In this document: positions 1 to 64,000 of the stretch, in pieces
Numbering within the stretch: position 1 is the first letter of the stretch
Layout of the letters: the number at the start of each line of letters is the position of its first letter
Assembly: GCA_964621445.1 (NCBI GenBank)
Contig: CAZUNO010000010.1
Location: forward strand, 1-64,000
Source: Candidatus Hadarchaeota archaeon
GTDB taxonomy: Archaea; CAYQAE01; CAYVLA01
DNA length: 64,000 nucleotides
Direction of reading: 5' to 3'
The notes under the pieces: generated by a model
Databases searched by the model: none
What the model was told of the DNA's origin: nothing
The model's input: only the letters and a program-made list of their open reading frames with translations
Position numbers and translations under genes: made by a program

Positions 1-3
1 AAA

Positions 4-1140
4 CTAATCCTCGTCCAGTTTGCCTTTGGCAAAGTATCGTACTGTTTGATCAATTGCCATCCTGGAGGCTGTCTTGTCGGAGACGCCGTTACCAAGATGT
101 AGCTGGATTGCGCAATAGAGCCCGGTTATGTAATGGGGATCCCAGTCAGCCGTATAATATGATGTATATAATCTGAAAACCCAGTCTATGCCCCTTTGTG
201 GGTCTTTTTCCAGCAGGGATAGAAGAACCCGTACGGATTGGTCGACCTGGCGAAGGTCAAAAAGCTGGGAAAATTCCTCATAACTCCCAATCCGATTAGG
301 GTAGGGTTCAACGGATTTCATCTCATCAAACCTCTCCCCGTCCAATTCCTTATCGCCAACCCAGTTCCGTATCAGTTTCCAGGGGACTCCCTTTCCGGGG
401 CATAGGGTGGATTGCTGCCAGGCCTCCGTGATGTAGAAAGTGATCATATGATGAAGGTTAACTATACCCCCTCCGGATGCACAGATAGCGAGGAATTTTT
501 CATGATCCAGGCCTTGTTGACTGGAAAGTGAATCCTCTTCCAGGACCTTATCTCCATATTGAAAGCGAGAAAGGTACATGATGAAGGAAAGAAGTCCTGT
601 ATACGTGTATTTATGATTGGTATAGATTAGATCCATTACAACTGGCCAGAAACAGGAAATGCTATGACCCAAGCTATTGGGAACGGCGACCGAGCCCAGT
701 TCGAGGAGGGTCCGTATCAAGAGGTCCGGGTCATTTCCAAGGCAACCCAAAGCGTAGTAGAAAGCGTTGTGGGAATTCCCGGAATTCAGCTCATCGATCA
801 TTTTTTCAAGGTAATCCCCCTCTTTTTCCAGAACTCCTTGGTCCGAGGCAGCTATGCCTACCCACTCACGATCAGCCAGGTCAAGGCTAATTAGACGTGC
901 CATCGCAAATTCGGTATCTTTTGAGAAGAGACCCTTCCTGGCCAGCCACCTCATGAAAAGGGCCATCTTAATCCTGTGGAAGCTACCGTAGGGGAGGTTG
1001 GATTCCATCAAGGCAAACGGGCTAACCTCGTCAACTATGCTTACCAGTGACCAGTAATCCAATTTTTTCAAGCGAGCAAAGTACTTCTCTACCTCGCTTC
1101 GGTCTCTGGAAGCCACGGCCTGCTGGATTGTCGAGGTCAT
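4..1140 (-). CDS. Hypothetical helical protein with repeated His motifs (possible metalloprotein)
   Basis: Long ORF. Start trimmed to ATG 1140 (MTSTIQ) to avoid overlap with the next gene. Motifs SLGHSI, NLHHMIT, DPHYITG. Confidence 0.6.
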   Translation of the reverse strand: MTSTIQQAVASRDRSEVEKYFARLKKLDYWSLVSIVDEVSPFALMESNLPYGSFHRIKMALFMRWLARKGLFSKDTEFAMARLISLDLADREWVGIAASDQGVLEKEGDYLEKMIDELNSGNSHNAFYYALGCLGNDPDLLIRTLLELGSVAVPNSLGHSISCFWPVVMDLIYTNHKYTYTGLLSFIMYLSRFQYGDKVLEEDSLSSQQGLDHEKFLAICASGGGIVNLHHMITFYITEAWQQSTLCPGKGVPWKLIRNWVGDKELDGERFDEMKSVEPYPNRIGSYEEFSQLFDLRQVDQSVRVLLSLLEKDPQRGIDWVFRLYTSYYTADWDPHYITGLYCAIQLHLGNGVSDKTASRMAIDQTVRYFAKGKLDED

Positions 1141-1175
1141 TGCAATTCTACCATATTTCGGCTTGACATATTGGG

Positions 1176-1889
1176 TTACTTCTGTTTCAGTATAATGGTC
1201 AGACTCTTGTAATAAAGCTCTGTGAGACCCTCGAAGCCGGAATCCGTTCCGAAAAATATCCACATTCTTCCCTCTTCATCCGTCTTGGCTGCCACCGGAT
1301 TATCCTGGTTATCGCGTTCTATGATTTTATATAGATCGGTACCGTCATCCGGTTTGGCCACCGTACCCAGGACAGTGGCTTGTTCTCCTCCCTGGGATTG
1401 GCCTCCTTTGTCTACATTCAGCCTGAGCCAACCTTGAGAGTCAACATATGGGACTGGTTCCTCAATCGAAACTCCTCCCTTGAGATAGACCGAATCGGCG
1501 GGGCTCCCACCGATGCCAATGCTTCCCTTGGGATATTTACTGGCAAGTTCAACTGAAAAGGCGACATCGTACATGGTTCCGGTTTCCAGATCATCGATCC
1601 TTTTCTTAAAAAACATGAATATATCATCGGCCATATTCATGCTGGAGATGTAGAGAGCTTTTGATTTCCCAAGGTTTTCCGGTAGTTTCCTCCACCCGGA
1701 TCTCAATTGATAGGACCCAGGGTCATGGGTCTCGGGGAGGTCGACCCACCCCGACGTCCAACCATGGTCTCCTGTGGAGAAGTCATAGGTAAAGGTCTCA
1801 GATGCCCCGCCTCTTAATGCCAAGTAACCTATAACGGTGGCCATTAAAACAATTAACACGAGTAAGGAGATGATATTCCTCTTAGACAT
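1176..1889 (-). CDS. Secreted or membrane-anchored hypothetical protein (beta-rich)
   Basis: N-terminal basic plus hydrophobic segment MSKRNIISLLVLIVLM, followed by a soluble domain. Confidence 0.75.
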   Translation of the reverse strand: MSKRNIISLLVLIVLMATVIGYLALRGGASETFTYDFSTGDHGWTSGWVDLPETHDPGSYQLRSGWRKLPENLGKSKALYISSMNMADDIFMFFKKRIDDLETGTMYDVAFSVELASKYPKGSIGIGGSPADSVYLKGGVSIEEPVPYVDSQGWLRLNVDKGGQSQGGEQATVLGTVAKPDDGTDLYKIIERDNQDNPVAAKTDEEGRMWIFFGTDSGFEGLTELYYKSLTIILKQK

Positions 1890-2066
1890 GCATCTCTCAT
1901 CCCACTCTAAGAGGTAACCCGTATATTAAACCTAGATTTTGGAGGATGGATTGCTCCTATCTCGCCTACCGCCCGTTACTCATCCAGTTCTTCTGGGAGT
2001 ACCCAAAAGTAGCATCCCAGGACCAGGAACCCACCCTTTTCATACCGTGCACACAGGAAGTACCAT

Positions 2067-2867
2067 GTGGGTACATTGATCGACGATTTATCGGTTGTTG
2101 ACAAGGTTGCTCTGGTGACCGGGGGTAGCTCCGGAATTGGAAAGGCGACAGCGGAAATTTTAGCCGAAAATGGAGCTAAGGTGGCGGTGTTAGCTAGAAC
2201 TGAGCCTGACTTGAATGAGGTGGTTGAAGAAATATACGATAGGGGTGGACAAGCAATGAGCATCGTGGCCGATGTATCGCGGCCAGATGAGATGTCCGCC
2301 GCGATTAATTCAACCGTCCAGAAATGGTCGGATATCGATATACTGGTTGCAAATGCAGGAATAAATGGAGTTTGGGCCCCTATAGAGGAGCTTGAGCCGG
2401 ACGAATTCCAGAAAACTATCCATGTTAATCTATTCGGGACCTTTCTAGCCATTAAATACGCGGTGCCTTATCTGAAGGGAAATGGATCAGTAGTGATAAC
2501 CTCATCGATAAACGGGACCAGAAAATTTAGCTCGACTGGGGCGACGGCCTATTCGGTAAGCAAGGCTGGTCAGGTGGCCATGATGAAGATGCTCGCTCTG
2601 GAACTGGCTTCCCATGGAATTAGGGTCAATGCCGTCTGCCCCGGGGCAGTTGAAACCAGAATAGAAGAAAGCACCGAGAAGAGGGATATTGAGTCCGAAA
2701 AAGAACCGGTCGTATATCCTGAAGGGAATATACCACTCACTAGGGGAGACCCCTTATGCCCTCAAGATGTGGCCCAGCTGATCCTGTTTCTGGTTTCCGA
2801 TTCCAGCCGATATATCTCCGGGACCGAGGTGTGGATAGATGGGGCTGAATCCCTTCTCCAGGGATAG
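2067..2867 (+). CDS. SDR family NAD(P)-dependent oxidoreductase
   Basis: TGGSSGIG, NAG, YSVSK (YxxxK), VNAVCPG. Confidence 0.95.
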   Translation: MGTLIDDLSVVDKVALVTGGSSGIGKATAEILAENGAKVAVLARTEPDLNEVVEEIYDRGGQAMSIVADVSRPDEMSAAINSTVQKWSDIDILVANAGINGVWAPIEELEPDEFQKTIHVNLFGTFLAIKYAVPYLKGNGSVVITSSINGTRKFSSTGATAYSVSKAGQVAMMKMLALELASHGIRVNAVCPGAVETRIEESTEKRDIESEKEPVVYPEGNIPLTRGDPLCPQDVAQLILFLVSDSSRYISGTEVWIDGAESLLQG

Positions 2868-2962
2868 TTATTTTCCCCTAGCGATATGCCGATGACGGTT
2901 CATGGCGAACTCTCACCGGGACCTAGGAAAAATAGTAAAGCTCCAATTCGCGAGTCCTTCAC

Positions 2963-3313
2963 ATGCCGGAGTCCATAGAAGTAAAGACCGTGGAGGGAAC
3001 GGAATCCAGTGCCCATGTCTCCAGATTTGGAGGTTTCCCGGACCAGGGGATATGCGGGTTTAGAGATGAATGGCAGCCCGGAATACTGCATGCGGTTAGC
3101 TTCCATGATTCAGAACCCCATCATCATGAAGATATGGAGGAAATATTTCTGGTATTGAGGGGTTCGGGTCACATTGTCCTTGGGGACGAGGAGATCCGAG
3201 TGGGCCAGTGGGACACGGTTCGGGTCCCTAAAAACGTGGAGCACATGGGTATTCCGGACGAGGAAGGCGAACTGGTGGTCGCAGTTTACTTCCTTAGATC
3301 CGATGCTGACTAA
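2963..3313 (+). CDS. Cupin domain protein
   Basis: PHHHEDMEEIFLVLRGSG ... PKNVEH cupin motifs. Confidence 0.85.
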   Translation: MPESIEVKTVEGTESSAHVSRFGGFPDQGICGFRDEWQPGILHAVSFHDSEPHHHEDMEEIFLVLRGSGHIVLGDEEIRVGQWDTVRVPKNVEHMGIPDEEGELVVAVYFLRSDAD

Positions 3314-3333
3314 TTCAAAGGGAGGTTACAAGG

Positions 3334-4032
3334 CTGGAAAAGATCGTTCTCTACCTTGATATGGAACATCCCTCCTATTTTCGACATGAAGACGATTTGG
3401 GTCAACACCTCGAAAAGTTGAAACTAGCCAGGGGAAGAATGGGTAGTATCGCAGGTGTTCCATGCCTTTCTCAGAGCTTTATCAGGTTCGATTCCTCTTC
3501 CATAGGTGAGCTGCCGGTAATGGCCCTGGTAATAGGTGGCAATGCCACGGACTGGGATGAGTATAGAGATGAGTCATTGGCTGATATTCGTGAAGTTATC
3601 AGGAAGGTCGACCTTCCAATTTTAGGAATATGTGGCGGTCACCAGCTGATATGTATGGCATTGGGGGGAAAGGTGGCTCCCATGGGGAGATTAAACGATG
3701 GGGAGACGGATCCGAAGCCTGACTACAGGCCCGGCTTCTTCAAAGAGCGGGGATTCAAGGAGATTGAGATAACTGCGGATTCCCGGCTTTGGAATGATTT
3801 ACCGGACAGGATTATCGTTTCTCAATCACATTACTGTGAGGTTAAGAGAGTTCCCGAGAAGTTCAGTATCATAGCTAGGTCCAGTAACTGCCCTGTCCAG
3901 GCCGTGTCCCACTCAAAACGACCAATTTTCGGAGTTCAATTTCATCCCGAGAGATTTGACCCTACGCATATCCATGGTAGGACGGTTCTTGAGAATTTCT
4001 TCCATATATCCGAAGAGTTCACCTCTCGCTAA
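3334..4032 (+). CDS. Class I glutamine amidotransferase (GMP synthase A-like / peptidase C26-like)
   Basis: GICGGHQ nucleophile elbow and FHPE. Probable CTG start at 3334 after GGAGGT; the track start is ATG 3361. Confidence 0.85.
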   Translation: MEKIVLYLDMEHPSYFRHEDDLGQHLEKLKLARGRMGSIAGVPCLSQSFIRFDSSSIGELPVMALVIGGNATDWDEYRDESLADIREVIRKVDLPILGICGGHQLICMALGGKVAPMGRLNDGETDPKPDYRPGFFKERGFKEIEITADSRLWNDLPDRIIVSQSHYCEVKRVPEKFSIIARSSNCPVQAVSHSKRPIFGVQFHPERFDPTHIHGRTVLENFFHISEEFTSR

Positions 4033-5086
4033 AACTATCGGCGAATTCCCGGGCCTCTGGGCCCTGGAGGAAACTAACCTCGATTTCGTAGGACCTCTTT
4101 TCGCCCGGTTCCAGGAACTGGAGTATTCCTCTTTCTCGGTCCTTATCCCTTCCCTCTACCCAACAGTTTGAGGGCTCCATGCCCACCACGTAGGTGGATT
4201 CTCCCATCATCTTCCATTCTATGAATCTCGGCAACTGCTCCTTTCTATAGCATAGCTTTATTCCAATATCACGGCTCTCGTTTACTATGCCCACATTGAC
4301 AAGTCCGGATGAATCAGGATTCATGTCGTGGTAGAAAACCTGTTCTTCATAGCCAGGAATGGGTTCAGAGAAGGTGAAGTACTCATCAATCCCCTTTTCC
4401 GCCTCTTCATCACGAGGTATGACCTCTCTGGAGTTGTGAACCAGTCTGGACCCCTTGTCAACGACCGGAAATCCCATGTTCATATGATACACTATCATGT
4501 GGGGTGAGGTGGAGTATCCGGTATTCTCGACGATGTCCTTGATCCATAGTTTGGACTCTCCTAGACGGGCCACGATTTGCCGTCTTAGAACGATTGTTGG
4601 TTCAAAGACCTTTGCCTGCACGATCTCGCCGCTGAGTTTCATGGAGTATTCATCCCCCTCCCAGCCCTCATTCACCGATATCTTTTGGGCTGGTATGTTG
4701 GAGGCTCTCCCATGGAGTCCGAGCTCCTCTTCCTGGTCAACCGTGGGCGCTCCCGCATATGTGAGTCCACATGTGACCAGGAGACCGCCGTGAAAGCCTC
4801 TAAGCCACTCATCCCCCCGGCTATCATAGAATGATGGAGCCGTTCTGCCGGTGGGGGATGCCCAGCTAATTGGTATGCCGCACCAGGAGGCCTCTGCTAT
4901 ATCCATCCCCCTGTCGGGCAAGGCCGTGAATTCCAGACCAGACCCGGTTCTAAAGATCGCGGCTGAGGTGCCTTTTTCCTTCCCGTCCTGAAGCTCGGCG
5001 AGATCAATACCGCCAATTTGGCGAATATCCCCAACTCTCTTGGATAATTCGTCCCGACTGAAATTTTGGCCAAATAGCTTTACCAT
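4019..5086 (-). CDS. Aldose 1-epimerase family protein (DUF4432-like)
   Basis: DRGMDI, GGLLVTCGL, LHGR, YHMNMGFP, GMEP motifs. Confidence 0.85.
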   Translation of the reverse strand: MVKLFGQNFSRDELSKRVGDIRQIGGIDLAELQDGKEKGTSAAIFRTGSGLEFTALPDRGMDIAEASWCGIPISWASPTGRTAPSFYDSRGDEWLRGFHGGLLVTCGLTYAGAPTVDQEEELGLHGRASNIPAQKISVNEGWEGDEYSMKLSGEIVQAKVFEPTIVLRRQIVARLGESKLWIKDIVENTGYSTSPHMIVYHMNMGFPVVDKGSRLVHNSREVIPRDEEAEKGIDEYFTFSEPIPGYEEQVFYHDMNPDSSGLVNVGIVNESRDIGIKLCYRKEQLPRFIEWKMMGESTYVVGMEPSNCWVEGRDKDRERGILQFLEPGEKRSYEIEVSFLQGPEAREFADSFSER

Positions 5087-5197
5087 GCAAAATCTCCTCT
5101 TCCTTTGATGATTAACGAACTAATAATTGTCTTTCCATGATTGAAAAAAAGAATACTACCATGGCTAGATACTCGAAACCCGAGTGCCGCATTATAC

Positions 5198-5205
5198 TTT
5201 TAATT
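5198..5205 (+). promoter_or_regulatory. Archaeal TATA box (likely leaderless transcript)
   Basis: TTTTAATT ending 22 nt before GTG 5228. Confidence 0.5.
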
Positions 5206-5227
5206 CATTAGCAGTTTAAACCGTCTC

Positions 5228-6478
5228 GTGTTTTGGAAACAATTTGCTCTACCTCTGCTTATCCTTCTCCTTCTCTCCTTTCATGGCGTTTGTAGGGCGG
5301 AGCAGGAGGGGGATAGAATCAAGGTGTTTCTTATCGGAGAGGTATATCCCCAGGAATGTCCGCTTCCCCTGCTGTTCGATGATGATCCCCTTTATGACTA
5401 TGTGGCAATACGGACACGAGAGGGCCCAGCAGGTAAGCTTACACATGACATGAAAATGAGGTATATTAGGCTCTATTTTCCCAGGAGTGAGGGGGAGTTA
5501 CGGAAGTTTTCGATGATTTTTTTCGTCGATGCCGACGTGTCCATATTCTCGGGAAAACAATCTCAACAGATGTTCGATGCCATAAGTGAGGGGAGTGCTG
5601 GTTCATTTTTCACCTTCGGTCCCGAATTTCCTTCCGTTCAGTCCTCAATTCTGGGAAGGGTTGTACCACATGACATGTCGGTTCCCCTTGACATGGACTG
5701 GACACACCGATCATACAAAGTGAGGTTCGTACGAGGGCTTCCACCAGTGTTCACCCCCTTCATAGAGCTGGGAGTGGAAGGGGCGGTAGGCATAGGATGT
5801 GGTTTCCTGGAACCAAGAACCGGCGCAAAGGCATGGGGCTATCTGGTTCCCGAAAGATATGGTCCCTGGATTCTTGAGTGGAAATATGATGGGAACGGTG
5901 GGAATTGTTGGGTTGTTGCGGATGACCTGGATCATAGCTGGTGGGGCAATATACATGCCAGTATTCACGGGCTATCTGAGAATCCATGGGCAATGGACAT
6001 AATGTCGAACCTGATCCTATATTCCGCCGATAGGGAACTGCCTGAGGACGTGGTTATCGTCTCAAAGGCCAGGGACGGGTTTTGGGAATACAGGACCGAA
6101 AAATCCATAATCCTTTCCCTCATGGATTGGGTGGAGAGATTCGGAGCTAGTACAGATTCGTTTGCCCGGGAACTGGCGGAAACGGATCAGAATTTGGTCA
6201 GGGCCAGCGATCTTTACATAAACGGTGATTATTCCTCGGCCCTAGCTGAACTTGAGGAGGCTAAGGAAAAGGCCCTTGAACTCCGAGATGAGGTGCTCGG
6301 GGCCAAGGACCGGGCCCTGCTCTGGGTTTACGTCATAGAATATCTCACCATTTCGGGAACTGCCGTAATATCTGGGTTTGTAATCTGGACCCTAATGGTG
6401 CGGCGCCGCCTTTACAGATCTGTAGGTAAGACGACCTTCGATTCGAATAGCAAAAATACCGACGAGCTAAAGAGGTAG
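5228..6478 (+). CDS. Surface family A paralog 1 (signal peptide, GATase-like ectodomain, helical stalk, C-terminal TM)
   Basis: IRLYFPRS, ERFGAST, ALLWVYVIEY, WTLMVRRRLY shared with six other ORFs in the window. Confidence 0.85.
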   Translation: MFWKQFALPLLILLLLSFHGVCRAEQEGDRIKVFLIGEVYPQECPLPLLFDDDPLYDYVAIRTREGPAGKLTHDMKMRYIRLYFPRSEGELRKFSMIFFVDADVSIFSGKQSQQMFDAISEGSAGSFFTFGPEFPSVQSSILGRVVPHDMSVPLDMDWTHRSYKVRFVRGLPPVFTPFIELGVEGAVGIGCGFLEPRTGAKAWGYLVPERYGPWILEWKYDGNGGNCWVVADDLDHSWWGNIHASIHGLSENPWAMDIMSNLILYSADRELPEDVVIVSKARDGFWEYRTEKSIILSLMDWVERFGASTDSFARELAETDQNLVRASDLYINGDYSSALAELEEAKEKALELRDEVLGAKDRALLWVYVIEYLTISGTAVISGFVIWTLMVRRRLYRSVGKTTFDSNSKNTDELKR

Positions 6479-7465
6479 CTCAACGGGGCTTTTCTGCCTT
6501 GAAGATTCATATATGGCTAGTGAAAGTTCCAGGGCTTTCCGTCCATCTTCAGCTGAGACCGCAGGCGGATCATCATTAATGACGCTGTTAATGAATTGAT
6601 CTAACTGAACCATGGTGGTATCTACCTTCTCGCTGGAAAACTCCACCCTCTCCCATTCATCATCTTCCTTGTCTCTTACGGCAAGGCCACCATTGGCAAA
6701 TGACAGGGCTCCCTTGGTTCCGTTAAATTCAAACGGTGGAGCGGTCGATCCCTTTATGCCGGTGCTGGCCATTATATTAAGGGTGGCGCCGGATTTGAAT
6801 TTGATTATGCCGGTGGCCGTGTCCTCTACCTCCATGTCGTGGAAAAGATTCTCATAATAGCCGATTACCATTTTTGCCTCGCCCATCCACCAGGAGAGCG
6901 AATCGAGGTGGTGGGTGGCCTGATTCATCAATACGCCCCCTCCCTGGGTTTCCCACTTGGTTTTCCAATCTACCTGGTAGTACTTCTTCGTTCTCCAGGA
7001 CTTGACAACGCTGTTGGCGTAAAGGAGTTTGCCCACTACCTCCTCATCAAGGAGTTCCTTAATCTTCTGGTAAGAGGGCTTCCACCTGTAGTTATAGCCA
7101 ACGTAGATCTTATTTCCGGTTTCCTCTACCCTCTTGACCATCTCATTTGCCTCATCCATGGTGTTGCACATGGGCTTCTCCACCAGAACGTCCAATCCCG
7201 CGTCGAGACAATCCAGCGACATGGGGGCATGGAGATAGTTGGGGGTGGAAATTATGGTTGCATCGAGATCCTCCGCGTCCAGCATGGCCTTATAATCCTT
7301 GTACCATGAATCCGCACCCAATTCCTCAGCGGCTTCCTCTGCCGCTTGCTCCACAATATCGGCTATACTTACCAGTTCACACCTATCGGAATCAACTACG
7401 CGCCTGGCATGGCCGTGGCCACGCCCCAGCCCGATGATGCCTATTCTTATCTTATCCAATATCAA
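6467..7465 (-). CDS. Gfo/Idh/MocA family oxidoreductase
   Basis: IGIIGLG, STPNYLH, VEKP, GGGVLMNQATHHLD. Confidence 0.95.
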   Translation of the reverse strand: MILDKIRIGIIGLGRGHGHARRVVDSDRCELVSIADIVEQAAEEAAEELGADSWYKDYKAMLDAEDLDATIISTPNYLHAPMSLDCLDAGLDVLVEKPMCNTMDEANEMVKRVEETGNKIYVGYNYRWKPSYQKIKELLDEEVVGKLLYANSVVKSWRTKKYYQVDWKTKWETQGGGVLMNQATHHLDSLSWWMGEAKMVIGYYENLFHDMEVEDTATGIIKFKSGATLNIMASTGIKGSTAPPFEFNGTKGALSFANGGLAVRDKEDDEWERVEFSSEKVDTTMVQLDQFINSVINDDPPAVSAEDGRKALELSLAIYESSRQKSPVELPL

Positions 7466-7531
7466 ACTACCTCTACTAGAGTGGACACCATTCGGTCTCC
7501 TGAAAAATATTTGCCATGGTTCAAAACCGGA

Positions 7532-7861
7532 TTACTCCAGCCCCTCGACCCATTTCTCGGCTTCCTCGAGGCTTCTCCGGTGCCTGGCATATGCAAGGCC
7601 AAAGGCAGCCGGTATGGAGCTGGAGATCAGGACAAATATTATCTGGACGACTGGATCCTGGAGGGGTGATTTGAGATTGGTTCTGCCTATTACGTAAGGA
7701 ACGGCGATTATGAGTCCCAGGAAAACGACCACTAGCCATATTGCAGAGACCAATCTAAGGGCAAACGTGGCACGTCCCATCCTGAACCTCATTTCAGTAA
7801 GGGATTTATCCCATATTAGTTGTTCGGAGATTGATGATGAAAATATTCTTATCTCCCACAT
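7532..7861 (-). CDS. Small two-TM membrane protein
   Basis: Two hydrophobic helices; true start probably at MRFRMG. Confidence 0.55.
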   Translation of the reverse strand: MWEIRIFSSSISEQLIWDKSLTEMRFRMGRATFALRLVSAIWLVVVFLGLIIAVPYVIGRTNLKSPLQDPVVQIIFVLISSSIPAAFGLAYARHRRSLEEAEKWVEGLE

Positions 7862-8499
7862 GGTGCATGGACTTTATGAGAATTGCCGAAACGATATCAT
7901 ATTCGGCCCATTATTCTACCCAGTTCATGGAGGAACTTGGCAAACTTCTCATCCTGGCCGCCCTCGCCGTAGTCCCGGTGGCAAATATCATTGTCCTTGG
8001 ATACCTGGCCAGGGTCATGGCATCCCAACCGGAGAATACGGACCTCCCCGGTATAGAGGGATGGCTGGAGATGTTTCTCCAGGGCCTAAATCTGATGATA
8101 ATCTCCCTTTGCTATCTCTCAGCCGGTATTGTAATAACCGTTGTTCTCTTCTACCTTGGCTCCTTGGCACTATCGTTGATTGGTTGGATAATATTTCTTC
8201 TGGGTCTTATAGTACTGCCCATAGCGTGGATGCACTCCGTCCGACGAGGAGAAGTTTCAGGTGGATTCGATTTTAGGGCAATTTTTGAAAAGATATCATC
8301 GATTGGGTGGATAGATTATCTGTTATGGCTTATAGTAGTCCTTATCTTGTCGGGGGGTTTATTTGCCCTGCTGGTATTGATCCCCATAATAGGGTGGTTC
8401 ATTACCCTGTTAATAAGTCCAGCGGTTGGCGTTTTTGTTTCTAGATCCATTGCCCTGGTCTATTCAGAGCGGATAGGTCCTCCCCCTAGGAATTTCTAG
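7831..8499 (+). CDS. DUF4013-like multi-pass membrane protein
   Basis: IVLGY..RV, LPG..GW.EMFLQGL, LIPIIGW pattern; several TM helices; start likely 7867 or 7876. Confidence 0.75.
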   Translation: MMMKIFLSPTWCMDFMRIAETISYSAHYSTQFMEELGKLLILAALAVVPVANIIVLGYLARVMASQPENTDLPGIEGWLEMFLQGLNLMIISLCYLSAGIVITVVLFYLGSLALSLIGWIIFLLGLIVLPIAWMHSVRRGEVSGGFDFRAIFEKISSIGWIDYLLWLIVVLILSGGLFALLVLIPIIGWFITLLISPAVGVFVSRSIALVYSERIGPPPRNF

Positions 8500-9052
8500 C
8501 TGCAGCCAACATCTCTAGAAGTTGGGGAAGAGATTCTATTGGGTAATCCAGCTTACCGGCCAGATTTCTTATCTTGACCCCCTCTACGGGGATCTCACCA
8601 GCCCGGTTGCTTAATACCCCGGGCCTCTTTAAAGGAAATGGCACGTGGTTCATCTTACTTAGGACCACCTTATTCCATGATGAACGATGGATGGCCTCCA
8701 AAACCTGCTCGCTATCACTGAACTTGCCAGATTCCGTGAAACAGAGCTCAGCGATCTGGCTGGCGGTGAGGGTCTTCTTGCCATCGATATCGAAGTGTTT
8801 TCCCTCTCCTCCCAGAGCTCTTACCATCTGTCTTTTGGTAGTTATTGGAAACCCTGCGGACTGAAGGAGTCCTTCTAGACCGTCATTTCCCCGTTGGGAT
8901 CTTTCAGATTCGATCTGGACTTCAGCCTTCTCGGCTTCCTGGGCCTTTCCGGATTTGTAGAAGATGCCCTCCCCATTTCCATCGGCTTTACTTTTCCGAA
9001 GCTTGAGCTTTTCAAACATGGCTCCTTCCCAGTCAATGGTACTCCTTTCCAC
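8486..9052 (-). CDS. Hypothetical protein with MTH865-like FP/YP repeats
   Basis: Repeated AGFPIT / VPFPLK / LDYPIES units. Confidence 0.5.
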   Translation of the reverse strand: MERSTIDWEGAMFEKLKLRKSKADGNGEGIFYKSGKAQEAEKAEVQIESERSQRGNDGLEGLLQSAGFPITTKRQMVRALGGEGKHFDIDGKKTLTASQIAELCFTESGKFSDSEQVLEAIHRSSWNKVVLSKMNHVPFPLKRPGVLSNRAGEIPVEGVKIRNLAGKLDYPIESLPQLLEMLAAARNS

Positions 9053-9107
9053 TTATTAGGGTAATGAAACCCTTGCCCGGTTGTTCCGCTAGTGTTTATT
9101 AGAGGCC

Positions 9108-11447
9108 ATGGAAACCTTTTCACCCAACTCTTCCTATTTCAAGCAACATGTTTCAGATATCCCGGTCTGGTCGGAATACATGTCATCAATATATGGGCCC
9201 TTTCAAAGTATATGGGTACGAAAAAACATAGTTTCATCCCTGGCCTCCAAAATACTGATCAAAGGTCTTAGGGATAAATTCCCACTGACCCTCCATACCC
9301 AACCGTCCCGAAATGATCTCGTGGTTGATTTTTCCCATGCTGAAGTGGGAGGCCCAGACTCGTTTTCAATAGAGATATCCGGGGATGGCCCTGGCTGCAG
9401 GGCCAGCATCTCGGCCTTCTCCTCAATAGCATTTGTCTACGGTGTCGGAAAATTTCTACGCTCGGTGACAATTACTGAAAAAGGAGTCCTGTTGCCGCGG
9501 ACCTCAATCAAGTTGTCTCCAACCCATCAATGCAGGGGACATGAGGTTTCTACTAGCAGATATCGGGGCGTGTGGAGCGAAGATGATTGGGGAAAATACA
9601 TTGAGCACCTTATTCTCATGGGCTGTAACTGGATTTGGTCGGCCTCCATGGTCGCTTCTCCTCTTGAAGGATGCAGCGAGCGGACGGAAAGGGAATGGGA
9701 GGAGCACCTTCGGGTTCAAAACTTGCAGGCAGAGTTGGCCAATTCCTACGGGGCCAAGTTCGGTATTCATTCATATGCAAATAACATATCTTCGGAGTTA
9801 GTTTCTCCCCAGATAGACAAAGGAGGGGGAAAATTCGTTTGTCCTTCAACTAAACGGGGCAGACGGCTGATTAATGATTCACGGGAGATGCTGTTTAGGA
9901 ACCTCAATAGGGTTGATGCGGTATTCACGGCCTCCCATGACCCTGGGGGCTGTCCCTGTGGGAACTGTACCCCATGGGTGGAGACCTATATCCCTATCAT
10001 GAGGGAGCAAAGCGAGATTCTCAGTGAGTACCACCCGAAGGCTAATTTCTACATATCGAATCAGGGCTTGAGCAAATCAGAGAACAGATGGCTCTTCGAA
10101 TATCTCAAGTCGGATACGCCTTCGTGGCTTGACGGGGTGGTGTGGGGACCCCAGGCGCGTCTCCTTGAGGAACTCAGAAGGGGACTGCCTAGGAGATACG
10201 ATGTTCTGGCCTTTCCGGATATAACCCATCTGATAATTTGTCAATATCCCGTCCGGGGATTTGATCAATCAAATGCACTCATTCACTATCGGGAATCACC
10301 CACCTATAGGCCATGCACCATGCAAAGGATATTCAGGGAGACGAAACGGGCAACGGTGGGTTCCAAGCCCTACTCCGAGGGCCTTCACGATGATCTAAAC
10401 AAGGCCGTGTGGAGCGGACTTCACTGGGGTCAGGACCCAGAGAAGACAGTAGAGGAGTACTGCAGATGGCATTTTGGCGCCGAGGCCGGGAAGATACTTG
10501 CCCGGGCCATATTCAAACTCGAGGAAAATTGGAGCAGGGTCTTGGATCAAAATCCTGAAATTTCTAGGGTCCTTGAAAAGATACGCTCGGTCAGAGGAAT
10601 CGTTCGTCCCGAGTGGGATTTAAACTGGAGGTATCTCATCCTCCTATTCAGAGCGGTGTGTGATGATTATATAAGGAAAAGATCAAGACGTCAAAGCAAT
10701 CTCCAATCAAGAGTTGAAAATGTTCTAGCCGATAGGAAATCTCCACACAGGTCTCGTATTGAAAGAGGATTGGAAATATTGGCAAGGGAGGAGATATCGG
10801 GTCCGGAGCTTAGACTCAAGCACGAACTTGAGTCATATGCAGGTATGCTGGAGAGCAGATTCGGTATTGATCTAACTACGGTCGATAGGTTGGATAGCGA
10901 CCTCGCCAGCATTAATTGGATAAGATCGCTTCTTGAGCGAGCCAGTTCCCTTAACTCGGAATCCTCCCGGGGGAGGGTCATAGATAATATTCTTTCCTAT
11001 GAGGAAACCCAAGATGGCTACTACGATGATTGCGGCAATCCAAGCAAGGAACCGCATCTTATTCGAGGGGAGGATTACTTCATGGAGAATCTGGATGAGG
11101 ACACGCGACTATCCCATCGATGCATGTCATACGGTAGGAGCCAGTGGGATGCGGATGTTGTTTATAGATACGAAGGGCTCGACTCATCATGCTTCCATAG
11201 GGTACAGGTAACCTATGTTACAAACCACAGAATGAAAGGGTCCCAGGTACTAATGGCCAATGGAAGATATGTTCACGGGGACTTGCAGCTCCCGGAAGGA
11301 AAGCCGGTCAGTATATCCTTTAATATTTCTCCTCAGGAGATTCCGGAAGGAAAATTGGAATTGGTATTCAAACGAGGGAGCAACGGTAGGGGCCCTCTTG
11401 TTTCGGAGATAAGGGTTTTGAAGGTTTCGGAAATCGAACGAAAATAA
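9108..11447 (+). CDS. Uncharacterised glycoside hydrolase-like protein with C-terminal beta-sandwich
   Basis: 779 aa. N-terminal accessory-like region (YGVGKFLR), barrel-like core (HDPGG, PDITH, YSEGLHDD) and CBM-like C-terminus. Confidence 0.55.
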   Translation: METFSPNSSYFKQHVSDIPVWSEYMSSIYGPFQSIWVRKNIVSSLASKILIKGLRDKFPLTLHTQPSRNDLVVDFSHAEVGGPDSFSIEISGDGPGCRASISAFSSIAFVYGVGKFLRSVTITEKGVLLPRTSIKLSPTHQCRGHEVSTSRYRGVWSEDDWGKYIEHLILMGCNWIWSASMVASPLEGCSERTEREWEEHLRVQNLQAELANSYGAKFGIHSYANNISSELVSPQIDKGGGKFVCPSTKRGRRLINDSREMLFRNLNRVDAVFTASHDPGGCPCGNCTPWVETYIPIMREQSEILSEYHPKANFYISNQGLSKSENRWLFEYLKSDTPSWLDGVVWGPQARLLEELRRGLPRRYDVLAFPDITHLIICQYPVRGFDQSNALIHYRESPTYRPCTMQRIFRETKRATVGSKPYSEGLHDDLNKAVWSGLHWGQDPEKTVEEYCRWHFGAEAGKILARAIFKLEENWSRVLDQNPEISRVLEKIRSVRGIVRPEWDLNWRYLILLFRAVCDDYIRKRSRRQSNLQSRVENVLADRKSPHRSRIERGLEILAREEISGPELRLKHELESYAGMLESRFGIDLTTVDRLDSDLASINWIRSLLERASSLNSESSRGRVIDNILSYEETQDGYYDDCGNPSKEPHLIRGEDYFMENLDEDTRLSHRCMSYGRSQWDADVVYRYEGLDSSCFHRVQVTYVTNHRMKGSQVLMANGRYVHGDLQLPEGKPVSISFNISPQEIPEGKLELVFKRGSNGRGPLVSEIRVLKVSEIERK

Positions 11448-11713
11448 TTATGTGGCCAGGGGATAAATTGCCTAGGATATGATTGTGCCTTTGTAGAAAC
11501 CGCTCCGCGGCGGTCGAGGATCATCCGAAGATTGCCGGCTAATCTTCAAGATTCTACTGTTATGCATTCCTCAGGAATCCAGCCGACAACCTGTATGAAT
11601 TACGTATATAATTGATTGCAGTATAGATCAGAATTTCCCAGTTTATGATATCCTGATACCTGGTCACCATGGCAAATTGTCATCGTTCTGGATATCATCA
11701 TGCCGAAGATAGA

Positions 11714-11721
11714 TTTTAATT
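11714..11721 (+). promoter_or_regulatory. Archaeal TATA box
   Basis: TTTTAATT ending 24 nt before ATG 11746. Confidence 0.5.
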
Positions 11722-11745
11722 CTGTATATATACCTAAGCCTCGTT

Positions 11746-12237
11746 ATGTTTGAAACTGGGCTTCAGATACTCGCCTCGGTTTCGCTGGTCCTCGGGGTCT
11801 TCTCGGTAATCATTTCACTCCTTGTTCTAAGAAAGGTTTTGAACATTTCGAGACAGACCCAACGGCTGTATAGATCTCTGCCCTTGCTACGTTTGGAGAC
11901 CCAGAGGTCCGAGGTAATGGATTCGGTTAGCATGGCTGAGAGCTCAGTAAAGAGCATGAAAATTGATGCCAAGAAGTTGGCCTCAGGGGCCTCGAAAAAC
12001 TTCGCCGATATCGCGTCTCTGCTTAGCAGGACACATCAATTCGAGGGGAATCCTCGACCAAAATTGACAAATGAGGATATCAGACACATTAATGAGAGGC
12101 TTCTGGCCATCGGCGAGGGTTCCCTTTCCACTACCCGTATAGCTGAAAAGCTGGGTGAAGACGCGGAGGAATTCGAAAAGAGACTCGATGATGCGAAGAG
12201 AAAGATTGACCCCGAAAAGGAAAAGCACCAGGATTAG
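11746..12237 (+). CDS. Membrane-anchored coiled-coil hypothetical protein
   Basis: N-terminal TM followed by charged helical region. Confidence 0.7.
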   Translation: MFETGLQILASVSLVLGVFSVIISLLVLRKVLNISRQTQRLYRSLPLLRLETQRSEVMDSVSMAESSVKSMKIDAKKLASGASKNFADIASLLSRTHQFEGNPRPKLTNEDIRHINERLLAIGEGSLSTTRIAEKLGEDAEEFEKRLDDAKRKIDPEKEKHQD

Positions 12238-12305
12238 CAATCCGGTTCCTTCCTTCTTATGAAAGAGTTAACAATACGTCAATTCCCAACTGAGCGGAGT
12301 TCCAG

Positions 12306-14333
12306 ATGGAAAACCCGAATTTTTTCCCGGAAATATTGCATCCAGACAGCCTCCGGGTTTTCAAGTCAAATGACATGACCTGGGAGAAGCGGGTCTTTTA
12401 CACCTGTCTTCAGGGACTCGTTAACAGAGAGAAACCTCAAATATACCAAGTAACTGCTGCCTGTGATGACCATTGGCTTAAATTTTACGAGGAGGAATAT
12501 GATGTTGAATATAGTTATGTTGAGCAGCCAATCGAGCTTCTAAAAAGATACGGTCGCAAGACCAAGGGATTGGTCATATATGATCCTAATCTCCCCGATA
12601 CCGCCAACCTGGCCATTACAATCTCGGGATTATATGATTTACTGCCTGCAACTGAAAATCTAGCCGTCGAAATGGAAGATCAGGATCTAGTTTGGAAGCA
12701 GGACCTGCGAGGCCGCTTCTCGGATAGGATATCGGCCTATAAATGGGCCAGAGATGAACTCCTTCCCCAATGCAATCGACATATCTTGGGATCACTGTGC
12801 GTAGGAAAGCAGGATATTTGGATACAGAACAGGACGCCAGTGATAGATTATCTGGTGGCGAACAAGTCGCTGGTCATCCATCTATCAGCAGCCCGTAGAG
12901 ATAGAGAGGAAGCAAAGCTCTTCGATAACATCCTAGAATCAGCGGGCCCCCGAGGAGTTATATTGGGATGGCACTGCGCGAGAGATAAGGAAAAGGAATA
13001 CGTGGCACGTGCTGCACAGAAGGGTTTTTTCGTCCTTTGCTCGTCAGGAGCCCCGAATCTCACCGTTCACGGAGGGCTATCTCTAAGAAGAAAACACTAC
13101 CGGCAAAGGGAAGCCAGGGCCAAGGATAGGATAGAGGAAAAGGTCTACATTGCCCCATACCTTACCGATGGGGATGCCCTGTGGGCCATGAACAATCTGC
13201 AGACTGATAACTGGATAAGTAAAAGGCGGGGGGAAATTCCCTTCAACTGGGGTCTATTGCCCCTCATTCACGAGATGGCTCCCGGAATGCTGGAGTACTA
13301 TTACCAAACTTCAACCGAAAATGATTATTTCGCCTGCCCATCATCCGGTGCGGGTTATACCTACAGCTTCCTGCATGATGATTGGTATCTAGGAATGTCA
13401 AAGAAATACTTGGATGCCACGGGCCAGCAGGTGGCAAATATGGTAAACTGGGACACGAGATTCTGGTGGCGAGAGGTAGAGGAACCAAGGGCCATTTTCA
13501 GGGAGAAGAGGATTCTAAAGCCGCTTGGTCTGGTATGTGGTCTGGGGGGTTCAATGCTGGCCAGAAGCTACCCCTTGGGAATACCCAAGGTACACGCATC
13601 CCTGGTTCTCCACGCCAGTGAGGATTGTGGAAAGAAGATCAGAGATACCATCTCCCGAATACCGGATAGGCCTCTGTTTCTATTTGCTTTTGTCCAAATA
13701 GAGAGAGGCGTTTTCGATCATCTGGTTGAGGATCTGGAGTCTTTGCCACCTGAAGTTGAAATTATGAACCTTGACACCTTTATGATGACACTGCGAAAGG
13801 CAGTGAAGGAAGGTAAGGTCGGCGAGGATTTGTACACATCTCGGGATAACGAGTCCGAGATTCTGAAGTCAGAGGGGCGAAAGAACAGGAAGGCAGCGGC
13901 TAAACTTTTAGTAAGACTGGTCGATATCCTGGATCTACCTAGAGATGAGATGGCTCATGAACTTACCGTGGGCAATTGGATTAACCTCTCATCTCACGAT
14001 CCCTCGGCGGTGATCGAGGACACAGATAGCTGGAGAAGACGGATGGAGGGCCATCAACCTTTCGATACCACCTGCCTGGCAGATGCCCTTGGATATAACC
14101 TATTCTACACCGTTTGGGCCTATATGAGGGCCCGACTCAATGAGGTCGGGCGTTATAGCAACCATATGGACAGCTGTCTCACACAATATCTGGACCTGTT
14201 TCCAGATTCGCAAAATGGTGTACTGGAAGAGATTTGGGAGATGTGGCACGCCTGGAATCGAAATCCACCTGAGTTGGACCACGTGGTGGATTTGACCAGA
14301 AGAAGCTTGAACCTAGTTGAATCTTCAGACTAG
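12306..14333 (+). CDS. GxGYxYP family putative glycoside hydrolase
   Basis: LQGLVNR, TDGD, FNWG, SGAGYTY motifs. Confidence 0.85.
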   Translation: MENPNFFPEILHPDSLRVFKSNDMTWEKRVFYTCLQGLVNREKPQIYQVTAACDDHWLKFYEEEYDVEYSYVEQPIELLKRYGRKTKGLVIYDPNLPDTANLAITISGLYDLLPATENLAVEMEDQDLVWKQDLRGRFSDRISAYKWARDELLPQCNRHILGSLCVGKQDIWIQNRTPVIDYLVANKSLVIHLSAARRDREEAKLFDNILESAGPRGVILGWHCARDKEKEYVARAAQKGFFVLCSSGAPNLTVHGGLSLRRKHYRQREARAKDRIEEKVYIAPYLTDGDALWAMNNLQTDNWISKRRGEIPFNWGLLPLIHEMAPGMLEYYYQTSTENDYFACPSSGAGYTYSFLHDDWYLGMSKKYLDATGQQVANMVNWDTRFWWREVEEPRAIFREKRILKPLGLVCGLGGSMLARSYPLGIPKVHASLVLHASEDCGKKIRDTISRIPDRPLFLFAFVQIERGVFDHLVEDLESLPPEVEIMNLDTFMMTLRKAVKEGKVGEDLYTSRDNESEILKSEGRKNRKAAAKLLVRLVDILDLPRDEMAHELTVGNWINLSSHDPSAVIEDTDSWRRRMEGHQPFDTTCLADALGYNLFYTVWAYMRARLNEVGRYSNHMDSCLTQYLDLFPDSQNGVLEEIWEMWHAWNRNPPELDHVVDLTRRSLNLVESSD

Positions 14334-14394
14334 ATCTGCCAGCTTGGCGAGCTAATCTGGAGGCTGACCTTTTCAGTTCTGTCTAGAACTATTC

Positions 14395-15648
14395 CTAGTT
14401 ATCGGGGACTAGCCTCGTGCTCTTAGTCTCCTTGTATAGTCGGCGTCTTACCATTAGGGTCCATACGGCAAAACCGGATATGAACATGGTGGAGGAGAAA
14501 ACGAGCCACTCGGTGATATAGACCCAGATCAGGGCGGCCTCCTTTTCCTGCCGGGCTACATCCTCGGCCTTGGAAAAGTGTTCGAAACCCTCCCGAAGCA
14601 TGTTTTCGCATTCCACGAAATCTTGTTCAAGGTACTTCCTGGAGGCCTTGGAGTACATATCGCCCAGCTCGATTAATTCCGTATCTATGACCTTGGTGTT
14701 TGCGCCAAATCTGTCGATGAAATCTCTCAGGGAGACGAGCACGGTCATTCGAGATCTGTATTCATGAAAGTTGGACTTGATGCGGTGGAATACCTCAACG
14801 TTTTCTATAAGACCCCTCTGGGAGACCCATAGTAGCATGTTCATAATTATCTCCGGTGCGTACTGGTTCTGTTCGGGTGTGGTCGGATAGCCCAGCCAGC
14901 CATGGGCCATAAACCCGCCGTTGGTTATCGTTCTTCCATCCTCATAGTTCCAGGCCGCCATGGCATCGACCTTGTCGATACCTTGGAAGTTGCCTGCCTG
15001 CCAGGCAAGTAGCATCGAACCCTCCCGGTGGATAACCATCCTTGAGGCGCCAAAACAGTTGACATCCTCCACGCCGAAGGGAATAAACACGGTTAGTATC
15101 GGTTCCGGGCATTCCCGATTTATGATGATCTTAAAGAAGTTCGAGGTGGCCTCCCCGGCTTTCTTGGAGGTAACTGCTGGTGCGTCGTTTGGAAAGGCCT
15201 TTTGAGTCAGGGAGGATGACCATGCCTCTGCTATCCCGGAAACGATCGAGAACACGCTTCCATCATTTATTCCCCCCGTGCCCTGCCGTATCGCGTCATA
15301 CATCCACTGATCCTGCTTGGGGGTAAATACTGGCCAATCGGGGGAGGTCAATATAATGACATCATAGTTCTTCATTCCATCAAAGGTACGGGGAAAGTAG
15401 AGCCTGATCATCTTTGGCAACTCTTTCTCCTTAATATCGGCCGTTTCACGGGCGGGCACGATATCATAATTGACAAGTGGTTCGCCCCCCAATGTCTTTT
15501 CAAGTCCTCCTATGAAGGCCAGGGATCCGACCATCAGTATCGAGATTTTATCCTGGGCTAAACAGGTTCTCGGAGCGATGAATGAGATGAGCAAAAGGGT
15601 GACTAGACAGAAATAGAGGAGTTCCCGCTGCATGACCCGTATTGTCAA
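14395..15648 (-). CDS. Surface family A paralog 2
   Basis: IRLYFPRT, DFIDRFGANT, ALIWVYITEW, WTLMVRRRLY..STRL. Confidence 0.85.
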   Translation of the reverse strand: MTIRVMQRELLYFCLVTLLLISFIAPRTCLAQDKISILMVGSLAFIGGLEKTLGGEPLVNYDIVPARETADIKEKELPKMIRLYFPRTFDGMKNYDVIILTSPDWPVFTPKQDQWMYDAIRQGTGGINDGSVFSIVSGIAEAWSSSLTQKAFPNDAPAVTSKKAGEATSNFFKIIINRECPEPILTVFIPFGVEDVNCFGASRMVIHREGSMLLAWQAGNFQGIDKVDAMAAWNYEDGRTITNGGFMAHGWLGYPTTPEQNQYAPEIIMNMLLWVSQRGLIENVEVFHRIKSNFHEYRSRMTVLVSLRDFIDRFGANTKVIDTELIELGDMYSKASRKYLEQDFVECENMLREGFEHFSKAEDVARQEKEAALIWVYITEWLVFSSTMFISGFAVWTLMVRRRLYKETKSTRLVPDN

Positions 15649-15753
15649 TTTTTTATTCGATAAATAGATAGCCCACGAAAATGCCGAAAATGTTTTATTT
15701 GGGGAGCTGAACCTCTAAAAGGTCAGCTCGGGGAGAGCTTCAGAGAGAGCAAC

Positions 15754-16593
15754 ATGGTAATGATTGATAGAAAGGTAGCAGGTATAGCGATAATATCGGT
15801 GACGCTGTCCGGTCTCCTGGTTTTTTCCTTCGCGGAGGAGGCCAGCGAGGATCCAGTTGAGATCCTTACCAATGAGTACCCGGGTATCCTTCCTTCCGGT
15901 GAATCGACCATAGCGATATCAATGGCTGCTAGACACTCAATCGAGCGCCTCGATATCAAATCAAAAATGCTTACCTCAAGTAGTCTTAGCTTGGATGAAC
16001 TTATAGATCCCTATATGGAGTTCAACCAGTCGAACACCCCCTATGATGTTTTTGGAAACGTTAAGAGATTGGAATGGTACCGTGAAGAATTAAATGATTT
16101 GGGGATTGAGCCGAGGACGATCAATTCCACTCTAAATATAGAGGGATCCGAATTCCAGATGGCATGTATTGATTATACGGATGTTATTAGATATCTCCTG
16201 GGTGTGGAGGCTATGGAAAACATACCGCTTGCCTATGCGGTTGCCATGAATGGAACTGGCGACTATATCTGGTTAGAGGGAGGGAATGAATTTTTCGTTC
16301 GTCCTACCACAAATATAAAGAGGTTGACATATTCCAATAATGAGAACCAAACCACCTACGTTCCGGATGACCAGCTATGGGAGGGCTCGGACCAGCTGCC
16401 CATTTCGGAGGCACCACGTGGTCTGCTAAGCTTTAATTCTTTGGATAAGGATGACACCATCAATATAATAACCACCTTTGAGGGTAGATCAGTTCCAAGC
16501 GACCCTAAGAGTCCAATAGCAATACTCCAGATAATCGATATCTACGTTGATGGGGAAGTGCAGGATCCAATAATCAATCTAATTCGAAAGTGA
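15754..16593 (+). CDS. Surface family B protein (N-terminal anchor, beta-rich), copy 1
   Basis: Homologous by eye to 44920..45771: AARHSIERLDI vs VARKPIERLEI, EAPRGLLSFNSLDKDD vs KAPPVGELIFDGLEKED. Confidence 0.8.
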   Translation: MVMIDRKVAGIAIISVTLSGLLVFSFAEEASEDPVEILTNEYPGILPSGESTIAISMAARHSIERLDIKSKMLTSSSLSLDELIDPYMEFNQSNTPYDVFGNVKRLEWYREELNDLGIEPRTINSTLNIEGSEFQMACIDYTDVIRYLLGVEAMENIPLAYAVAMNGTGDYIWLEGGNEFFVRPTTNIKRLTYSNNENQTTYVPDDQLWEGSDQLPISEAPRGLLSFNSLDKDDTINIITTFEGRSVPSDPKSPIAILQIIDIYVDGEVQDPIINLIRK

Positions 16594-16603
16594 GGGTGAT
16601 AAG

Positions 16604-17557
16604 ATCAGGATACCAATAATAGCCACCGTTTGCTTGTTAATGATCTGCACCGTGTATTCAGCAGACCTTAACCCCAAGATCGTGGTCTATGGTGGTACAA
16701 ACCAGGAATTCGCGGAAATGCTGGCCTCCGTGATAAATAATGATACCAGGATAGAGGCCGAAACCCTGGTCGCCTCAACCCCTAAGGGAGTGAGCCTTGC
16801 TACTGCCCTGCCAAACCTGAGGTGCATAGTGATTTTTTCGGATAATGCCAAGGATCTCTCCGGTTTTAAAAGTTCCCTGATACCTTTTTTTGAGGAAGGG
16901 GGAGGGCTGGTTGGAATTAAGGAGATCTGCTACATCCCTTCGGCCGAGGAACTAGCAAAAAGTGTGTTCCCCATTTACGGAAATGCCACCGAGAAGGAGT
17001 TGAGTCCCAGGAAGACCAGAACCAGAACCTATGTGGTTGAAGAAGAAACCGAAATCACCGAAAACCTGCCGGATAACTTCGAGATTCTCAGCATGGGAAC
17101 CTACTACTCGGCCAATGAGGAGGGGGAGTATGTTGAGATTGGGGGAAGTAAGACCGTTGTGTATAGGGACGGAGAAGTTGGATGTCCATTGGTGGTAACC
17201 AACCAGAGCGAGAAAGGGGGGAGGTCCGTATCGCTTCCGGGAATCATGGTGGTTTCGGTTCCCAGAGTGGATGTGTACTATGGCAATATTGTGCAGGACG
17301 AGGAGTTTGTTACCCTGTTCACAAATTCGGTTTTGTGGGCTTCGGGAAATGCCAGGTCCCAGTATATGGAGTCGGATCTTTCCCAGAGGATAGAGGATGC
17401 TGATAACAGGTATGAGGAGCTTAAGAAAGCTGCGAGTGAGTCGGAAAAGGAACGCAACCAGAGCCGACTAACCATGCTCCTTCTGGTATGGGCATTAGGG
17501 ATAGCCTTTTGTGGCGTTGTGGCCTGGAAGATCATATTGCCTAGTCCAGGCGAATAA
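16604..17557 (+). CDS. Surface family C protein (GATase/ThuA-like ectodomain, coiled coil, C-terminal TM), copy 1
   Basis: FFEEGGGLVG and EEFVTLFTNSVLWA; homologous to 45764..46765. A complete signal peptide requires ATC 16604; the track start is 16634. Confidence 0.8.
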   Translation: MRIPIIATVCLLMICTVYSADLNPKIVVYGGTNQEFAEMLASVINNDTRIEAETLVASTPKGVSLATALPNLRCIVIFSDNAKDLSGFKSSLIPFFEEGGGLVGIKEICYIPSAEELAKSVFPIYGNATEKELSPRKTRTRTYVVEEETEITENLPDNFEILSMGTYYSANEEGEYVEIGGSKTVVYRDGEVGCPLVVTNQSEKGGRSVSLPGIMVVSVPRVDVYYGNIVQDEEFVTLFTNSVLWASGNARSQYMESDLSQRIEDADNRYEELKKAASESEKERNQSRLTMLLLVWALGIAFCGVVAWKIILPSPGE

Positions 17558-17641
17558 AGGCAAGGCTCAATATTATGAAATGTAGCCAATGCTAGGGGGC
17601 AGGTATTACTCAGTAATGAGGGCCTTCAATTAAGGTTTGGG

Positions 17642-18193
17642 CTATTCAAGGAATTTTGAAACAAAGGGAGAACTATCGCCCCGTCGCATGAAATGTCCTG
17701 AGGGACCCTCGCCCAGGAACTCGGAGAACCATGATTCATGTTGGACCTCCTCATGTAGAATTGCTAATGCTAGATCATAGGTCCGGTGATCCTTTCCAGC
17801 AGTCAGGTTACAAACATTGGTATACTGTCTTACGGCACACCTCTCGGCCTCAACAAGTGTGGTAAGCATTGCTTCTGTATCCGTCGGATCTTCGGGCGTA
17901 AAGGCCGGGGGACAGCCTGAGATGTCATGAAAATCCTTCATATTCTTGGGCAAATCTCCTCCCAATTCGTAGATGCGGGGCACCAAAGCTTCGAAATGAT
18001 TGCGGTCCTCTATTCTGGCAACTTCAGCTATCTCTTTTATCGTTTCCCCGTCCATACCTATGAGATTTGCCCTGAGTATTGTATAGTAGTAATAGGTGGT
18101 AAGCTCTGCAGCAGCATTCTTCACCAGGAGGTCTACTAATTCATCCAGGTCCACTCCACTCTTCTTTACCATCTCAATTGCAACTTTAGCCAT
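17642..18193 (-). CDS. dps: DPS-like (DPSL) ferritin-superfamily DNA protection protein
   Basis: NAAAELTTYYYYTILR, EDRNHFEALVPRIYELGG, CPPA, EAERCAVRQY, HESWF; start at MAKVA. Confidence 0.9.
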   Translation of the reverse strand: MAKVAIEMVKKSGVDLDELVDLLVKNAAAELTTYYYYTILRANLIGMDGETIKEIAEVARIEDRNHFEALVPRIYELGGDLPKNMKDFHDISGCPPAFTPEDPTDTEAMLTTLVEAERCAVRQYTNVCNLTAGKDHRTYDLALAILHEEVQHESWFSEFLGEGPSGHFMRRGDSSPFVSKFLE

Positions 18194-18304
18194 TTTATAA
18201 CCGTAGGAGAGGTTTCCCAGAATCTTATAAAGATAGGTGGCATTTCCATTCTGCGTCACTAATTGGCAAGGAAGGATGGAGTCTCTTCAAGTCCAGAGAT
18301 ACGA

Positions 18305-18805
18305 TTACATGAGGTACATCTTTTTCTTCTTATCCATATTAAGGAAGACATCGGCTTCTGCTATCAACTCGTCGGCAGTTGATTTTCCGAAGGATATAAT
18401 CTCCACCTGTATCCCTTCGGCCTGTAGATACTTCACCAGGGATGTGAAATCGCCATCACCGGTTACTATTATTGCCACATCGATCTTATCCGACATTCTT
18501 ATTGCATCTATGGCCATCCCCATGTCCCAATTTCCTTTCTTTACCCCCCCGTAAAACTCCTTTAATTCCTTTTTCCTGACCTGAAAACCGATGTCTTGGA
18601 GGGCGTCGAAGAAATTTTCCTCATCAGGAGTATGGGCTTCAATGACGTAGGCTATTGCCCTGATAAGTTTTCTATCATCCTTTGCCACCCTAAGCAGGCT
18701 GGTGTAGTCTACTTTGCCATTATAGATATTCTTTGCAGAGTAATACATATTCTGTACATCAACAAAGATCGCTACCCTTTGGTCTTTAAACGAACTTTTT
18801 CTAAT
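18305..18805 (-). CDS. NYN domain protein (LabA/DUF88, PIN-like nuclease)
   Basis: In-frame upstream QRVAIFVDVQNMY, KGNWDMGMAIDA, TGDGDF. The conserved N-terminus requires a non-canonical start, best candidate ATT 18805. Confidence 0.9.
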   Translation of the reverse strand: MRKSSFKDQRVAIFVDVQNMYYSAKNIYNGKVDYTSLLRVAKDDRKLIRAIAYVIEAHTPDEENFFDALQDIGFQVRKKELKEFYGGVKKGNWDMGMAIDAIRMSDKIDVAIIVTGDGDFTSLVKYLQAEGIQVEIISFGKSTADELIAEADVFLNMDKKKKMYLM

Positions 18806-18978
18806 TGCGATAACCCCATCTGTACTGGAGGGGCCAACTTAAGAATATTCATCTCCTTTAGCCCCAGGGCAGAGACATACCAAACGTTTTTCTTTAGCCG
18901 GCTGCCTGCGTTCGGCTAGCTAAGGCGGATTTCAAATTCGCTTCCAAATGGGATATATCCTGCGTCGAGCATATCTTT

Positions 18979-19677
18979 TTGGGGAATCTAGATAATCTAA
19001 AACGCACGGGAAAGGTAAAGGACTTTATGGATAAGTACGGCGTTGATTTTTCGATGATAGGCCTTTTTGGCCGGGATCATATCTCCGATGACCAGGCGAA
19101 GGCCCAAGAAAACATCTCTGACGCGAAGACCCTAATAGATACCTGTGAGGACCTTGGTGCTCCGTACTTCGCAACCGGAGCTGGTGAATCCGGAGAGAGG
19201 ACCAGGAACGAAAATATTGAACTGGCGGTGGACTCTTTTTCGGATCTGACCGATTACGGGAGGGATAGAGGGGTGAAGGTACTGCTCTATAACTGCCACT
19301 GGAGCAACTTTGCCTTCTCACCCGAATGCTGGGCCAAGATACTGCCTCAGGTCCCGGATCTCGGTCTGAAATATGATCCCTCACATCCCTTCTACGATGA
19401 CCGCGATTACCTTAAGGAAATAATGGATTGGGGTGAACACATATACCATTTCCATGCAAAGGGTGGTTTGAAAATTGGAGGGCAGAAATTTGAGGATCCA
19501 CCTGCCGGGATTGATCAAGCCGATTGGGGAAGTATTATGGCCGTACTCTATCATCACCACTATGACGGGGACATAAACATAGAGCCCCACGCCCCGATAT
19601 GGAGGCACGAGCTGAGGTATGAGGGTATTCTTCTAGCCAGAAGGCACCTAAAGCAGTTCATGGCCGATGAGATCTGA
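18979..19677 (+). CDS. Sugar phosphate isomerase/epimerase (xylose isomerase-like TIM barrel), 5' end uncertain
   Basis: YDPSH, HFHAK, IEPH motifs. Frame is open upstream to 18898 without an ATG/GTG/TTG. Confidence 0.8.
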   Translation: MGNLDNLKRTGKVKDFMDKYGVDFSMIGLFGRDHISDDQAKAQENISDAKTLIDTCEDLGAPYFATGAGESGERTRNENIELAVDSFSDLTDYGRDRGVKVLLYNCHWSNFAFSPECWAKILPQVPDLGLKYDPSHPFYDDRDYLKEIMDWGEHIYHFHAKGGLKIGGQKFEDPPAGIDQADWGSIMAVLYHHHYDGDINIEPHAPIWRHELRYEGILLARRHLKQFMADEI

Positions 19678-19686
19678 GTTTTCACA

Positions 19687-20733
19687 ATGGTGTTAACATT
19701 GGTATCCGAGGAATCCTTGACCGAGAAAAAGAGAATTGAATTTGAATTGCCAAATTCTCCGCCCCTTTGGCGGGCCACATCCAGGGGCTCTTGTTCTCAT
19801 ACATATTTCACCCATCCCGTATGGCTGCCCGATGGAAGGGGCTTTGTATTCACCTCGGATCGAACCGGAAGCGGGGAGGCCTTTCTTTGTGAATGGCCAA
19901 GTGGGAGGATTCACCAGCTGACCGAGGGGGGAGCTTCTTCGCCGGTTGTTATCCTTCATGGGGAATCCATTCTCTACGTAAATGAGGGAGAGATAAGGGA
20001 GAGACAACTTGATGGGGAAGAGGATTTCAGCCTGGCTGAGATACCGCCGGGGACAAATTCCTTGGGAATCCCGGGGGAGACAATTGACGGAAAATGGATT
20101 GTAATAGGCCTTAGGAACGACGAGGGCTCAATTCTGGCCAAGTTCCCGCGTGAAGGAGGGGATATGATACCCTTTCACACCGATCCACGCTACATGAGCC
20201 ATCTCGTACCCTCCCCTGGAGATCCCGAGATGCTCTCTGTTGCCTGGAATTTTGGTGCAAAGGGCGAGGCTCCACAGAGGCTGTGGGTGATTGGAATTGA
20301 GGGTGGCGATATCAGACCGGTTTATCCTCAATCCCTGGGTGAACTAGTAACCCACGAGGACTGGACAGGGGATGGCAAATGGCTAGTCTTCACGTCGGGT
20401 CCCTTTGAGAGATACCCAGGATCATTCTCAATAAAACGGGTAGCTCCCGCGAATGGCTCGTTTGACACCCTGACCCAGGGAGGTAACTTCTGGCACTGCT
20501 CAGCAAATGAGGATGGCTCTCTCGTGATCGCGGATACAAACTGGCCCGATGATGGAATTTAGATAATTGATACCCAGGACCGGGATTCACGAACTCTATG
20601 TCCATCTAGATCCAAACGTGCTCACCCTCATCCATGTTTCAGTCCTGATGGAAGGTATGTGCTTTTTGATTCAGATATGAATGGGAAGAGTCAGGTGTAT
20701 GTGGTGGAAGTTACCGGGAAAGAACTATCGTGA
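19687..20733 (+). pseudogene. Oligogalacturonate lyase-like / TolB-like beta-propeller interrupted by an in-frame TAG
   Basis: N-terminal YFTHP.W..DG..VFTSDRTG. After TAG 20560-20562 the frame continues to HPHPCFSPDGRYVLFDSD...QVY and TGA 20731-20733. Confidence 0.8.
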
Positions 20734-20739
20734 TGTATC

Positions 20740-20754
20740 GAAAAGATTTATTTG
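20740..20754 (+). promoter_or_regulatory. BRE/TATA promoter of the tRNA gene
   Basis: GAAAAGA-TTTATTTG ending 24 nt before the tRNA 5' end. Confidence 0.6.
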
Positions 20755-20778
20755 ATGCTCAGATGCTCATTGACTCGA

Positions 20779-20886
20779 GCTCCGATAGTGTAGGGGTCAA
20801 ATGTCTCAAGGCCTTTCATTCGGGCCTTTTCCTTTTCTGGGAGGTCATTCGAGCCCGGGACCCGGGTTCAAATCCCGGTCGGAGCA
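20779..20886 (+). tRNA. tRNA-Glu(TTC) with two introns (20801-20815 at 21/22; 20829-20848 at 34/35)
   Basis: Acceptor GCTCCGA/TCGGAGC+A, T arm CCGGG-TTCAAAT-CCCGG, anticodon stem CGGGC/GCCCG. Removing both BHB-type introns gives a 73-nt canonical archaeal tRNA-Glu. Confidence 0.92.
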
Positions 20887-20921
20887 TCTTTAAAGACCTC
20901 TATGAGATACTAGGTTTTCAA

Positions 20922-22154
20922 CTAATCCAACCTGGTAGTGGTAACTTCCCTGTAAAGACGTCTGCGAACCATCAATGTCCATAACAAAAAGCCGCATATG
21001 AGGGAGGCACCGGTCACGGCCAGCCATTCAGATACGTATATCCATAGCAGGGCGGAGTCCTTGACCTCCTGTGCCAGGTTCTCTGCTTCCTCCATCATCC
21101 CCAGGGCTCTATCAATAGCTTCAAGCGCCCCGGAAAAATCCTGCTGGAGATAAAGGTCCCTGGCCTTTTCCGCGACCCGGTCTACTTCCTCCACCTTTTT
21201 CAAAACCCGGGAAGGGTCAGCACCGAAATTATCAACGAAATCAACGAGAGAGGTTATGATGAGCTTACGGTTACTAAAGGAAGTTATTCTGGACCTCACG
21301 GTATGTACCAGGTCCAGGTCCTTGGGTATATCATTGCCGGTACAGTACAACATGAGGTTGGTTACGAAGTCCTGGATATAATCCCATTCTAGAAATCTGG
21401 CCCCCCCGCCCGGGGTCCAATCCCCGGTCATGGCGAAGACCCTTCCGCTATCGTTGAAGTTCCAGGTGGAGAAGAAGGGGTTTTTCCAGTTGAGATACTT
21501 GCGTTCGTATACCAGCTCCTGAGTAACCGTAGCGACGGCCAAGACCTCAGCCCCTGGTTTCTCCTCTACCATATTGGAGGCATATCTCTGTAGGAAGTTG
21601 AGGTCAGGTCTCCAGGGTAGGCTTCGCATGAATGGGTTCTCGCTATCCAATATCTTCAATTTGCCGCCCTCATATCCCCCGTATACCGTCTTCACGGGAA
21701 GAACCTGCCCTACCGGGGTTTGGCCCCAGTCTGGATGGTGCCCGTTAGTCCCATAGGTTTCATGGCCCCCGATCATGACCAGGGCCAAGGCCTGGTTGGA
21801 AACTCCCCTTTTGAACCATTCCAGATGATCATCGGTGAAGCTGGCCACATTGGCATCGCTTACGATGACCACATCGTATTGATCCAGGAGTGAACTGTAA
21901 CTGCGGGGCATGTACAACCGTATCGCCCGTTCGATCTCGGAGCTGGAATATATTCCCCATAGATAATCCTTGGATGCTTGTATCGGGGTGGTAATAAGCA
22001 TGGGCTCGGATTTCATGTAGATGTAGGGGGTCTCGCCAGGGTAAGGATCTCCAGTATAAAGAACATTAACCCGGGTGCCTTGACCCAGTACCGAGATGGT
22101 ACCTGGAATGGTCAGTAAAAGGACTACCAAGGGAATTAACCTGTGAATAAGCAT
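20922..22154 (-). CDS. Surface family A paralog 3 (clearest DUF1355/GATase1-like signature)
   Basis: YDVVIVSD, LVMIGGHETYG, WGQTPVGQVLPV; IRLYMPRS, DNFGADP, WTLMVRRRLYREVTTTRL. Confidence 0.85.
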   Translation of the reverse strand: MLIHRLIPLVVLLLTIPGTISVLGQGTRVNVLYTGDPYPGETPYIYMKSEPMLITTPIQASKDYLWGIYSSSEIERAIRLYMPRSYSSLLDQYDVVIVSDANVASFTDDHLEWFKRGVSNQALALVMIGGHETYGTNGHHPDWGQTPVGQVLPVKTVYGGYEGGKLKILDSENPFMRSLPWRPDLNFLQRYASNMVEEKPGAEVLAVATVTQELVYERKYLNWKNPFFSTWNFNDSGRVFAMTGDWTPGGGARFLEWDYIQDFVTNLMLYCTGNDIPKDLDLVHTVRSRITSFSNRKLIITSLVDFVDNFGADPSRVLKKVEEVDRVAEKARDLYLQQDFSGALEAIDRALGMMEEAENLAQEVKDSALLWIYVSEWLAVTGASLICGFLLWTLMVRRRLYREVTTTRLD

Positions 22155-22312
22155 GTTGGTCAGGAACTCACCTTTACATCCCAGTGGGGTTTATGACAGG
22201 TTGATCACTGTTTTCATTGATAAAGACGAGGTATACTCGATACGAAATGAAGCGAATTATCCTCCTAGACATTTATTAAAACAAAGAGGGGGGAAAACGG
22301 TGCTGAATCCCC

Positions 22313-23584
22313 ATGAAAATGAAAAGCATAGCGCTGGGTTCTTTTCTGATCTTGCTGATTATTGCCAACAATTCCTCAGCGCTGGAGGGGCAAGTAAAGG
22401 TGATGATAGCCGGCCTGTCTGGAGAAATCAGGTATGCCTCTTCCTGGCTTGAAACCGATCCCCTCACTGATCCCATGGTTATACCAGCTAGGGCACAGGA
22501 TAGCGAGTTCACACAAGAACAGCTTCATAGATTCATTAGGATTTACTTCCCACGGACCTATGAAGAGCTTAAGACCTACGAATATATGATACTAGCCCAA
22601 ATAGAGATATGGCTCTTTACCAATAAACAACAGCTCATGCTCCACGATGCAATCAGGAATGATGGTCTGGGAGGAATGCAAACCAGGAGCGTGATGAGCA
22701 TGCATTCATACATTAGCATTCCCTGGGCCGAGTCAAAACTGTCCGAGGCATTTCCCAATGATGCCGATGCCGTGGTTTCCATTGATTACAGGTTTCATGA
22801 TTTTCCCATGAGGGTGGTGATAAACACGAATCCCCAGGTACCGCCAATCTATAAGCCCTACAAGGACCTTCCCGGAGTCGAATATTCCTTTGGCGGATCA
22901 TATAGCACCAACCTGGCAATACCCAAGGAGGGTGCGGTGGTGGCATCATATTCAGTTTCCGGGTTTCCATTTGGATATCCGGGGGACTACCCCGATCCCC
23001 GTTTCGAAAGGCCAGGTTGGATTCCACACTCCATGTACTGGAAGTACGGGGAGGGAATCACTTGGACCCACCAGGATATGTTCGGCCAATACTGGAACAC
23101 CCTGTTTAATCCATACGCGCCGGATATGGTTGTGTCAGAGATAATCTACAGCACGGGCAGGGAGCTTCCTCAGGATGTTGTGCAGGTACATCGGCTACGG
23201 GGAAAATTCTCGGAGTTTGCAGATGCCAAGAGCTACATTTACTCTCTTCTGGACTTCATCGAGAAGTTCGGTGCGAATAGCGCTCCAATTGTGAAGGATA
23301 TGGGGGGAATCGCCGAGACGGAAAGGGAGGCCCGACAGTTGTATATTAACCAGGATTTTGAAAGATCCTCGTCATCCATGGACGACGCCCTCACCGCAAT
23401 GGACTCCTTGAGGGAGAAGGCTCTTAAACTAAAGGACCGCGCCCTTTTATGGATATATATTATCGAGTGGCTGGCCGTAACCGGGGTTTCCCTGATTGCC
23501 GGATTCTCAATTTGGACCCTTATGATTCGTCGTCGTCTATACAAGCAGGTATCCGTAACCCGTCTGGGTACGGAGGAACCATAA
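22313..23584 (+). CDS. Surface family A paralog 4
   Basis: IRIYFPRT, DFIEKFGANS, KDRALLWIYIIEWLAVTG, WTLMIRRRLY. Confidence 0.85.
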   Translation: MKMKSIALGSFLILLIIANNSSALEGQVKVMIAGLSGEIRYASSWLETDPLTDPMVIPARAQDSEFTQEQLHRFIRIYFPRTYEELKTYEYMILAQIEIWLFTNKQQLMLHDAIRNDGLGGMQTRSVMSMHSYISIPWAESKLSEAFPNDADAVVSIDYRFHDFPMRVVINTNPQVPPIYKPYKDLPGVEYSFGGSYSTNLAIPKEGAVVASYSVSGFPFGYPGDYPDPRFERPGWIPHSMYWKYGEGITWTHQDMFGQYWNTLFNPYAPDMVVSEIIYSTGRELPQDVVQVHRLRGKFSEFADAKSYIYSLLDFIEKFGANSAPIVKDMGGIAETEREARQLYINQDFERSSSSMDDALTAMDSLREKALKLKDRALLWIYIIEWLAVTGVSLIAGFSIWTLMIRRRLYKQVSVTRLGTEEP

Positions 23585-23626
23585 TAGTTTTCCAGTGGAC
23601 CGAATACTAAGATTTAGGTATATATT

Positions 23627-23971
23627 TTGAAGATCGATAACCACAGGGAAGTGCCTTTGGAGGAGGTCGAAGAGGAGGAAGCCAGCAGGGTAAAGGTGCG
23701 GTGGCTGATCTCGGAGGATGATAGGGCACCTAATTTCGCCATGAGGATGTTCGAGGTGTCTCCTGGTGGCTACACGCCGCTTCACAGCCACCCCTGGGAA
23801 CACGAGGTGTATATAACCTCGGGGTCGGGAAGGGTGTTTCGAGATCAAGAATATGTTCCGGTGGAGGAGGGTGATTTCGTCTTCGTCAGGCCGAACGAGG
23901 AGCACCAGTTCAAAAATGATGGCAACTCGACTCTCAAATTCCTGTGTCTAATACCGATTACCGATGATTAA
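23627..23971 (+). CDS. Cupin domain protein
   Basis: PLHSHPWEHEVYI..GSG, PNEEHQF. Confidence 0.9.
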   Translation: MKIDNHREVPLEEVEEEEASRVKVRWLISEDDRAPNFAMRMFEVSPGGYTPLHSHPWEHEVYITSGSGRVFRDQEYVPVEEGDFVFVRPNEEHQFKNDGNSTLKFLCLIPITDD

Positions 23972-23988
23972 AGGATCGGGGTTCCGGC

Positions 23989-24949
23989 TCAAGGATATGA
24001 AAGAGCCACGGAAACCATCACCAGGATGGGTCCTATCAGGAATCCGGACCAGGATAATATGGCAAATAATGCCAGTAGAGACAGGTTAAGACGGGGCGGT
24101 TCCCCCCTGGCTTGATTGGGATATTCCTGTGCGGAGCAAGAGTAGACCGATCAGGATTTGGGCGGATAGTATGAATATTGTTATTCCCATCTCGGCGGAT
24201 GGACCAGCATGGTGAGGGACATAGAGCATCTGGGCTATGGTTATGCTTGCCGTTCCAAGGACGAGTAGACCGCCAGCAGCTGGCATCCAGGAACGGATAA
24301 CCGCCTTCATATTCCATCTTCCAATTTTCATGACAACCAAGGGAAACCCAAAGATTAGAACCAGTAGCGGGGGGGCAAATACTTGTAGGTAACTTTGACC
24401 CTCCCATCTATAGATTGATATCAAATCAAATGGCAAGCGGATCCATTCCCAAATGGAATAGGATTCTACATAACCAAAAATCAATCCATATGCCTCAACT
24501 TGAGGAGAATCGCCTACGGTTAGGACGAATTCTCCACCCTTTAGCGCATGCAGGTCAAAATTAGATATTCTATGAAATGAGCTTGGAGAGAATCCCTCGT
24601 AAACTGCCTCGGAGTTGAGTAACGATGGCTGGAGATATGTTTCGTCTTGGGATTCGTTTAGCCCGTGGGGGAGGTAAAGTTTCATCTTGGGTCGGAAGCC
24701 GTCATCGAAGGATGGAATATTGGATATGAGGGTTATTCTAATTCTCTCTCCTTTCTCAACGTTGAATGTGTAATAGTTGGTCGCATTTCCCTTCCCAAGT
24801 TGGGAGTAGAGGACAACGGATTTTGAAGGGTCCTGGATCAAGGTAGCATTTTAGATGCCCCGGTTATCTTCGGGGAAATTTGGCACGTGGCCAAATGATG
24901 GTGCCAATGTGGCCATGAGCAGCAGGCAGGTCAGAAATTTCTGGTACAT
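23989..24949 (-). pseudogene. Disrupted secreted/multi-TM membrane protein
   Basis: Signal peptide MYQKFLTCLLLMATLAPSFGHVP, in-frame TAA 24851-24853, then ORF 24086..24841. The final TM (LLALFAILSWSGFLIGPILV) is in another frame after a shift near 24120. Confidence 0.7.
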
Positions 24950-25082
24950 CTCGGCCACCCTGGAATAAGGATGGTCACTAAAAAAGATGGCATTGAAAGG
25001 TAGATGGGATATTATTCTGTCAATCAACTAACGAGATAGGGGATAGATAACGATTTTTGAGGATTTCCCGGGAAGCAGGTCT

Positions 25083-25862
25083 ATGCAGCTAACCATGAGT
25101 AGCTTCGGAAAGGAGGAACCGGACTGCGGAATGATGGAGGAAATGGGCTTTCTACAGAAAAATCCTGATGGAAGTATGTCAACATACAGATGCAGGTGGA
25201 ATAAAGAGGCCGTATCGACAAAATCCGGGGATTCGGCTAATAAATACCTTCAGAGATGTTTTGAGTTCCCGAGGACGGTAGAACGTTACTTCACAAATGA
25301 TAAACTCAGATGTCACCGTTTAGCTAGCCAGGTGAAGGTAACACCCTTCATAGCCCGAAGGTTTGCCCGCTCGGCTCGAATCATGATTCACATTAATCGT
25401 AGGACTAGGAAAAGGGAGATTTCGGAGATCACCTCGGGTTCATTGCTGAAGGTTCTAGACGATTGGAGGAAGCCTGGTGATCATAATCTAATGCAGCAGG
25501 AAGTAATCCTGTCAGGAGGATTCGCCGCCTCGGAGGTCCCTCTTTACTCCGACATTCTCACTGGACACTTGGACTGTCTATTGTGTCCGGAGGACAGTGA
25601 TTTCCTGTATGCCATAGAGGTCAAATCCTATCCCTCGGACTACAAGGACAAATGGGCGGGCACCGGAAAATGGCGCCTCAACAAGAACCTAGTACAGGTA
25701 CTTGCATACGCGGAGCTACTTGCCAAGAATACGGGGTGTAAACGGATAGCTGCGGGTATACTTCACACCCAAGGGATATTGCTTTTTGACGCCTCAAAAT
25801 GGCTTACCCAGGACAGAACCTTGCTCTCGGGGATTAGGAAGCATCTTACCAATGAGGCCTAG
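25083..25862 (+). CDS. PD-(D/E)XK nuclease family protein
   Basis: SEVPL, TGHLD, IEVK, QVLAYA motifs. Confidence 0.7.
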   Translation: MQLTMSSFGKEEPDCGMMEEMGFLQKNPDGSMSTYRCRWNKEAVSTKSGDSANKYLQRCFEFPRTVERYFTNDKLRCHRLASQVKVTPFIARRFARSARIMIHINRRTRKREISEITSGSLLKVLDDWRKPGDHNLMQQEVILSGGFAASEVPLYSDILTGHLDCLLCPEDSDFLYAIEVKSYPSDYKDKWAGTGKWRLNKNLVQVLAYAELLAKNTGCKRIAAGILHTQGILLFDASKWLTQDRTLLSGIRKHLTNEA

Positions 25863-27088
25863 GCACCGAATTTCTCGGATTTGTTCATGAGGTCCAGAAG
25901 GATATTCATCAAATCCATACCCCTTATCCTTCCCAGTCCGCCCCGGGAGCAGCTTCTCTCGCCATATTCCTTGACCCAATCCACCCTAACTCCATTGCCG
26001 ATTATGGTAACGGGAACCGGGTCGCCAGAGTGATCCATGATCGATACTGGGGTGCTGTGATCGGCGGTAAATACCGTATAGGTCCCCTCGTCGATCTCGG
26101 ATAGGATGTACTGCACAGCTTCATCTATCCTTTCTATCATGTCAATTTTCCCGGCCGCGTCGCCATCATGACCCGTGAGATCACATCCCTTAATATTCAT
26201 CATAATGAAATCGTGGTCCGATAGACCATCAAGGGCTGCATCGGCCATGGCGACCGTGTCGGTATCCAGGCCCCCCGTGGATTTGGAAACATGTACCAAA
26301 TCCAGTCCAGCTACGCTGGCGACCCCGTAGATCAATCCGACTTCGGCAATGACGCCCCCCTTTATGCCGTATTTACCCTCAAAATTGGGAACTTCCTTGA
26401 GTTTCCCGGCTCCTCTTGCCAGTATGATGTTGGCGGGAAGAAGGCCCTTCTCCTCTCTGTCCTGGTTTATATCAACTTCGGGGAACTTTTCATGACTAAT
26501 TTCAACTAATTTGTTCAGAATCCTTGCGGTTTTCTCGGATTCCGGGTCTCCCCCCTCCGCCCTGTGAATGTGCTCATCGGTCTGGTGAGGATCAATGTCC
26601 GTGACATCCGCTCCCAGACCTTCCCCTCGTAGAATCAAGGCACCTCGATGGGCGACAGACTCCTTAAAGATGACCTCAACCCCTTCTATCTCGAGCCCAT
26701 TGAGCTCCTTTGCCAGTTCCTCAGTTCCCTGCTCGATACGACCGGCTCTTCTGTCCTTCACCACCATGTCCTCCTCACCAACTGTGGCAAAATTGCACCT
26801 GAAGGCCACGTCCCCTGGCTGAACATCCAGACCTATTCCGGCCGCCTCTATAGGACCACGACCAGGGTAGAATTCATAGGGGTCGAAACCCAGGTAGGCA
26901 AGGTGGGAGGTGTCGCTTCCAGGTCTAACCCCGGGAGCGATAGGGTCCATTATTCCATTTATCCCCATGGCCGATGCCCTGTCCAAATTGGGGCTTTCCG
27001 AAGCCTCCAAAGGGGTCTTTCCTTCCAGTTCGGGAACCGGTCTGTCACCCATCCCGTCAAATATCAATAACAGTGCCTTGTTGTCCAT
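25859..27088 (-). CDS. apgM: 2,3-bisphosphoglycerate-independent phosphoglycerate mutase (archaeal type)
   Basis: DGMGDRP, GSDTSHL, GRGPIEA, DRRAGRI, TADHSTP, SEKFGA. Confidence 0.95.
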   Translation of the reverse strand: MDNKALLLIFDGMGDRPVPELEGKTPLEASESPNLDRASAMGINGIMDPIAPGVRPGSDTSHLAYLGFDPYEFYPGRGPIEAAGIGLDVQPGDVAFRCNFATVGEEDMVVKDRRAGRIEQGTEELAKELNGLEIEGVEVIFKESVAHRGALILRGEGLGADVTDIDPHQTDEHIHRAEGGDPESEKTARILNKLVEISHEKFPEVDINQDREEKGLLPANIILARGAGKLKEVPNFEGKYGIKGGVIAEVGLIYGVASVAGLDLVHVSKSTGGLDTDTVAMADAALDGLSDHDFIMMNIKGCDLTGHDGDAAGKIDMIERIDEAVQYILSEIDEGTYTVFTADHSTPVSIMDHSGDPVPVTIIGNGVRVDWVKEYGERSCSRGGLGRIRGMDLMNILLDLMNKSEKFGA

Positions 27089-27094
27089 AGATCT

Positions 27095-27802
27095 CTACCT
27101 CAATTCAATTTTGATTTCCTTTCCTTCCCCGCCTTTAAGACTGCTGGTCAGCCCCCTCACAGTGCTCTCCACAATATCCTGTACGAAAGGAGAAAGTGTT
27201 ATCATCTTCCCGTCCACCTGTAGGGTTACCCTATCCGTAAGCTGAGCGCACTCTTCATCTTTTGAAGTTCCTTCAAATATCTCGCTTGCTAGCTCGCTGC
27301 AACTACGGCGGCCGCATCTCCTGCAATTTTCGTTTGGTAATTTACGAAAGGCCCGGGACTCGATGGCTGAATATAGTTCCTCGGAATCCTCAATGAAAAT
27401 TGCCCCCTTCTCCTCGGCCAGTTCGCTTAGTTCCTCATTGCCGGTTACTATGAAGGTAAATTTATCTATCAATTCCAGGTCCTTCTCCTCCTGGGCCACA
27501 AGAACCTTGAGGAATCCTTTCATTTTTTTGAACCCTTCCAGTACGGCATAATCACATCCCTGCAACTCCCCCCAGAGTTCACCATCCTGCTCCAGTATGT
27601 GATAGACATTGGGGTCCACCCCCACTACCCTGCTGGCCCCCATGGCGAAATGTCGTTCGGTATCCTTATCTGGATTTATTTCATGAGAGGAGTGCTTGGC
27701 CGTATTGACTCTATAACCGGCCTCCCTGAGGTGCTTAATAAGGTCCTCGACCACCGATGTTTTTCCAGCGTTCTTATACCCGATGATGCCGACCACTTTC
27801 AT
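27095..27802 (-). CDS. mobB: Molybdopterin-guanine dinucleotide biosynthesis protein B with C-terminal Fe-S motif
   Basis: GYKNAGKT P-loop, KH, EGFK, CRRCGRRSC...C. Confidence 0.85.
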   Translation of the reverse strand: MKVVGIIGYKNAGKTSVVEDLIKHLREAGYRVNTAKHSSHEINPDKDTERHFAMGASRVVGVDPNVYHILEQDGELWGELQGCDYAVLEGFKKMKGFLKVLVAQEEKDLELIDKFTFIVTGNEELSELAEEKGAIFIEDSEELYSAIESRAFRKLPNENCRRCGRRSCSELASEIFEGTSKDEECAQLTDRVTLQVDGKMITLSPFVQDIVESTVRGLTSSLKGGEGKEIKIELR

Positions 27803-28299
27803 TTCAAAACCTCCGAGAATGCGGACCTTATTTTCCCAAGATATTTTTCGGGGTCCTCGATCATTATTCTACCCTTGCCAATAATGTCTATGAATCCTAA
27901 CTCGCTTTCAAATCTTGGAACAATATGGGCGTGGAGATGTTTGATGCTGGCTCCGGAAACCTTCCCAATGTTAAAACCGATGTTGAAACCGCCCGGGCTA
28001 TATGCACGTTTGAGCGCCTCGGTCGCAAGGTTCATGGCTGATAGTAGGTCCTTTTCCTCCTTTTCCTCTAGATCCGATAGCTCAGTGAGGTGCCTAAATG
28101 GGAAAACCATCAGGTGTCCGGGGTTGTAGGGATACAGGTTCAAAACGGCCATACAGCTATCGCCCCGCCAGACTTCAAGCTTTCTAACCTCAGGGTCCTC
28201 ATCTGCGATTGAGCATAGAATGCAGTTGACCTTTGGTCTTTCTCCGCCCTTAACATAACCTGCTTTACTCGGAACCCACAGATAGGAATCGAAGTTCAC
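27799..28299 (-). CDS. HIT family hydrolase
   Basis: CILC, NLYPYNPGHLM, HLHAHIVPR. Confidence 0.95.
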   Translation of the reverse strand: MNFDSYLWVPSKAGYVKGGERPKVNCILCSIADEDPEVRKLEVWRGDSCMAVLNLYPYNPGHLMVFPFRHLTELSDLEEKEEKDLLSAMNLATEALKRAYSPGGFNIGFNIGKVSGASIKHLHAHIVPRFESELGFIDIIGKGRIMIEDPEKYLGKIRSAFSEVLK

Positions 28300-28425
28300 C
28301 TACTCGCCTCTTTTCTCCGGTGATCTACTACTACCTGGCGGGTGAAACCTTGAAAAATGACACCACCAATCTTTGAATTGGTCAAAGAATTAAATCATCC
28401 CACCCAAACAAGGAGGGGTAAGATA

Positions 28426-29130
28426 TTGACTGAGCTCCTATACTTCCATGATTGCTATCTCTCAGAATTCAAGGCTAGTGTAGAAGGTAAGTCGTCCAGA
28501 GGAATAGTTTTGGATAGAACGGCCTTTTACCCTGCTGGTGGGGGACAGCCCTGTGATACCGGGATAATGAATACCTCAGAGAGGAGCTACACCGTTGAGA
28601 AGGTGAAGAAACAGGGCTCTGACGTGGTCCACATCCTATCCGGTTCCGGACCCGAAGTGGGGGAATCAGTCCAGTGTAGGCTGGACTGGGAAAGAAGATA
28701 TTCCCATATGAAATATCACACGGCGCAACATCTGCTATCGGCGTATTTTCTTTCGAAGCACGGGGCTGGGACAGTAGGTAATAGTAGACATGACCAGGGG
28801 GCAACTATAGATTTTGCAGTGACCAAGCTTCAGGATTCGGAGATCAAAGCTGTGGAGGACCGGATAAATATCTGGATAGAGGAGGCAAATCCAGTGGAGA
28901 TATTCATGTTGCCTCGAGAAGATGCCCTGGATAGATTGGACCCCAGGAGAACGAGAATAGAATTGCTCCCGAAATCCGTACGCAGTTTAAGGATTGTCAG
29001 AATAGCCGATATTGACGAAGTTGCCTGTGCAGGTACCCATGTTAGAAACACACGGGAGCTGGGTTGTTTTAATATAGAGAAGTTTGGGCAGCGGAGAAAT
29101 GGACTAAGAGTAGAGTTTACCCTGGCCTGA
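28426..29130 (+). CDS. alaX: Alanyl-tRNA editing protein AlaX
   Basis: DRTAFYPAGGGQPCDTG, HTAQH, CAGTH; TTG start after GGAGGGG. Confidence 0.9.
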   Translation: MTELLYFHDCYLSEFKASVEGKSSRGIVLDRTAFYPAGGGQPCDTGIMNTSERSYTVEKVKKQGSDVVHILSGSGPEVGESVQCRLDWERRYSHMKYHTAQHLLSAYFLSKHGAGTVGNSRHDQGATIDFAVTKLQDSEIKAVEDRINIWIEEANPVEIFMLPREDALDRLDPRRTRIELLPKSVRSLRIVRIADIDEVACAGTHVRNTRELGCFNIEKFGQRRNGLRVEFTLA

Positions 29131-29142
29131 TTTGGTGTTGGA

Positions 29143-30105
29143 ATGAGTAGACCGCAGATCATGAGGAGGGTGCCAACCCTTACCGATTCGTTCTTTCTAT
29201 CCTTTGTGTTCTTCCTGCTATCCGATATTCACCAGATTGTAAGAGACCCCAGCATTGAAAACCTGTTGAGGATACTCACTTCCTTACAGTTCACGGCGAG
29301 ATCGCCCTTCGACTACCCTGCTTTTCTATTCCTATCCCTGGTAATAATCAACCTCATAGCGATCCTTATTGCTCGCCTAAGGTCCCCAGAGCCAAAGCTA
29401 TTTGTTACGAACATACCTTTGGGCCAGGGACAGGTCTCATTGGCAATTGCGGAGGCGGAGGCTTTGCATTTGGGGAATACACTGGAGGACAAAGCTGATA
29501 AGCTCTCTATCGCGGTGCCAATTTCTCCCAAAATAATTGATTCCGAGGTCGGTGAATATCCAGAAGGGAGAAACGAAATGTTACGAAAAATGGTATCCGA
29601 TGCCATCCAAGGATCAGATCCTCCCCGTGCAAAAATACATGAGTCAATCATGACCGATCTGCTGCTAAGCTTGTCGAACCGGCTTGGAATAAAAATTGGG
29701 GGCATGTACCATCCTCTTCAGGATAAGATATCCATTAGCCCATTTCTTGGCCCGATAACCAGGGGATACGTTTATGCGCACGAACTTTTTCATTCCGCGG
29801 GGTTGGGAGAGGTATGGGCGGAAATTGGAGCCATCCAGGTATGCCTTTCATTTTCGGACCAACATAGGGGATACTATGAAATATTTGGGTTATATCTCCT
29901 CGTCAGATCAATCGCGAGCTATCTCTCACAACAGGGGGGATTAGAGAAAATAAAGGATAATATCCCAATTGCAATCGGCAATTCAGAAGGTCTTGGAGAA
30001 AAGCTGATTTACGGCAGAAAGACCCGCCTTGAAAGTGATGTATACCTGACGGTCAAGAAAACCGATCGTCTAATCCGCGGAAGTCGAAACATTCAGGGAG
30101 GATAG
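29143..30105 (+). CDS. Membrane protein with HExxH metallopeptidase-like motif
   Basis: Two N-terminal TMs; YAHELFH....E..AE. Confidence 0.55.
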   Translation: MSRPQIMRRVPTLTDSFFLSFVFFLLSDIHQIVRDPSIENLLRILTSLQFTARSPFDYPAFLFLSLVIINLIAILIARLRSPEPKLFVTNIPLGQGQVSLAIAEAEALHLGNTLEDKADKLSIAVPISPKIIDSEVGEYPEGRNEMLRKMVSDAIQGSDPPRAKIHESIMTDLLLSLSNRLGIKIGGMYHPLQDKISISPFLGPITRGYVYAHELFHSAGLGEVWAEIGAIQVCLSFSDQHRGYYEIFGLYLLVRSIASYLSQQGGLEKIKDNIPIAIGNSEGLGEKLIYGRKTRLESDVYLTVKKTDRLIRGSRNIQGG

Positions 30106-32432
30106 ATTTTAACCTGATAGACCCTGGCCGGCCAGCCTTCTTCTATGGTGGAGAGCACGGTCAATTTCAGCTTTGAGGTGGAGATCTTGTCGAATTTATG
30201 GATCCTGAACCTCTTGTAGTTATCTTCAACCGAAAATAGCTCACACCAGTCATCATTACCAAGATACTCCATAAGGTAGGATGAAACGCACATACCTGGG
30301 GCCTCTCTTTCGGGATGGTTGAAGGGCATGTCTCTGAATGCTCTGTATAGGGTGTCAAATGTCAGATGTAACTCCGCAATGTTAACCTGTTTCGGGAATT
30401 CAAAGGTCAAATCCTGGGGTAATGGTTCACCTCTCTCTGAAATCCACATGTTGACCGGATTGGTGCAAAAGCGCCTTGAAAAACCATTCACCACATTGCT
30501 CGCCTCCCCGTAAACCGGTTGGGGAGAGATCTTAAACAGGGGCACCTCCGGCCCCGTTAGGTAGGTTTCGGATTTCTCGTCGGTCCAACATCCAAAGGCT
30601 ACATCCATACTTGCGTTTTCTTGACCCCAATAAAGACCATTGGCAGGGGGTATGCATAACACCATCCTCTCCTCATCGGATAGGGGGTCTCTATCCGGAA
30701 GATCGATCCCATGGAAATCTATCTCGGTCCATCCCTGCCATTCTGGGGGAACGGTGGTCTCGGAAAAGGAAAGTTTCTGGAATTTCTTAATTCGGTTATC
30801 CCCGCCCCATGACATGCGGTTGGATTGTCCTTCTATATGCCCGGGTTGGATATTCTCATCCTTATTTTTCCACTTTTTATCGGCCTTGAAGAATTCCAAT
30901 CGGGCCGGAATGGATATCTCCCTTGAGGTGTCATTTCTGAGATAGATCATGATTCGATTAAGATGTCGGGGCCAGTCCCAAAACATCAAGCCCCTAGTAC
31001 GGTCGAGGGGGAGCCATTCATCCAATCTACTTGAATCGAATTTTTGCTCACTACTTGCACTGATCTTAGATCTCCTGGCGAGGTCGTTTTCATCCCGGTT
31101 AGGTGTTCCAAGCAGCGTTGCATCGTTTCTAAGAAGCAGCTGTTTTAGTTCTCGGATATGTTTCTCGTATATTTCCCGGGGGCTGCAGCTGTACCTCTTG
31201 CATAGCCAGGCGGCGGCACCAACTGCCTGCCCACCGGTGGCCAGCGTCTTCTGGAGTCTCACCGTTCCCAAAGCGATGTGGCTTACGCTGATTAGCCTCC
31301 CCGCCAGGAATAGGTTATCCAGGTCTCTTGAGTATAGACATCTAAATGGTATGCTGTAGAGACGTGGAACTGAGTGAAAATTGACTTTTGCCTGGTGGCC
31401 GACCGGGTCGTGGACATCAACGGCATATCCGCCGTATCCAACCTCGTCCTCGAAAATGCGCCCTGACTCCACATCTCTTTGATTTAGTGTATAGTCCCCG
31501 ATGAATCTTCTGCTCTCCCTCTTCCCGGCCTTGGGGCTAACCCATACCAGTTCCCAGTTTCTGGACTCCTCCGGATGGGCCTCGTTCTTGATATGATTCC
31601 AAACGCTGTACAGCTGGCCGATCAGTCTATCATAGATCTGGTGATCGTCGGAAATGGTGTTAAGTTCGCCTCCAGTTTCCGTGTGGTAAAGGAAACAGAG
31701 ATCCGCATCTGGATTCCATGCTGCATGGGCGTTTACGCAGTCGGTGACAACCTCTTCTCGACCGTAACCGTACCCCACCTCGAATGGCGGGGTTCCTGGA
31801 GGAGGAACGAATTTGACGGGGTGATCGGTTTTCCGGACTAGAGCGGTGACGCTGGTCCCCATAGTTTTGTCGTCGGCCCTTTGGGGCGCGCTCCTCTCAT
31901 CGAAATGAGCTGACTTCTCCCGACCCATTCTAAATTTGGCCCCCGCAGAAGCCGCGATATGGCCATCGCCGGAGGCGTCAATGACCGCCACACCTACTTT
32001 GATTGAGAGGGTGTTGAAGGTGGCCATGTCCTCTGCCAAGACCTCCGTTATCTCCTGCCCATTGGTTTTTGCCTCACGGGCATAGGTTCTGCGAAAAACT
32101 TTAACCCCCGCCTCCCGCAACATCACTTCAAGCAGGGTATCCCATTGCCTAGCGATGTTGTAGTGATAACCATGGGTAAACAATTTGACATTAAGGCGTG
32201 CTGCCTCCTCCTCGATTTCATTGATAATACCCGTTTCCGAGGCAAAGGGATGAAAGCTATGGGCCCCCGAGATGTGAACCCCTAGATTGGGACTCGAGTT
32301 TCCGCCCAAGACATCGTCCTTCTCCAGTAGGGTTACCGAGCATCCAAGACGCCCGGCCTGTATAGCGGAACATATACCCGCCATGCCCGACCCTATAACG
32401 ACGACATCTGCTTTATCTCGAATAGCATTCAT
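30093..32432 (-). CDS. FAD-dependent oxidoreductase with C-terminal discoidin-like domain
   Basis: VIGSGMAG, LGGNSS, IDASGDG, KRESRR, SIPFRCLYS. Confidence 0.85.
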   Translation of the reverse strand: MNAIRDKADVVVIGSGMAGICSAIQAGRLGCSVTLLEKDDVLGGNSSPNLGVHISGAHSFHPFASETGIINEIEEEAARLNVKLFTHGYHYNIARQWDTLLEVMLREAGVKVFRRTYAREAKTNGQEITEVLAEDMATFNTLSIKVGVAVIDASGDGHIAASAGAKFRMGREKSAHFDERSAPQRADDKTMGTSVTALVRKTDHPVKFVPPPGTPPFEVGYGYGREEVVTDCVNAHAAWNPDADLCFLYHTETGGELNTISDDHQIYDRLIGQLYSVWNHIKNEAHPEESRNWELVWVSPKAGKRESRRFIGDYTLNQRDVESGRIFEDEVGYGGYAVDVHDPVGHQAKVNFHSVPRLYSIPFRCLYSRDLDNLFLAGRLISVSHIALGTVRLQKTLATGGQAVGAAAWLCKRYSCSPREIYEKHIRELKQLLLRNDATLLGTPNRDENDLARRSKISASSEQKFDSSRLDEWLPLDRTRGLMFWDWPRHLNRIMIYLRNDTSREISIPARLEFFKADKKWKNKDENIQPGHIEGQSNRMSWGGDNRIKKFQKLSFSETTVPPEWQGWTEIDFHGIDLPDRDPLSDEERMVLCIPPANGLYWGQENASMDVAFGCWTDEKSETYLTGPEVPLFKISPQPVYGEASNVVNGFSRRFCTNPVNMWISERGEPLPQDLTFEFPKQVNIAELHLTFDTLYRAFRDMPFNHPEREAPGMCVSSYLMEYLGNDDWCELFSVEDNYKRFRIHKFDKISTSKLKLTVLSTIEEGWPARVYQVKIYPP

Positions 32433-32434
32433 AC

Positions 32435-32785
32435 TTATCCCTTGGATACGGCGTCTTTGTTCCCTTTGGTTTCTTTGACCTGGCCGGGGGTCAGATTCTC
32501 GATCTTGCTTGTTCTCATGTCTATGGAGTATTCAAGGAAGACTCCGCAATCCCTGGTCTTCCAGTTATGTTTACCAAATCGGGTGAGGGCTAAGCCATCT
32601 TTCATATGGAAGGTCATTCCACAGGCATAACAGCAGAATCCATCGCTGTAGAATAGCATTGGTGCATCACACTTTGGGCAGGATAAGCTCTGTCTTGGAC
32701 TATTTAGTGAATGGATAAGGAGTATATTCCCACTTTTGTCCCAATAAAGATACCAGTTATCCTCGGGTAAAACGCTTGGATCCAA
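32435..32785 (-). CDS. Zn-ribbon hypothetical protein
   Basis: CPKC...CCYAC. Confidence 0.5.
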   Translation of the reverse strand: MDPSVLPEDNWYLYWDKSGNILLIHSLNSPRQSLSCPKCDAPMLFYSDGFCCYACGMTFHMKDGLALTRFGKHNWKTRDCGVFLEYSIDMRTSKIENLTPGQVKETKGNKDAVSKG

Positions 32786-32817
32786 ATGGTCTCTCCACCA
32801 AATCTATGTTTTTCCAC

Positions 32818-33537
32818 CTAGTCCTTTTTCCTCAGTCCGGGCTCCAACTTAACCGTTTCCTGCAAGGTCACAGACCTTCTGTTTACCTGGCAATTATAGG
32901 CCTGAACGATTACCCCGCTGGAAGCTGCGGAGTACAGCGCATCGGTGAAATCGGGATCCATTTCCGAGTTGGGTTTAAAACTGGATGCATCTGATCTCTG
33001 GATAACGAATAGTAAGTAGCTTTTGTATCCATTACTTGCCGCCTGTTCAAGATGACGAAGATGCCTGGTACCTCTCTTTGTGGGGGCGTCCGGGAATAAC
33101 GCTTGACCATTTTCCACTAGAGTACAGGATTTAACCTCTAACAGGCAATCCCTTCCATTTCTAAGCAGGAAATCAAAGCGGCTATTCCCGAAGGGAATTT
33201 CACGCCTAAGGAATTCATAGCTGACGAATTCCGGTATATAGCTTTCTTCAAGGGCCTTTTGCACCAGAGCATTGGGCAATCTGCTATCAATGGAAACGGG
33301 CACATTCCCATCAAAGGCTAGAACCAGGTCATAATTGGTCTTTCTCAGCTTACCGTCAACATTCCTCAGCATCACCTGACAGCCCGGGTAAAGCAATTCC
33401 TCCATCCGGCCAGGATTGGGAACATGGCAATACACGAGTCCGAAACTAGTTTGAACTTTAGCAAGAAATCTGTTGACCCTTTCTTTGAGAATGCCTGAGG
33501 ATGATATATCTAGGGAAATTTTTGGGGGCATTTTCAA
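32818..33537 (-). CDS. sfsA: DNA/RNA nuclease SfsA
   Basis: RVNRF, HVPNPGRMEELL, SRFDF, EVKSCTL, FPDAPTKRG.RHL. Confidence 0.95.
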   Translation of the reverse strand: MKMPPKISLDISSSGILKERVNRFLAKVQTSFGLVYCHVPNPGRMEELLYPGCQVMLRNVDGKLRKTNYDLVLAFDGNVPVSIDSRLPNALVQKALEESYIPEFVSYEFLRREIPFGNSRFDFLLRNGRDCLLEVKSCTLVENGQALFPDAPTKRGTRHLRHLEQAASNGYKSYLLFVIQRSDASSFKPNSEMDPDFTDALYSAASSGVIVQAYNCQVNRRSVTLQETVKLEPGLRKKD

Positions 33538-33685
33538 CTCCGATAGCTTACAGTATATCTTAGAGACATGCGCAGTAAAGAATTGTACTGGAGACGGCGT
33601 GATTTCCTTAAGGTGTAGGAGTTGCTTCGGTTATTTGACTTAGGTTGATAGATTACCAGCTTCAAAAGGGCAGCGCCATGTTACC

Positions 33686-34942
33686 CTAGGATAGCCGCGT
33701 CACGTCGACCTCGCGATACACGCTTCTTCGTACCATCAGGTTCCAGATCACCACTCCGCATATGAGGAAGGTTCCGCTGACGGTCAACCATTCTATGAAG
33801 TAGACCCAAGCGAGAGCCGAATTCTTGAGATCCAACAGGTCGTCCTCTAGATCCCAAAGGCCATCTAGAATGACATCCATCCTTCCATATGAGTCATCGA
33901 AATCCCCGTTTAGATACTCATTATCGGCTTTACTCTTCTTTTCCTCGATTTCTCCGAGATGGGAATAGATTTCAACCGTGTTGGCTCCGAATTTTTCCGT
34001 GAATTCGGCCATGGAGTACATTGAGGACTTGTCTATTTGGTATTGACGAAATAGAGTTCGTAGGGCATGAACCCTAAGGGCATCCTCTGGAAGTTCCCGG
34101 TTGGTTGCGTGCCAGACCACATTGGCGATTATGTCCATTGAATAGGGGTTTCTATCCATCCTCCAGAAAGGTTCGATTACCATGTCCATGGCGGTAAAGG
34201 TAGTTGCATTCTCATAGTTCCATTCGAATAGATGTGCTACATAGCCTGGGAATGGATTACCAACGCTTTTCAACTTACTTTTAACCCAGGTGTGTATGGT
34301 TGACCCTGGACGGGGGATGGTCAGAACGCCCCTGTAGGTGGTAAATTCCTCCTCAATGTATTCCTGAAAAGGCCTAACGACTGCGGGGAGGCTTTGTTCG
34401 TCATTAACTATCAGGGGACCGGTGGGGAAGGACATCCCTCCTGCTTGATAGATGGAACTACCGACCACGGCCGGAACATCATTGGGAAATACTTTGGAAA
34501 CCATGCTGTTCAGCCAGGGCCCTGACCAGGCCGTACTCATGCTCTGGACGCTCCTGGTGTTCATGCCCCCCAATCCCTCCTTGGCAATCGCGTCGTGCAT
34601 CCATTTTACCTGCTTGTTGGTAAAAAAAGTCATATCTATTGAGGCCAGGAGGACGAAGTCGTAATTCTTCATTTCATCATAGGTTCTGGGGAAGTAAATT
34701 CGTATCATCTGAGTGACTTCGGACCCGCTTACCCCTCCAAAATCTCTGGCAGGGATGACCATGCCGCCGAATGAAGGCTCACTAAGCAGCCATCCTCTGA
34801 TAACGCCCATCCGAGATTCTCCCGCTTTACAGGTAGCAATCAATTTAGCTGGTTCTGAGGAGTTCCCCCCCACAGCCGAAGGTAGAATGAGCGCGAAAAT
34901 TATGGTAATCATGATAAAGATTAGGATAGGACGGAGATTCAA
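33686..34942 (-). CDS. Surface family A paralog 5
   Basis: IRIYFPRT, EKFGANT, ALAWVYFIEW, WNLMVRRSVYREVDVTRL. Confidence 0.85.
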   Translation of the reverse strand: MNLRPILIFIMITIIFALILPSAVGGNSSEPAKLIATCKAGESRMGVIRGWLLSEPSFGGMVIPARDFGGVSGSEVTQMIRIYFPRTYDEMKNYDFVLLASIDMTFFTNKQVKWMHDAIAKEGLGGMNTRSVQSMSTAWSGPWLNSMVSKVFPNDVPAVVGSSIYQAGGMSFPTGPLIVNDEQSLPAVVRPFQEYIEEEFTTYRGVLTIPRPGSTIHTWVKSKLKSVGNPFPGYVAHLFEWNYENATTFTAMDMVIEPFWRMDRNPYSMDIIANVVWHATNRELPEDALRVHALRTLFRQYQIDKSSMYSMAEFTEKFGANTVEIYSHLGEIEEKKSKADNEYLNGDFDDSYGRMDVILDGLWDLEDDLLDLKNSALAWVYFIEWLTVSGTFLICGVVIWNLMVRRSVYREVDVTRLS

Positions 34943-35036
34943 TTTCAGCCACCAGCCGGGGTTCTCTCAGCGGGCTTCGGAAAGTTGGCTTTATCCTTAA
35001 TAATATTACATTAGTAAGGAGTAGGAGATATGAGGA

Positions 35037-36533
35037 GTGGTAAATGGGGTTCTTATATCCTTGACCAACCTGCTGTTCATTTTTACCGACGAGCAAAAAG
35101 CGGCAACGATGTCAGCCTACGGTAATAATAGAATAGATATGCCGAACCTAAACCGGCTATCCACCCAGAGCTGCGTGTTCGATAGGGCCTATGTTACCCA
35201 ACCCGTTTGTACGCCATCCAGATCATCCTTGCTTACCGGGCAATATCCACATACAAATGGCTGCACCGGAAACAATGTTCCACTTTCACCTGAGGCCAAG
35301 TGTTTTCCCGAGATGTTGCATAAGGGACGATATGCTACCGGTTATGTTGGTAAGTGGCATTTGGGGGACGAGATATTTCCTCAGCATGGTTTTGAGGAAT
35401 GGATCAGCATAGAGGACCTCTACCGTAGATACTATCGACCCCATCGAGACCAGGATGCTCGCTCCACATATCACCATTTCCTGGCGAGAAACGGATTTAC
35501 CCCCGGGAATGATAACCTATTTGGCAGGGGTGAGTGTGCCAGACTCCCGGAGAACTACACCAAGGCTGCCTATACGGCGGGGGAGGCTTGCAGTTTCCTT
35601 GATGGCCATCGGGAAGAGGATTTTGTTCTTTTCGTCAATTTTCTAGAGCCGCATATGCCGTTTTTTGGGCCGCGTGATGGTCAATATGAATCGAACGAGG
35701 TCACATTGCCGCCAAACTTCGGTTCGCCACCGGCCCAAAACCAGCCATTTAAGACCAGGATATTTTATGATGCCTACCGCAAGTACGGCCACGGGGGGTT
35801 TTCTCTTCGAACGGAGTCCGATTGGAGGAATATCATATCCAATTATTGGGGTCTATGCAGTCTGGTGGATACACAGCTGGGGAAAATTCTGGACGCGCTT
35901 GATAGAAATGGAATTGCTGGCGATACCATAGTTGTCTTCACCTCCGATCACGGTGACATGATGGGTAGCCACCGACTGCTCACCAAATGTGTGATGTTTG
36001 AGGAGGCCCTTCGGGTTCCCATGATGATAAGATTACCTGGACAGCAAGAATCATACAGAATAACGGAACCCACATCCCAAATCGATCTATTACCTACCCT
36101 TCTAGACTTGATGAATGAGGGAATACCCTCCAATCTTGAGGGAAGAAGCCTGAAGCCCCTACTAATGGGTGAAGAGAAGGAGAGCAAGGGGGAGGTATTC
36201 GTCGAATGGAACGGGCGCCATGAGGGGGAAAGTTGGAAGCAACGGGTGGTTGGTCAGGAAAGCGTGAAATTGCCTCCGGGTTATGATGAACAGGAGGCGT
36301 TAAGGGCCATTTCTGATGATGTAAGGACGGTAATAACTAATGATGGGTGGAAGTTTAATTGTTCAAGTTTTGGGGAACATGAACTCTACGATTTGAAATC
36401 CGATCCCTACGAGACCCAAAACCTGGCAGGAAAGAAGAAGAACGAGTTTCTCATGAACCAACTACTGGAGAGGATCAATTGCTGGCAAAAGGATACAGAT
36501 GACGCAATATCGCTTCCCCGTAAAATAGGTTAG
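35037..36533 (+). CDS. Cys-type sulfatase
   Basis: CTPSRSSLLTG, GKWHL, SDHG. Confidence 0.95.
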   Translation: MVNGVLISLTNLLFIFTDEQKAATMSAYGNNRIDMPNLNRLSTQSCVFDRAYVTQPVCTPSRSSLLTGQYPHTNGCTGNNVPLSPEAKCFPEMLHKGRYATGYVGKWHLGDEIFPQHGFEEWISIEDLYRRYYRPHRDQDARSTYHHFLARNGFTPGNDNLFGRGECARLPENYTKAAYTAGEACSFLDGHREEDFVLFVNFLEPHMPFFGPRDGQYESNEVTLPPNFGSPPAQNQPFKTRIFYDAYRKYGHGGFSLRTESDWRNIISNYWGLCSLVDTQLGKILDALDRNGIAGDTIVVFTSDHGDMMGSHRLLTKCVMFEEALRVPMMIRLPGQQESYRITEPTSQIDLLPTLLDLMNEGIPSNLEGRSLKPLLMGEEKESKGEVFVEWNGRHEGESWKQRVVGQESVKLPPGYDEQEALRAISDDVRTVITNDGWKFNCSSFGEHELYDLKSDPYETQNLAGKKKNEFLMNQLLERINCWQKDTDDAISLPRKIG

Positions 36534-36562
36534 TCTAAAGGTATCTCTCTTTTTTCAGCCGA

Positions 36563-36781
36563 TCATCCCCGGGGCATCCTCATGGCCCATATAGTTCATA
36601 AAATCCCAGCCACGCCGACGGCGGCCAGCAGTGACACGATTCCGATTACCAGATTCTGGAAAAAGGAGAAGGAGTCAGACCAGAAAGCGGCGTGAAAAAG
36701 TATGAATCCCATCCAACCCATAACCGCAACTACCGAGATTATGAGGGGGATCAAAAGGTGGCTGAATTCGCCAGAGATCAA
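36563..36781 (-). pseudogene. Small membrane protein fragment with in-frame TGA
   Basis: ...FSFFQNLVIGIVSLL..VAGIL*TIWAMRMPRG*. TGA 36596-36598 lies inside a hydrophobic segment that continues in frame. Confidence 0.5.
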
Positions 36782-36797
36782 TAGGGTTCGCCAATCT

Positions 36798-36805
36798 TTT
36801 TAACC
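36798..36805 (+). promoter_or_regulatory. Archaeal TATA box of the prenyl/quinone operon
   Basis: TTTTAACC ending 23 nt before TTG 36829. Confidence 0.5.
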
Positions 36806-36828
36806 AATTCTTCAGATATAGAAAAGTC

Positions 36829-37716
36829 TTGCCCGGAATGTTAGCAAAGAGCTTTGGGGATTATTATAGGGAGAATTTGAAGCTGGTTGAGGAGGGCTTG
36901 GATTCCTTTCTTGAGAGCGAGGAAGAAAGGAGAATGAGGGCCCTTACCGAGTATTCGCTAAGAAAAGGGAAAAGGCTGAGGCCGGTCATATGTCTATTAA
37001 CATCGGACATCTACGGCCTGAAACCAGAATCGGCGTTGAGAAATGCAGTTCTCATCGAGCTTATCCATGGCTCCACGCTGGTTCATGACGACGTAACGGA
37101 TAACGACATTATCAGGCGAGATATGTCAAGTCTTTGGAAGCATTTGGAGGAACTTCCCTGCGGTAAGCCCAAATTGGAGCCACGTAATCTTGCGGTTTTG
37201 TTGGGGGATGGCATGCTGTCCAGAGCTCTGAGCCTTATACAGGACATAGACACCCTGGATCTGACGTCAAAGGTGATTCAGGATATTGCCCGGGGTGCGT
37301 TGCGGGAGGCCTATCAGCTCCAGGGAGGGAAAGGCAATTTAGGTGATTATATGGAAATAATTTTGCTCAAGACAGGGTCTCTATTTGGTCTGGCCACACA
37401 GCTGGGTTCTCGGGAGACGGCTCCCGCCAAGGAGGAAAGCATTGCCAGGGCTGTGGGGATACAGCTGGGAATGGTATACCAGATGGCCGATGACCTATCG
37501 GATGGTGACCTCAGGTTGGACAGGAACAGGATGGAGGACCTCCTACTTTTTAATTGCGGAAAATTCATAGCTAAATTGTCAGGGATGCCCAAAAACGAAT
37601 ACCGCGAAATCATGCGAGATGCACCCGGATATATAGTGAATGCAATGATGGAGGAGGGCGGGAAGTCCAAAAGGCTGGTGCTTAAGGGTGATAATTTTCA
37701 TTGGGAGGATACCTAG
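36829..37716 (+). CDS. Polyprenyl diphosphate synthase
   Basis: GKRLRP, STLVHDDVTD..RR (FARM), KT, YQMADDLSD (SARM). Confidence 0.9.
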   Translation: MPGMLAKSFGDYYRENLKLVEEGLDSFLESEEERRMRALTEYSLRKGKRLRPVICLLTSDIYGLKPESALRNAVLIELIHGSTLVHDDVTDNDIIRRDMSSLWKHLEELPCGKPKLEPRNLAVLLGDGMLSRALSLIQDIDTLDLTSKVIQDIARGALREAYQLQGGKGNLGDYMEIILLKTGSLFGLATQLGSRETAPAKEESIARAVGIQLGMVYQMADDLSDGDLRLDRNRMEDLLLFNCGKFIAKLSGMPKNEYREIMRDAPGYIVNAMMEEGGKSKRLVLKGDNFHWEDT

Positions 37717-38631
37717 ATGGAGATAACCACCTGGATAAGGGAGCTAAGGGCTCCCTTCTTCACCTGTACCATCGTTCCCGTCATGCTCGGAACCGCCGTT
37801 GCCTGGTTCTCGACCGGGTCCTTTAACCCAATTCATTTTCTTTTGGTAATGGTAGGCACCATTTCAATTCATGCCGGGGCAAATATGGTTGATGATTACT
37901 TTGATTACCAGAGCGGATGTGATTTGCATCCGATATATGACGAACTGGATTCACAATTTTTTGGAGGAAGCAGAATTTTAACCGAGGGGAAATTAAAGCC
38001 TAAGAGCGTATATTATGCGTCTGTCCTCTCATTCCTTTTCGGAGCTCTAATTGGTATCTATTTCGTATTCAAATTTGGCTGGCCCATATTGGTTCTAGGT
38101 GTCACGGGAATTCTATTCGGATATTTTCACGTTAACTATGTATACAAATGGGGCCTCGCCGAGTTTTCATTATTCCTAAACTTCGGACCCCTGATAACCG
38201 TGGGAAGCTATTTTGTCCAGACCGGAAAGATGACAATCATGCCCTGGATCGCCTCAATCCCCATAGGGTTGCTTATGGCCTGCATACTTCTGATAAACCA
38301 GGTTCCGGATAGGCAGGCAGATGAGATATCGAAAAAGAATACGGTGGCGGTTCGGCACGGTGAGAAGAGAGCCGTCGATCTCTTTTCAGCACTGCTAATT
38401 CTCACCTACATCTTTATCGGAGGGACTGTATTGCTGGGAGATATGCCCCCATATGTGCTGATTACCTTCTTGACCCTGCCTTTGGCCATAAAGACCATAT
38501 GGGTAGCGGAGAGGAGTTATGATGATCCTTCTGAAATCACGCCAGCCAATAGATATACCTACCAGAATCACCTCCTAACTGGAATCCTATTGACTCTAGG
38601 ATATCTAATCCCAGGTGCCGTGGCCGTTTAA
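37717..38631 (+). CDS. menA: MenA-like UbiA-family prenyltransferase
   Basis: LRAPF, NMVDDYFDY..G.D, GGS, NQVPD...D..S.K.T; multiple TMs. Confidence 0.85.
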   Translation: MEITTWIRELRAPFFTCTIVPVMLGTAVAWFSTGSFNPIHFLLVMVGTISIHAGANMVDDYFDYQSGCDLHPIYDELDSQFFGGSRILTEGKLKPKSVYYASVLSFLFGALIGIYFVFKFGWPILVLGVTGILFGYFHVNYVYKWGLAEFSLFLNFGPLITVGSYFVQTGKMTIMPWIASIPIGLLMACILLINQVPDRQADEISKKNTVAVRHGEKRAVDLFSALLILTYIFIGGTVLLGDMPPYVLITFLTLPLAIKTIWVAERSYDDPSEITPANRYTYQNHLLTGILLTLGYLIPGAVAV

Positions 38632-38632
38632 A

Positions 38633-39679
38633 ATGAAGGTTTTGATAGCTGGCGGTGGTTTTTGTGGTGTGGAGGTAGCGAAGATACTTGAAAAGGAGGA
38701 TCTTGAGCTTACTATCATAGACAAGAGCGGGTTCTTCGAGTACACTCCTAGCGCACATAAACTCGCTTTTAATCAAACCCAACTCGGTAATTTCAGGGCT
38801 CCCATCGAAAGGATATTGAGGAGTACCCAAGTGGTAAGGGGAACTATCAGGGAGATAACTCCGGAGTCCGTTATTACCGAAGAGGAAAGCTTCGATTTTG
38901 ATATCCTTCTGATAGCTCTGGGAGCCAAATACCCGGTTTTCCTTGAAAATAAGAGGGATGTATATCCCCTTGGGACCCTCTCTGATGGGCTAAAAATCGG
39001 GGAGAGTCTCCCAAATGCAAAAAGAATATTGATAGTTGGAGGAGGTCTGGTGGGAACTGAGTTTGCTGCCGAGATGGCGACTAGGAGGGATAAGGAGCTG
39101 ACCCTTGTTCATGCCAAGGAAAGGCTCCTGGAAAGAAATCCGGTGGAGGCCTCCGATTATGCAAAGAGATTCCTTGATAGACATGAAACACGATTGATTT
39201 TTGGGCAAAAAGTCATTTCCCATGAAATGGATTCCTACTTGACGGATAAGGGAGAGAAACTGAGTGCCGATCTCTGCATATGGTGTGCCGGTTTTGGTTG
39301 GGATTTCTCATTGATGCGAGGATTTGGTGTACAACCAAAAGGGGCTCTTCCCGTTAATAATTTCCTTCATCTGGATGGTTATTCAAACGTATTTGTTGGT
39401 GGAGATGCAAATGATTTCCGCGAGGAAAAGAGCGCCCAGAATGCCGAACGTCAAGCGTGGTTTATATCCCGAAATATCGTTAGCAGTATCAAAGACCTTC
39501 CCTTGAGGCCTTATACGTCACGTAAGGGACCTCTGGTAATAAGTTTAGGTAAATCAAATGGCCTGATAATCTACAAGGGAAGGACCTTTGCTGGACCTAT
39601 TCCGGCTTTGGCGAAGAATATTGTCGAGAAATACACCTTGAGCAGACAAGACGGGATCATGAGGCATTTGGGCTTCTAG
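38633..39679 (+). CDS. NDH-2/AIF-like FAD-dependent pyridine nucleotide oxidoreductase
   Basis: IAGGGFCG, IVGGGLVGTE, VFVGGD, ISLG. Confidence 0.85.
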   Translation: MKVLIAGGGFCGVEVAKILEKEDLELTIIDKSGFFEYTPSAHKLAFNQTQLGNFRAPIERILRSTQVVRGTIREITPESVITEEESFDFDILLIALGAKYPVFLENKRDVYPLGTLSDGLKIGESLPNAKRILIVGGGLVGTEFAAEMATRRDKELTLVHAKERLLERNPVEASDYAKRFLDRHETRLIFGQKVISHEMDSYLTDKGEKLSADLCIWCAGFGWDFSLMRGFGVQPKGALPVNNFLHLDGYSNVFVGGDANDFREEKSAQNAERQAWFISRNIVSSIKDLPLRPYTSRKGPLVISLGKSNGLIIYKGRTFAGPIPALAKNIVEKYTLSRQDGIMRHLGF

Positions 39680-39707
39680 GGGAAACCACGGGGTGAAATG
39701 CAAAGAT

Positions 39708-40274
39708 TTAGTGCTTCTGGAAATAATCCTGATGATATTCCTCTGCCGGGTAGAAGGGCTCCAACGGTAGTATCTCTGTGGCCACGTCAGTTCCAGAGTC
39801 CTCCAACTGATTCTTGGTTTCCTCGGCCAGCTTCTTCTGTTCATCGTCATGGTAGAATATAGCCGTCTTGTACTGGGAACCTCTGTCCAGTCCTTGCCCT
39901 CCTGCATCCGAGGGATCTATGTGGTTCCAGAAAATGTCGAGAAGGTCCCCATATGATATCTCGTCGGGATGATAATATACCCTTACTGATTCGTAATGGC
40001 CAGTAGTTCCCCGGCAGACCCTTTCATAAGAGGGATTCTCGATTTCTCCCCCAGTGTAGCCACTGATTGCCTCTTCAACACCTTGAGCTCCATCAAAAGT
40101 CGCCTCCAACCCCCAAAAACAACCCCCTGCGAAGGTTGCTTTTTCCAGATCAGATTTCTCGAGTTCATTAAATCCTTTACCGGGCACGTAATCATTTCCT
40201 CCGCTCCAGAGCGAAAACAGAGCTATAACCACAAGCATTATGGCAGCAAGCAATAAACCCTGAAGTGTGTCCAT
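39708..40274 (-). CDS. msrA: Peptide methionine sulfoxide reductase A with N-terminal anchor
   Basis: GGCFWG, GYTGG, GHYE, FYPAEEYHQDY; N-terminal hydrophobic segment. Confidence 0.93.
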   Translation of the reverse strand: MDTLQGLLLAAIMLVVIALFSLWSGGNDYVPGKGFNELEKSDLEKATFAGGCFWGLEATFDGAQGVEEAISGYTGGEIENPSYERVCRGTTGHYESVRVYYHPDEISYGDLLDIFWNHIDPSDAGGQGLDRGSQYKTAIFYHDDEQKKLAEETKNQLEDSGTDVATEILPLEPFYPAEEYHQDYFQKH

Positions 40275-40403
40275 GATTTAAGGTATTCTATGGACATATA
40301 AAGAGTCACAGACGGTAGATAAATTGACCCTTTTCAGCATTCACTAGCTCAAATTGCAAAAGCTTATGCATGATGAGGTATAATGATATCTTGAGGTGAT
40401 TTT

Positions 40404-40664
40404 TTGACCAAGATACCAATATCTGAAATAGATTCCATTAGCGAGGCAATGGAGAGTGATAGATACTCCATCCAAATGAAAAGGGATCCGGATTCGATTG
40501 TGCTTGAGAAGGGGTCAAAGAGGCTAAAGATCAATGGAAATGGCAAGGTTAGCGGCTCAATGCCCCTCCACAATTTCGAGGTCCATAATGCCGAGAGCAT
40601 CGAAATAGAAGAGAATGAGGTTACGGTATATTTCGACGGTGGTAAATACGACTTCAGGTTTTAG
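40404..40664 (+). CDS. Small hypothetical protein
   Basis: 86 aa ORF preceded by GAGGTGA RBS. Confidence 0.6.
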   Translation: MTKIPISEIDSISEAMESDRYSIQMKRDPDSIVLEKGSKRLKINGNGKVSGSMPLHNFEVHNAESIEIEENEVTVYFDGGKYDFRF

Positions 40665-40721
40665 AATCATCAATTAGAATTCAGGTCCCCGGTCCATGGG
40701 CATGTAGGAATATTCGATTTC

Positions 40722-42377
40722 CTAATTAATAACTGGAAGAACTAACTGACTTGGATAATTAACATTATGGTGAATAAAGTTACTTGAGGGAATTCTATTA
40801 GGATAAAAATTGGGAAAGTCGCTATTGCCAATATCCACCCTAATCCTTGAGCCGGCGTGGAAAACCTTCCAGATGGGCATCATTTCAATTTTAAAATTGT
40901 AGATCTTTCCGGATATTAGTTCATGGGGTTCTCTGTGGGACTGAAAGTGGGACCCTCTAAGCGCTCCACTTGTAAATACGGTGGATTTCCCTCCCGGCCT
41001 AACCTCCGTTAGTTTTGCTATCCAGTCCACGTCCCCTGAATCGGTCGATGCAAATAGATTAAGAATTGGAGGACCTGCAATTTCCAGTCCCTTTTCGAGT
41101 TTCCCGGTTGTATAGCTTAACATCAGCTTCTCGGCCTCACTAATGTCTCCCTTCCTCTGAGAAATTGTGGGAATGGGATTATCGGGGTCATGGTTGATAG
41201 GATCGGGCTCTTGCCCTCTCGGGGCCTTACAGACCAGAATGCCCTCATTATCCTTGTGCACTCCCTGTTTCTTCACATGGGAAAGGAAGTACCTCTTTTC
41301 CCGGGTCTTTGGTGGCCATGTTGACTGGAAAATCCACTTATCTCTTCCCAATACGTAGGCCCTGATCGGCGGTTCATCCATTATGCCGTTTTCACGCCCC
41401 TTGAGCCAGTAATCGAACCATCTAAGCTGGGTTCCTGTCATATCAAATCCTTCCCTTCCGGCATGGAACCATGGACCTATTATCAGCTTTTTCGGGGCAT
41501 TTATCTCCGTGTAACTCCTGATGGTGCCCCGGATGAAGAAGTCGAACCACCCGCCATAGCAGTATATAGGGGTGCTGATCTTTTCAAAAATGGAGCCCGG
41601 CGATTGAGCCTCCCAGAACTGACCATAGGTTTCGTTTTCCATCCACTGGTGTAGAAAATCAATGTCATAGAGGCCGCGCCCTTTCGACACACTTTCCACA
41701 GCTATCCGGGCCCTGGCATGGTTTATTCTCCTCATCATACCAAGTATTTCTTCTTCCTTCTCCTCCTGGAATCGGAGCAAACCGGGCACGTTTGGCGGTG
41801 TTATATGGGCTAGGTGAATTATGGACCACCTAATCATGAGCATATTCAGAATACCACCGGGATAGACGGCCTCGTGATAGATATCAGCCCCCGCGTATCC
41901 GACGAACATGGCCTTTAGCCCAGGTGGATGCTCTGCCGCCAGGAAAAGCTGGTCCATCCCCAGGTAGGAATTGCCCACGGTGCCTATCTTCCCGTTGGAC
42001 CACGGTTGGGCTCGAATCCAGCGTATTGTGTCATATCCATCGGGGCCATCATTGACCAGAAATCTAAACTTCCCTTCGGATATACCTGTACCTCTTACCT
42101 CGGCCTCGACCACGGCATATCCTCGCCTGACGAATTCCTCGTGTGAGTGCTTATCCCGCGAATTAGGTGGTATGGAAACGTCATGGTATGGGTTACGTAT
42201 AAGAATTGTAGGAAAAGGCCCTTCTGAATCCGGGCGAAACACTTCAACATAGAGCCTAATGCCGTCCCTCATGGGTATGTAGGTTCTATCAACCTCTCTG
42301 GGCTGGTGGAGAGCAATTCCCCACGATGGATCGATCTCCTTTAAGGCCATTCTCAGCATCTTCCTGATTCGAATCAT
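40722..42377 (-). CDS. CocE/NonD family hydrolase
   Basis: MRDGIRL, RNPY, VRGTG.SEG, GNSYLG, GWFD, GPWFH. Confidence 0.92.
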   Translation of the reverse strand: MIRIRKMLRMALKEIDPSWGIALHQPREVDRTYIPMRDGIRLYVEVFRPDSEGPFPTILIRNPYHDVSIPPNSRDKHSHEEFVRRGYAVVEAEVRGTGISEGKFRFLVNDGPDGYDTIRWIRAQPWSNGKIGTVGNSYLGMDQLFLAAEHPPGLKAMFVGYAGADIYHEAVYPGGILNMLMIRWSIIHLAHITPPNVPGLLRFQEEKEEEILGMMRRINHARARIAVESVSKGRGLYDIDFLHQWMENETYGQFWEAQSPGSIFEKISTPIYCYGGWFDFFIRGTIRSYTEINAPKKLIIGPWFHAGREGFDMTGTQLRWFDYWLKGRENGIMDEPPIRAYVLGRDKWIFQSTWPPKTREKRYFLSHVKKQGVHKDNEGILVCKAPRGQEPDPINHDPDNPIPTISQRKGDISEAEKLMLSYTTGKLEKGLEIAGPPILNLFASTDSGDVDWIAKLTEVRPGGKSTVFTSGALRGSHFQSHREPHELISGKIYNFKIEMMPIWKVFHAGSRIRVDIGNSDFPNFYPNRIPSSNFIHHNVNYPSQLVLPVIN

Positions 42378-42423
42378 TCATCCTGTTTCTCGATATTGCT
42401 TTCGATTTGGATTAAAATAATGG

Positions 42424-43662
42424 TCAGTTTTCGATCTCAGATAATCTTGTAGTATTGATCTCTCTATAGTACCTCCTCTTGATCATCAGGGTCCAGATCA
42501 CGAATCCGCTTAGCATCGCCGTTCCCGACACTATGAGATACTCCGTAATGTAGATCCAGAACAGTGCCCTTTGTCTCAGTCGCATTGACTCCGAAGAAAT
42601 ACTAGCGAGTCCATCCAAAGCTTCCTGCATCTGGTCCAGGGCTTCCTGATAATTGCCCTTCATATACGATTGGCTTGCCTCCTTCCTCTGTGCCTCGAGC
42701 TCGTCGAGAAGCGTATTAAGGGAGGCGGTGTTGGCCCCGAACCTATCGATGAAGTCTATGAGGGATATCATCATGCCCTTTCGCTCATAGAATGCCTTGA
42801 AGTTCGCCCGGAGGGTGTGTCCAAGTTCCAGGTCCTCGGGCACTGGTACGCCTGCTGGAAAGTATATCCTGTTCAGTACCATGTCAACGTGGTATTTCCA
42901 ATCCCTTATCGCTGGGTTTTGAAACATGAAGTCCATAATGGGCAGGCATAAGGTGATCCCCTCTCCATAATTGGTGGACACGATAGCGTCCTCGCCACCA
43001 ACCCTCCATTTGGCGTGAACCGTTGCCCCTGGTCGCGCATATATTAGGCCGGGGCCGGCGTTTCCCGTAAAACCTATTGGCTGCTTCTCGAAATCCGGCA
43101 GGTCAACTACGGGGGTCCTGGTTACTATTTCCAATCCGACTCCCGGCTTTGATGACTCCCCAATGACAACGTTCATGGGCCAAGCATCATAGATTACGGA
43201 GTTCATCCAATCCTGGGGTCGATTGCAGTATAGCATAGGATCAGTTAAACACGGTTGCCAGCCCATATGAATTAGGACCAGGCCCACGCCATCCTCGTAA
43301 ATTGAGTCATGGATCCACTGCTGTTGCTCACCTGTAAAGACCCATGGCGGGGAAAACATCAGCTGTAGTACATCGACCTCAGAGGAGAAGCGGGCCTTGG
43401 TCCTGGGAAATTTTATCCGCAAACGTTTGCGGACCTCATCGGCAGGTAATCCATTGGCCGTCTCTATGCTGGAAAGGAGGAATATTCTTGGATCGGACCT
43501 TAGCAGCCCTAACGGGTATCTATTCACGTCCTGCCATTGATTTCCTACGGCTATGAGCCTGATCCTACCGGTTGAAGGATCCGTTTTTGCCGTGGAAACG
43601 CTCAGCATTAGGATCATCAAAGCCAATATTAGAAGGGTTAGCAGGCATTGATTTCTCTTCAT
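42424..43662 (-). CDS. Surface family A paralog 6
   Basis: LRIKFPRT, DFIDRFGANT, ALFWIYITEY, WTLMIKRRYYREINTTRL. Confidence 0.85.
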   Translation of the reverse strand: MKRNQCLLTLLILALMILMLSVSTAKTDPSTGRIRLIAVGNQWQDVNRYPLGLLRSDPRIFLLSSIETANGLPADEVRKRLRIKFPRTKARFSSEVDVLQLMFSPPWVFTGEQQQWIHDSIYEDGVGLVLIHMGWQPCLTDPMLYCNRPQDWMNSVIYDAWPMNVVIGESSKPGVGLEIVTRTPVVDLPDFEKQPIGFTGNAGPGLIYARPGATVHAKWRVGGEDAIVSTNYGEGITLCLPIMDFMFQNPAIRDWKYHVDMVLNRIYFPAGVPVPEDLELGHTLRANFKAFYERKGMMISLIDFIDRFGANTASLNTLLDELEAQRKEASQSYMKGNYQEALDQMQEALDGLASISSESMRLRQRALFWIYITEYLIVSGTAMLSGFVIWTLMIKRRYYREINTTRLSEIEN

Positions 43663-43688
43663 CTCTTTCTCAGCTCTCGGTCCTTGGC

Positions 43689-44972
43689 TTAGTTTTCGAT
43701 TTTTGTTTCAAGTCTTGTAGTAACTATCTCTGAGTAGAGTTTCCTTTTCACCATTAGTGACCAGATGATTACTCCACTGATAATTGAAATCGCGGTGACC
43801 GTCATCCATTCCGTTATATAGACCCAGCGCAAGGCCCTTTTCCTAAGCCTTGCGGAATCTTGAGAGAGTTCCGTTAACCCCTCTATAGCTTCCCTGATTG
43901 ATTCAATTGACTTCTGATACTCGCCGGACAGATAATAATTACTAGCAGTCCCTCTTTTGGCGTCCAAATTATCTATCTTGGTGTGAAGAGGGCCCGTATT
44001 GGCACCAAATTTGTCTATGAAATCAATTAATGATAGCATAAGGGCTTTCTGTTCACCATACTGGGTAAATGCAGATCTTAGAGCATTTGCAAGTTCAGGG
44101 TCCTCCGGGACAGGAACCTGGGATGTATAGTAGATGCTATTGATAACAAAATCAGCGAAATATTTCCAACCCCTCACCATTTTGGAGGAGACACAGTCCC
44201 ATCCCGCAGGAAGTGCCAATGTTCTACCCTCACCATAATCAGTTGAAACGATGGCATCCTGCTTTCCGTTCTTCCACCTGGCGTGCAGGACCGCCCCCGG
44301 CCGTGCCTCGACCACACCGAGGTTTCCCGGAGGACCACCGTAGGGCTGGCGTTCGAAACCTGGAAGACCAACCACCGGGGTTTCCTGGACTATTTCCACG
44401 TAGAGGGGGTTTTTAACCGTCTTCTCAAGTATAACGTCAATGGGCCAAGCATCATATATTGGCGATTTCATCCAGTCCCATGGACAATTACATGCCTCTA
44501 TGATATTGCAGCTATGATACCCCATTTCAACTAGGACAAGCCCCAGTCCCGAATCATATATTGCGTCATGTATCCACATCTGTTGGAAATCGGTGAAAAT
44601 CCCAGGCCGGGCGTCGAGGTACTTTATGGAGTCTATCGACTCAATCATTCTTTTTTCCGTGCGTGGAAATATGGTGCGAACGTATCTCCTGGCTTCATCC
44701 GGGGGTGCACTCACACCAGATCTAATGGTGCCAAAGTGGTGGATCCTGGGATCGGATTGAATCACACTCATCACATACTTGTTCTGCCCGTTCTGCTCTC
44801 CAACCACTAGAATGCGAATTCTGCCGGTATTGGGATCGACCTTCGGCCCAGCTAGAGCCGGATGAATAAGGATTAGGAGACAGAGGATTACCATAGAAGA
44901 TGATTTGACATGTGTAATCTTAGACTCCCTCCGATGACAGGAAACTGGGTAATGAAGTTTGATACTCTCCAT
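43689..44972 (-). CDS. Surface family A paralog 7 (tandem duplicate of paralog 6)
   Basis: VRTIFPRT, DFIDKFGANT, WSLMVKRKLY..TTRL; true start probably 44918 (ATT) or 44894. Confidence 0.85.
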   Translation of the reverse strand: MESIKLHYPVSCHRRESKITHVKSSSMVILCLLILIHPALAGPKVDPNTGRIRILVVGEQNGQNKYVMSVIQSDPRIHHFGTIRSGVSAPPDEARRYVRTIFPRTEKRMIESIDSIKYLDARPGIFTDFQQMWIHDAIYDSGLGLVLVEMGYHSCNIIEACNCPWDWMKSPIYDAWPIDVILEKTVKNPLYVEIVQETPVVGLPGFERQPYGGPPGNLGVVEARPGAVLHARWKNGKQDAIVSTDYGEGRTLALPAGWDCVSSKMVRGWKYFADFVINSIYYTSQVPVPEDPELANALRSAFTQYGEQKALMLSLIDFIDKFGANTGPLHTKIDNLDAKRGTASNYYLSGEYQKSIESIREAIEGLTELSQDSARLRKRALRWVYITEWMTVTAISIISGVIIWSLMVKRKLYSEIVTTRLETKIEN

Positions 44973-45771
44973 TCGTAAAAATCAACACAAGGTGCAGCAT
45001 GCTTTTCCTGGTGGGGACCATGGCCGGGTTGATAGCAAAGCTAATGAAGATCTGGTCCTCCTTTTCTAGACCGTCGAAAATCAGCTCTCCTACAGGAGGC
45101 GCCTTTTCCATCCTTATGCTGGTCCCCTGCTCAGATACCCTCTGTGAAAACCTAGTTAGATTTTCGTTTCTCTGAATCGTAATATCTATTATGGATCGAT
45201 TTCGGTGGAGGAAAAAATCCCGGCTGCCGCGGAAATACTGGAAACCACCACCCTCTCCTTTGGGATTGAGGAATACATGCCCGGTGTGAAGCGTTCGAGT
45301 AACGGGATTGGGGGCAATCACCCTATGGGGATCGGTCAAATCGTGGACCATCCCCTGGTAATTAGTACCATGGCCAAAAATCTCGAATTCCGTTTCAATA
45401 GTTCTATTCCGAACATGAGGGTAGTTTTCCATGCTGGAAATCATGGAATTTAACTCGGGGATTTCCAGGAATAATTCTGACCAGGAGATATTCTGGGAAC
45501 GGTTTGTTTGGGGTAGAAGAGATGTCTTATTCTCAAGGCATAGAAAGCTAATCTCAAGGCGCTCAATTGGTTTTCGTGCGACAAGACCAAGACTATAGGC
45601 GTAGCGTCCTTCCTCATTCGGAATCCTATAACCCGAATGGACTGTGGGTAGATTCCATCCATGCTTAAGGACCTCTATGGGTTCCTCGGGTTTCTCGCCC
45701 ACGAAAAGGACGAATGCCGCCGTGGATACCACCAGGGCGATGATGATAATGCCGAGAAGTCGTCTATCCAT
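44920..45771 (-). CDS. Surface family B protein, copy 2
   Basis: MDRRLLGIIIIAL anchor; homologous to 15754..16593. Confidence 0.8.
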   Translation of the reverse strand: MDRRLLGIIIIALVVSTAAFVLFVGEKPEEPIEVLKHGWNLPTVHSGYRIPNEEGRYAYSLGLVARKPIERLEISFLCLENKTSLLPQTNRSQNISWSELFLEIPELNSMISSMENYPHVRNRTIETEFEIFGHGTNYQGMVHDLTDPHRVIAPNPVTRTLHTGHVFLNPKGEGGGFQYFRGSRDFFLHRNRSIIDITIQRNENLTRFSQRVSEQGTSIRMEKAPPVGELIFDGLEKEDQIFISFAINPAMVPTRKSMLHLVLIFTNGEYQTSLPSFLSSEGV

Positions 45772-46765
45772 TGTCGAGATCACCCTGGCGTGAAGTTGAT
45801 GTAAAGCAGTATCTATATACCATAGCCAGTGTTGCTCCCACGGCAAGGATCACCAGCGCATATCTCAGATAAAGAATTTGCTTTTGGTTTTCCGACGCCC
45901 TCCTTACTTGATCCTTGACCTGCATCATTTCCTCTTCATAATCGGTTGAGTCGGATTCCCACTGGGTAGATTTGTCCTGATATCGATTCTCTCGATTCCA
46001 TGCATAAAGGACCGAATTGGAGAACAATATTCTGAATTCTTCTTGGGAGGTGAAATGACCGAAATATGTTGGAACATCCGGAATTGAATCTCCGGTAAAA
46101 CCGGCAAATGTAATGCATGTACCTTGGGATTCGTGGACTAGCAGAGCGGGGGCCCCGCGGGTCGATTCCCGATAAAGGACCGTGACATCGTTCTCGTTTC
46201 CCGGGGGAACAAGCTCCCCGGTTTCCTTATCTATATGCATGATTATTCTTTGAGTCCGTATTGAGAAGGATCCAATATCCTGGTTTATTTTATTCCTCTC
46301 ATCAATATTCAGTGTGTGGGAAAATGTACCGGAGTTCCTATCGTATTCACCGGTCAAGTAGTAACTTGCATTTAGGGCAAACACGTCATTACTGGCATTG
46401 CGCGTTGTTGACTGCCAGCCCGCAAAACCCATTCCGATGATTCCTCCACCTTCATCAAAGAAGGTTTTGAGATGTTCCCCCATTCCCTCGTCCTTATCGT
46501 GATTAAAGACTCCAACCAAAACCTTGACATAGGGAAAATAGATCATGGCTCTAAACAGTTCTGGGTCCGAAAGCACGATCACTTCGGCTTCAAGCCTTGA
46601 ATCTGACCTGATGATATTGGCCAACTCTTCTCCATAACCTCTATTTCCTTGAGAATAGATGAGGACCAAAGGCATAGGGTCCCCTGTTTTCTCCCCAAAA
46701 GCAGCGATCGGAAATAATGAAGAAAGGGCAAACAGGCAAAGGAATATGCTGACCAGGCTTTTCAC
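45764..46765 (-). CDS. Surface family C protein, copy 2
   Basis: Signal peptide, FFDEGGGIIG, EEFRILFSNSVLYA, coiled coil, C-terminal TM; homologous to 16604..17557. Confidence 0.8.
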   Translation of the reverse strand: MKSLVSIFLCLFALSSLFPIAAFGEKTGDPMPLVLIYSQGNRGYGEELANIIRSDSRLEAEVIVLSDPELFRAMIYFPYVKVLVGVFNHDKDEGMGEHLKTFFDEGGGIIGMGFAGWQSTTRNASNDVFALNASYYLTGEYDRNSGTFSHTLNIDERNKINQDIGSFSIRTQRIIMHIDKETGELVPPGNENDVTVLYRESTRGAPALLVHESQGTCITFAGFTGDSIPDVPTYFGHFTSQEEFRILFSNSVLYAWNRENRYQDKSTQWESDSTDYEEEMMQVKDQVRRASENQKQILYLRYALVILAVGATLAMVYRYCFTSTSRQGDLDNG

Positions 46766-46875
46766 GTTCTCGAGGTGGCTTTCTCCTCATTTTTAAGTAT
46801 TGCTGGGATCATCCCTCAAATAAGCTTCAGAAATAGCGGACTCTGCATTTTTTTTGTTACCCTATGCGAATTCAA

Positions 46876-47760
46876 TCAGGTCCCCACGATCAATTTCCTG
46901 GTGTAAGATAGTGATCTGCTGGCTAGCCTGTCTAGGTTGTCCTCCGAGGTTCCTCCTTCCACCGTGGAGCACATCTCGTATGAGAGGAATCCATCGAAAC
47001 CGACCTCCTTAAGTGAGTTTATGAAGGTCCCATAATCGACGGCTCCAGTTCCCATGGGCACGGCTAGGACCCGTCTAAATGTGAAGTAGTCGCCTTTACT
47101 CCGTCCATACACGAACCTATAGTCGCTGGTATGGCTGTGCATGATCAAGTCACCACACTTCCGGACGGACTTGGAGAGGTTCTCCCCCCTCTCAGCCAGG
47201 AGAGGGGCATCTAAAATTACTCCAAGAGATTTTGACCCGATCTCTTTAACCAGAGCCAATATCTCATCGGTGTACGAAGCCAGTGAGGAGTGATTCTGGA
47301 GCCCGATTCTGACCCCCTTATCACCGGCCATGTCACAAGCTTCACCCAGGCTTTCCACCATCCAGCTCCACTGCTTTTCGAAGGGAACCCCAGGATGCCG
47401 GTACCCGGAGTAGACCCTGACAAGGGGGCAATTCAATTCTCTAGCCATGTCCAGAACGGAATCCAGGTACACGAGTTCCTTCTCCAGTGGGGCCATATCC
47501 GGATGCTCCATTCCCCGCGAGAAATCATGATAGCTTGCGAGACATGATATTTCTAGCCCTGATGACTCTACCTCATCTCTAATCTCGGTTAGCTCGGACC
47601 GACTGAAGTCCAAGGGAGACAAATGAGGCCGCTTTGCCATTAATTCTATACCGTCAAAGCCCAATTTCTGAGCTTTTCGAATGAATTCCGAGACTGATAG
47701 TACAGTCTCCGCTCCCCATACGCCGGAATATCCTACAGAATGCAAAGCAACCTTCATCAT
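46876..47760 (-). CDS. Sugar phosphate isomerase/epimerase
   Basis: GFDGIEL, LQNH, HSHTSD, G.G.VD, SYE. Confidence 0.9.
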   Translation of the reverse strand: MMKVALHSVGYSGVWGAETVLSVSEFIRKAQKLGFDGIELMAKRPHLSPLDFSRSELTEIRDEVESSGLEISCLASYHDFSRGMEHPDMAPLEKELVYLDSVLDMARELNCPLVRVYSGYRHPGVPFEKQWSWMVESLGEACDMAGDKGVRIGLQNHSSLASYTDEILALVKEIGSKSLGVILDAPLLAERGENLSKSVRKCGDLIMHSHTSDYRFVYGRSKGDYFTFRRVLAVPMGTGAVDYGTFINSLKEVGFDGFLSYEMCSTVEGGTSEDNLDRLASRSLSYTRKLIVGT

Positions 47761-47946
47761 ATCGCCATCTAATTATTACCCAACTAATTTGAAAAGCTTG
47801 CCCCTGGACCTCTTAGCATATACCATTTGAATCTAGTATAGGATCATATCATCACTTACCCCGGTATACCTGCAATAATGATATTGAGGAGGGATACAGG
47901 CCTGGGAACAAAGTACTGCTAGATTAAAGTTCTGGGAGGATCAACT

Positions 47947-48708
47947 TCATTTCAATCTGTAGTATATCCTCCGATTATTCTTTCCCTTGTTCTTTGCTTT
48001 TATGAAGACAACCTCCCCAACTTCCTTAAGGTTTCGGACATGGCAACCGCCATCAGCCTGTTTATCGATCCCTTCTATCTCGACAATTCTCAACTTCTCT
48101 ATCTTGGGTGGAAGAGCCGAGGCCAGCTTAACCACTTCCGGTATTTTCATGGCTTCGGACCTGGGTAGCCAATAGGAGTTCACCGGTATATCCTGCTTGA
48201 AAAGTTCATTGGCTCGATCGATATACTCTTGGAACATATCCTTGTCAAAATCCTCAAGATCAAAATCAAACCTGCTCCTATCAACCTCGATATTATTTCC
48301 TGTAACCAGAGCTCCCGTTTCCTGGCAGATGAGAGATATGAGAGCATGTGCCGCGGTGTGACTACGCATCAGAGTATGACGTCTATCCCAGTCAAGGATG
48401 CATTTGACCTCATCTCCTGCCTCAAGGCCTTCCCTGTTTACCTCATGTGAAATTTTGCCGGAGAATTTGCCAACGTACTCCACTTCAAAAATTTCCTCCC
48501 CCCTGATTATTTTTCCTTTGTCATAGTCAACCCCTCCGCTCTTCGGGTAGAATATTGTTCTGTCCAGAACAACGTACTTATCATCCTTTACCGACTTCAC
48601 TGTCGACTTGCATTCTCGCTTGTAGCAATCCTGGAGGTACAAAGGGATATCCGCCGGCGGTTCACAGCCTTTCATAATTCTTCCTCGTAAGTAGAGCGAT
48701 TTGAACAC
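47947..48708 (-). CDS. alaXM: Alanyl-tRNA editing protein AlaX-M
   Basis: DRTIFYP.SGG, HTAAH, QADGGCHV, KGKNNRRIY. Confidence 0.9.
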   Translation of the reverse strand: MFKSLYLRGRIMKGCEPPADIPLYLQDCYKRECKSTVKSVKDDKYVVLDRTIFYPKSGGVDYDKGKIIRGEEIFEVEYVGKFSGKISHEVNREGLEAGDEVKCILDWDRRHTLMRSHTAAHALISLICQETGALVTGNNIEVDRSRFDFDLEDFDKDMFQEYIDRANELFKQDIPVNSYWLPRSEAMKIPEVVKLASALPPKIEKLRIVEIEGIDKQADGGCHVRNLKEVGEVVFIKAKNKGKNNRRIYYRLK

Positions 48709-48818
48709 AAATAGATTTTACCGTCCTTATGGCATGTAACCTTAATTCCGGGGCGTTATTGGGAGCAACGCAACAGAGAAATAGGACCCTTTTCGGAGAA
48801 GTCATTGGAGAATCAGAG

Positions 48819-49640
48819 ATGGATCTCGAAGTAAGATATCATATGATGCGCCCCGAACAGGTGGTAGAACGACGAAGAGATTGTCCCGTTGCCTATATCC
48901 CGATTGGTAATCTCGAGTGGCATGGCGTCCATAACCCTATGGGTTCCGATACCTTACAGGCCGAGGGTTTAGCCATAATGTGTGCCCAAAAAGGGGGAGG
49001 ATTGGTCTTTCCCCCATTATATTATGGAGAGAGCAGACTGGAGTCCTTGATGGAAGCCACCTCCTCCGACAGAGGGGAAATCGCCAGGGGAATGGAACTT
49101 TCACCGGATAACTTTTCTCCGCAATGTCACCCCTTTGGCAAGACCGAGCAGGTTTTAAATTATCAGAAACTCCTAATCCACATCCTGGCAGAGGCCGAAT
49201 CATTGGGTTTTGAATTGGGGGTCCTCGTAGCCGGGCACTATCCGTTAATAGACCATGCGAGGTCAGCGGTGCTCATCTTCAATCAAAGACACTATAGTAA
49301 GCGCCAGGGAATGCTGGCCTGGGCCTTTGTGGACTATCTTTTGATAAACGAACAATATCCTGAAGCCGGTGATCATGCCGGCGGTTGGGAAACCTCTCAC
49401 CTGCTAGCTCTACACCCTGACTCGGTGGAATTGGATGCACTTCCACCGAATGGGGAGAAAATCGTTGGTACTGGGTGGTCGATGGATCCCAGAGATTCAA
49501 ACGCCAGCTTTGGAAGGGAAACCCTGGAAGCAGCAGCCGAAATCGCGGTCCGGAAGGTTAAGCATAGGCTTGAAAATAAACATATTTACCGCCAACATGG
49601 CTGTTCACTACAGGAGGGGTTGTGGAAGGAGAAAGATTGA
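48819..49640 (+). CDS. Creatininase family amidohydrolase
   Basis: PIGNLEWHGVHNPMGSD, GHY, DHAGGWETS. Confidence 0.9.
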   Translation: MDLEVRYHMMRPEQVVERRRDCPVAYIPIGNLEWHGVHNPMGSDTLQAEGLAIMCAQKGGGLVFPPLYYGESRLESLMEATSSDRGEIARGMELSPDNFSPQCHPFGKTEQVLNYQKLLIHILAEAESLGFELGVLVAGHYPLIDHARSAVLIFNQRHYSKRQGMLAWAFVDYLLINEQYPEAGDHAGGWETSHLLALHPDSVELDALPPNGEKIVGTGWSMDPRDSNASFGRETLEAAAEIAVRKVKHRLENKHIYRQHGCSLQEGLWKEKD

Positions 49641-49687
49641 TCCTTTTATCTCCATTAAATCCAGTTTAGAGATGAGGGGATGAAGCA

Positions 49688-50233
49688 TTGAACTTGACGC
49701 TGCTACCGCTAGGAGATCCGGCTTCAAATGTCCTGGACATGCTCTGTATTGGTGTGCCCAGATGCTTCTACTCGATTTTCACGACCTGCAAGATCCAAGA
49801 AGAACAGGACCTCCCAGGGGATGCATACAACCCGGATCGGAATCAATATGATTCCTCAATTGTATTGAACAACATTGGGCATACCCCCGAATTGCCAAAA
49901 TCAGGTAAGCTATTAGGTGTCACCCAACGTGATATGTATGCTGGAGATCTCAATTTCGTGTTCGGCCAGGCCCAATGCCCGGGCTCTATAGCCGTGATCT
50001 CCACCCATCGTTTAATTGATACTGATAGGGAAGGGCTATTTCTGGAACGAAATTTGAAGGAGGCCACACACGAGATAGGGCACACTTTTGGTTTAAGACA
50101 CTGCTCCAATCAAAGATGCGCCATGAGTTTTTCCAACTCCATCCTGGATGTTGACAGAAAGCTGCCCCTTTTTTGCGCGAATTGCAGGAATATGTTGGGT
50201 CTAGAATCAAAAAGTAACGCGACATGTTCATAA
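49688..50233 (+). CDS. amzA: Archaemetzincin zinc metalloprotease
   Basis: NFVFG, HEIGHTFGLRHC....CAM.FS, FCANC. Confidence 0.93.
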   Translation: MNLTLLPLGDPASNVLDMLCIGVPRCFYSIFTTCKIQEEQDLPGDAYNPDRNQYDSSIVLNNIGHTPELPKSGKLLGVTQRDMYAGDLNFVFGQAQCPGSIAVISTHRLIDTDREGLFLERNLKEATHEIGHTFGLRHCSNQRCAMSFSNSILDVDRKLPLFCANCRNMLGLESKSNATCS

Positions 50234-50284
50234 CAATAATACTTTAGAAACATACTAAAATATTCAATATAATGCAATAATACG

Positions 50285-50316
50285 GATAAATACGCCAAAT
50301 TCTTGGCGTATTTATC
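50285..50316. repeat. Perfect 14-bp inverted repeat with 4-nt spacer
   Basis: GATAAATACGCCAA-ATTC-TTGGCGTATTTATC in an AT-rich intergenic tract. Confidence 0.9.
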
Positions 50317-50342
50317 ATTTTTCACACTAAAATTCCGAAATA

Positions 50343-50350
50343 TTTATAAG
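50343..50350 (+). promoter_or_regulatory. TATA box with upstream BRE-like purines and no annotated downstream gene
   Basis: CCGAAATA-TTTATAAG. Confidence 0.5.
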
Positions 50351-50613
50351 ATAGTAGGCAACTCTCAATACGAGGATCCGACAGGGTGGATCTGGAGCAA
50401 TCGGCCATGCAGACCAGCCTCAGTATGTGCCCAAATGAAGTGCCTAACGGAACCTTCGGAGAAGACACTCAAAGGCTGGTCAACCACGCCCCCCTCCTCG
50501 TCTGCCTAGTTCTCGGCTTCTTGTTTCCCTCCCTGCGATAATAGAACTCCCTTCCCTGAAACCAAATGCAGGGCCGCCCTGCCGTGATCCCCACTTCGAT
50601 CCAGACCCAATTT

Positions 50614-51660
50614 CTATAGGGAGATTATCTCATCCTTAGCGAGGATATATCCTCTTATCTGGGCCTTTGGAGCATCGTCAACGATGTAATTAACGATGAG
50701 GATGGAGTCATCTTCCCTAATACACCACCCAGTGTACCCGGTGTCCGGAGAGGTGCTTCTATCATAATCTATGGGAAATATGCGACCTCCCGCACCATCT
50801 TCTAATCCGTCAAATAGCATCCCGGGGTCCATGATAGCTCCAAGAACTAGGGTGTTCTTCATCCCTTGTCCTATGTAGCATCTGTAGGTCACAAGAACCT
50901 TTTCTTTCCACCACTCGGCAACCGGTCTGTGGCATCCAGGTAGAGGAAGGGTTTCCGGCTTTTCCCATTCCCCCAGTTCCGGTTTCAATATGGCTTTGTA
51001 TCCGGGTCGACCTAGGCCGGAGTTCTCCCTCATGATAAATAAAAGGCTCCCTTCATGATTCAAAAGCGATCCCTCACATAGGTTCAGATCCGGATCAGCG
51101 GCCACGATTGTCGGCTGACACCAGTTCTTCCCATCAGATGATGTCCAGAGCAACTGTCGAAGATTTCCCGTATATGGTGAGAGATCATGAGTTCCCAGAG
51201 CTAAGGTGCCATCGGGAAGATCTCTCACCTTGTCCGGAACGATGCCCTGAACGCCGGTAGGTTCTGGTCCTTGCCAATTCTGACCGTCATTGCTCCACCA
51301 CAGGTATACCTCAAATTCCCGGGTGGTTCTTTCGGATTCCGGCCATTTTGTTAAATCGCAAGCCAAAACAAAACGATCCCCCATAACCTGCGAAATTCGA
51401 GGGCAGTTCCATCCTGCAGTCTTATTCACCGAGCCTCTGGTCTCGGATATTATCTTTCTCCGGGTCCAGGTGGAACCGCCATCGGTACTGGATCTGGTGA
51501 CGATGCGAGTAAAATTACCTGGTACATGTCCCTGGCTCTCGCGATAAACGCAGACCAGAGTTCCGTCATTCAAACTAACAACATCAGGAAAGCACTCGTA
51601 AACCGAGTCATTCCTGGATATCGTAAAGTACTCCAAGAGTACACCGTTACTCAGAAGCAT
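50614..51660 (-). CDS. Sialidase-like BNR/Asp-box beta-propeller
   Basis: SSTDGGSTW, SNDGQNW, SSDGKNW Asp boxes; DTGYTG. Confidence 0.85.
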   Translation of the reverse strand: MLLSNGVLLEYFTISRNDSVYECFPDVVSLNDGTLVCVYRESQGHVPGNFTRIVTRSSTDGGSTWTRRKIISETRGSVNKTAGWNCPRISQVMGDRFVLACDLTKWPESERTTREFEVYLWWSNDGQNWQGPEPTGVQGIVPDKVRDLPDGTLALGTHDLSPYTGNLRQLLWTSSDGKNWCQPTIVAADPDLNLCEGSLLNHEGSLLFIMRENSGLGRPGYKAILKPELGEWEKPETLPLPGCHRPVAEWWKEKVLVTYRCYIGQGMKNTLVLGAIMDPGMLFDGLEDGAGGRIFPIDYDRSTSPDTGYTGWCIREDDSILIVNYIVDDAPKAQIRGYILAKDEIISL

Positions 51661-51677
51661 CCAGACTAATCACCTTT

Positions 51678-53864
51678 TTGTGTGATCGCCCTGAGAGTCA
51701 GGCCATGCCGTTGAAATCAGGAAGTGAGGACTTCGAGAGGAACTGGAGTTTTCATATCGGTGAACTAGGGGAAACGGAGTTCTCGACAATCGATCCATCG
51801 AGCTATGAGAAGGTTAGGCTTCCTCACACCTTCAATTCTGGTGACACCTTTGATCAAAGTAGGGGCTATTACCGGGGTCCCGCATGGTATTTGAAGGAGT
51901 TCGACACATGTCATGAACCCGGAAATAGGTATTACCTGAGATTTCACAGAACCTGGGGATCAAGCAGGATATGGCTAAATGATGTGTATCAGGGCGAATA
52001 TTACCAGGGGCTTTCCGGTTTTGAGATTGAGGTAACGGATGACATAAAGAGAGGACGTAATGTCCTAGCGGTGAGAATTGACAATTCTCACCAGGCCGGT
52101 TTACTTCCCGGAAAAACGATACCGGACTATAATGTGTACGGAGGGTTATGTGGAAATGTTCAACTGGTAAGTAAACCTGGAGAACACCTAGCTTGGAGGT
52201 CCGTATTCTTCAGATCTCTGGACCCCAATCATCCGGAAAAGCTCTCAATAGATTTGGAAATAGCTAGGGACGGGGACCACGAGGGGGATTCGGCTATCCA
52301 GGTATCGATTTGCGATCAAGATGGGGAGGCTGTAGTTGAAAACACCCATCCCATACAATCAGGAAAAAACCATGTCCACTTAGTTGAAGAGATTCCCAGT
52401 CCGAGTCTATGGTCACCTGATTCACCATACTTGTATGAAGCCAGAATCAGGCTCATGAAGGAGGGACAAACCATTGACCAGGAGACCGTAAGTTTTGGAA
52501 TTAGACACTTTCATTTCGACAGCCAGAATGGATTCAAACTAAATGGAAAACGGGTCCAACTGCGGGGTGTTAATCGACATGAGGATTTCCCGGGTCTTGG
52601 AAACGTTTTGCCGGCTAGATTCAACAATGCGGATGCGGAAATAATAAAGGACCTTGGTGGTAATTTCGTGCGAACATCTCATTATCCTCAGAGCCCCTCT
52701 TTCCTGGAGGCGTGTGATCGGCTTGGAATAATGGTTTACGAGGAGATAACTACCTGGCAGTTCATAGGAGGAAAGGATTTTCTGAAAAGTGCAGATCGGA
52801 TTATGGACTCGATGGTCAGGAGGGACAGAAATCATCCCTCGGTCATATTATGGGGGATGATGAATGAGGGAAGATCTCCCAAGCTCTTAAGGCAATTGAG
52901 GACAACCGGGAAAAAATTGGATCCTACCAGGCCCACGATATATGCCGATAATAAGCTGGACGAGGGCGGTTATCTAGGGACCATATCGATGCCAGATGTG
53001 CTGGGCATAAATTACAGTCTGGACGAGATCGAGGATTTCCATGAGGATCATCCAGAAATAAGGCTCCTGGTAAGCGAACATACCAATGCCGATGGGACCA
53101 AACGTGGATGTTCGGAGGCCGAGAAGGAACAGGCACGCCGAATATCCGAAGATCTAGACATCATCGAATCCAGACCCTTCATTGCCGGCAGCACTCTCTG
53201 GTCGATGCACGATTATGGAACTGACTACGAACCGGTGTGGCCCATACAGAAATCCGGTATACTGGACATCTATAGAAATCCAAAGGAGGCCTACCACATG
53301 CTTCGTGCCAGGTGGAGTGAGACTCCCGTTCTTCATCTGGCCTCGGATTGGAATAACGCCCACCAGGAGGGTGAAATGGTGGAGGTTAGAGTATACACTA
53401 ACTGCGAAACAATACAATTATTCCTTGGTGGAGGGCCCGTTGGAGAGAAAAAAGGAGCCAATCCCCAAATCTGGCAGGTCCCCTTCCGGGATGCCGAACT
53501 TAAGGTTATTGGAATTAATGATGGGGTTGAGCCGGTTAGCAGATCCATAATTTTGCCGGGTGAGCCCGAAAAAATCGAGCTAACCAGTCCAAGAAAAATA
53601 CGTTCCGATGGAGAGGACTGCATATTGCTGGAAGCCAGGGTTACAGATGGGGAAGGCATTATGGTGCCGGACCATAGATTTAATATCTACTTTGAATGTG
53701 ATGGTCCGGGAAGAATTATTGGGATTGGAAATGCCCGGATGGTTCCGACAGTTGATGGAATCGCCAATATTGTTCTTTCTTCGGATATCAAGAGGGGTGA
53801 GATCGTGGTGACCGCTTCTTCTCATGGGTTAAAAAAGGCGATGAGGAAAGTCGAGGCTTATTGA
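51678..53864 (+). CDS. Glycoside hydrolase family 2 (beta-galactosidase-like)
   Basis: GVNRHED, RTSHYP, RDRNHPSVILWGMMNE, VSE nucleophile. Confidence 0.93.
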   Translation: MCDRPESQAMPLKSGSEDFERNWSFHIGELGETEFSTIDPSSYEKVRLPHTFNSGDTFDQSRGYYRGPAWYLKEFDTCHEPGNRYYLRFHRTWGSSRIWLNDVYQGEYYQGLSGFEIEVTDDIKRGRNVLAVRIDNSHQAGLLPGKTIPDYNVYGGLCGNVQLVSKPGEHLAWRSVFFRSLDPNHPEKLSIDLEIARDGDHEGDSAIQVSICDQDGEAVVENTHPIQSGKNHVHLVEEIPSPSLWSPDSPYLYEARIRLMKEGQTIDQETVSFGIRHFHFDSQNGFKLNGKRVQLRGVNRHEDFPGLGNVLPARFNNADAEIIKDLGGNFVRTSHYPQSPSFLEACDRLGIMVYEEITTWQFIGGKDFLKSADRIMDSMVRRDRNHPSVILWGMMNEGRSPKLLRQLRTTGKKLDPTRPTIYADNKLDEGGYLGTISMPDVLGINYSLDEIEDFHEDHPEIRLLVSEHTNADGTKRGCSEAEKEQARRISEDLDIIESRPFIAGSTLWSMHDYGTDYEPVWPIQKSGILDIYRNPKEAYHMLRARWSETPVLHLASDWNNAHQEGEMVEVRVYTNCETIQLFLGGGPVGEKKGANPQIWQVPFRDAELKVIGINDGVEPVSRSIILPGEPEKIELTSPRKIRSDGEDCILLEARVTDGEGIMVPDHRFNIYFECDGPGRIIGIGNARMVPTVDGIANIVLSSDIKRGEIVVTASSHGLKKAMRKVEAY

Positions 53865-53930
53865 GGGAAAAAGGAGATTAGCGGCGATTCGAGGTTCATT
53901 TAATTTTAATGACGGACCATCGTTGATGGG

Positions 53931-53956
53931 ACAGGGAAATAAAACCATTTCCCTGT
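53931..53956. repeat. Perfect 10-bp inverted repeat (hairpin or operator)
   Basis: ACAGGGAAAT-AAAACC-ATTTCCCTGT. Confidence 0.8.
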
Positions 53957-54028
53957 ATTTGTAATACCAAATTAAGAAATGATATGTGACGGAGGATAGG
54001 CTTATAAGCAATCAAGTGAACGCTTGGA

Positions 54029-54577
54029 GTGAAAATCATGTTTGGACATAAAAAAGCAAGCCTATTTGTCATAATTTGCCTTGCAGTTCTCTCCGTAGGT
54101 GTGTTAGCAGCTTCGGTGGACCCGGTTCTTTTCGATGATTGGCAGGCAGGAGACGCCGATTCGGAATGCGAACAGGCCGACTGTGATGCTGAATATGCGT
54201 ATAAGATAGATGAGTGGAATGAGCCCGAATCAATGGATGGGTCCTACCTAACAGGACAGGGAAACACCATCACCATATCTAACGATGATGGATATACCTT
54301 CGATTGGGATTCCCAATGGTCGGTGACCTGCGTGATTGTCAAGGCTGCAGGCAAGGCGAATGTATTCTACTATCCTAATGGCGCTTATGGCGATACTGAA
54401 CTCTTTGCGCCAATGCGTGTTGTGGGTGGTGCAGACGGTACTTACCAGATAAGTCACGTTACTTTCTGCTATAATAGTCCCCAAGAACCTCCCACCGTCC
54501 CCGTGCTTCCCCTGATGGCGATTCCAGCGGGCTTGACAGTTGCCGGTTTATTGCTCCGAAGGAAGAGAGATAAATAG
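54029..54577 (+). CDS. Secreted acidic protein with C-terminal sorting signal
   Basis: Signal peptide; VIVKA..., ISHVTFCY; TVPVLP + TM + RRKR tail. Confidence 0.8.
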   Translation: MKIMFGHKKASLFVIICLAVLSVGVLAASVDPVLFDDWQAGDADSECEQADCDAEYAYKIDEWNEPESMDGSYLTGQGNTITISNDDGYTFDWDSQWSVTCVIVKAAGKANVFYYPNGAYGDTELFAPMRVVGGADGTYQISHVTFCYNSPQEPPTVPVLPLMAIPAGLTVAGLLLRRKRDK

Positions 54578-54706
54578 GCTGAATCTCCCTTTAGCGTCCT
54601 GAGTCAGTTCAAAGAAAGGACCTCTTAGACTGATCTTTTCGGAAAATTTATGCCCTTATCCAAGCGTAAACGGACACCAAATAGCTGAATTCCATTCTAT
54701 TATAGC

Positions 54707-54883
54707 TCAATCGAAATCGAAAATAGTTCTTCCCTTCGAGAAATGCATCACAAACCGGCAGTTGCTGCAAATCATGAGAATCACTTTGTGAGCGGTGACT
54801 CCCTACTTGCTATCGATCTTTCCCTCTTCCTTTTCGAAATTAGTACCCCCGCAGAGAGGGCATTTGAGATTAGCGGTATTCAT
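54707..54883 (-). pseudogene. Small Zn-ribbon protein interrupted by an in-frame TAG (not in ORF track)
   Basis: MNTANLKCPLCGGTNFEKEEGKIDSK*GVTAHKVILMICSNCRFVMHFSKGRTIFDFD; TAG at 54803-54805 lies between the two CxxC pairs. Confidence 0.75.
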
Positions 54884-55043
54884 ACTATCACATTGATCCA
54901 TTTTATTCTTTTTAGTCATCTCTCTGAAACTTTATTGATCTTCGGTGAAGATCACAGCTCATTGATAGGAGGCAGTGCCGAAGATTTTCTGCTTACTCGA
55001 TTTCAAGCAAGATTATTTAGATCTGACGTTAATAGGCTTTCCT

Positions 55044-57599
55044 ATGAATGGGCGTCATTTCTTAGCCACCCTGGCATTGTTATCCATACTGGCAACGCCT
55101 GTTTTTTCCACATCAACCAGGCCGAAACATATCCACCTAGGTTGGCTGAATGATACCAGAACCACGGTTACCATAAGTTGGCGGACCGAATACGAATCTC
55201 CTGGAATCGTTGAATATGGCTTGGACTCCAGTTATGGCCAATCAGTTTCCGGACCCAATGGCAGGATTCACCATGTGGAGCTCTCGAACCTTGAACCCGA
55301 AACCACCTATCATTTTAGATGCGGTTGTGATGGAGCCTGGTCAAGGGATCTAAGCTTCACCACCGCTCCATCAAGCCCTGAAACGCCATTCAAGTTTGTG
55401 GCCCTTGGTGATTCGAGAACCAATATGTATGTGTGGAATGACATCTGCGAGGCCGTATCAAAGAGCAACGCACCTTTCTGCATCCACACCGGGGACCTGG
55501 TTTCAGAAGGGGATCGACAGGAGCAATGGAATCAATGGTTTGAATCCGGTCAAAGCCTGCTTTCAGGGACTGTTTTCATGCCTACAATCGGAGGACACGA
55601 GAAGAATTCACACAAATATTTTGAGCAGTTCGCGCTTCCTGAGCCACAGCAATGGTATTCCTTTGACTATGGAAATGTACACTTCGTCGCTTTATCTACG
55701 GAGAACTGGATGGAGGGGCCCCAAAAGGAATGGTTGGAAAAAGATCTCTCGTCCACCGATGCCCTTTGGAAAATCGTATTCTATCACATCCCGATGTATA
55801 GCTCGGGAAGTCATGGACCATCTCCCCGTGTGCAACAGGCCTGGAGGGATATATTTGACCGCTATCACGTAGATCTGGTATTCAACGGGCACGATCACCT
55901 CTACTCCAGGTCCCTACCCATATACAATGGAAAGATGACCAATTTCACGGATAGAGGGACCATACATATGGTTACCGGTGGGGCAGGAGCCCCCTTGCAT
56001 GGGGTTGAGCCAAATGATTTTGACTGGCTGGGCAAGGCTTTGACCATATACCATTACGTTATAGTGGAGGTCAATGGAAGTAGGCTTCATCTCGAGGCCC
56101 GTACCATCGATAATGAAACTTTTGATGTCCTTGATATAGACAAGAAGCTCTCACCGGACCTGGTGGTGGAGGACCCGGTCATGAATCCGGAGATACCTTC
56201 TCCGAACTCGGAGGGGGTCATATCTGCTACGGTGATTAATAGAGGGCACTTAACATCGAATGAAACCGATTTGATTTTATTATCCAATAGCACCGAGTGC
56301 CTGGAAATATCCGTCCCCTCCCTGGAGCCAGGCGAAAGTTGGAGAATGGAGGCTGATTGGAGTGGGGTGAAAGGCAAACATAACCTCACCATGATAATTG
56401 ATCCACAAAACGAGATCGATGAAGGTGTAATGGAGTGGAATAACGGGGCCTCGTTGCTCGTTGACGTTTCACCCCCAAAACCGGACCTGATACCCCTCTC
56501 TTTGGATGTTGAAAGTGGAGATTTGATGGCTGGAGAGATCTCCACCCTTAGCACGACCGTCAAGAACATTGGGAACAGTGCCTCCGAGTCATGTATCTGT
56601 GTATTCTCGGCTGGTCAAATTCAAAGAGTAGCCACTGTTCCTGGACTATTGGAGAATTCAACAACGGAAGTAGTTTTCGAGAATATAGCCCTAGATGTCG
56701 GGGATTGGGAGGGAAAGATCATCGTGGATGGGAATCAAAGTGTCGAGGAGATCCGTGAGGGTAATAACTTGCTCGAGGTGCCGATTTCCGTAAGGGAGTT
56801 CATAAGCAAAAATGGCGCACATTATCCGAAGGGGGCTGTTGAAGGAGAACCCTTGATAATTAGATATGACGACCGCAATGGATCTCTTCCGCAGAATTCG
56901 GATTCCTGTGCCATAATTTGGGGAATCAACGACTGGAATCCTCCCGAATCCCGGCCAGTCAATACCGCCTCTAGTGACCAGGGTGCTGAAACGGTAATGC
57001 ACAGGGGGTTGGGAGGTTATTGGACGGTCTACCTCCCGGTGACCAAAAAGGTCAATATGGTGAATTTCAAATTCAGAAATGGACAATTAACCGGAGACAC
57101 TATTGATGATAACCAGGGGAACGAATGGATGGTTCCCACAAAGGGATGGGCCTTGGAATTAGTCGAGGAATTAAGGACCTCATTAATTCAAGCTAATGAG
57201 CAGGGACTTCACTTACCCAATTACCAGGAGCAGCTCGGACAGGCCAATGAATCCCTTGAAGATGAGGACTATCTGCGGGCGGTATCAATTGTGGGTAATG
57301 CGACCAGAGAGGTAAAGACCAGGACTCTGAATTCCTACTATGAGACGGTCAATGCCTCCTACTTTGAAGCGGTCAATCTAGGTGCTTCAATACCAAGAGG
57401 CCCGGTTCTGCTCAATGCAGCACAAGAGGCGATAGAGGAATGCAATTTCCGGGCCGCCAGGAGCTGCTTGGACAGGGTTAAAGGGATGGTCTTGGAGGCG
57501 AAGGAACAGATACCGGAATTAAGTCCCTCATTAACTTTATTCGTCCTGGTAATTATGGTGATCGGTATAGGGAAAAAGGGAAGCCAGGAAGGGCATTGA
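55044..57599 (+). CDS. Cell-surface metallophosphoesterase (FN3 + purple acid phosphatase-like + 2 CARDB + C-terminal anchor)
   Basis: GDSR, GDLV, GGHE, GHDH motifs; CARDB repeats PDL...N.G...IDP.N...E..E.NN; IPE + TM + KK. Confidence 0.85.
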   Translation: MNGRHFLATLALLSILATPVFSTSTRPKHIHLGWLNDTRTTVTISWRTEYESPGIVEYGLDSSYGQSVSGPNGRIHHVELSNLEPETTYHFRCGCDGAWSRDLSFTTAPSSPETPFKFVALGDSRTNMYVWNDICEAVSKSNAPFCIHTGDLVSEGDRQEQWNQWFESGQSLLSGTVFMPTIGGHEKNSHKYFEQFALPEPQQWYSFDYGNVHFVALSTENWMEGPQKEWLEKDLSSTDALWKIVFYHIPMYSSGSHGPSPRVQQAWRDIFDRYHVDLVFNGHDHLYSRSLPIYNGKMTNFTDRGTIHMVTGGAGAPLHGVEPNDFDWLGKALTIYHYVIVEVNGSRLHLEARTIDNETFDVLDIDKKLSPDLVVEDPVMNPEIPSPNSEGVISATVINRGHLTSNETDLILLSNSTECLEISVPSLEPGESWRMEADWSGVKGKHNLTMIIDPQNEIDEGVMEWNNGASLLVDVSPPKPDLIPLSLDVESGDLMAGEISTLSTTVKNIGNSASESCICVFSAGQIQRVATVPGLLENSTTEVVFENIALDVGDWEGKIIVDGNQSVEEIREGNNLLEVPISVREFISKNGAHYPKGAVEGEPLIIRYDDRNGSLPQNSDSCAIIWGINDWNPPESRPVNTASSDQGAETVMHRGLGGYWTVYLPVTKKVNMVNFKFRNGQLTGDTIDDNQGNEWMVPTKGWALELVEELRTSLIQANEQGLHLPNYQEQLGQANESLEDEDYLRAVSIVGNATREVKTRTLNSYYETVNASYFEAVNLGASIPRGPVLLNAAQEAIEECNFRAARSCLDRVKGMVLEAKEQIPELSPSLTLFVLVIMVIGIGKKGSQEGH

Positions 57600-57662
57600 T
57601 GGATAGGTACCAAGAGGGTTTCGGTAAAGGAATTCTGGTCAGTTACAAATCTCCAGTAACAA

Positions 57663-57670
57663 TTTTAACC
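57663..57670 (+). promoter_or_regulatory. Archaeal TATA box
   Basis: TTTTAACC ending 22 nt before ATG 57693. Confidence 0.5.
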
Positions 57671-57692
57671 TAGAAATATTCCATCTCGCCTC

Positions 57693-58997
57693 ATGAGTGT
57701 AGATAGCTCGGAAGCGGAAAGGCCAAATATCATCTTTATTCTGACGGATGACCTTGGTTACAAGGATCTTGGCTGTTATGGACAGGACAAGATTCTCACT
57801 CCTAACATCGACAGCATGCCCGCTGATGGGACTAGGTTTACAAACTGCTACTCGGGGAGTGCTGTTTGTGCCCCCTCGAGGAGCGTTTTGATGACCGGTC
57901 AGCACACGGGGCATACGAGGGTAAGAGGAAACTTCGCGAAGAAAGGAGGGGTTATGGTTCTTGATAACGGATCTCCTCAAAGAAGGGCAGGGATCAAAAG
58001 CGAGGATATCACCGTGGCCCAAAGGTTAAAGGAGGCCGGTTATTCTACTGGAATCACCGGAAAATGGGGTATAGCCGAGCCCAACACGCCGGGAATACCA
58101 ACAAAGAAGGGGTTTGATGATTGGTTCGGGTACCTGAATCAGCGACGAGCTCATACCTACTATCCTCCATATCTCTGGAGGAACGGGGAGAAGGCTATCC
58201 TGGAGGAAAATATCGGCGACCGCGAAGGTTGTTACTCCCACGATCTGTTTACGGACTTCGCTTTGGAATTCATCGAGAAAAACGCTGATGGACCATTCTT
58301 TCTTTACCTACCGTATACCACACCCCATGGAAAATTCGAGGTCCCTGATCTTGATCAATATTCGGACAAACCTTGGCCGGAAAAGGCCAAGGCGTTTGCG
58401 GCTATGGTAACCCGTCTTGATAATGACCTTGGTCGTATATTTTCCCTCCTGGAAGATAAGGGAATAGATGAAAATACCCTAACCTTCTTTTGCTCGGATA
58501 ATGGGGCCTCCAGCAATTGGGATGGATTATTCGAGAGCTTGAATGGATTCAGAGGAAGGAAAGGCGATCTCTATGAGGGCGGCATACGTGTCCCAATGGT
58601 AGTACATTGGCCGGGACATGTCCCTCATTCAGTGAGCGACTCTCCATGGTACTTCGCGGATTTCCTACCCACGGCTTGCTCTCTGGCCGGTATCGAGAAG
58701 CCTGGGAACATTGATGGTGTTGACGTAACCCCGACCCTCGTGGGTGAACCTCAGGAATTAGAACAAAGGCATATGTATTGGGAATTCTACTCCAAGGGTT
58801 TCCACCAGGCGGTTAGATTCGATAAATGGAAGGCAGTTCGGCACTCTTCGAAGGGTACGACCGAGCTTTACGATCTGTCGGATGACGTCTCGGAGAGCAA
58901 GGACCTATCTGAGGATAATCCTAAATTGGTACGGGAAATAGAAGCAAAGATGGATGAATCCCATGAACCATCTCCAAACTGGCCGGTCGGGGAATAG
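57693..58997 (+). CDS. Arylsulfatase (Cys-type)
   Basis: PNIIFILTDDLG, CAPSRSVLMTG, GKWG, SDNG. Confidence 0.95.
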   Translation: MSVDSSEAERPNIIFILTDDLGYKDLGCYGQDKILTPNIDSMPADGTRFTNCYSGSAVCAPSRSVLMTGQHTGHTRVRGNFAKKGGVMVLDNGSPQRRAGIKSEDITVAQRLKEAGYSTGITGKWGIAEPNTPGIPTKKGFDDWFGYLNQRRAHTYYPPYLWRNGEKAILEENIGDREGCYSHDLFTDFALEFIEKNADGPFFLYLPYTTPHGKFEVPDLDQYSDKPWPEKAKAFAAMVTRLDNDLGRIFSLLEDKGIDENTLTFFCSDNGASSNWDGLFESLNGFRGRKGDLYEGGIRVPMVVHWPGHVPHSVSDSPWYFADFLPTACSLAGIEKPGNIDGVDVTPTLVGEPQELEQRHMYWEFYSKGFHQAVRFDKWKAVRHSSKGTTELYDLSDDVSESKDLSEDNPKLVREIEAKMDESHEPSPNWPVGE

Positions 58998-59049
58998 TTA
59001 CCAGGGAAATTAGGGAAAATTAGGTTAAGCCCAAAGGGAAAGATGTAAG

Positions 59050-59547
59050 ATGAAGTCCATCGTGGAGGAGGCTCTCAACCTAGGAGCGACTGAGGCGAAG
59101 GTCATTGGCCCCGGTGACATAGTCACCGCCAATTGGGTGAGGCTAAAATGCAGGTTTGGCTGCCCGGGTTGGGGAAATTCAATTACCTGTCCTCCAAACA
59201 CTCCAAAGCCTGATGAGATTCGGAAGGTAGTGGATGAATACCAGGCTGCAATCCTCATTAGAAAACGGGGATCCTGGCCTGACTGCATGGAACGGATGGT
59301 TGAGCTGGAAAGGTTCGCGTTTCTCAAGGGTTACTATAAGGCCTTTGCCTTTTCCTGTGGCCCATGCCGATTATGCGATGATTGTAATCCGGAAAAGGTT
59401 TGTCCTTCTCCTGAGAAAGTTAGACCCTCGATGGAGGCTTGCGGTATCGATGTGTTCGCCACCGCCAGGAATGCGGGGATGCCAATAGACGTTGCAGGAT
59501 CCCGGGATGAAAACCCCAACTATTATACAATGATACTCGTGGAGTAG
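59050..59547 (+). CDS. DUF2284 Cys-rich metal-binding protein
   Basis: KCRFGC, CPP, GPCRLCDDC, RPSMEACGIDV. Confidence 0.85.
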   Translation: MKSIVEEALNLGATEAKVIGPGDIVTANWVRLKCRFGCPGWGNSITCPPNTPKPDEIRKVVDEYQAAILIRKRGSWPDCMERMVELERFAFLKGYYKAFAFSCGPCRLCDDCNPEKVCPSPEKVRPSMEACGIDVFATARNAGMPIDVAGSRDENPNYYTMILVE

Positions 59548-59551
59548 GATT

Positions 59552-60898
59552 TCACTCCGTGTACGGCACCGTTCCCCATTCATCGGTGACCAGGCCATAT
59601 TTCTCAATATAATATTCGGAGGATCTGAACTGGTCATTCCTCTCGTTTAGCATCTGGCCTAGCAGACCATCGAGCTCGGCCTTGAGATCACGGTACCTTG
59701 GGTCATGGCATAGATTATTCATCTGAAATGGATCATTTTCGTTGTCATATAGAAGCCAGGGACCCTCGAGGGTTCGAGCATAGGTGTATCTCCTGGTCCT
59801 CACCCCGCGGTACTCCTTCCCACCATTTTTCTTAACCCATTCTCCGAATGGCGAGTAACAGGCTATCAGCGAGGCATTCCGGGGGGATGGTTCGTGGTTT
59901 ATCAGGTGACCCGAGTGATCCAACCCCTCGACCGTTTCAGGGGTCTCAAGCCCCGAAAGCCCAAGCAGGGTGGGCATGATATCAGGAGTGCTGATCGGGC
60001 TTTCTATAATTCTAGATCTATAACCGAACTGCCGGGGGTAGCGCAGTAGAAAGGGAACGAGAATTGACTCATCCCAGGGCCTTTGCTTTCTCTGTTCGCC
60101 CTGGGACCCGAGCATATCTCCATGATCCGAGGTAAATACTAGTATGGTATCCCTTTCCTGTCCCTGTTCCTTCAGGTTGTTAGTTATCTCCCCCATACAG
60201 TCATCCATGGCGGATACATGGGCGTAATACCCTGCCAGTTCCCTGGCCGCCTTCTCCCTCATCTCCTCGGTTACATTGGGACGTAACTCAACTTCCTCCG
60301 GTAGGTACATGCTTCTGTACTTCTCGGGGGCCGTGTGGTAGGGGTTGTGTGGCGGTCCCCATGAAAGAAATAGCAGGAAGGGTTGCTCTCCAGAGTTCTG
60401 TGCTATGAACCTTTTTGCTTCCCGGGTCTGGGCAATGGCATCGTACCCGTCCCATTTACTTTCCCGTCCGTCTCCAGTGTAGTAGTACGAGTCATTATAC
60501 CTATGAGTGCATTCCTGGACCTTCCAGAAATCAAATCCCTGCCTCCTTTCCGGAGTTATGAAGTTTGAACGCCCATGTCCATCAAGGTGCCATTTTCCGA
60601 TATATCCCGTTCGATATCCCGCCTCCCTGAAGCAATGGGCTATGGATTTGAATTTTGGTTCCAGGTAAACGTCGTTCTGGAAGATGCCGTGACTTAGTGG
60701 ATACATCCCCGAGATCATGCTGGCCCTGGCTGGGCTACACACTGGGCATTGGGAGACCGCGTTGGTGAAATTAATGGATTGGCGAGCCAATGAATCCAAA
60801 TTGGGAGTGTATAGGTTCCGATCACCGGAATAACCGGTTGCCTGGGCTCTCCACTGATCCCCAAAGACGAATATCACGTTTGGTTTCTCGGGACTCAT
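59552..60898 (-). CDS. Cys-type sulfatase
   Basis: CSPARAS, GKWHLDG, GPPHNPY, SDHGD. Confidence 0.95.
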   Translation of the reverse strand: MSPEKPNVIFVFGDQWRAQATGYSGDRNLYTPNLDSLARQSINFTNAVSQCPVCSPARASMISGMYPLSHGIFQNDVYLEPKFKSIAHCFREAGYRTGYIGKWHLDGHGRSNFITPERRQGFDFWKVQECTHRYNDSYYYTGDGRESKWDGYDAIAQTREAKRFIAQNSGEQPFLLFLSWGPPHNPYHTAPEKYRSMYLPEEVELRPNVTEEMREKAARELAGYYAHVSAMDDCMGEITNNLKEQGQERDTILVFTSDHGDMLGSQGEQRKQRPWDESILVPFLLRYPRQFGYRSRIIESPISTPDIMPTLLGLSGLETPETVEGLDHSGHLINHEPSPRNASLIACYSPFGEWVKKNGGKEYRGVRTRRYTYARTLEGPWLLYDNENDPFQMNNLCHDPRYRDLKAELDGLLGQMLNERNDQFRSSEYYIEKYGLVTDEWGTVPYTE

Positions 60899-60899
60899 C

Positions 60900-63800
60900 T
60901 CACGGTTCCTCTTCCGTCCTGATCGATAGTACCGGCGGGCCCATCAAGCCGCAAGGTATCCGGACGTAACCATCGGTCCATTCGTCTCCTTCGGTCTCAA
61001 ACTTTGAAGGTCCCGTCCATTTCGGATATTTCTCCGTGAGATGTAAAGGCCCCAGCAGGTTACGACGGCTGCTTATTATTTCAATTTCCAGAGGGTTCTC
61101 CCCCGGTTCAAGGGCCGGGGTCACCTCCAATTCATATGGAGGCCAGCCAACCCTTCCCACCTCATTTCCATTGACTCGTACCTTGAATAGCACTCCCTCC
61201 CACTCGGGAACCTCTAAGAAGACCCTTTCCTCTTCATCTACATCAGGAGCTTCTATTGAGGTAGAATAGGTTATGGACCCACTGTAGCTTGGAAAACCTG
61301 AATCTGTCCAGTCTCCCAGGCCGAGTTCTTTCGGGACCTCGTATATGACGGGCTCCACCTCCTCCAACCGGGCACCAAACTCTCCCGTCAGGTATACGGT
61401 CTCCAATCCGTGGTCCTGACTATACTCCGTGGTCATGAGTATGGTGTTTCCTCCTTTTTTCAGTTGACCAGGTGGAACCCTGATCCTCTTTAGGCTGGGA
61501 TCTATCCACCAACCCTCACCTTCATCGCGCTCCAGGCGCTTTCCGTTGAGCTCTATTTGGAATCTCTCGGGCTGCTCCAGTACTAGATGGCAGGGACCGG
61601 ATGGAATTTTCTCGGCATTAAACCGGAAACGTATCGAGACCTCAACCTTTTCAAGATCGTCCTTTTCCTTCCGGGCCCACGGTTGAACCATCCTACCTCC
61701 CCTTCTTTGTAGGCCAATGGAATTTCGAATGGCGGCATCCATCTTCAGGATCTCAAGAGGGCCCTTCCAGGAACCTCCATCGATGCAATAGCGTCCCATA
61801 TCCAGGGTGATCGCATTGGGCTCGTCGCGTAGTATTTTCCAAGTTAGAGGATCGATATCTATACGTCTGGATTCGGTTAGGTTCTTCCTTTCCCGTAGAT
61901 CAGGTTTTCCATCAGGATCCACAACAAAAGCCCTACTTCCATAGGCATCTAGGTCGGTATTGAAGACCACACGGCCATCAGCGGAGTCCGAATCTAGCTT
62001 GAAGACATCTCCAGTCGAGGGTTCCCACTCCTGGACCTGGCCGGTGACGGGAATCTTTACCTCAAGGGGACCGCTTTTCGTGGATTGTTTGGTGTGGCAG
62101 ATGAATAGATAATTCCGGCCCTCCTCATCTTCTCTCCACATATATAGGCAGTGCGGATACTCATTCCCATCGGAATCAATTATGGATATGCCGCGGCTGC
62201 CGGATGCGTCCAGTATATCCAGTAGTCTTTTTTCCTCAAGGGGTATGGGCATATTTTCTTCATAGATCCCATCCAATTCATCGCTTTCAATGCCGTCCAC
62301 CCGGGAATCATGGTTAGAGATGAAAACGACATCGCATCCAGACCCCAATGCTGAGTTTAGCAGGGCGATGGTTGACGAACGAAGAGTCCAGGTTGGTGGA
62401 ACAATTATGATCCGGTATCGAGCCTGACCAATAACCAGCTTTCCATCATCGATCCTGCCATGCCGGGAAAGTATTTCCTCGTCCACGAAATCAAAATCGT
62501 AGTGATTGCGGAGGAGCAGGTTCTCCAGGTTTTCCAAATCCCGATTCAGTTCTAATAGCTCGTCGGATTCTCGGTCAGCTGCAGAGTAGAGTCCCCATGC
62601 GCTCTCTATGGGGTGGAGGACCGCGATATCCCGGATCGCTCTTCCCTGGGTGGTGAGAACGTTTATTCTGGAGAAATAGTCCTCTACCAGGTTATATTCC
62701 CTCCACCAGGGCGACTGGAAGGATATTGATGCTGGATAATCCCTTTTTGCCTGTCCCTTCATGGTATACCAGGAGAGATGTTGGCACCTGAGGTTCACTC
62801 CCAGAGCTGCTTGCCAGTCGCCTACTGCCTTATGCTCTGCGAAATTGAAGTGCCAGCCGGTGCAGCCATAAAGCTCGCTCAGCATCCATTTTCTGCCGAA
62901 CTGGTTCTTCACCGAGCTGCACTGTTTTGCGGTGGTTATCTCAGGTTCCATTCCGCCCTCTCTCTCCAGACCCTGTCCTCTGAGTATGTCTATCCCCGGG
63001 GCCTGCATGTGTTCGTAGAATCTCATTGCACTGCCAACCACGGCAGTCTGACTGAGAAGGTTCTCCTCCGATAACACATGGCCAGTGAATAGCAGATCGT
63101 GGTTTTCACACCAATCACCGACTTGTTTGGCGAAAGAACTGGTGAAGAGATGGGTAATTGTCTCGAAGTAGTCCAAACGAACTTTGGAGAACTCCTTTCC
63201 ATCCACCCTGAAGAATAGGCTTGGTAGGTGTTCCACTAGATCATAGCCATGTCTATCCTGAAATACCTCCAGTAAGGAATCAGTCCAGGGGACGCTTCCC
63301 GAGGAGCCGTCGAACCTCAATCTTCCATAGTTTGGTTCATCGGTGAAGATGCCGGGCACGCCACTTCCCAATTCATTCCCCTCCCTATTCGCGTACCTCT
63401 CATGGGTCTTATGGATGAACTCCTGGACCGCACAGGGGGAGAGCGTATCCAGGTAGGTCTGGCCATTGTACCATGGAGAGGGATCCTCCCTGACCACCTT
63501 GAAAAGCAATGCACTCTCCTCCCCATCATTCTGGTCAAAACCGGGCTCTGCTCTTCTTAGGTCCCTAGCCAATCCATCCTCGATCTTGGCGAAGAAGACT
63601 GCGATTTCAGTTCCGTCCAAATCCAAGGAATCCGGGGCTATGACCGAGAGGCGAAGCTCTCTTCGTTGGTATTCGGGATTCTGGGTCACCAGTCCACCGG
63701 CAGCTCCCGAGGGCCATCTATCCTCGTCATACAGCCAGGCCTCCATATCGTTTTTCTTTGCCTCGTCGATACAGGCGCCAACAAGCTGGAACCATTCATC

Positions 63801-63980
63801 CGACAGGTATTCAGTTGCCAGCCCGACTCTGGAATGCATAAACGCGCCTCCCAGACCCATTTTATCAAAGACACGGATCTGACGGCGTAACTCGCTTTCC
63901 TCGAGAGGACCGTTCCAGGCCCAAAAGGGCTTGCCTCGAAAAGCTGAGGGGGGATCGTAAAAGTAGTCACTCAATGCCAA
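60900..63980 (-). CDS. GH106 (alpha-L-rhamnosidase-like) glycoside hydrolase
   Basis: PFWAWN, WLYDEDRWPSGAAGG, GIFTDEP, PGID, SELYG, KRDYP. Confidence 0.85.
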   Translation of the reverse strand: MALSDYFYDPPSAFRGKPFWAWNGPLEESELRRQIRVFDKMGLGGAFMHSRVGLATEYLSDEWFQLVGACIDEAKKNDMEAWLYDEDRWPSGAAGGLVTQNPEYQRRELRLSVIAPDSLDLDGTEIAVFFAKIEDGLARDLRRAEPGFDQNDGEESALLFKVVREDPSPWYNGQTYLDTLSPCAVQEFIHKTHERYANREGNELGSGVPGIFTDEPNYGRLRFDGSSGSVPWTDSLLEVFQDRHGYDLVEHLPSLFFRVDGKEFSKVRLDYFETITHLFTSSFAKQVGDWCENHDLLFTGHVLSEENLLSQTAVVGSAMRFYEHMQAPGIDILRGQGLEREGGMEPEITTAKQCSSVKNQFGRKWMLSELYGCTGWHFNFAEHKAVGDWQAALGVNLRCQHLSWYTMKGQAKRDYPASISFQSPWWREYNLVEDYFSRINVLTTQGRAIRDIAVLHPIESAWGLYSAADRESDELLELNRDLENLENLLLRNHYDFDFVDEEILSRHGRIDDGKLVIGQARYRIIIVPPTWTLRSSTIALLNSALGSGCDVVFISNHDSRVDGIESDELDGIYEENMPIPLEEKRLLDILDASGSRGISIIDSDGNEYPHCLYMWREDEEGRNYLFICHTKQSTKSGPLEVKIPVTGQVQEWEPSTGDVFKLDSDSADGRVVFNTDLDAYGSRAFVVDPDGKPDLRERKNLTESRRIDIDPLTWKILRDEPNAITLDMGRYCIDGGSWKGPLEILKMDAAIRNSIGLQRRGGRMVQPWARKEKDDLEKVEVSIRFRFNAEKIPSGPCHLVLEQPERFQIELNGKRLERDEGEGWWIDPSLKRIRVPPGQLKKGGNTILMTTEYSQDHGLETVYLTGEFGARLEEVEPVIYEVPKELGLGDWTDSGFPSYSGSITYSTSIEAPDVDEEERVFLEVPEWEGVLFKVRVNGNEVGRVGWPPYELEVTPALEPGENPLEIEIISSRRNLLGPLHLTEKYPKWTGPSKFETEGDEWTDGYVRIPCGLMGPPVLSIRTEEEP

Positions 63981-64000
63981 GATATCACTTCGAACAATTA

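Follow-up and report, generated by a model that had tools for sequence, protein, structure and literature searches.

The 64,000-nucleotide stretch of contig CAZUNO010000010.1 analysed here (the window) carries seven members of one protein family, each with a signal peptide, a GATase1-like head, a three-helix stalk, a transmembrane (TM) helix and a basic tail. Copy 1 (5228–6478, + strand, 416 amino acids (aa)) shows this layout, matches the family profile with an E-value of 1.0e-155 and has orthologues in two other genera at 71–73% identity. Copy 2 (14395–15648, − strand, 417 aa) is divergent to a pair of genes from two further families, clusters 6 and 12; copy 3 (20922–22154, − strand, 410 aa) is the sole window copy matching Pfam PF07090. 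Copy 4 (22313–23584, + strand, 423 aa), chosen for structure modelling and with orthologues of up to 76% identity, comprises a signal peptide (aa 1–26, 22313–22390), the head (aa 27–285, 22391–23167), the stalk helices (aa 286–372, 23168–23428) and a juxtamembrane motif followed by TM helix and tail (aa 373–423, 23429–23581). Copy 5 (33686–34942, − strand, 418 aa) is divergent to a sulfatase gene (35037–36533). Copies 6 (42424–43662, − strand, 412 aa) and 7 (43689–44972, − strand, 427 aa as an ORF) stand in tandem and are mutual nearest paralogues (47% identity); copy 7 lies downstream of same-strand cluster-12 and cluster-6 genes and likely starts at the Met at 44894 rather than at the ORF end.

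Copies 2–7 align end to end with copy 1 at 25–32% identity, and 27 columns of the seven-copy alignment are invariant, including RxYFPR, F..FGA, AL.W.Y..E and W.LM..R..Y..T. All seven, and 113 of the 116 intact copies examined genome-wide, begin with a hydrophobic, signal-like stretch that leads into small residues. The initial annotation had described seven ORFs of 410–427 aa with a common layout and these motifs; the alignment bears this out and establishes them as paralogues within a single family of type I membrane proteins, in which a GATase1-like head sits on a helical stalk and both TM helix and tail are strongly conserved.

The paralogy stands but the number seven does not, as the genome holds some 117 intact copies and a further ~49 fragments. 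In all, 166 ORFs of the 3.21 Mb genome match the family, of which 117 reach 380 aa or more; together the matches occupy about 5.5% of the DNA. A profile built from the seven window copies scored 150 matches among 176 candidates in the same genome, 11 of these 150 with in-frame stops, a recovery that places the family far beyond chance. With 146 of 2,920 called genes it is the largest family of the genome. All three further genomes in its GTDB family contain 126–240 candidates each, whereas 37 other archaeal genomes yielded none. The profile count that had been proposed, in this genome and across archaea, thus returned more than 100 copies, restricted to the GTDB family among the genomes searched: the family is lineage-restricted, with about 117 intact genes per genome. 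The initial annotation had not recognised it as a described system, and we likewise found no description in the literature searched.

The fold of the head is evident from both sequence profiles and structure prediction. Among the seven window copies, only copy 3 scores against PF07090 (GATase1_like; E = 5.3e-6), at 26.6 bits just below the gathering cut-off of 27 bits, and among 76 aligned members it is again a single sequence that scores at all (26.6 bits), with none at or above 27 bits. Searched against PDB sequences with hmmsearch, however, the family profile matches 2gk3 (E = 3e-8, query residues 27–273), 3soz (8.1e-8) and 3rht (0.0028). The AF2 model of copy 4 (pLDDT 94.4, pTM 0.87; helices at 289–318, 324–345 and 349–414) retrieves 2gk3 in Foldseek (E = 8.9e-9) and aligns by VIA-align with 2gk3 (Z = 21.6) and 3rht (Z = 20.7) over 207–214 residues, with the ThuA-like protein 1t0b (Z = 16.8) and, at Z = 11–15, with non-catalytic domains of GH42, Agd3, NDST1, IFT52 and OST48/Wbp1. 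Structure prediction and Foldseek comparison of the ectodomain, suggested at the outset as a check, thus identify a GATase1-like fold with 2gk3 as its top relative. The GATase1-like signature first noticed in paralogue 3 is genuine but not confined to it, as the profile and the copy 4 model extend the fold to all copies.

The absence of an obvious Cys-His-Glu triad, also remarked at the outset, proves general. Whether 7, 76 or 116 sequences are compared, the head has no column in which Cys, His or Glu is invariant or reaches 80% conservation; the conserved positions are instead Arg, Tyr, Asp and Trp (R..R.YFPR, W, D). Every head is a catalytically dead GATase1-like fold of the PF07090/ThuA/GIFT branch, and to judge from these alignments the family does not belong to the catalytic class-I glutamine amidotransferases, a conserved triad being absent. 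The ectodomain of about 260 residues is acidic (net charge −14), and Trp is 2.2 times as frequent in the head as in the proteome. Pfam and NCBIfam searches at E up to 1 assigned none of the seven copies to an S-layer or ABC substrate-binding family, a mapping that would have spoken for a characterised protein, and such proteins are absent among the structural matches listed.

The solved members of PF07090 (formerly DUF1355), namely STM3548 (2gk3), STM1381 (3soz) and 3rht from Planctomyces limnophilus, share both fold and sequence homology with the family head and are likewise uncharacterised; the ThuA-like relatives are also of unknown function. Those solved proteins are stand-alone, of ~250 residues and labelled cytoplasmic, whereas the present family additionally has a signal peptide, a stalk of three helices and a conserved TM helix and tail, and its expansion within a single genome exceeds 100-fold. 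The family's fold (Z = 13–17) and a link with carbohydrate metabolism are seen in ThuA-like proteins (1t0b, 4e5v, 4jqs), the GH42 middle domain (5xb7/4oif), Agd3 (6nwz) and NDST1 (9f6z); unlike the family they are soluble or internal domains, neither membrane-anchored nor multi-copy, with no detectable sequence relation to it. One published study notes the same structural neighbours for the N-terminal domain of Agd3 (PMC7229062).

Conservation along the protein is not uniform; the initial annotation had named uniformity as a refuting result. Mean pairwise identity among 116 intact copies is 24% in the head, 35% in stalk plus TM and 48% in TM plus tail, the last being the most conserved part of the protein. 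The stalk is an antiparallel three-helix bundle in the copy 4 model, and the basic tail, cytoplasmic and about 20 residues long, is conserved, with a charge of +3.9. Synonymous codons are scrambled at the conserved TM and tail positions, so the conservation there acts at the protein level. It shows no significant one-face periodicity along the TM helix (a fraction of 0.08 of shuffles reached the observed value); a single helix–helix interface might have given such a pattern, and its lack tells against the docking of a shared partner considered below. The C-terminal module is never found on any other head in this genome, nor did we find a longer protein carrying it in public data; because it is restricted to its own head, the contrast between head and stalk reflects differential divergence within one family and not domain shuffling.

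Comparison of orthologues alters how the variable heads are to be read. Across 31 orthogroups, in which 50 orthologues come from two further genera, identity within and between orthogroups is 62% and 25% for the head, 48% and 27% for the stalk, and 62% and 49% for TM plus tail; for copy 4 orthologues the corresponding parts are 81%, 62% and 89% identical. For the most closely related paralogues dS is saturated, and dN/dS of the head, where calculable, is 0.05–0.27. The initial annotation had pictured a variable head on an invariant stalk. Paralogue heads do differ, but the ectodomain stalk is the least constrained part, and the head is not hypervariable, since orthologous heads are better kept than the stalk and their dN/dS is low. 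The heads constitute an old repertoire of fixed specificities rather than a hypervariable coat, each paralogue-specific head being, by these substitution patterns, under purifying selection.

A second signature concerns N-glycosylation. The ectodomains of 116 copies contain 21 N-x-S/T sequons, compared with 152.8 ± 11.0 expected, and 95 of the 116 have none; the reversed motif, counted as a control in the same ectodomains, occurs 137 times. Two other genomes show the same depletion (7 observed versus 27.2 expected, and 7 versus 35.8). The other 230 putative secreted proteins, by contrast, are enriched 2.13-fold in sequons, and only one of 86 long ones is free of them. The family ectodomains have thus been purged of sequons, unlike the remaining secretome, and this contrast of seven-fold depletion with two-fold enrichment could be used to screen further genomes. 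Taken with the old paralogues, more than 100 in number, their conserved but paralogue-specific heads and the single constant membrane module, it makes the family a clean natural experiment. A set of 107 homologues from other sources, mostly copy 4 orthologues, neither supports nor contradicts the purge, because its sequon count (61 versus 136.6 expected) is accompanied by a similarly low reverse-motif control (71). Both the Trp-richness of the heads and the sequon purge are also compatible with other readings, such as tight packing or docking of a partner.

Most family copies stand singly, and a search for a common upstream motif found none. Among non-family genes within two genes of a copy, 23.8% of slots belong to multi-copy families, compared with 16.9 ± 1.7% at random (0 of 1,000 samples reached the observed value). 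Enrichment in expanded families is about 1.4-fold by this measure of any multi-copy family, which is the only unbiased one, and 2-fold by a list of 'catabolic' clusters chosen after the enriched clusters had been seen. The neighbouring families include sulfatases, in modest excess (16 observed versus 8.5 expected), and Gfo/Idh/MocA, fucose-isomerase-like and DegT-type enzymes. The synteny kept between genera takes in housekeeping neighbours and so reflects relatedness, not operons.

Cluster-6 genes are recurrent neighbours of the family. The window has two, at 15754–16593 (+ strand) and 44920–45846 (− strand, likely start 45771), out of 16 copies in the genome, each accompanied by a cluster-12 gene, at 16634–17557 (+ strand) and 45764–46765 (− strand), respectively; cluster 12 has 10 copies in the genome. 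The cluster-6 product combines an N-terminal membrane helix with a β-rich ectodomain that is rich in sequons (2.48 times expected), and structural comparison gave it no clear fold match. Cluster-12 proteins carry a head distantly homologous to that of the family (hhalign probability 95%, E = 4.1e-8), besides a coiled coil and a C-terminal TM helix of their own. Cluster 12 thus resembles the family in its GATase1-like head and C-terminal anchor, but differs in its length of ~320 aa, its other stalk and TM helix, its 1.75-fold enrichment in sequons and its invariable pairing with cluster 6. The order cluster 12–cluster 6–copy 7 recurs in two other genomes (loci L034 and L055).

Tentatively, we favour the view that the family is an array of non-enzymatic, ligand-binding surface receptors, probably for glycans, coupled to a shared partner. 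After cleavage of the signal peptide, a dead GATase-like ectodomain would be displayed outside the cell on a three-helix bundle and one membrane helix, each paralogue having its own evolutionarily fixed ligand specificity. The ligands would most plausibly be glycans or oligosaccharides, to be consumed by the extensive sugar and sulfatase machinery of the cytoplasm, and the ectodomain would have to remain free of N-glycans to function. The juxtamembrane, TM and tail module would link every member to one common partner, in the membrane or the cytoplasm, or, alternatively, serve the same insertion or sorting step for all. Docking on a common partner and glycan binding, both already proposed in the initial annotation, are inferences, with indirect support from the protein-level conservation of TM and tail, the sequon purge, the Trp-rich heads and the neighbour enrichment. 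The weaker hints of glycans are the Trp content of the heads, the excess of multi-copy neighbours with the sulfatase and sugar-enzyme families among them, and the non-catalytic use of the GATase1-like fold in many carbohydrate enzymes (PMC7229062).

A structural role in the envelope is an unlikely alternative. Like the stalk proteins SlaB and tetrabrachion, the family would form membrane-anchored pillars or a mixed protein coat that sets the width of a pseudo-periplasm or bears an outer layer, its heads avoiding sequons because they pack tightly on each other or on that layer. The architecture of head, helical stalk and C-terminal anchor, the huge gene dosage (5.5% of the genome), a purge suited to tightly packed surfaces and an acidic surface of the kind expected in a hypersaline habitat would all fit. 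Pillars would nevertheless leave unexplained why there are ~117 old paralogues whose individual heads are under purifying selection across genera; moreover, the modelled stalk is an intramolecular three-helix bundle rather than a long coiled coil, and an S-layer family match is absent in Pfam and NCBIfam.

We consider it distinctly unlikely that the proteins serve a membrane machine as adaptors or accessory subunits, on the model of the GIFT-domain proteins OST48/Wbp1 or of GldG with its ABC transporter. They would work with AglB or pass lipid-linked or free glycans to a transporter, and sequons would be avoided beside a glycosylating enzyme, as the purge would allow. The copy 4 model matches human OST48 (6s7o_G, Z = 12.6, model residues 28–347), chain B of the yeast OST complex 6c26, which we take to be Wbp1 (Z = 11.1), and IFT52 (Z = 12.9). 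OST48/Wbp1 and the family are alike in topology, with a signal peptide, a GATase-like domain on the luminal or outer side, a single C-terminal TM helix and a short tail; bacterial GldG, too, has a non-catalytic GIFT domain outside the membrane on such an anchor. These Z-scores of 11–13 for OST48/Wbp1, against 17–22 for PF07090/ThuA proteins, imply a shared fold only, and OST48, which belongs to a defined complex as a single-copy subunit, contains a second luminal domain, whereas more than 100 different subunits would be superfluous for one machine. The genome does hold two AglB/STT3 genes (contig C32), but they adjoin no family copy, the nearest lying ~13 kb off, and ABC ATPase genes (cluster 2, 41 copies) are not among the family's 14 commonest neighbour clusters; gene neighbourhoods in this genome thus give no link to AglB or an ABC transporter. 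Binding of sugar or lipid-linked oligosaccharide has been proposed for the Wbp1 GIFT domain and would suit an adaptor (PMC7226087).

It is improbable that the family consists of dedicated archaeosortase substrates, in which motif, TM helix and Arg cluster would be a new, cleaved C-terminal sorting signal and the mature protein lipid-anchored. The C-terminus does look tripartite (AL.W.Y..EW, hydrophobic helix, RRR), and two genes of the archaeosortase family, neither assigned to a named subtype, are present in the genome, one of which (contig C19) adjoins a broken family copy and has orthologues in all three family-holding genomes and not in the one class relative that lacks the family. That co-occurrence is based on four related genomes, however, and the adjacency is not retained in the two other genomes examined. 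Known archaeosortase signals end at the basic cluster, whereas here the tail extends 9 to 24 residues further in the 15 copies inspected, with a Tyr (91%) and a Thr (93%) conserved beyond the RRR cluster. The module never occurs on unrelated proteins, and NCBIfam CTERM models are unmatched apart from a weak PVV-CTERM score in one of seven copies (E = 0.046, 13.5 versus 27 bits); the C-terminus does not appear to be a curated sorting signal of the PGF-, PEF- or PEP-CTERM kind.

Very improbably, the heads are real enzymes with a non-canonical active site, whose substrates might for example be extracellular glycans, as may hold for ThuA-like proteins: the fold family has enzymatic origins, Arg, Tyr, Asp and Trp are conserved and sugar-catabolic genes lie nearby, but an invariant nucleophile, His or Glu is absent, the nucleophile-elbow position appears Gly-rich in the alignment, and the few residues common to all paralogues look structural.

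A bolder form of the receptor reading, which we hold to be doubtful, is a system for recognition at the cell surface, with more than 100 members built from a dead amidotransferase fold, in which glycan-free, lectin-like receptors, each of fixed specificity, would feed, through the one conserved juxtamembrane, TM and tail module, a shared transducer or uptake machine. Its logic would be like that of multi-chain immune receptors or of SusD/TonB-type nutrient-receptor arrays; were it true, a sequon purge within an otherwise heavily glycosylated secretome would be a genomic signature by which to find such receptors elsewhere. SusD-like and TonB-dependent receptors of Bacteroidota comprise ~100 old, diverged paralogues per genome, set among glycan-degrading genes and sharing a constant partner element. 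The analogy is one of logic only: folds and envelopes are unrelated, and the family does not form strict operons together with genes for transporters or enzymes. Should the heads bind substrates, they would represent a new archaeal way of capturing or sensing nutrients in glycan-rich hypersaline mats, and the GATase1/GIFT fold would have been put to a new use; its eukaryotic members OST48 and IFT52 are likewise non-catalytic. In this genome, and in its three known relatives, about 1 gene in 25 (117 of ~2,920 here) encodes a member of a family unnamed in databases, making a functionally blank family the largest investment of these genomes. The host is an uncultured archaeon of a hypersaline mat habitat.

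The seven open reading frames (ORFs) singled out in the initial annotation (copies 1–7: 5228–6478 and 22313–23584 on the forward strand for copies 1 and 4; 14395–15648, 20922–22154, 33686–34942, 42424–43662 and 43689–44972 on the reverse strand for copies 2, 3, 5, 6 and 7) are present and alignable over their full length, with 25–32% identity to copy 1, and the motifs read from them fall within the 27 invariant columns of the seven-copy alignment. The count of seven is too low. A profile built from the seven copies and searched against the genome that the window comes from (89 contigs totalling 3.21 Mb, 96% complete) gave 176 candidates and 150 scored matches, 11 of them with in-frame stops, and an ORF scan with the same profile identified 166 ORFs, of which 117 are at least 380 aa long (median 417). 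These 166 ORFs total 176,601 nt, or 5.5% of the genome, and are spread over most contigs, often in twos or threes. In an all-against-all clustering of 2,920 greedy gene calls, the family ranks largest, with 146 members including fragments, followed by sulfatases (45), ABC ATPases (41), URO-D-like proteins (40) and Gfo/Idh/MocA oxidoreductases (32). Pyrrolysine decoding of the copies interrupted by TAG was rejected because no PylS rose above the cut-off, and these copies are therefore treated as broken genes.

Within the same GTDB family, the three remaining genomes have 126, 154 and 240 candidates, and no match at E ≤ 1e-10 came from the 37 archaeal genomes sampled outside it, among them the only other genome of the class. 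Scanning one genome per GTDB species for a pattern yielded 126 relatives, and the 80 best are all in three metagenome-assembled genomes titled 'uncultured Thermococci archaeon' or 'Candidatus Hadarchaeota archaeon'; two homologues in public data bear the name 'Theionarchaea archaeon'. In a set of 1.84 billion representative proteins, 946, 481 and 292 match at E ≤ 1e-3, 1e-10 and 1e-30, respectively. The great majority of the best 150 are about 380–470 aa long, with some two dozen shorter pieces (199–354 aa) covering only part of the profile. Matches so few and so similar in length indicate a narrow range and a uniform architecture. Copy 4 is absent from the ESM Atlas. For a homologue, P0049, the hits were all archaeal clusters without a name, PF07090 being present in some, together with a lead (score 0.83) to DUF4350/IFT52_GIFT proteins. 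Window DNA was found in sequencing runs labelled as microbial-mat and hypersaline-lake metagenomes.

The GATase1-like signature ascribed to copy 3 corresponds to a Pfam match to PF07090 (GATase1_like; E = 5.3e-6, 26.6 bits against a cut-off of 27), which Pfam names in this copy alone among the seven; an NCBIfam scan of the seven returned nothing significant. The family profile matches 2gk3, 3soz and 3rht by sequence, and the fold is thus common to the whole family. A model of copy 4 built from a 76-row alignment (pLDDT 94.4, pTM 0.87) comprises an N-terminal signal-peptide helix, an α/β head (residues 27–285) and three helices (289–318, 324–345 and 349–414), the last continuing through the membrane; the stalk resembles antiparallel three-helix bundles. 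A homodimer prediction for two copies of copy 4 residues 27–423, run without controls, scored 0.00 and returned no verdict. Structural comparison of the head recovered the GATase1-like fold, with 2gk3 closest (Z 21.6, rmsd 2.4, 207 residues), then 3rht (Z 20.7), both uncharacterized PF07090 proteins. A second tier contains ThuA-like proteins (Z 14–17), and a third the non-catalytic GATase1-like domains of GH42 enzymes, Agd3, NDST1, IFT52 and OST48/Wbp1 (Z 11–15). Among 116 intact copies away from contig ends, 113 have a signal-like N terminus with small residues before the mature part, and the mean net charge is −14 for the ectodomain and +3.9 for the last 22 residues, which fits a type I membrane protein whose head lies outside.

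Conservation along the length is uneven: mean pairwise identity among 116 copies is 24% in the head, 35% in the stalk plus transmembrane (TM) helix and 48% in the TM helix plus tail. It is highest in two sets of columns, one at the outer edge of the membrane (A, L, W, Y, E, W) and the other at its inner edge and in the tail (G, W, M, R, Y, T), and conservation in the membrane helix has no significant one-face helical periodicity. Across 31 orthogroups, including 50 copies from two other genera, identity falls from 62% within to 25% between orthogroups in the head, from 48% to 27% in the stalk and from 62% to 49% in the TM helix and tail; among orthologues of copy 4, the three parts stand at 81%, 62% and 89%, respectively. 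Synonymous substitution is saturated (dS) even in the closest paralogue pairs; head dN/dS, which the initial annotation had proposed to compare with that of the stalk, is 0.05–0.27 where calculable, and the heads, although divergent between paralogues, are not hypervariable. Orthologue head conservation and low head dN/dS rule out hypervariability of the antigenic-variation type. Synonymous codons are scrambled at conserved TM and tail positions, so that this module is kept at the protein level and not by gene conversion; the same ground rules out that the constant 3′ end is homogenized at the DNA level or switched as a cassette. Recent tandem duplication does not explain the clustering, as adjacent copies are no closer than random pairs: median identity is 27.5% for the 17 intact pairs that are adjacent and 25.8% for all pairs, and only two of the 17 are nearest paralogues. 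The C-terminal module occurs on no other head in this genome, and none of 250 candidates was a longer protein carrying it, which is weak evidence. What emerges is an ancient and stable set of different heads carried by one shared membrane module. The sole sign of partial gene conversion within it is one pair on contig C38 (2109–3365 and 10634–11920), with dS of 0.25–0.32 in the stalk and TM/tail and 1.47 in the head, which may be local conversion.

The ectodomains are short of N-glycosylation sequons. In 116 ectodomains we counted 21 N-x(not P)-S/T motifs against 152.8 ± 11.0 expected from composition-preserving shuffles, and 137 of the reverse motif; 95 of the 116 copies have none, and a single alignment position holds 13 of the 25 sequons counted over whole aligned sequences. 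The two other genera repeat the pattern (7 versus 27.2 ± 5.3 expected, reverse 25; and 7 versus 35.8 ± 5.3, reverse 29). In a set of 107 homologues drawn from elsewhere, chiefly copy-4 orthologues, the reverse control is as low as the sequons. Among non-family proteins of this genome, the 230 that have a signal-like N terminus show a 2.13-fold enrichment of sequons (1,082 versus 508.8), only one of the 86 long (≥350 aa) signal-bearing non-family proteins has none, and the ratio is 0.92 in 600 proteins without hydrophobic segments. The genome has two AglB/STT3 genes. Depletion so far below the cytoplasmic level requires selection; it supports the view that the head meets the glycosylation machinery, and shows that glycans there do harm. 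The reasons we considered are self-avoidance by a glycan binder, a surface kept bare for packing or for contact with a partner, and a position near AglB. The shortage is a new finding of this analysis. A full-text search on PF07090, DUF1355 and GATase1-like returned no paper on archaea, and passages of PMC9258230, a paper retrieved for Theionarchaea, do not mention the family; the fold is already known, and what is new is the predicted membrane-anchored, massively expanded and glycan-free family.

Our tentative preference is for a set of binding receptors that lack enzymatic activity and share a docking module. That the proteins instead build a structural coat is doubtful. It is unlikely that they serve a membrane machine as accessory subunits in the manner of OST48 or GldG. 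We give little credence to the family as substrates of a new archaeosortase cutting at the C terminus. Two unclassified archaeosortase-family genes are present, neither reaching a named NCBIfam subtype: L161 (contig C2, 79898–80566) adjoins a GT4 glycosyltransferase, and L160 (contig C19, 27284–28000) lies beside a CehA/McbA-like metallohydrolase and a family copy that is broken. Orthologues of L160 occur in each of the three relatives that have the family, and the class relative that lacks the family has none, but the adjacency of L160 to the family is not conserved and the family tail is unlike known sorting signals. Cryptic enzymes are the least probable reading: the head alignments contain no conserved Cys, His or Glu, in line with the lack of an obvious Cys-His-Glu triad noted for copy 3 at the outset.

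In the gene neighbourhoods, the clearest partner is an unnamed gene family, cluster 6, nine of whose 16 copies adjoin a family copy and ten of which are paired with cluster 12, a distant homologue of the family head. Cluster-6 proteins (about 280 aa) have an N-terminal membrane helix and a β-rich, sequon-rich ectodomain; their model (pLDDT 86.7) found no convincing match in the PDB, only low-TM similarity to two-domain adhesins and archaellins. Sequons are enriched 2.48-fold in cluster-6 and 1.75-fold in cluster-12 proteins. Two cluster-6 genes lie in the window (15754–16593 and 44920–45846) and 14 elsewhere in the genome. A tightly packed minus-strand run at 40722–46765 looks like one operon, comprising a cluster-12 gene (45764–46765), the second cluster-6 gene (probably starting at 45771, with an overlap of 8 nt), copy 7 (probable start at 44894), copy 6 and an S15 X-Pro dipeptidyl-peptidase gene (40722–42377); no RNA run is listed among the sequencing runs carrying that DNA. 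The order cluster 12–cluster 6–copy 7 is seen again in two other genomes. Conserved synteny elsewhere also takes in housekeeping genes and therefore reflects relatedness. The genome has four S15 peptidase genes, another of which, on contig C12, adjoins two family copies.

Genes outside the family that lie within two genes of a copy are members of multi-copy families in 23.8% of cases versus 16.9 ± 1.7% for random genes, an excess reached in 0 of 1,000 random samples. Sulfatases number 16 against 8.5 expected, and others are URO-D-like proteins, Gfo/Idh/MocA oxidoreductases, fucose-isomerase-like proteins, DegT-type aminotransferases and S15 peptidases; the two-fold figure for a 'catabolic' list is biased, the list having been picked post hoc. 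Comparing 115 upstream regions with 2,714 controls revealed no family-specific motif, the sole signal being a modest enrichment of AT-rich hexamers near −30. In the three window sulfatases (35037–36533, 57693–58997 and 59552–60898), the Pfam domain starts at residues 6–11, so they probably lack a signal peptide. This suggests that imported sulfated sugars may be desulfated in the cytoplasm, and that degradation would be intracellular, dependent on surface capture and uptake. The catabolic make-up of this genome is reminiscent of Planctomycetota and Kiritimatiellota. Its further expansions include 17 xylose-isomerase-like TIM barrels in 3.2 Mb. A 779-aa ORF in the window (9108–11447) without a Pfam match belongs to a seven-copy cluster (cluster 15), four members of which have a family copy within three genes, and two AlaX-like (tRNA_SAD) editing-domain genes (28357–29130 and 47947–48708) form a two-member cluster.
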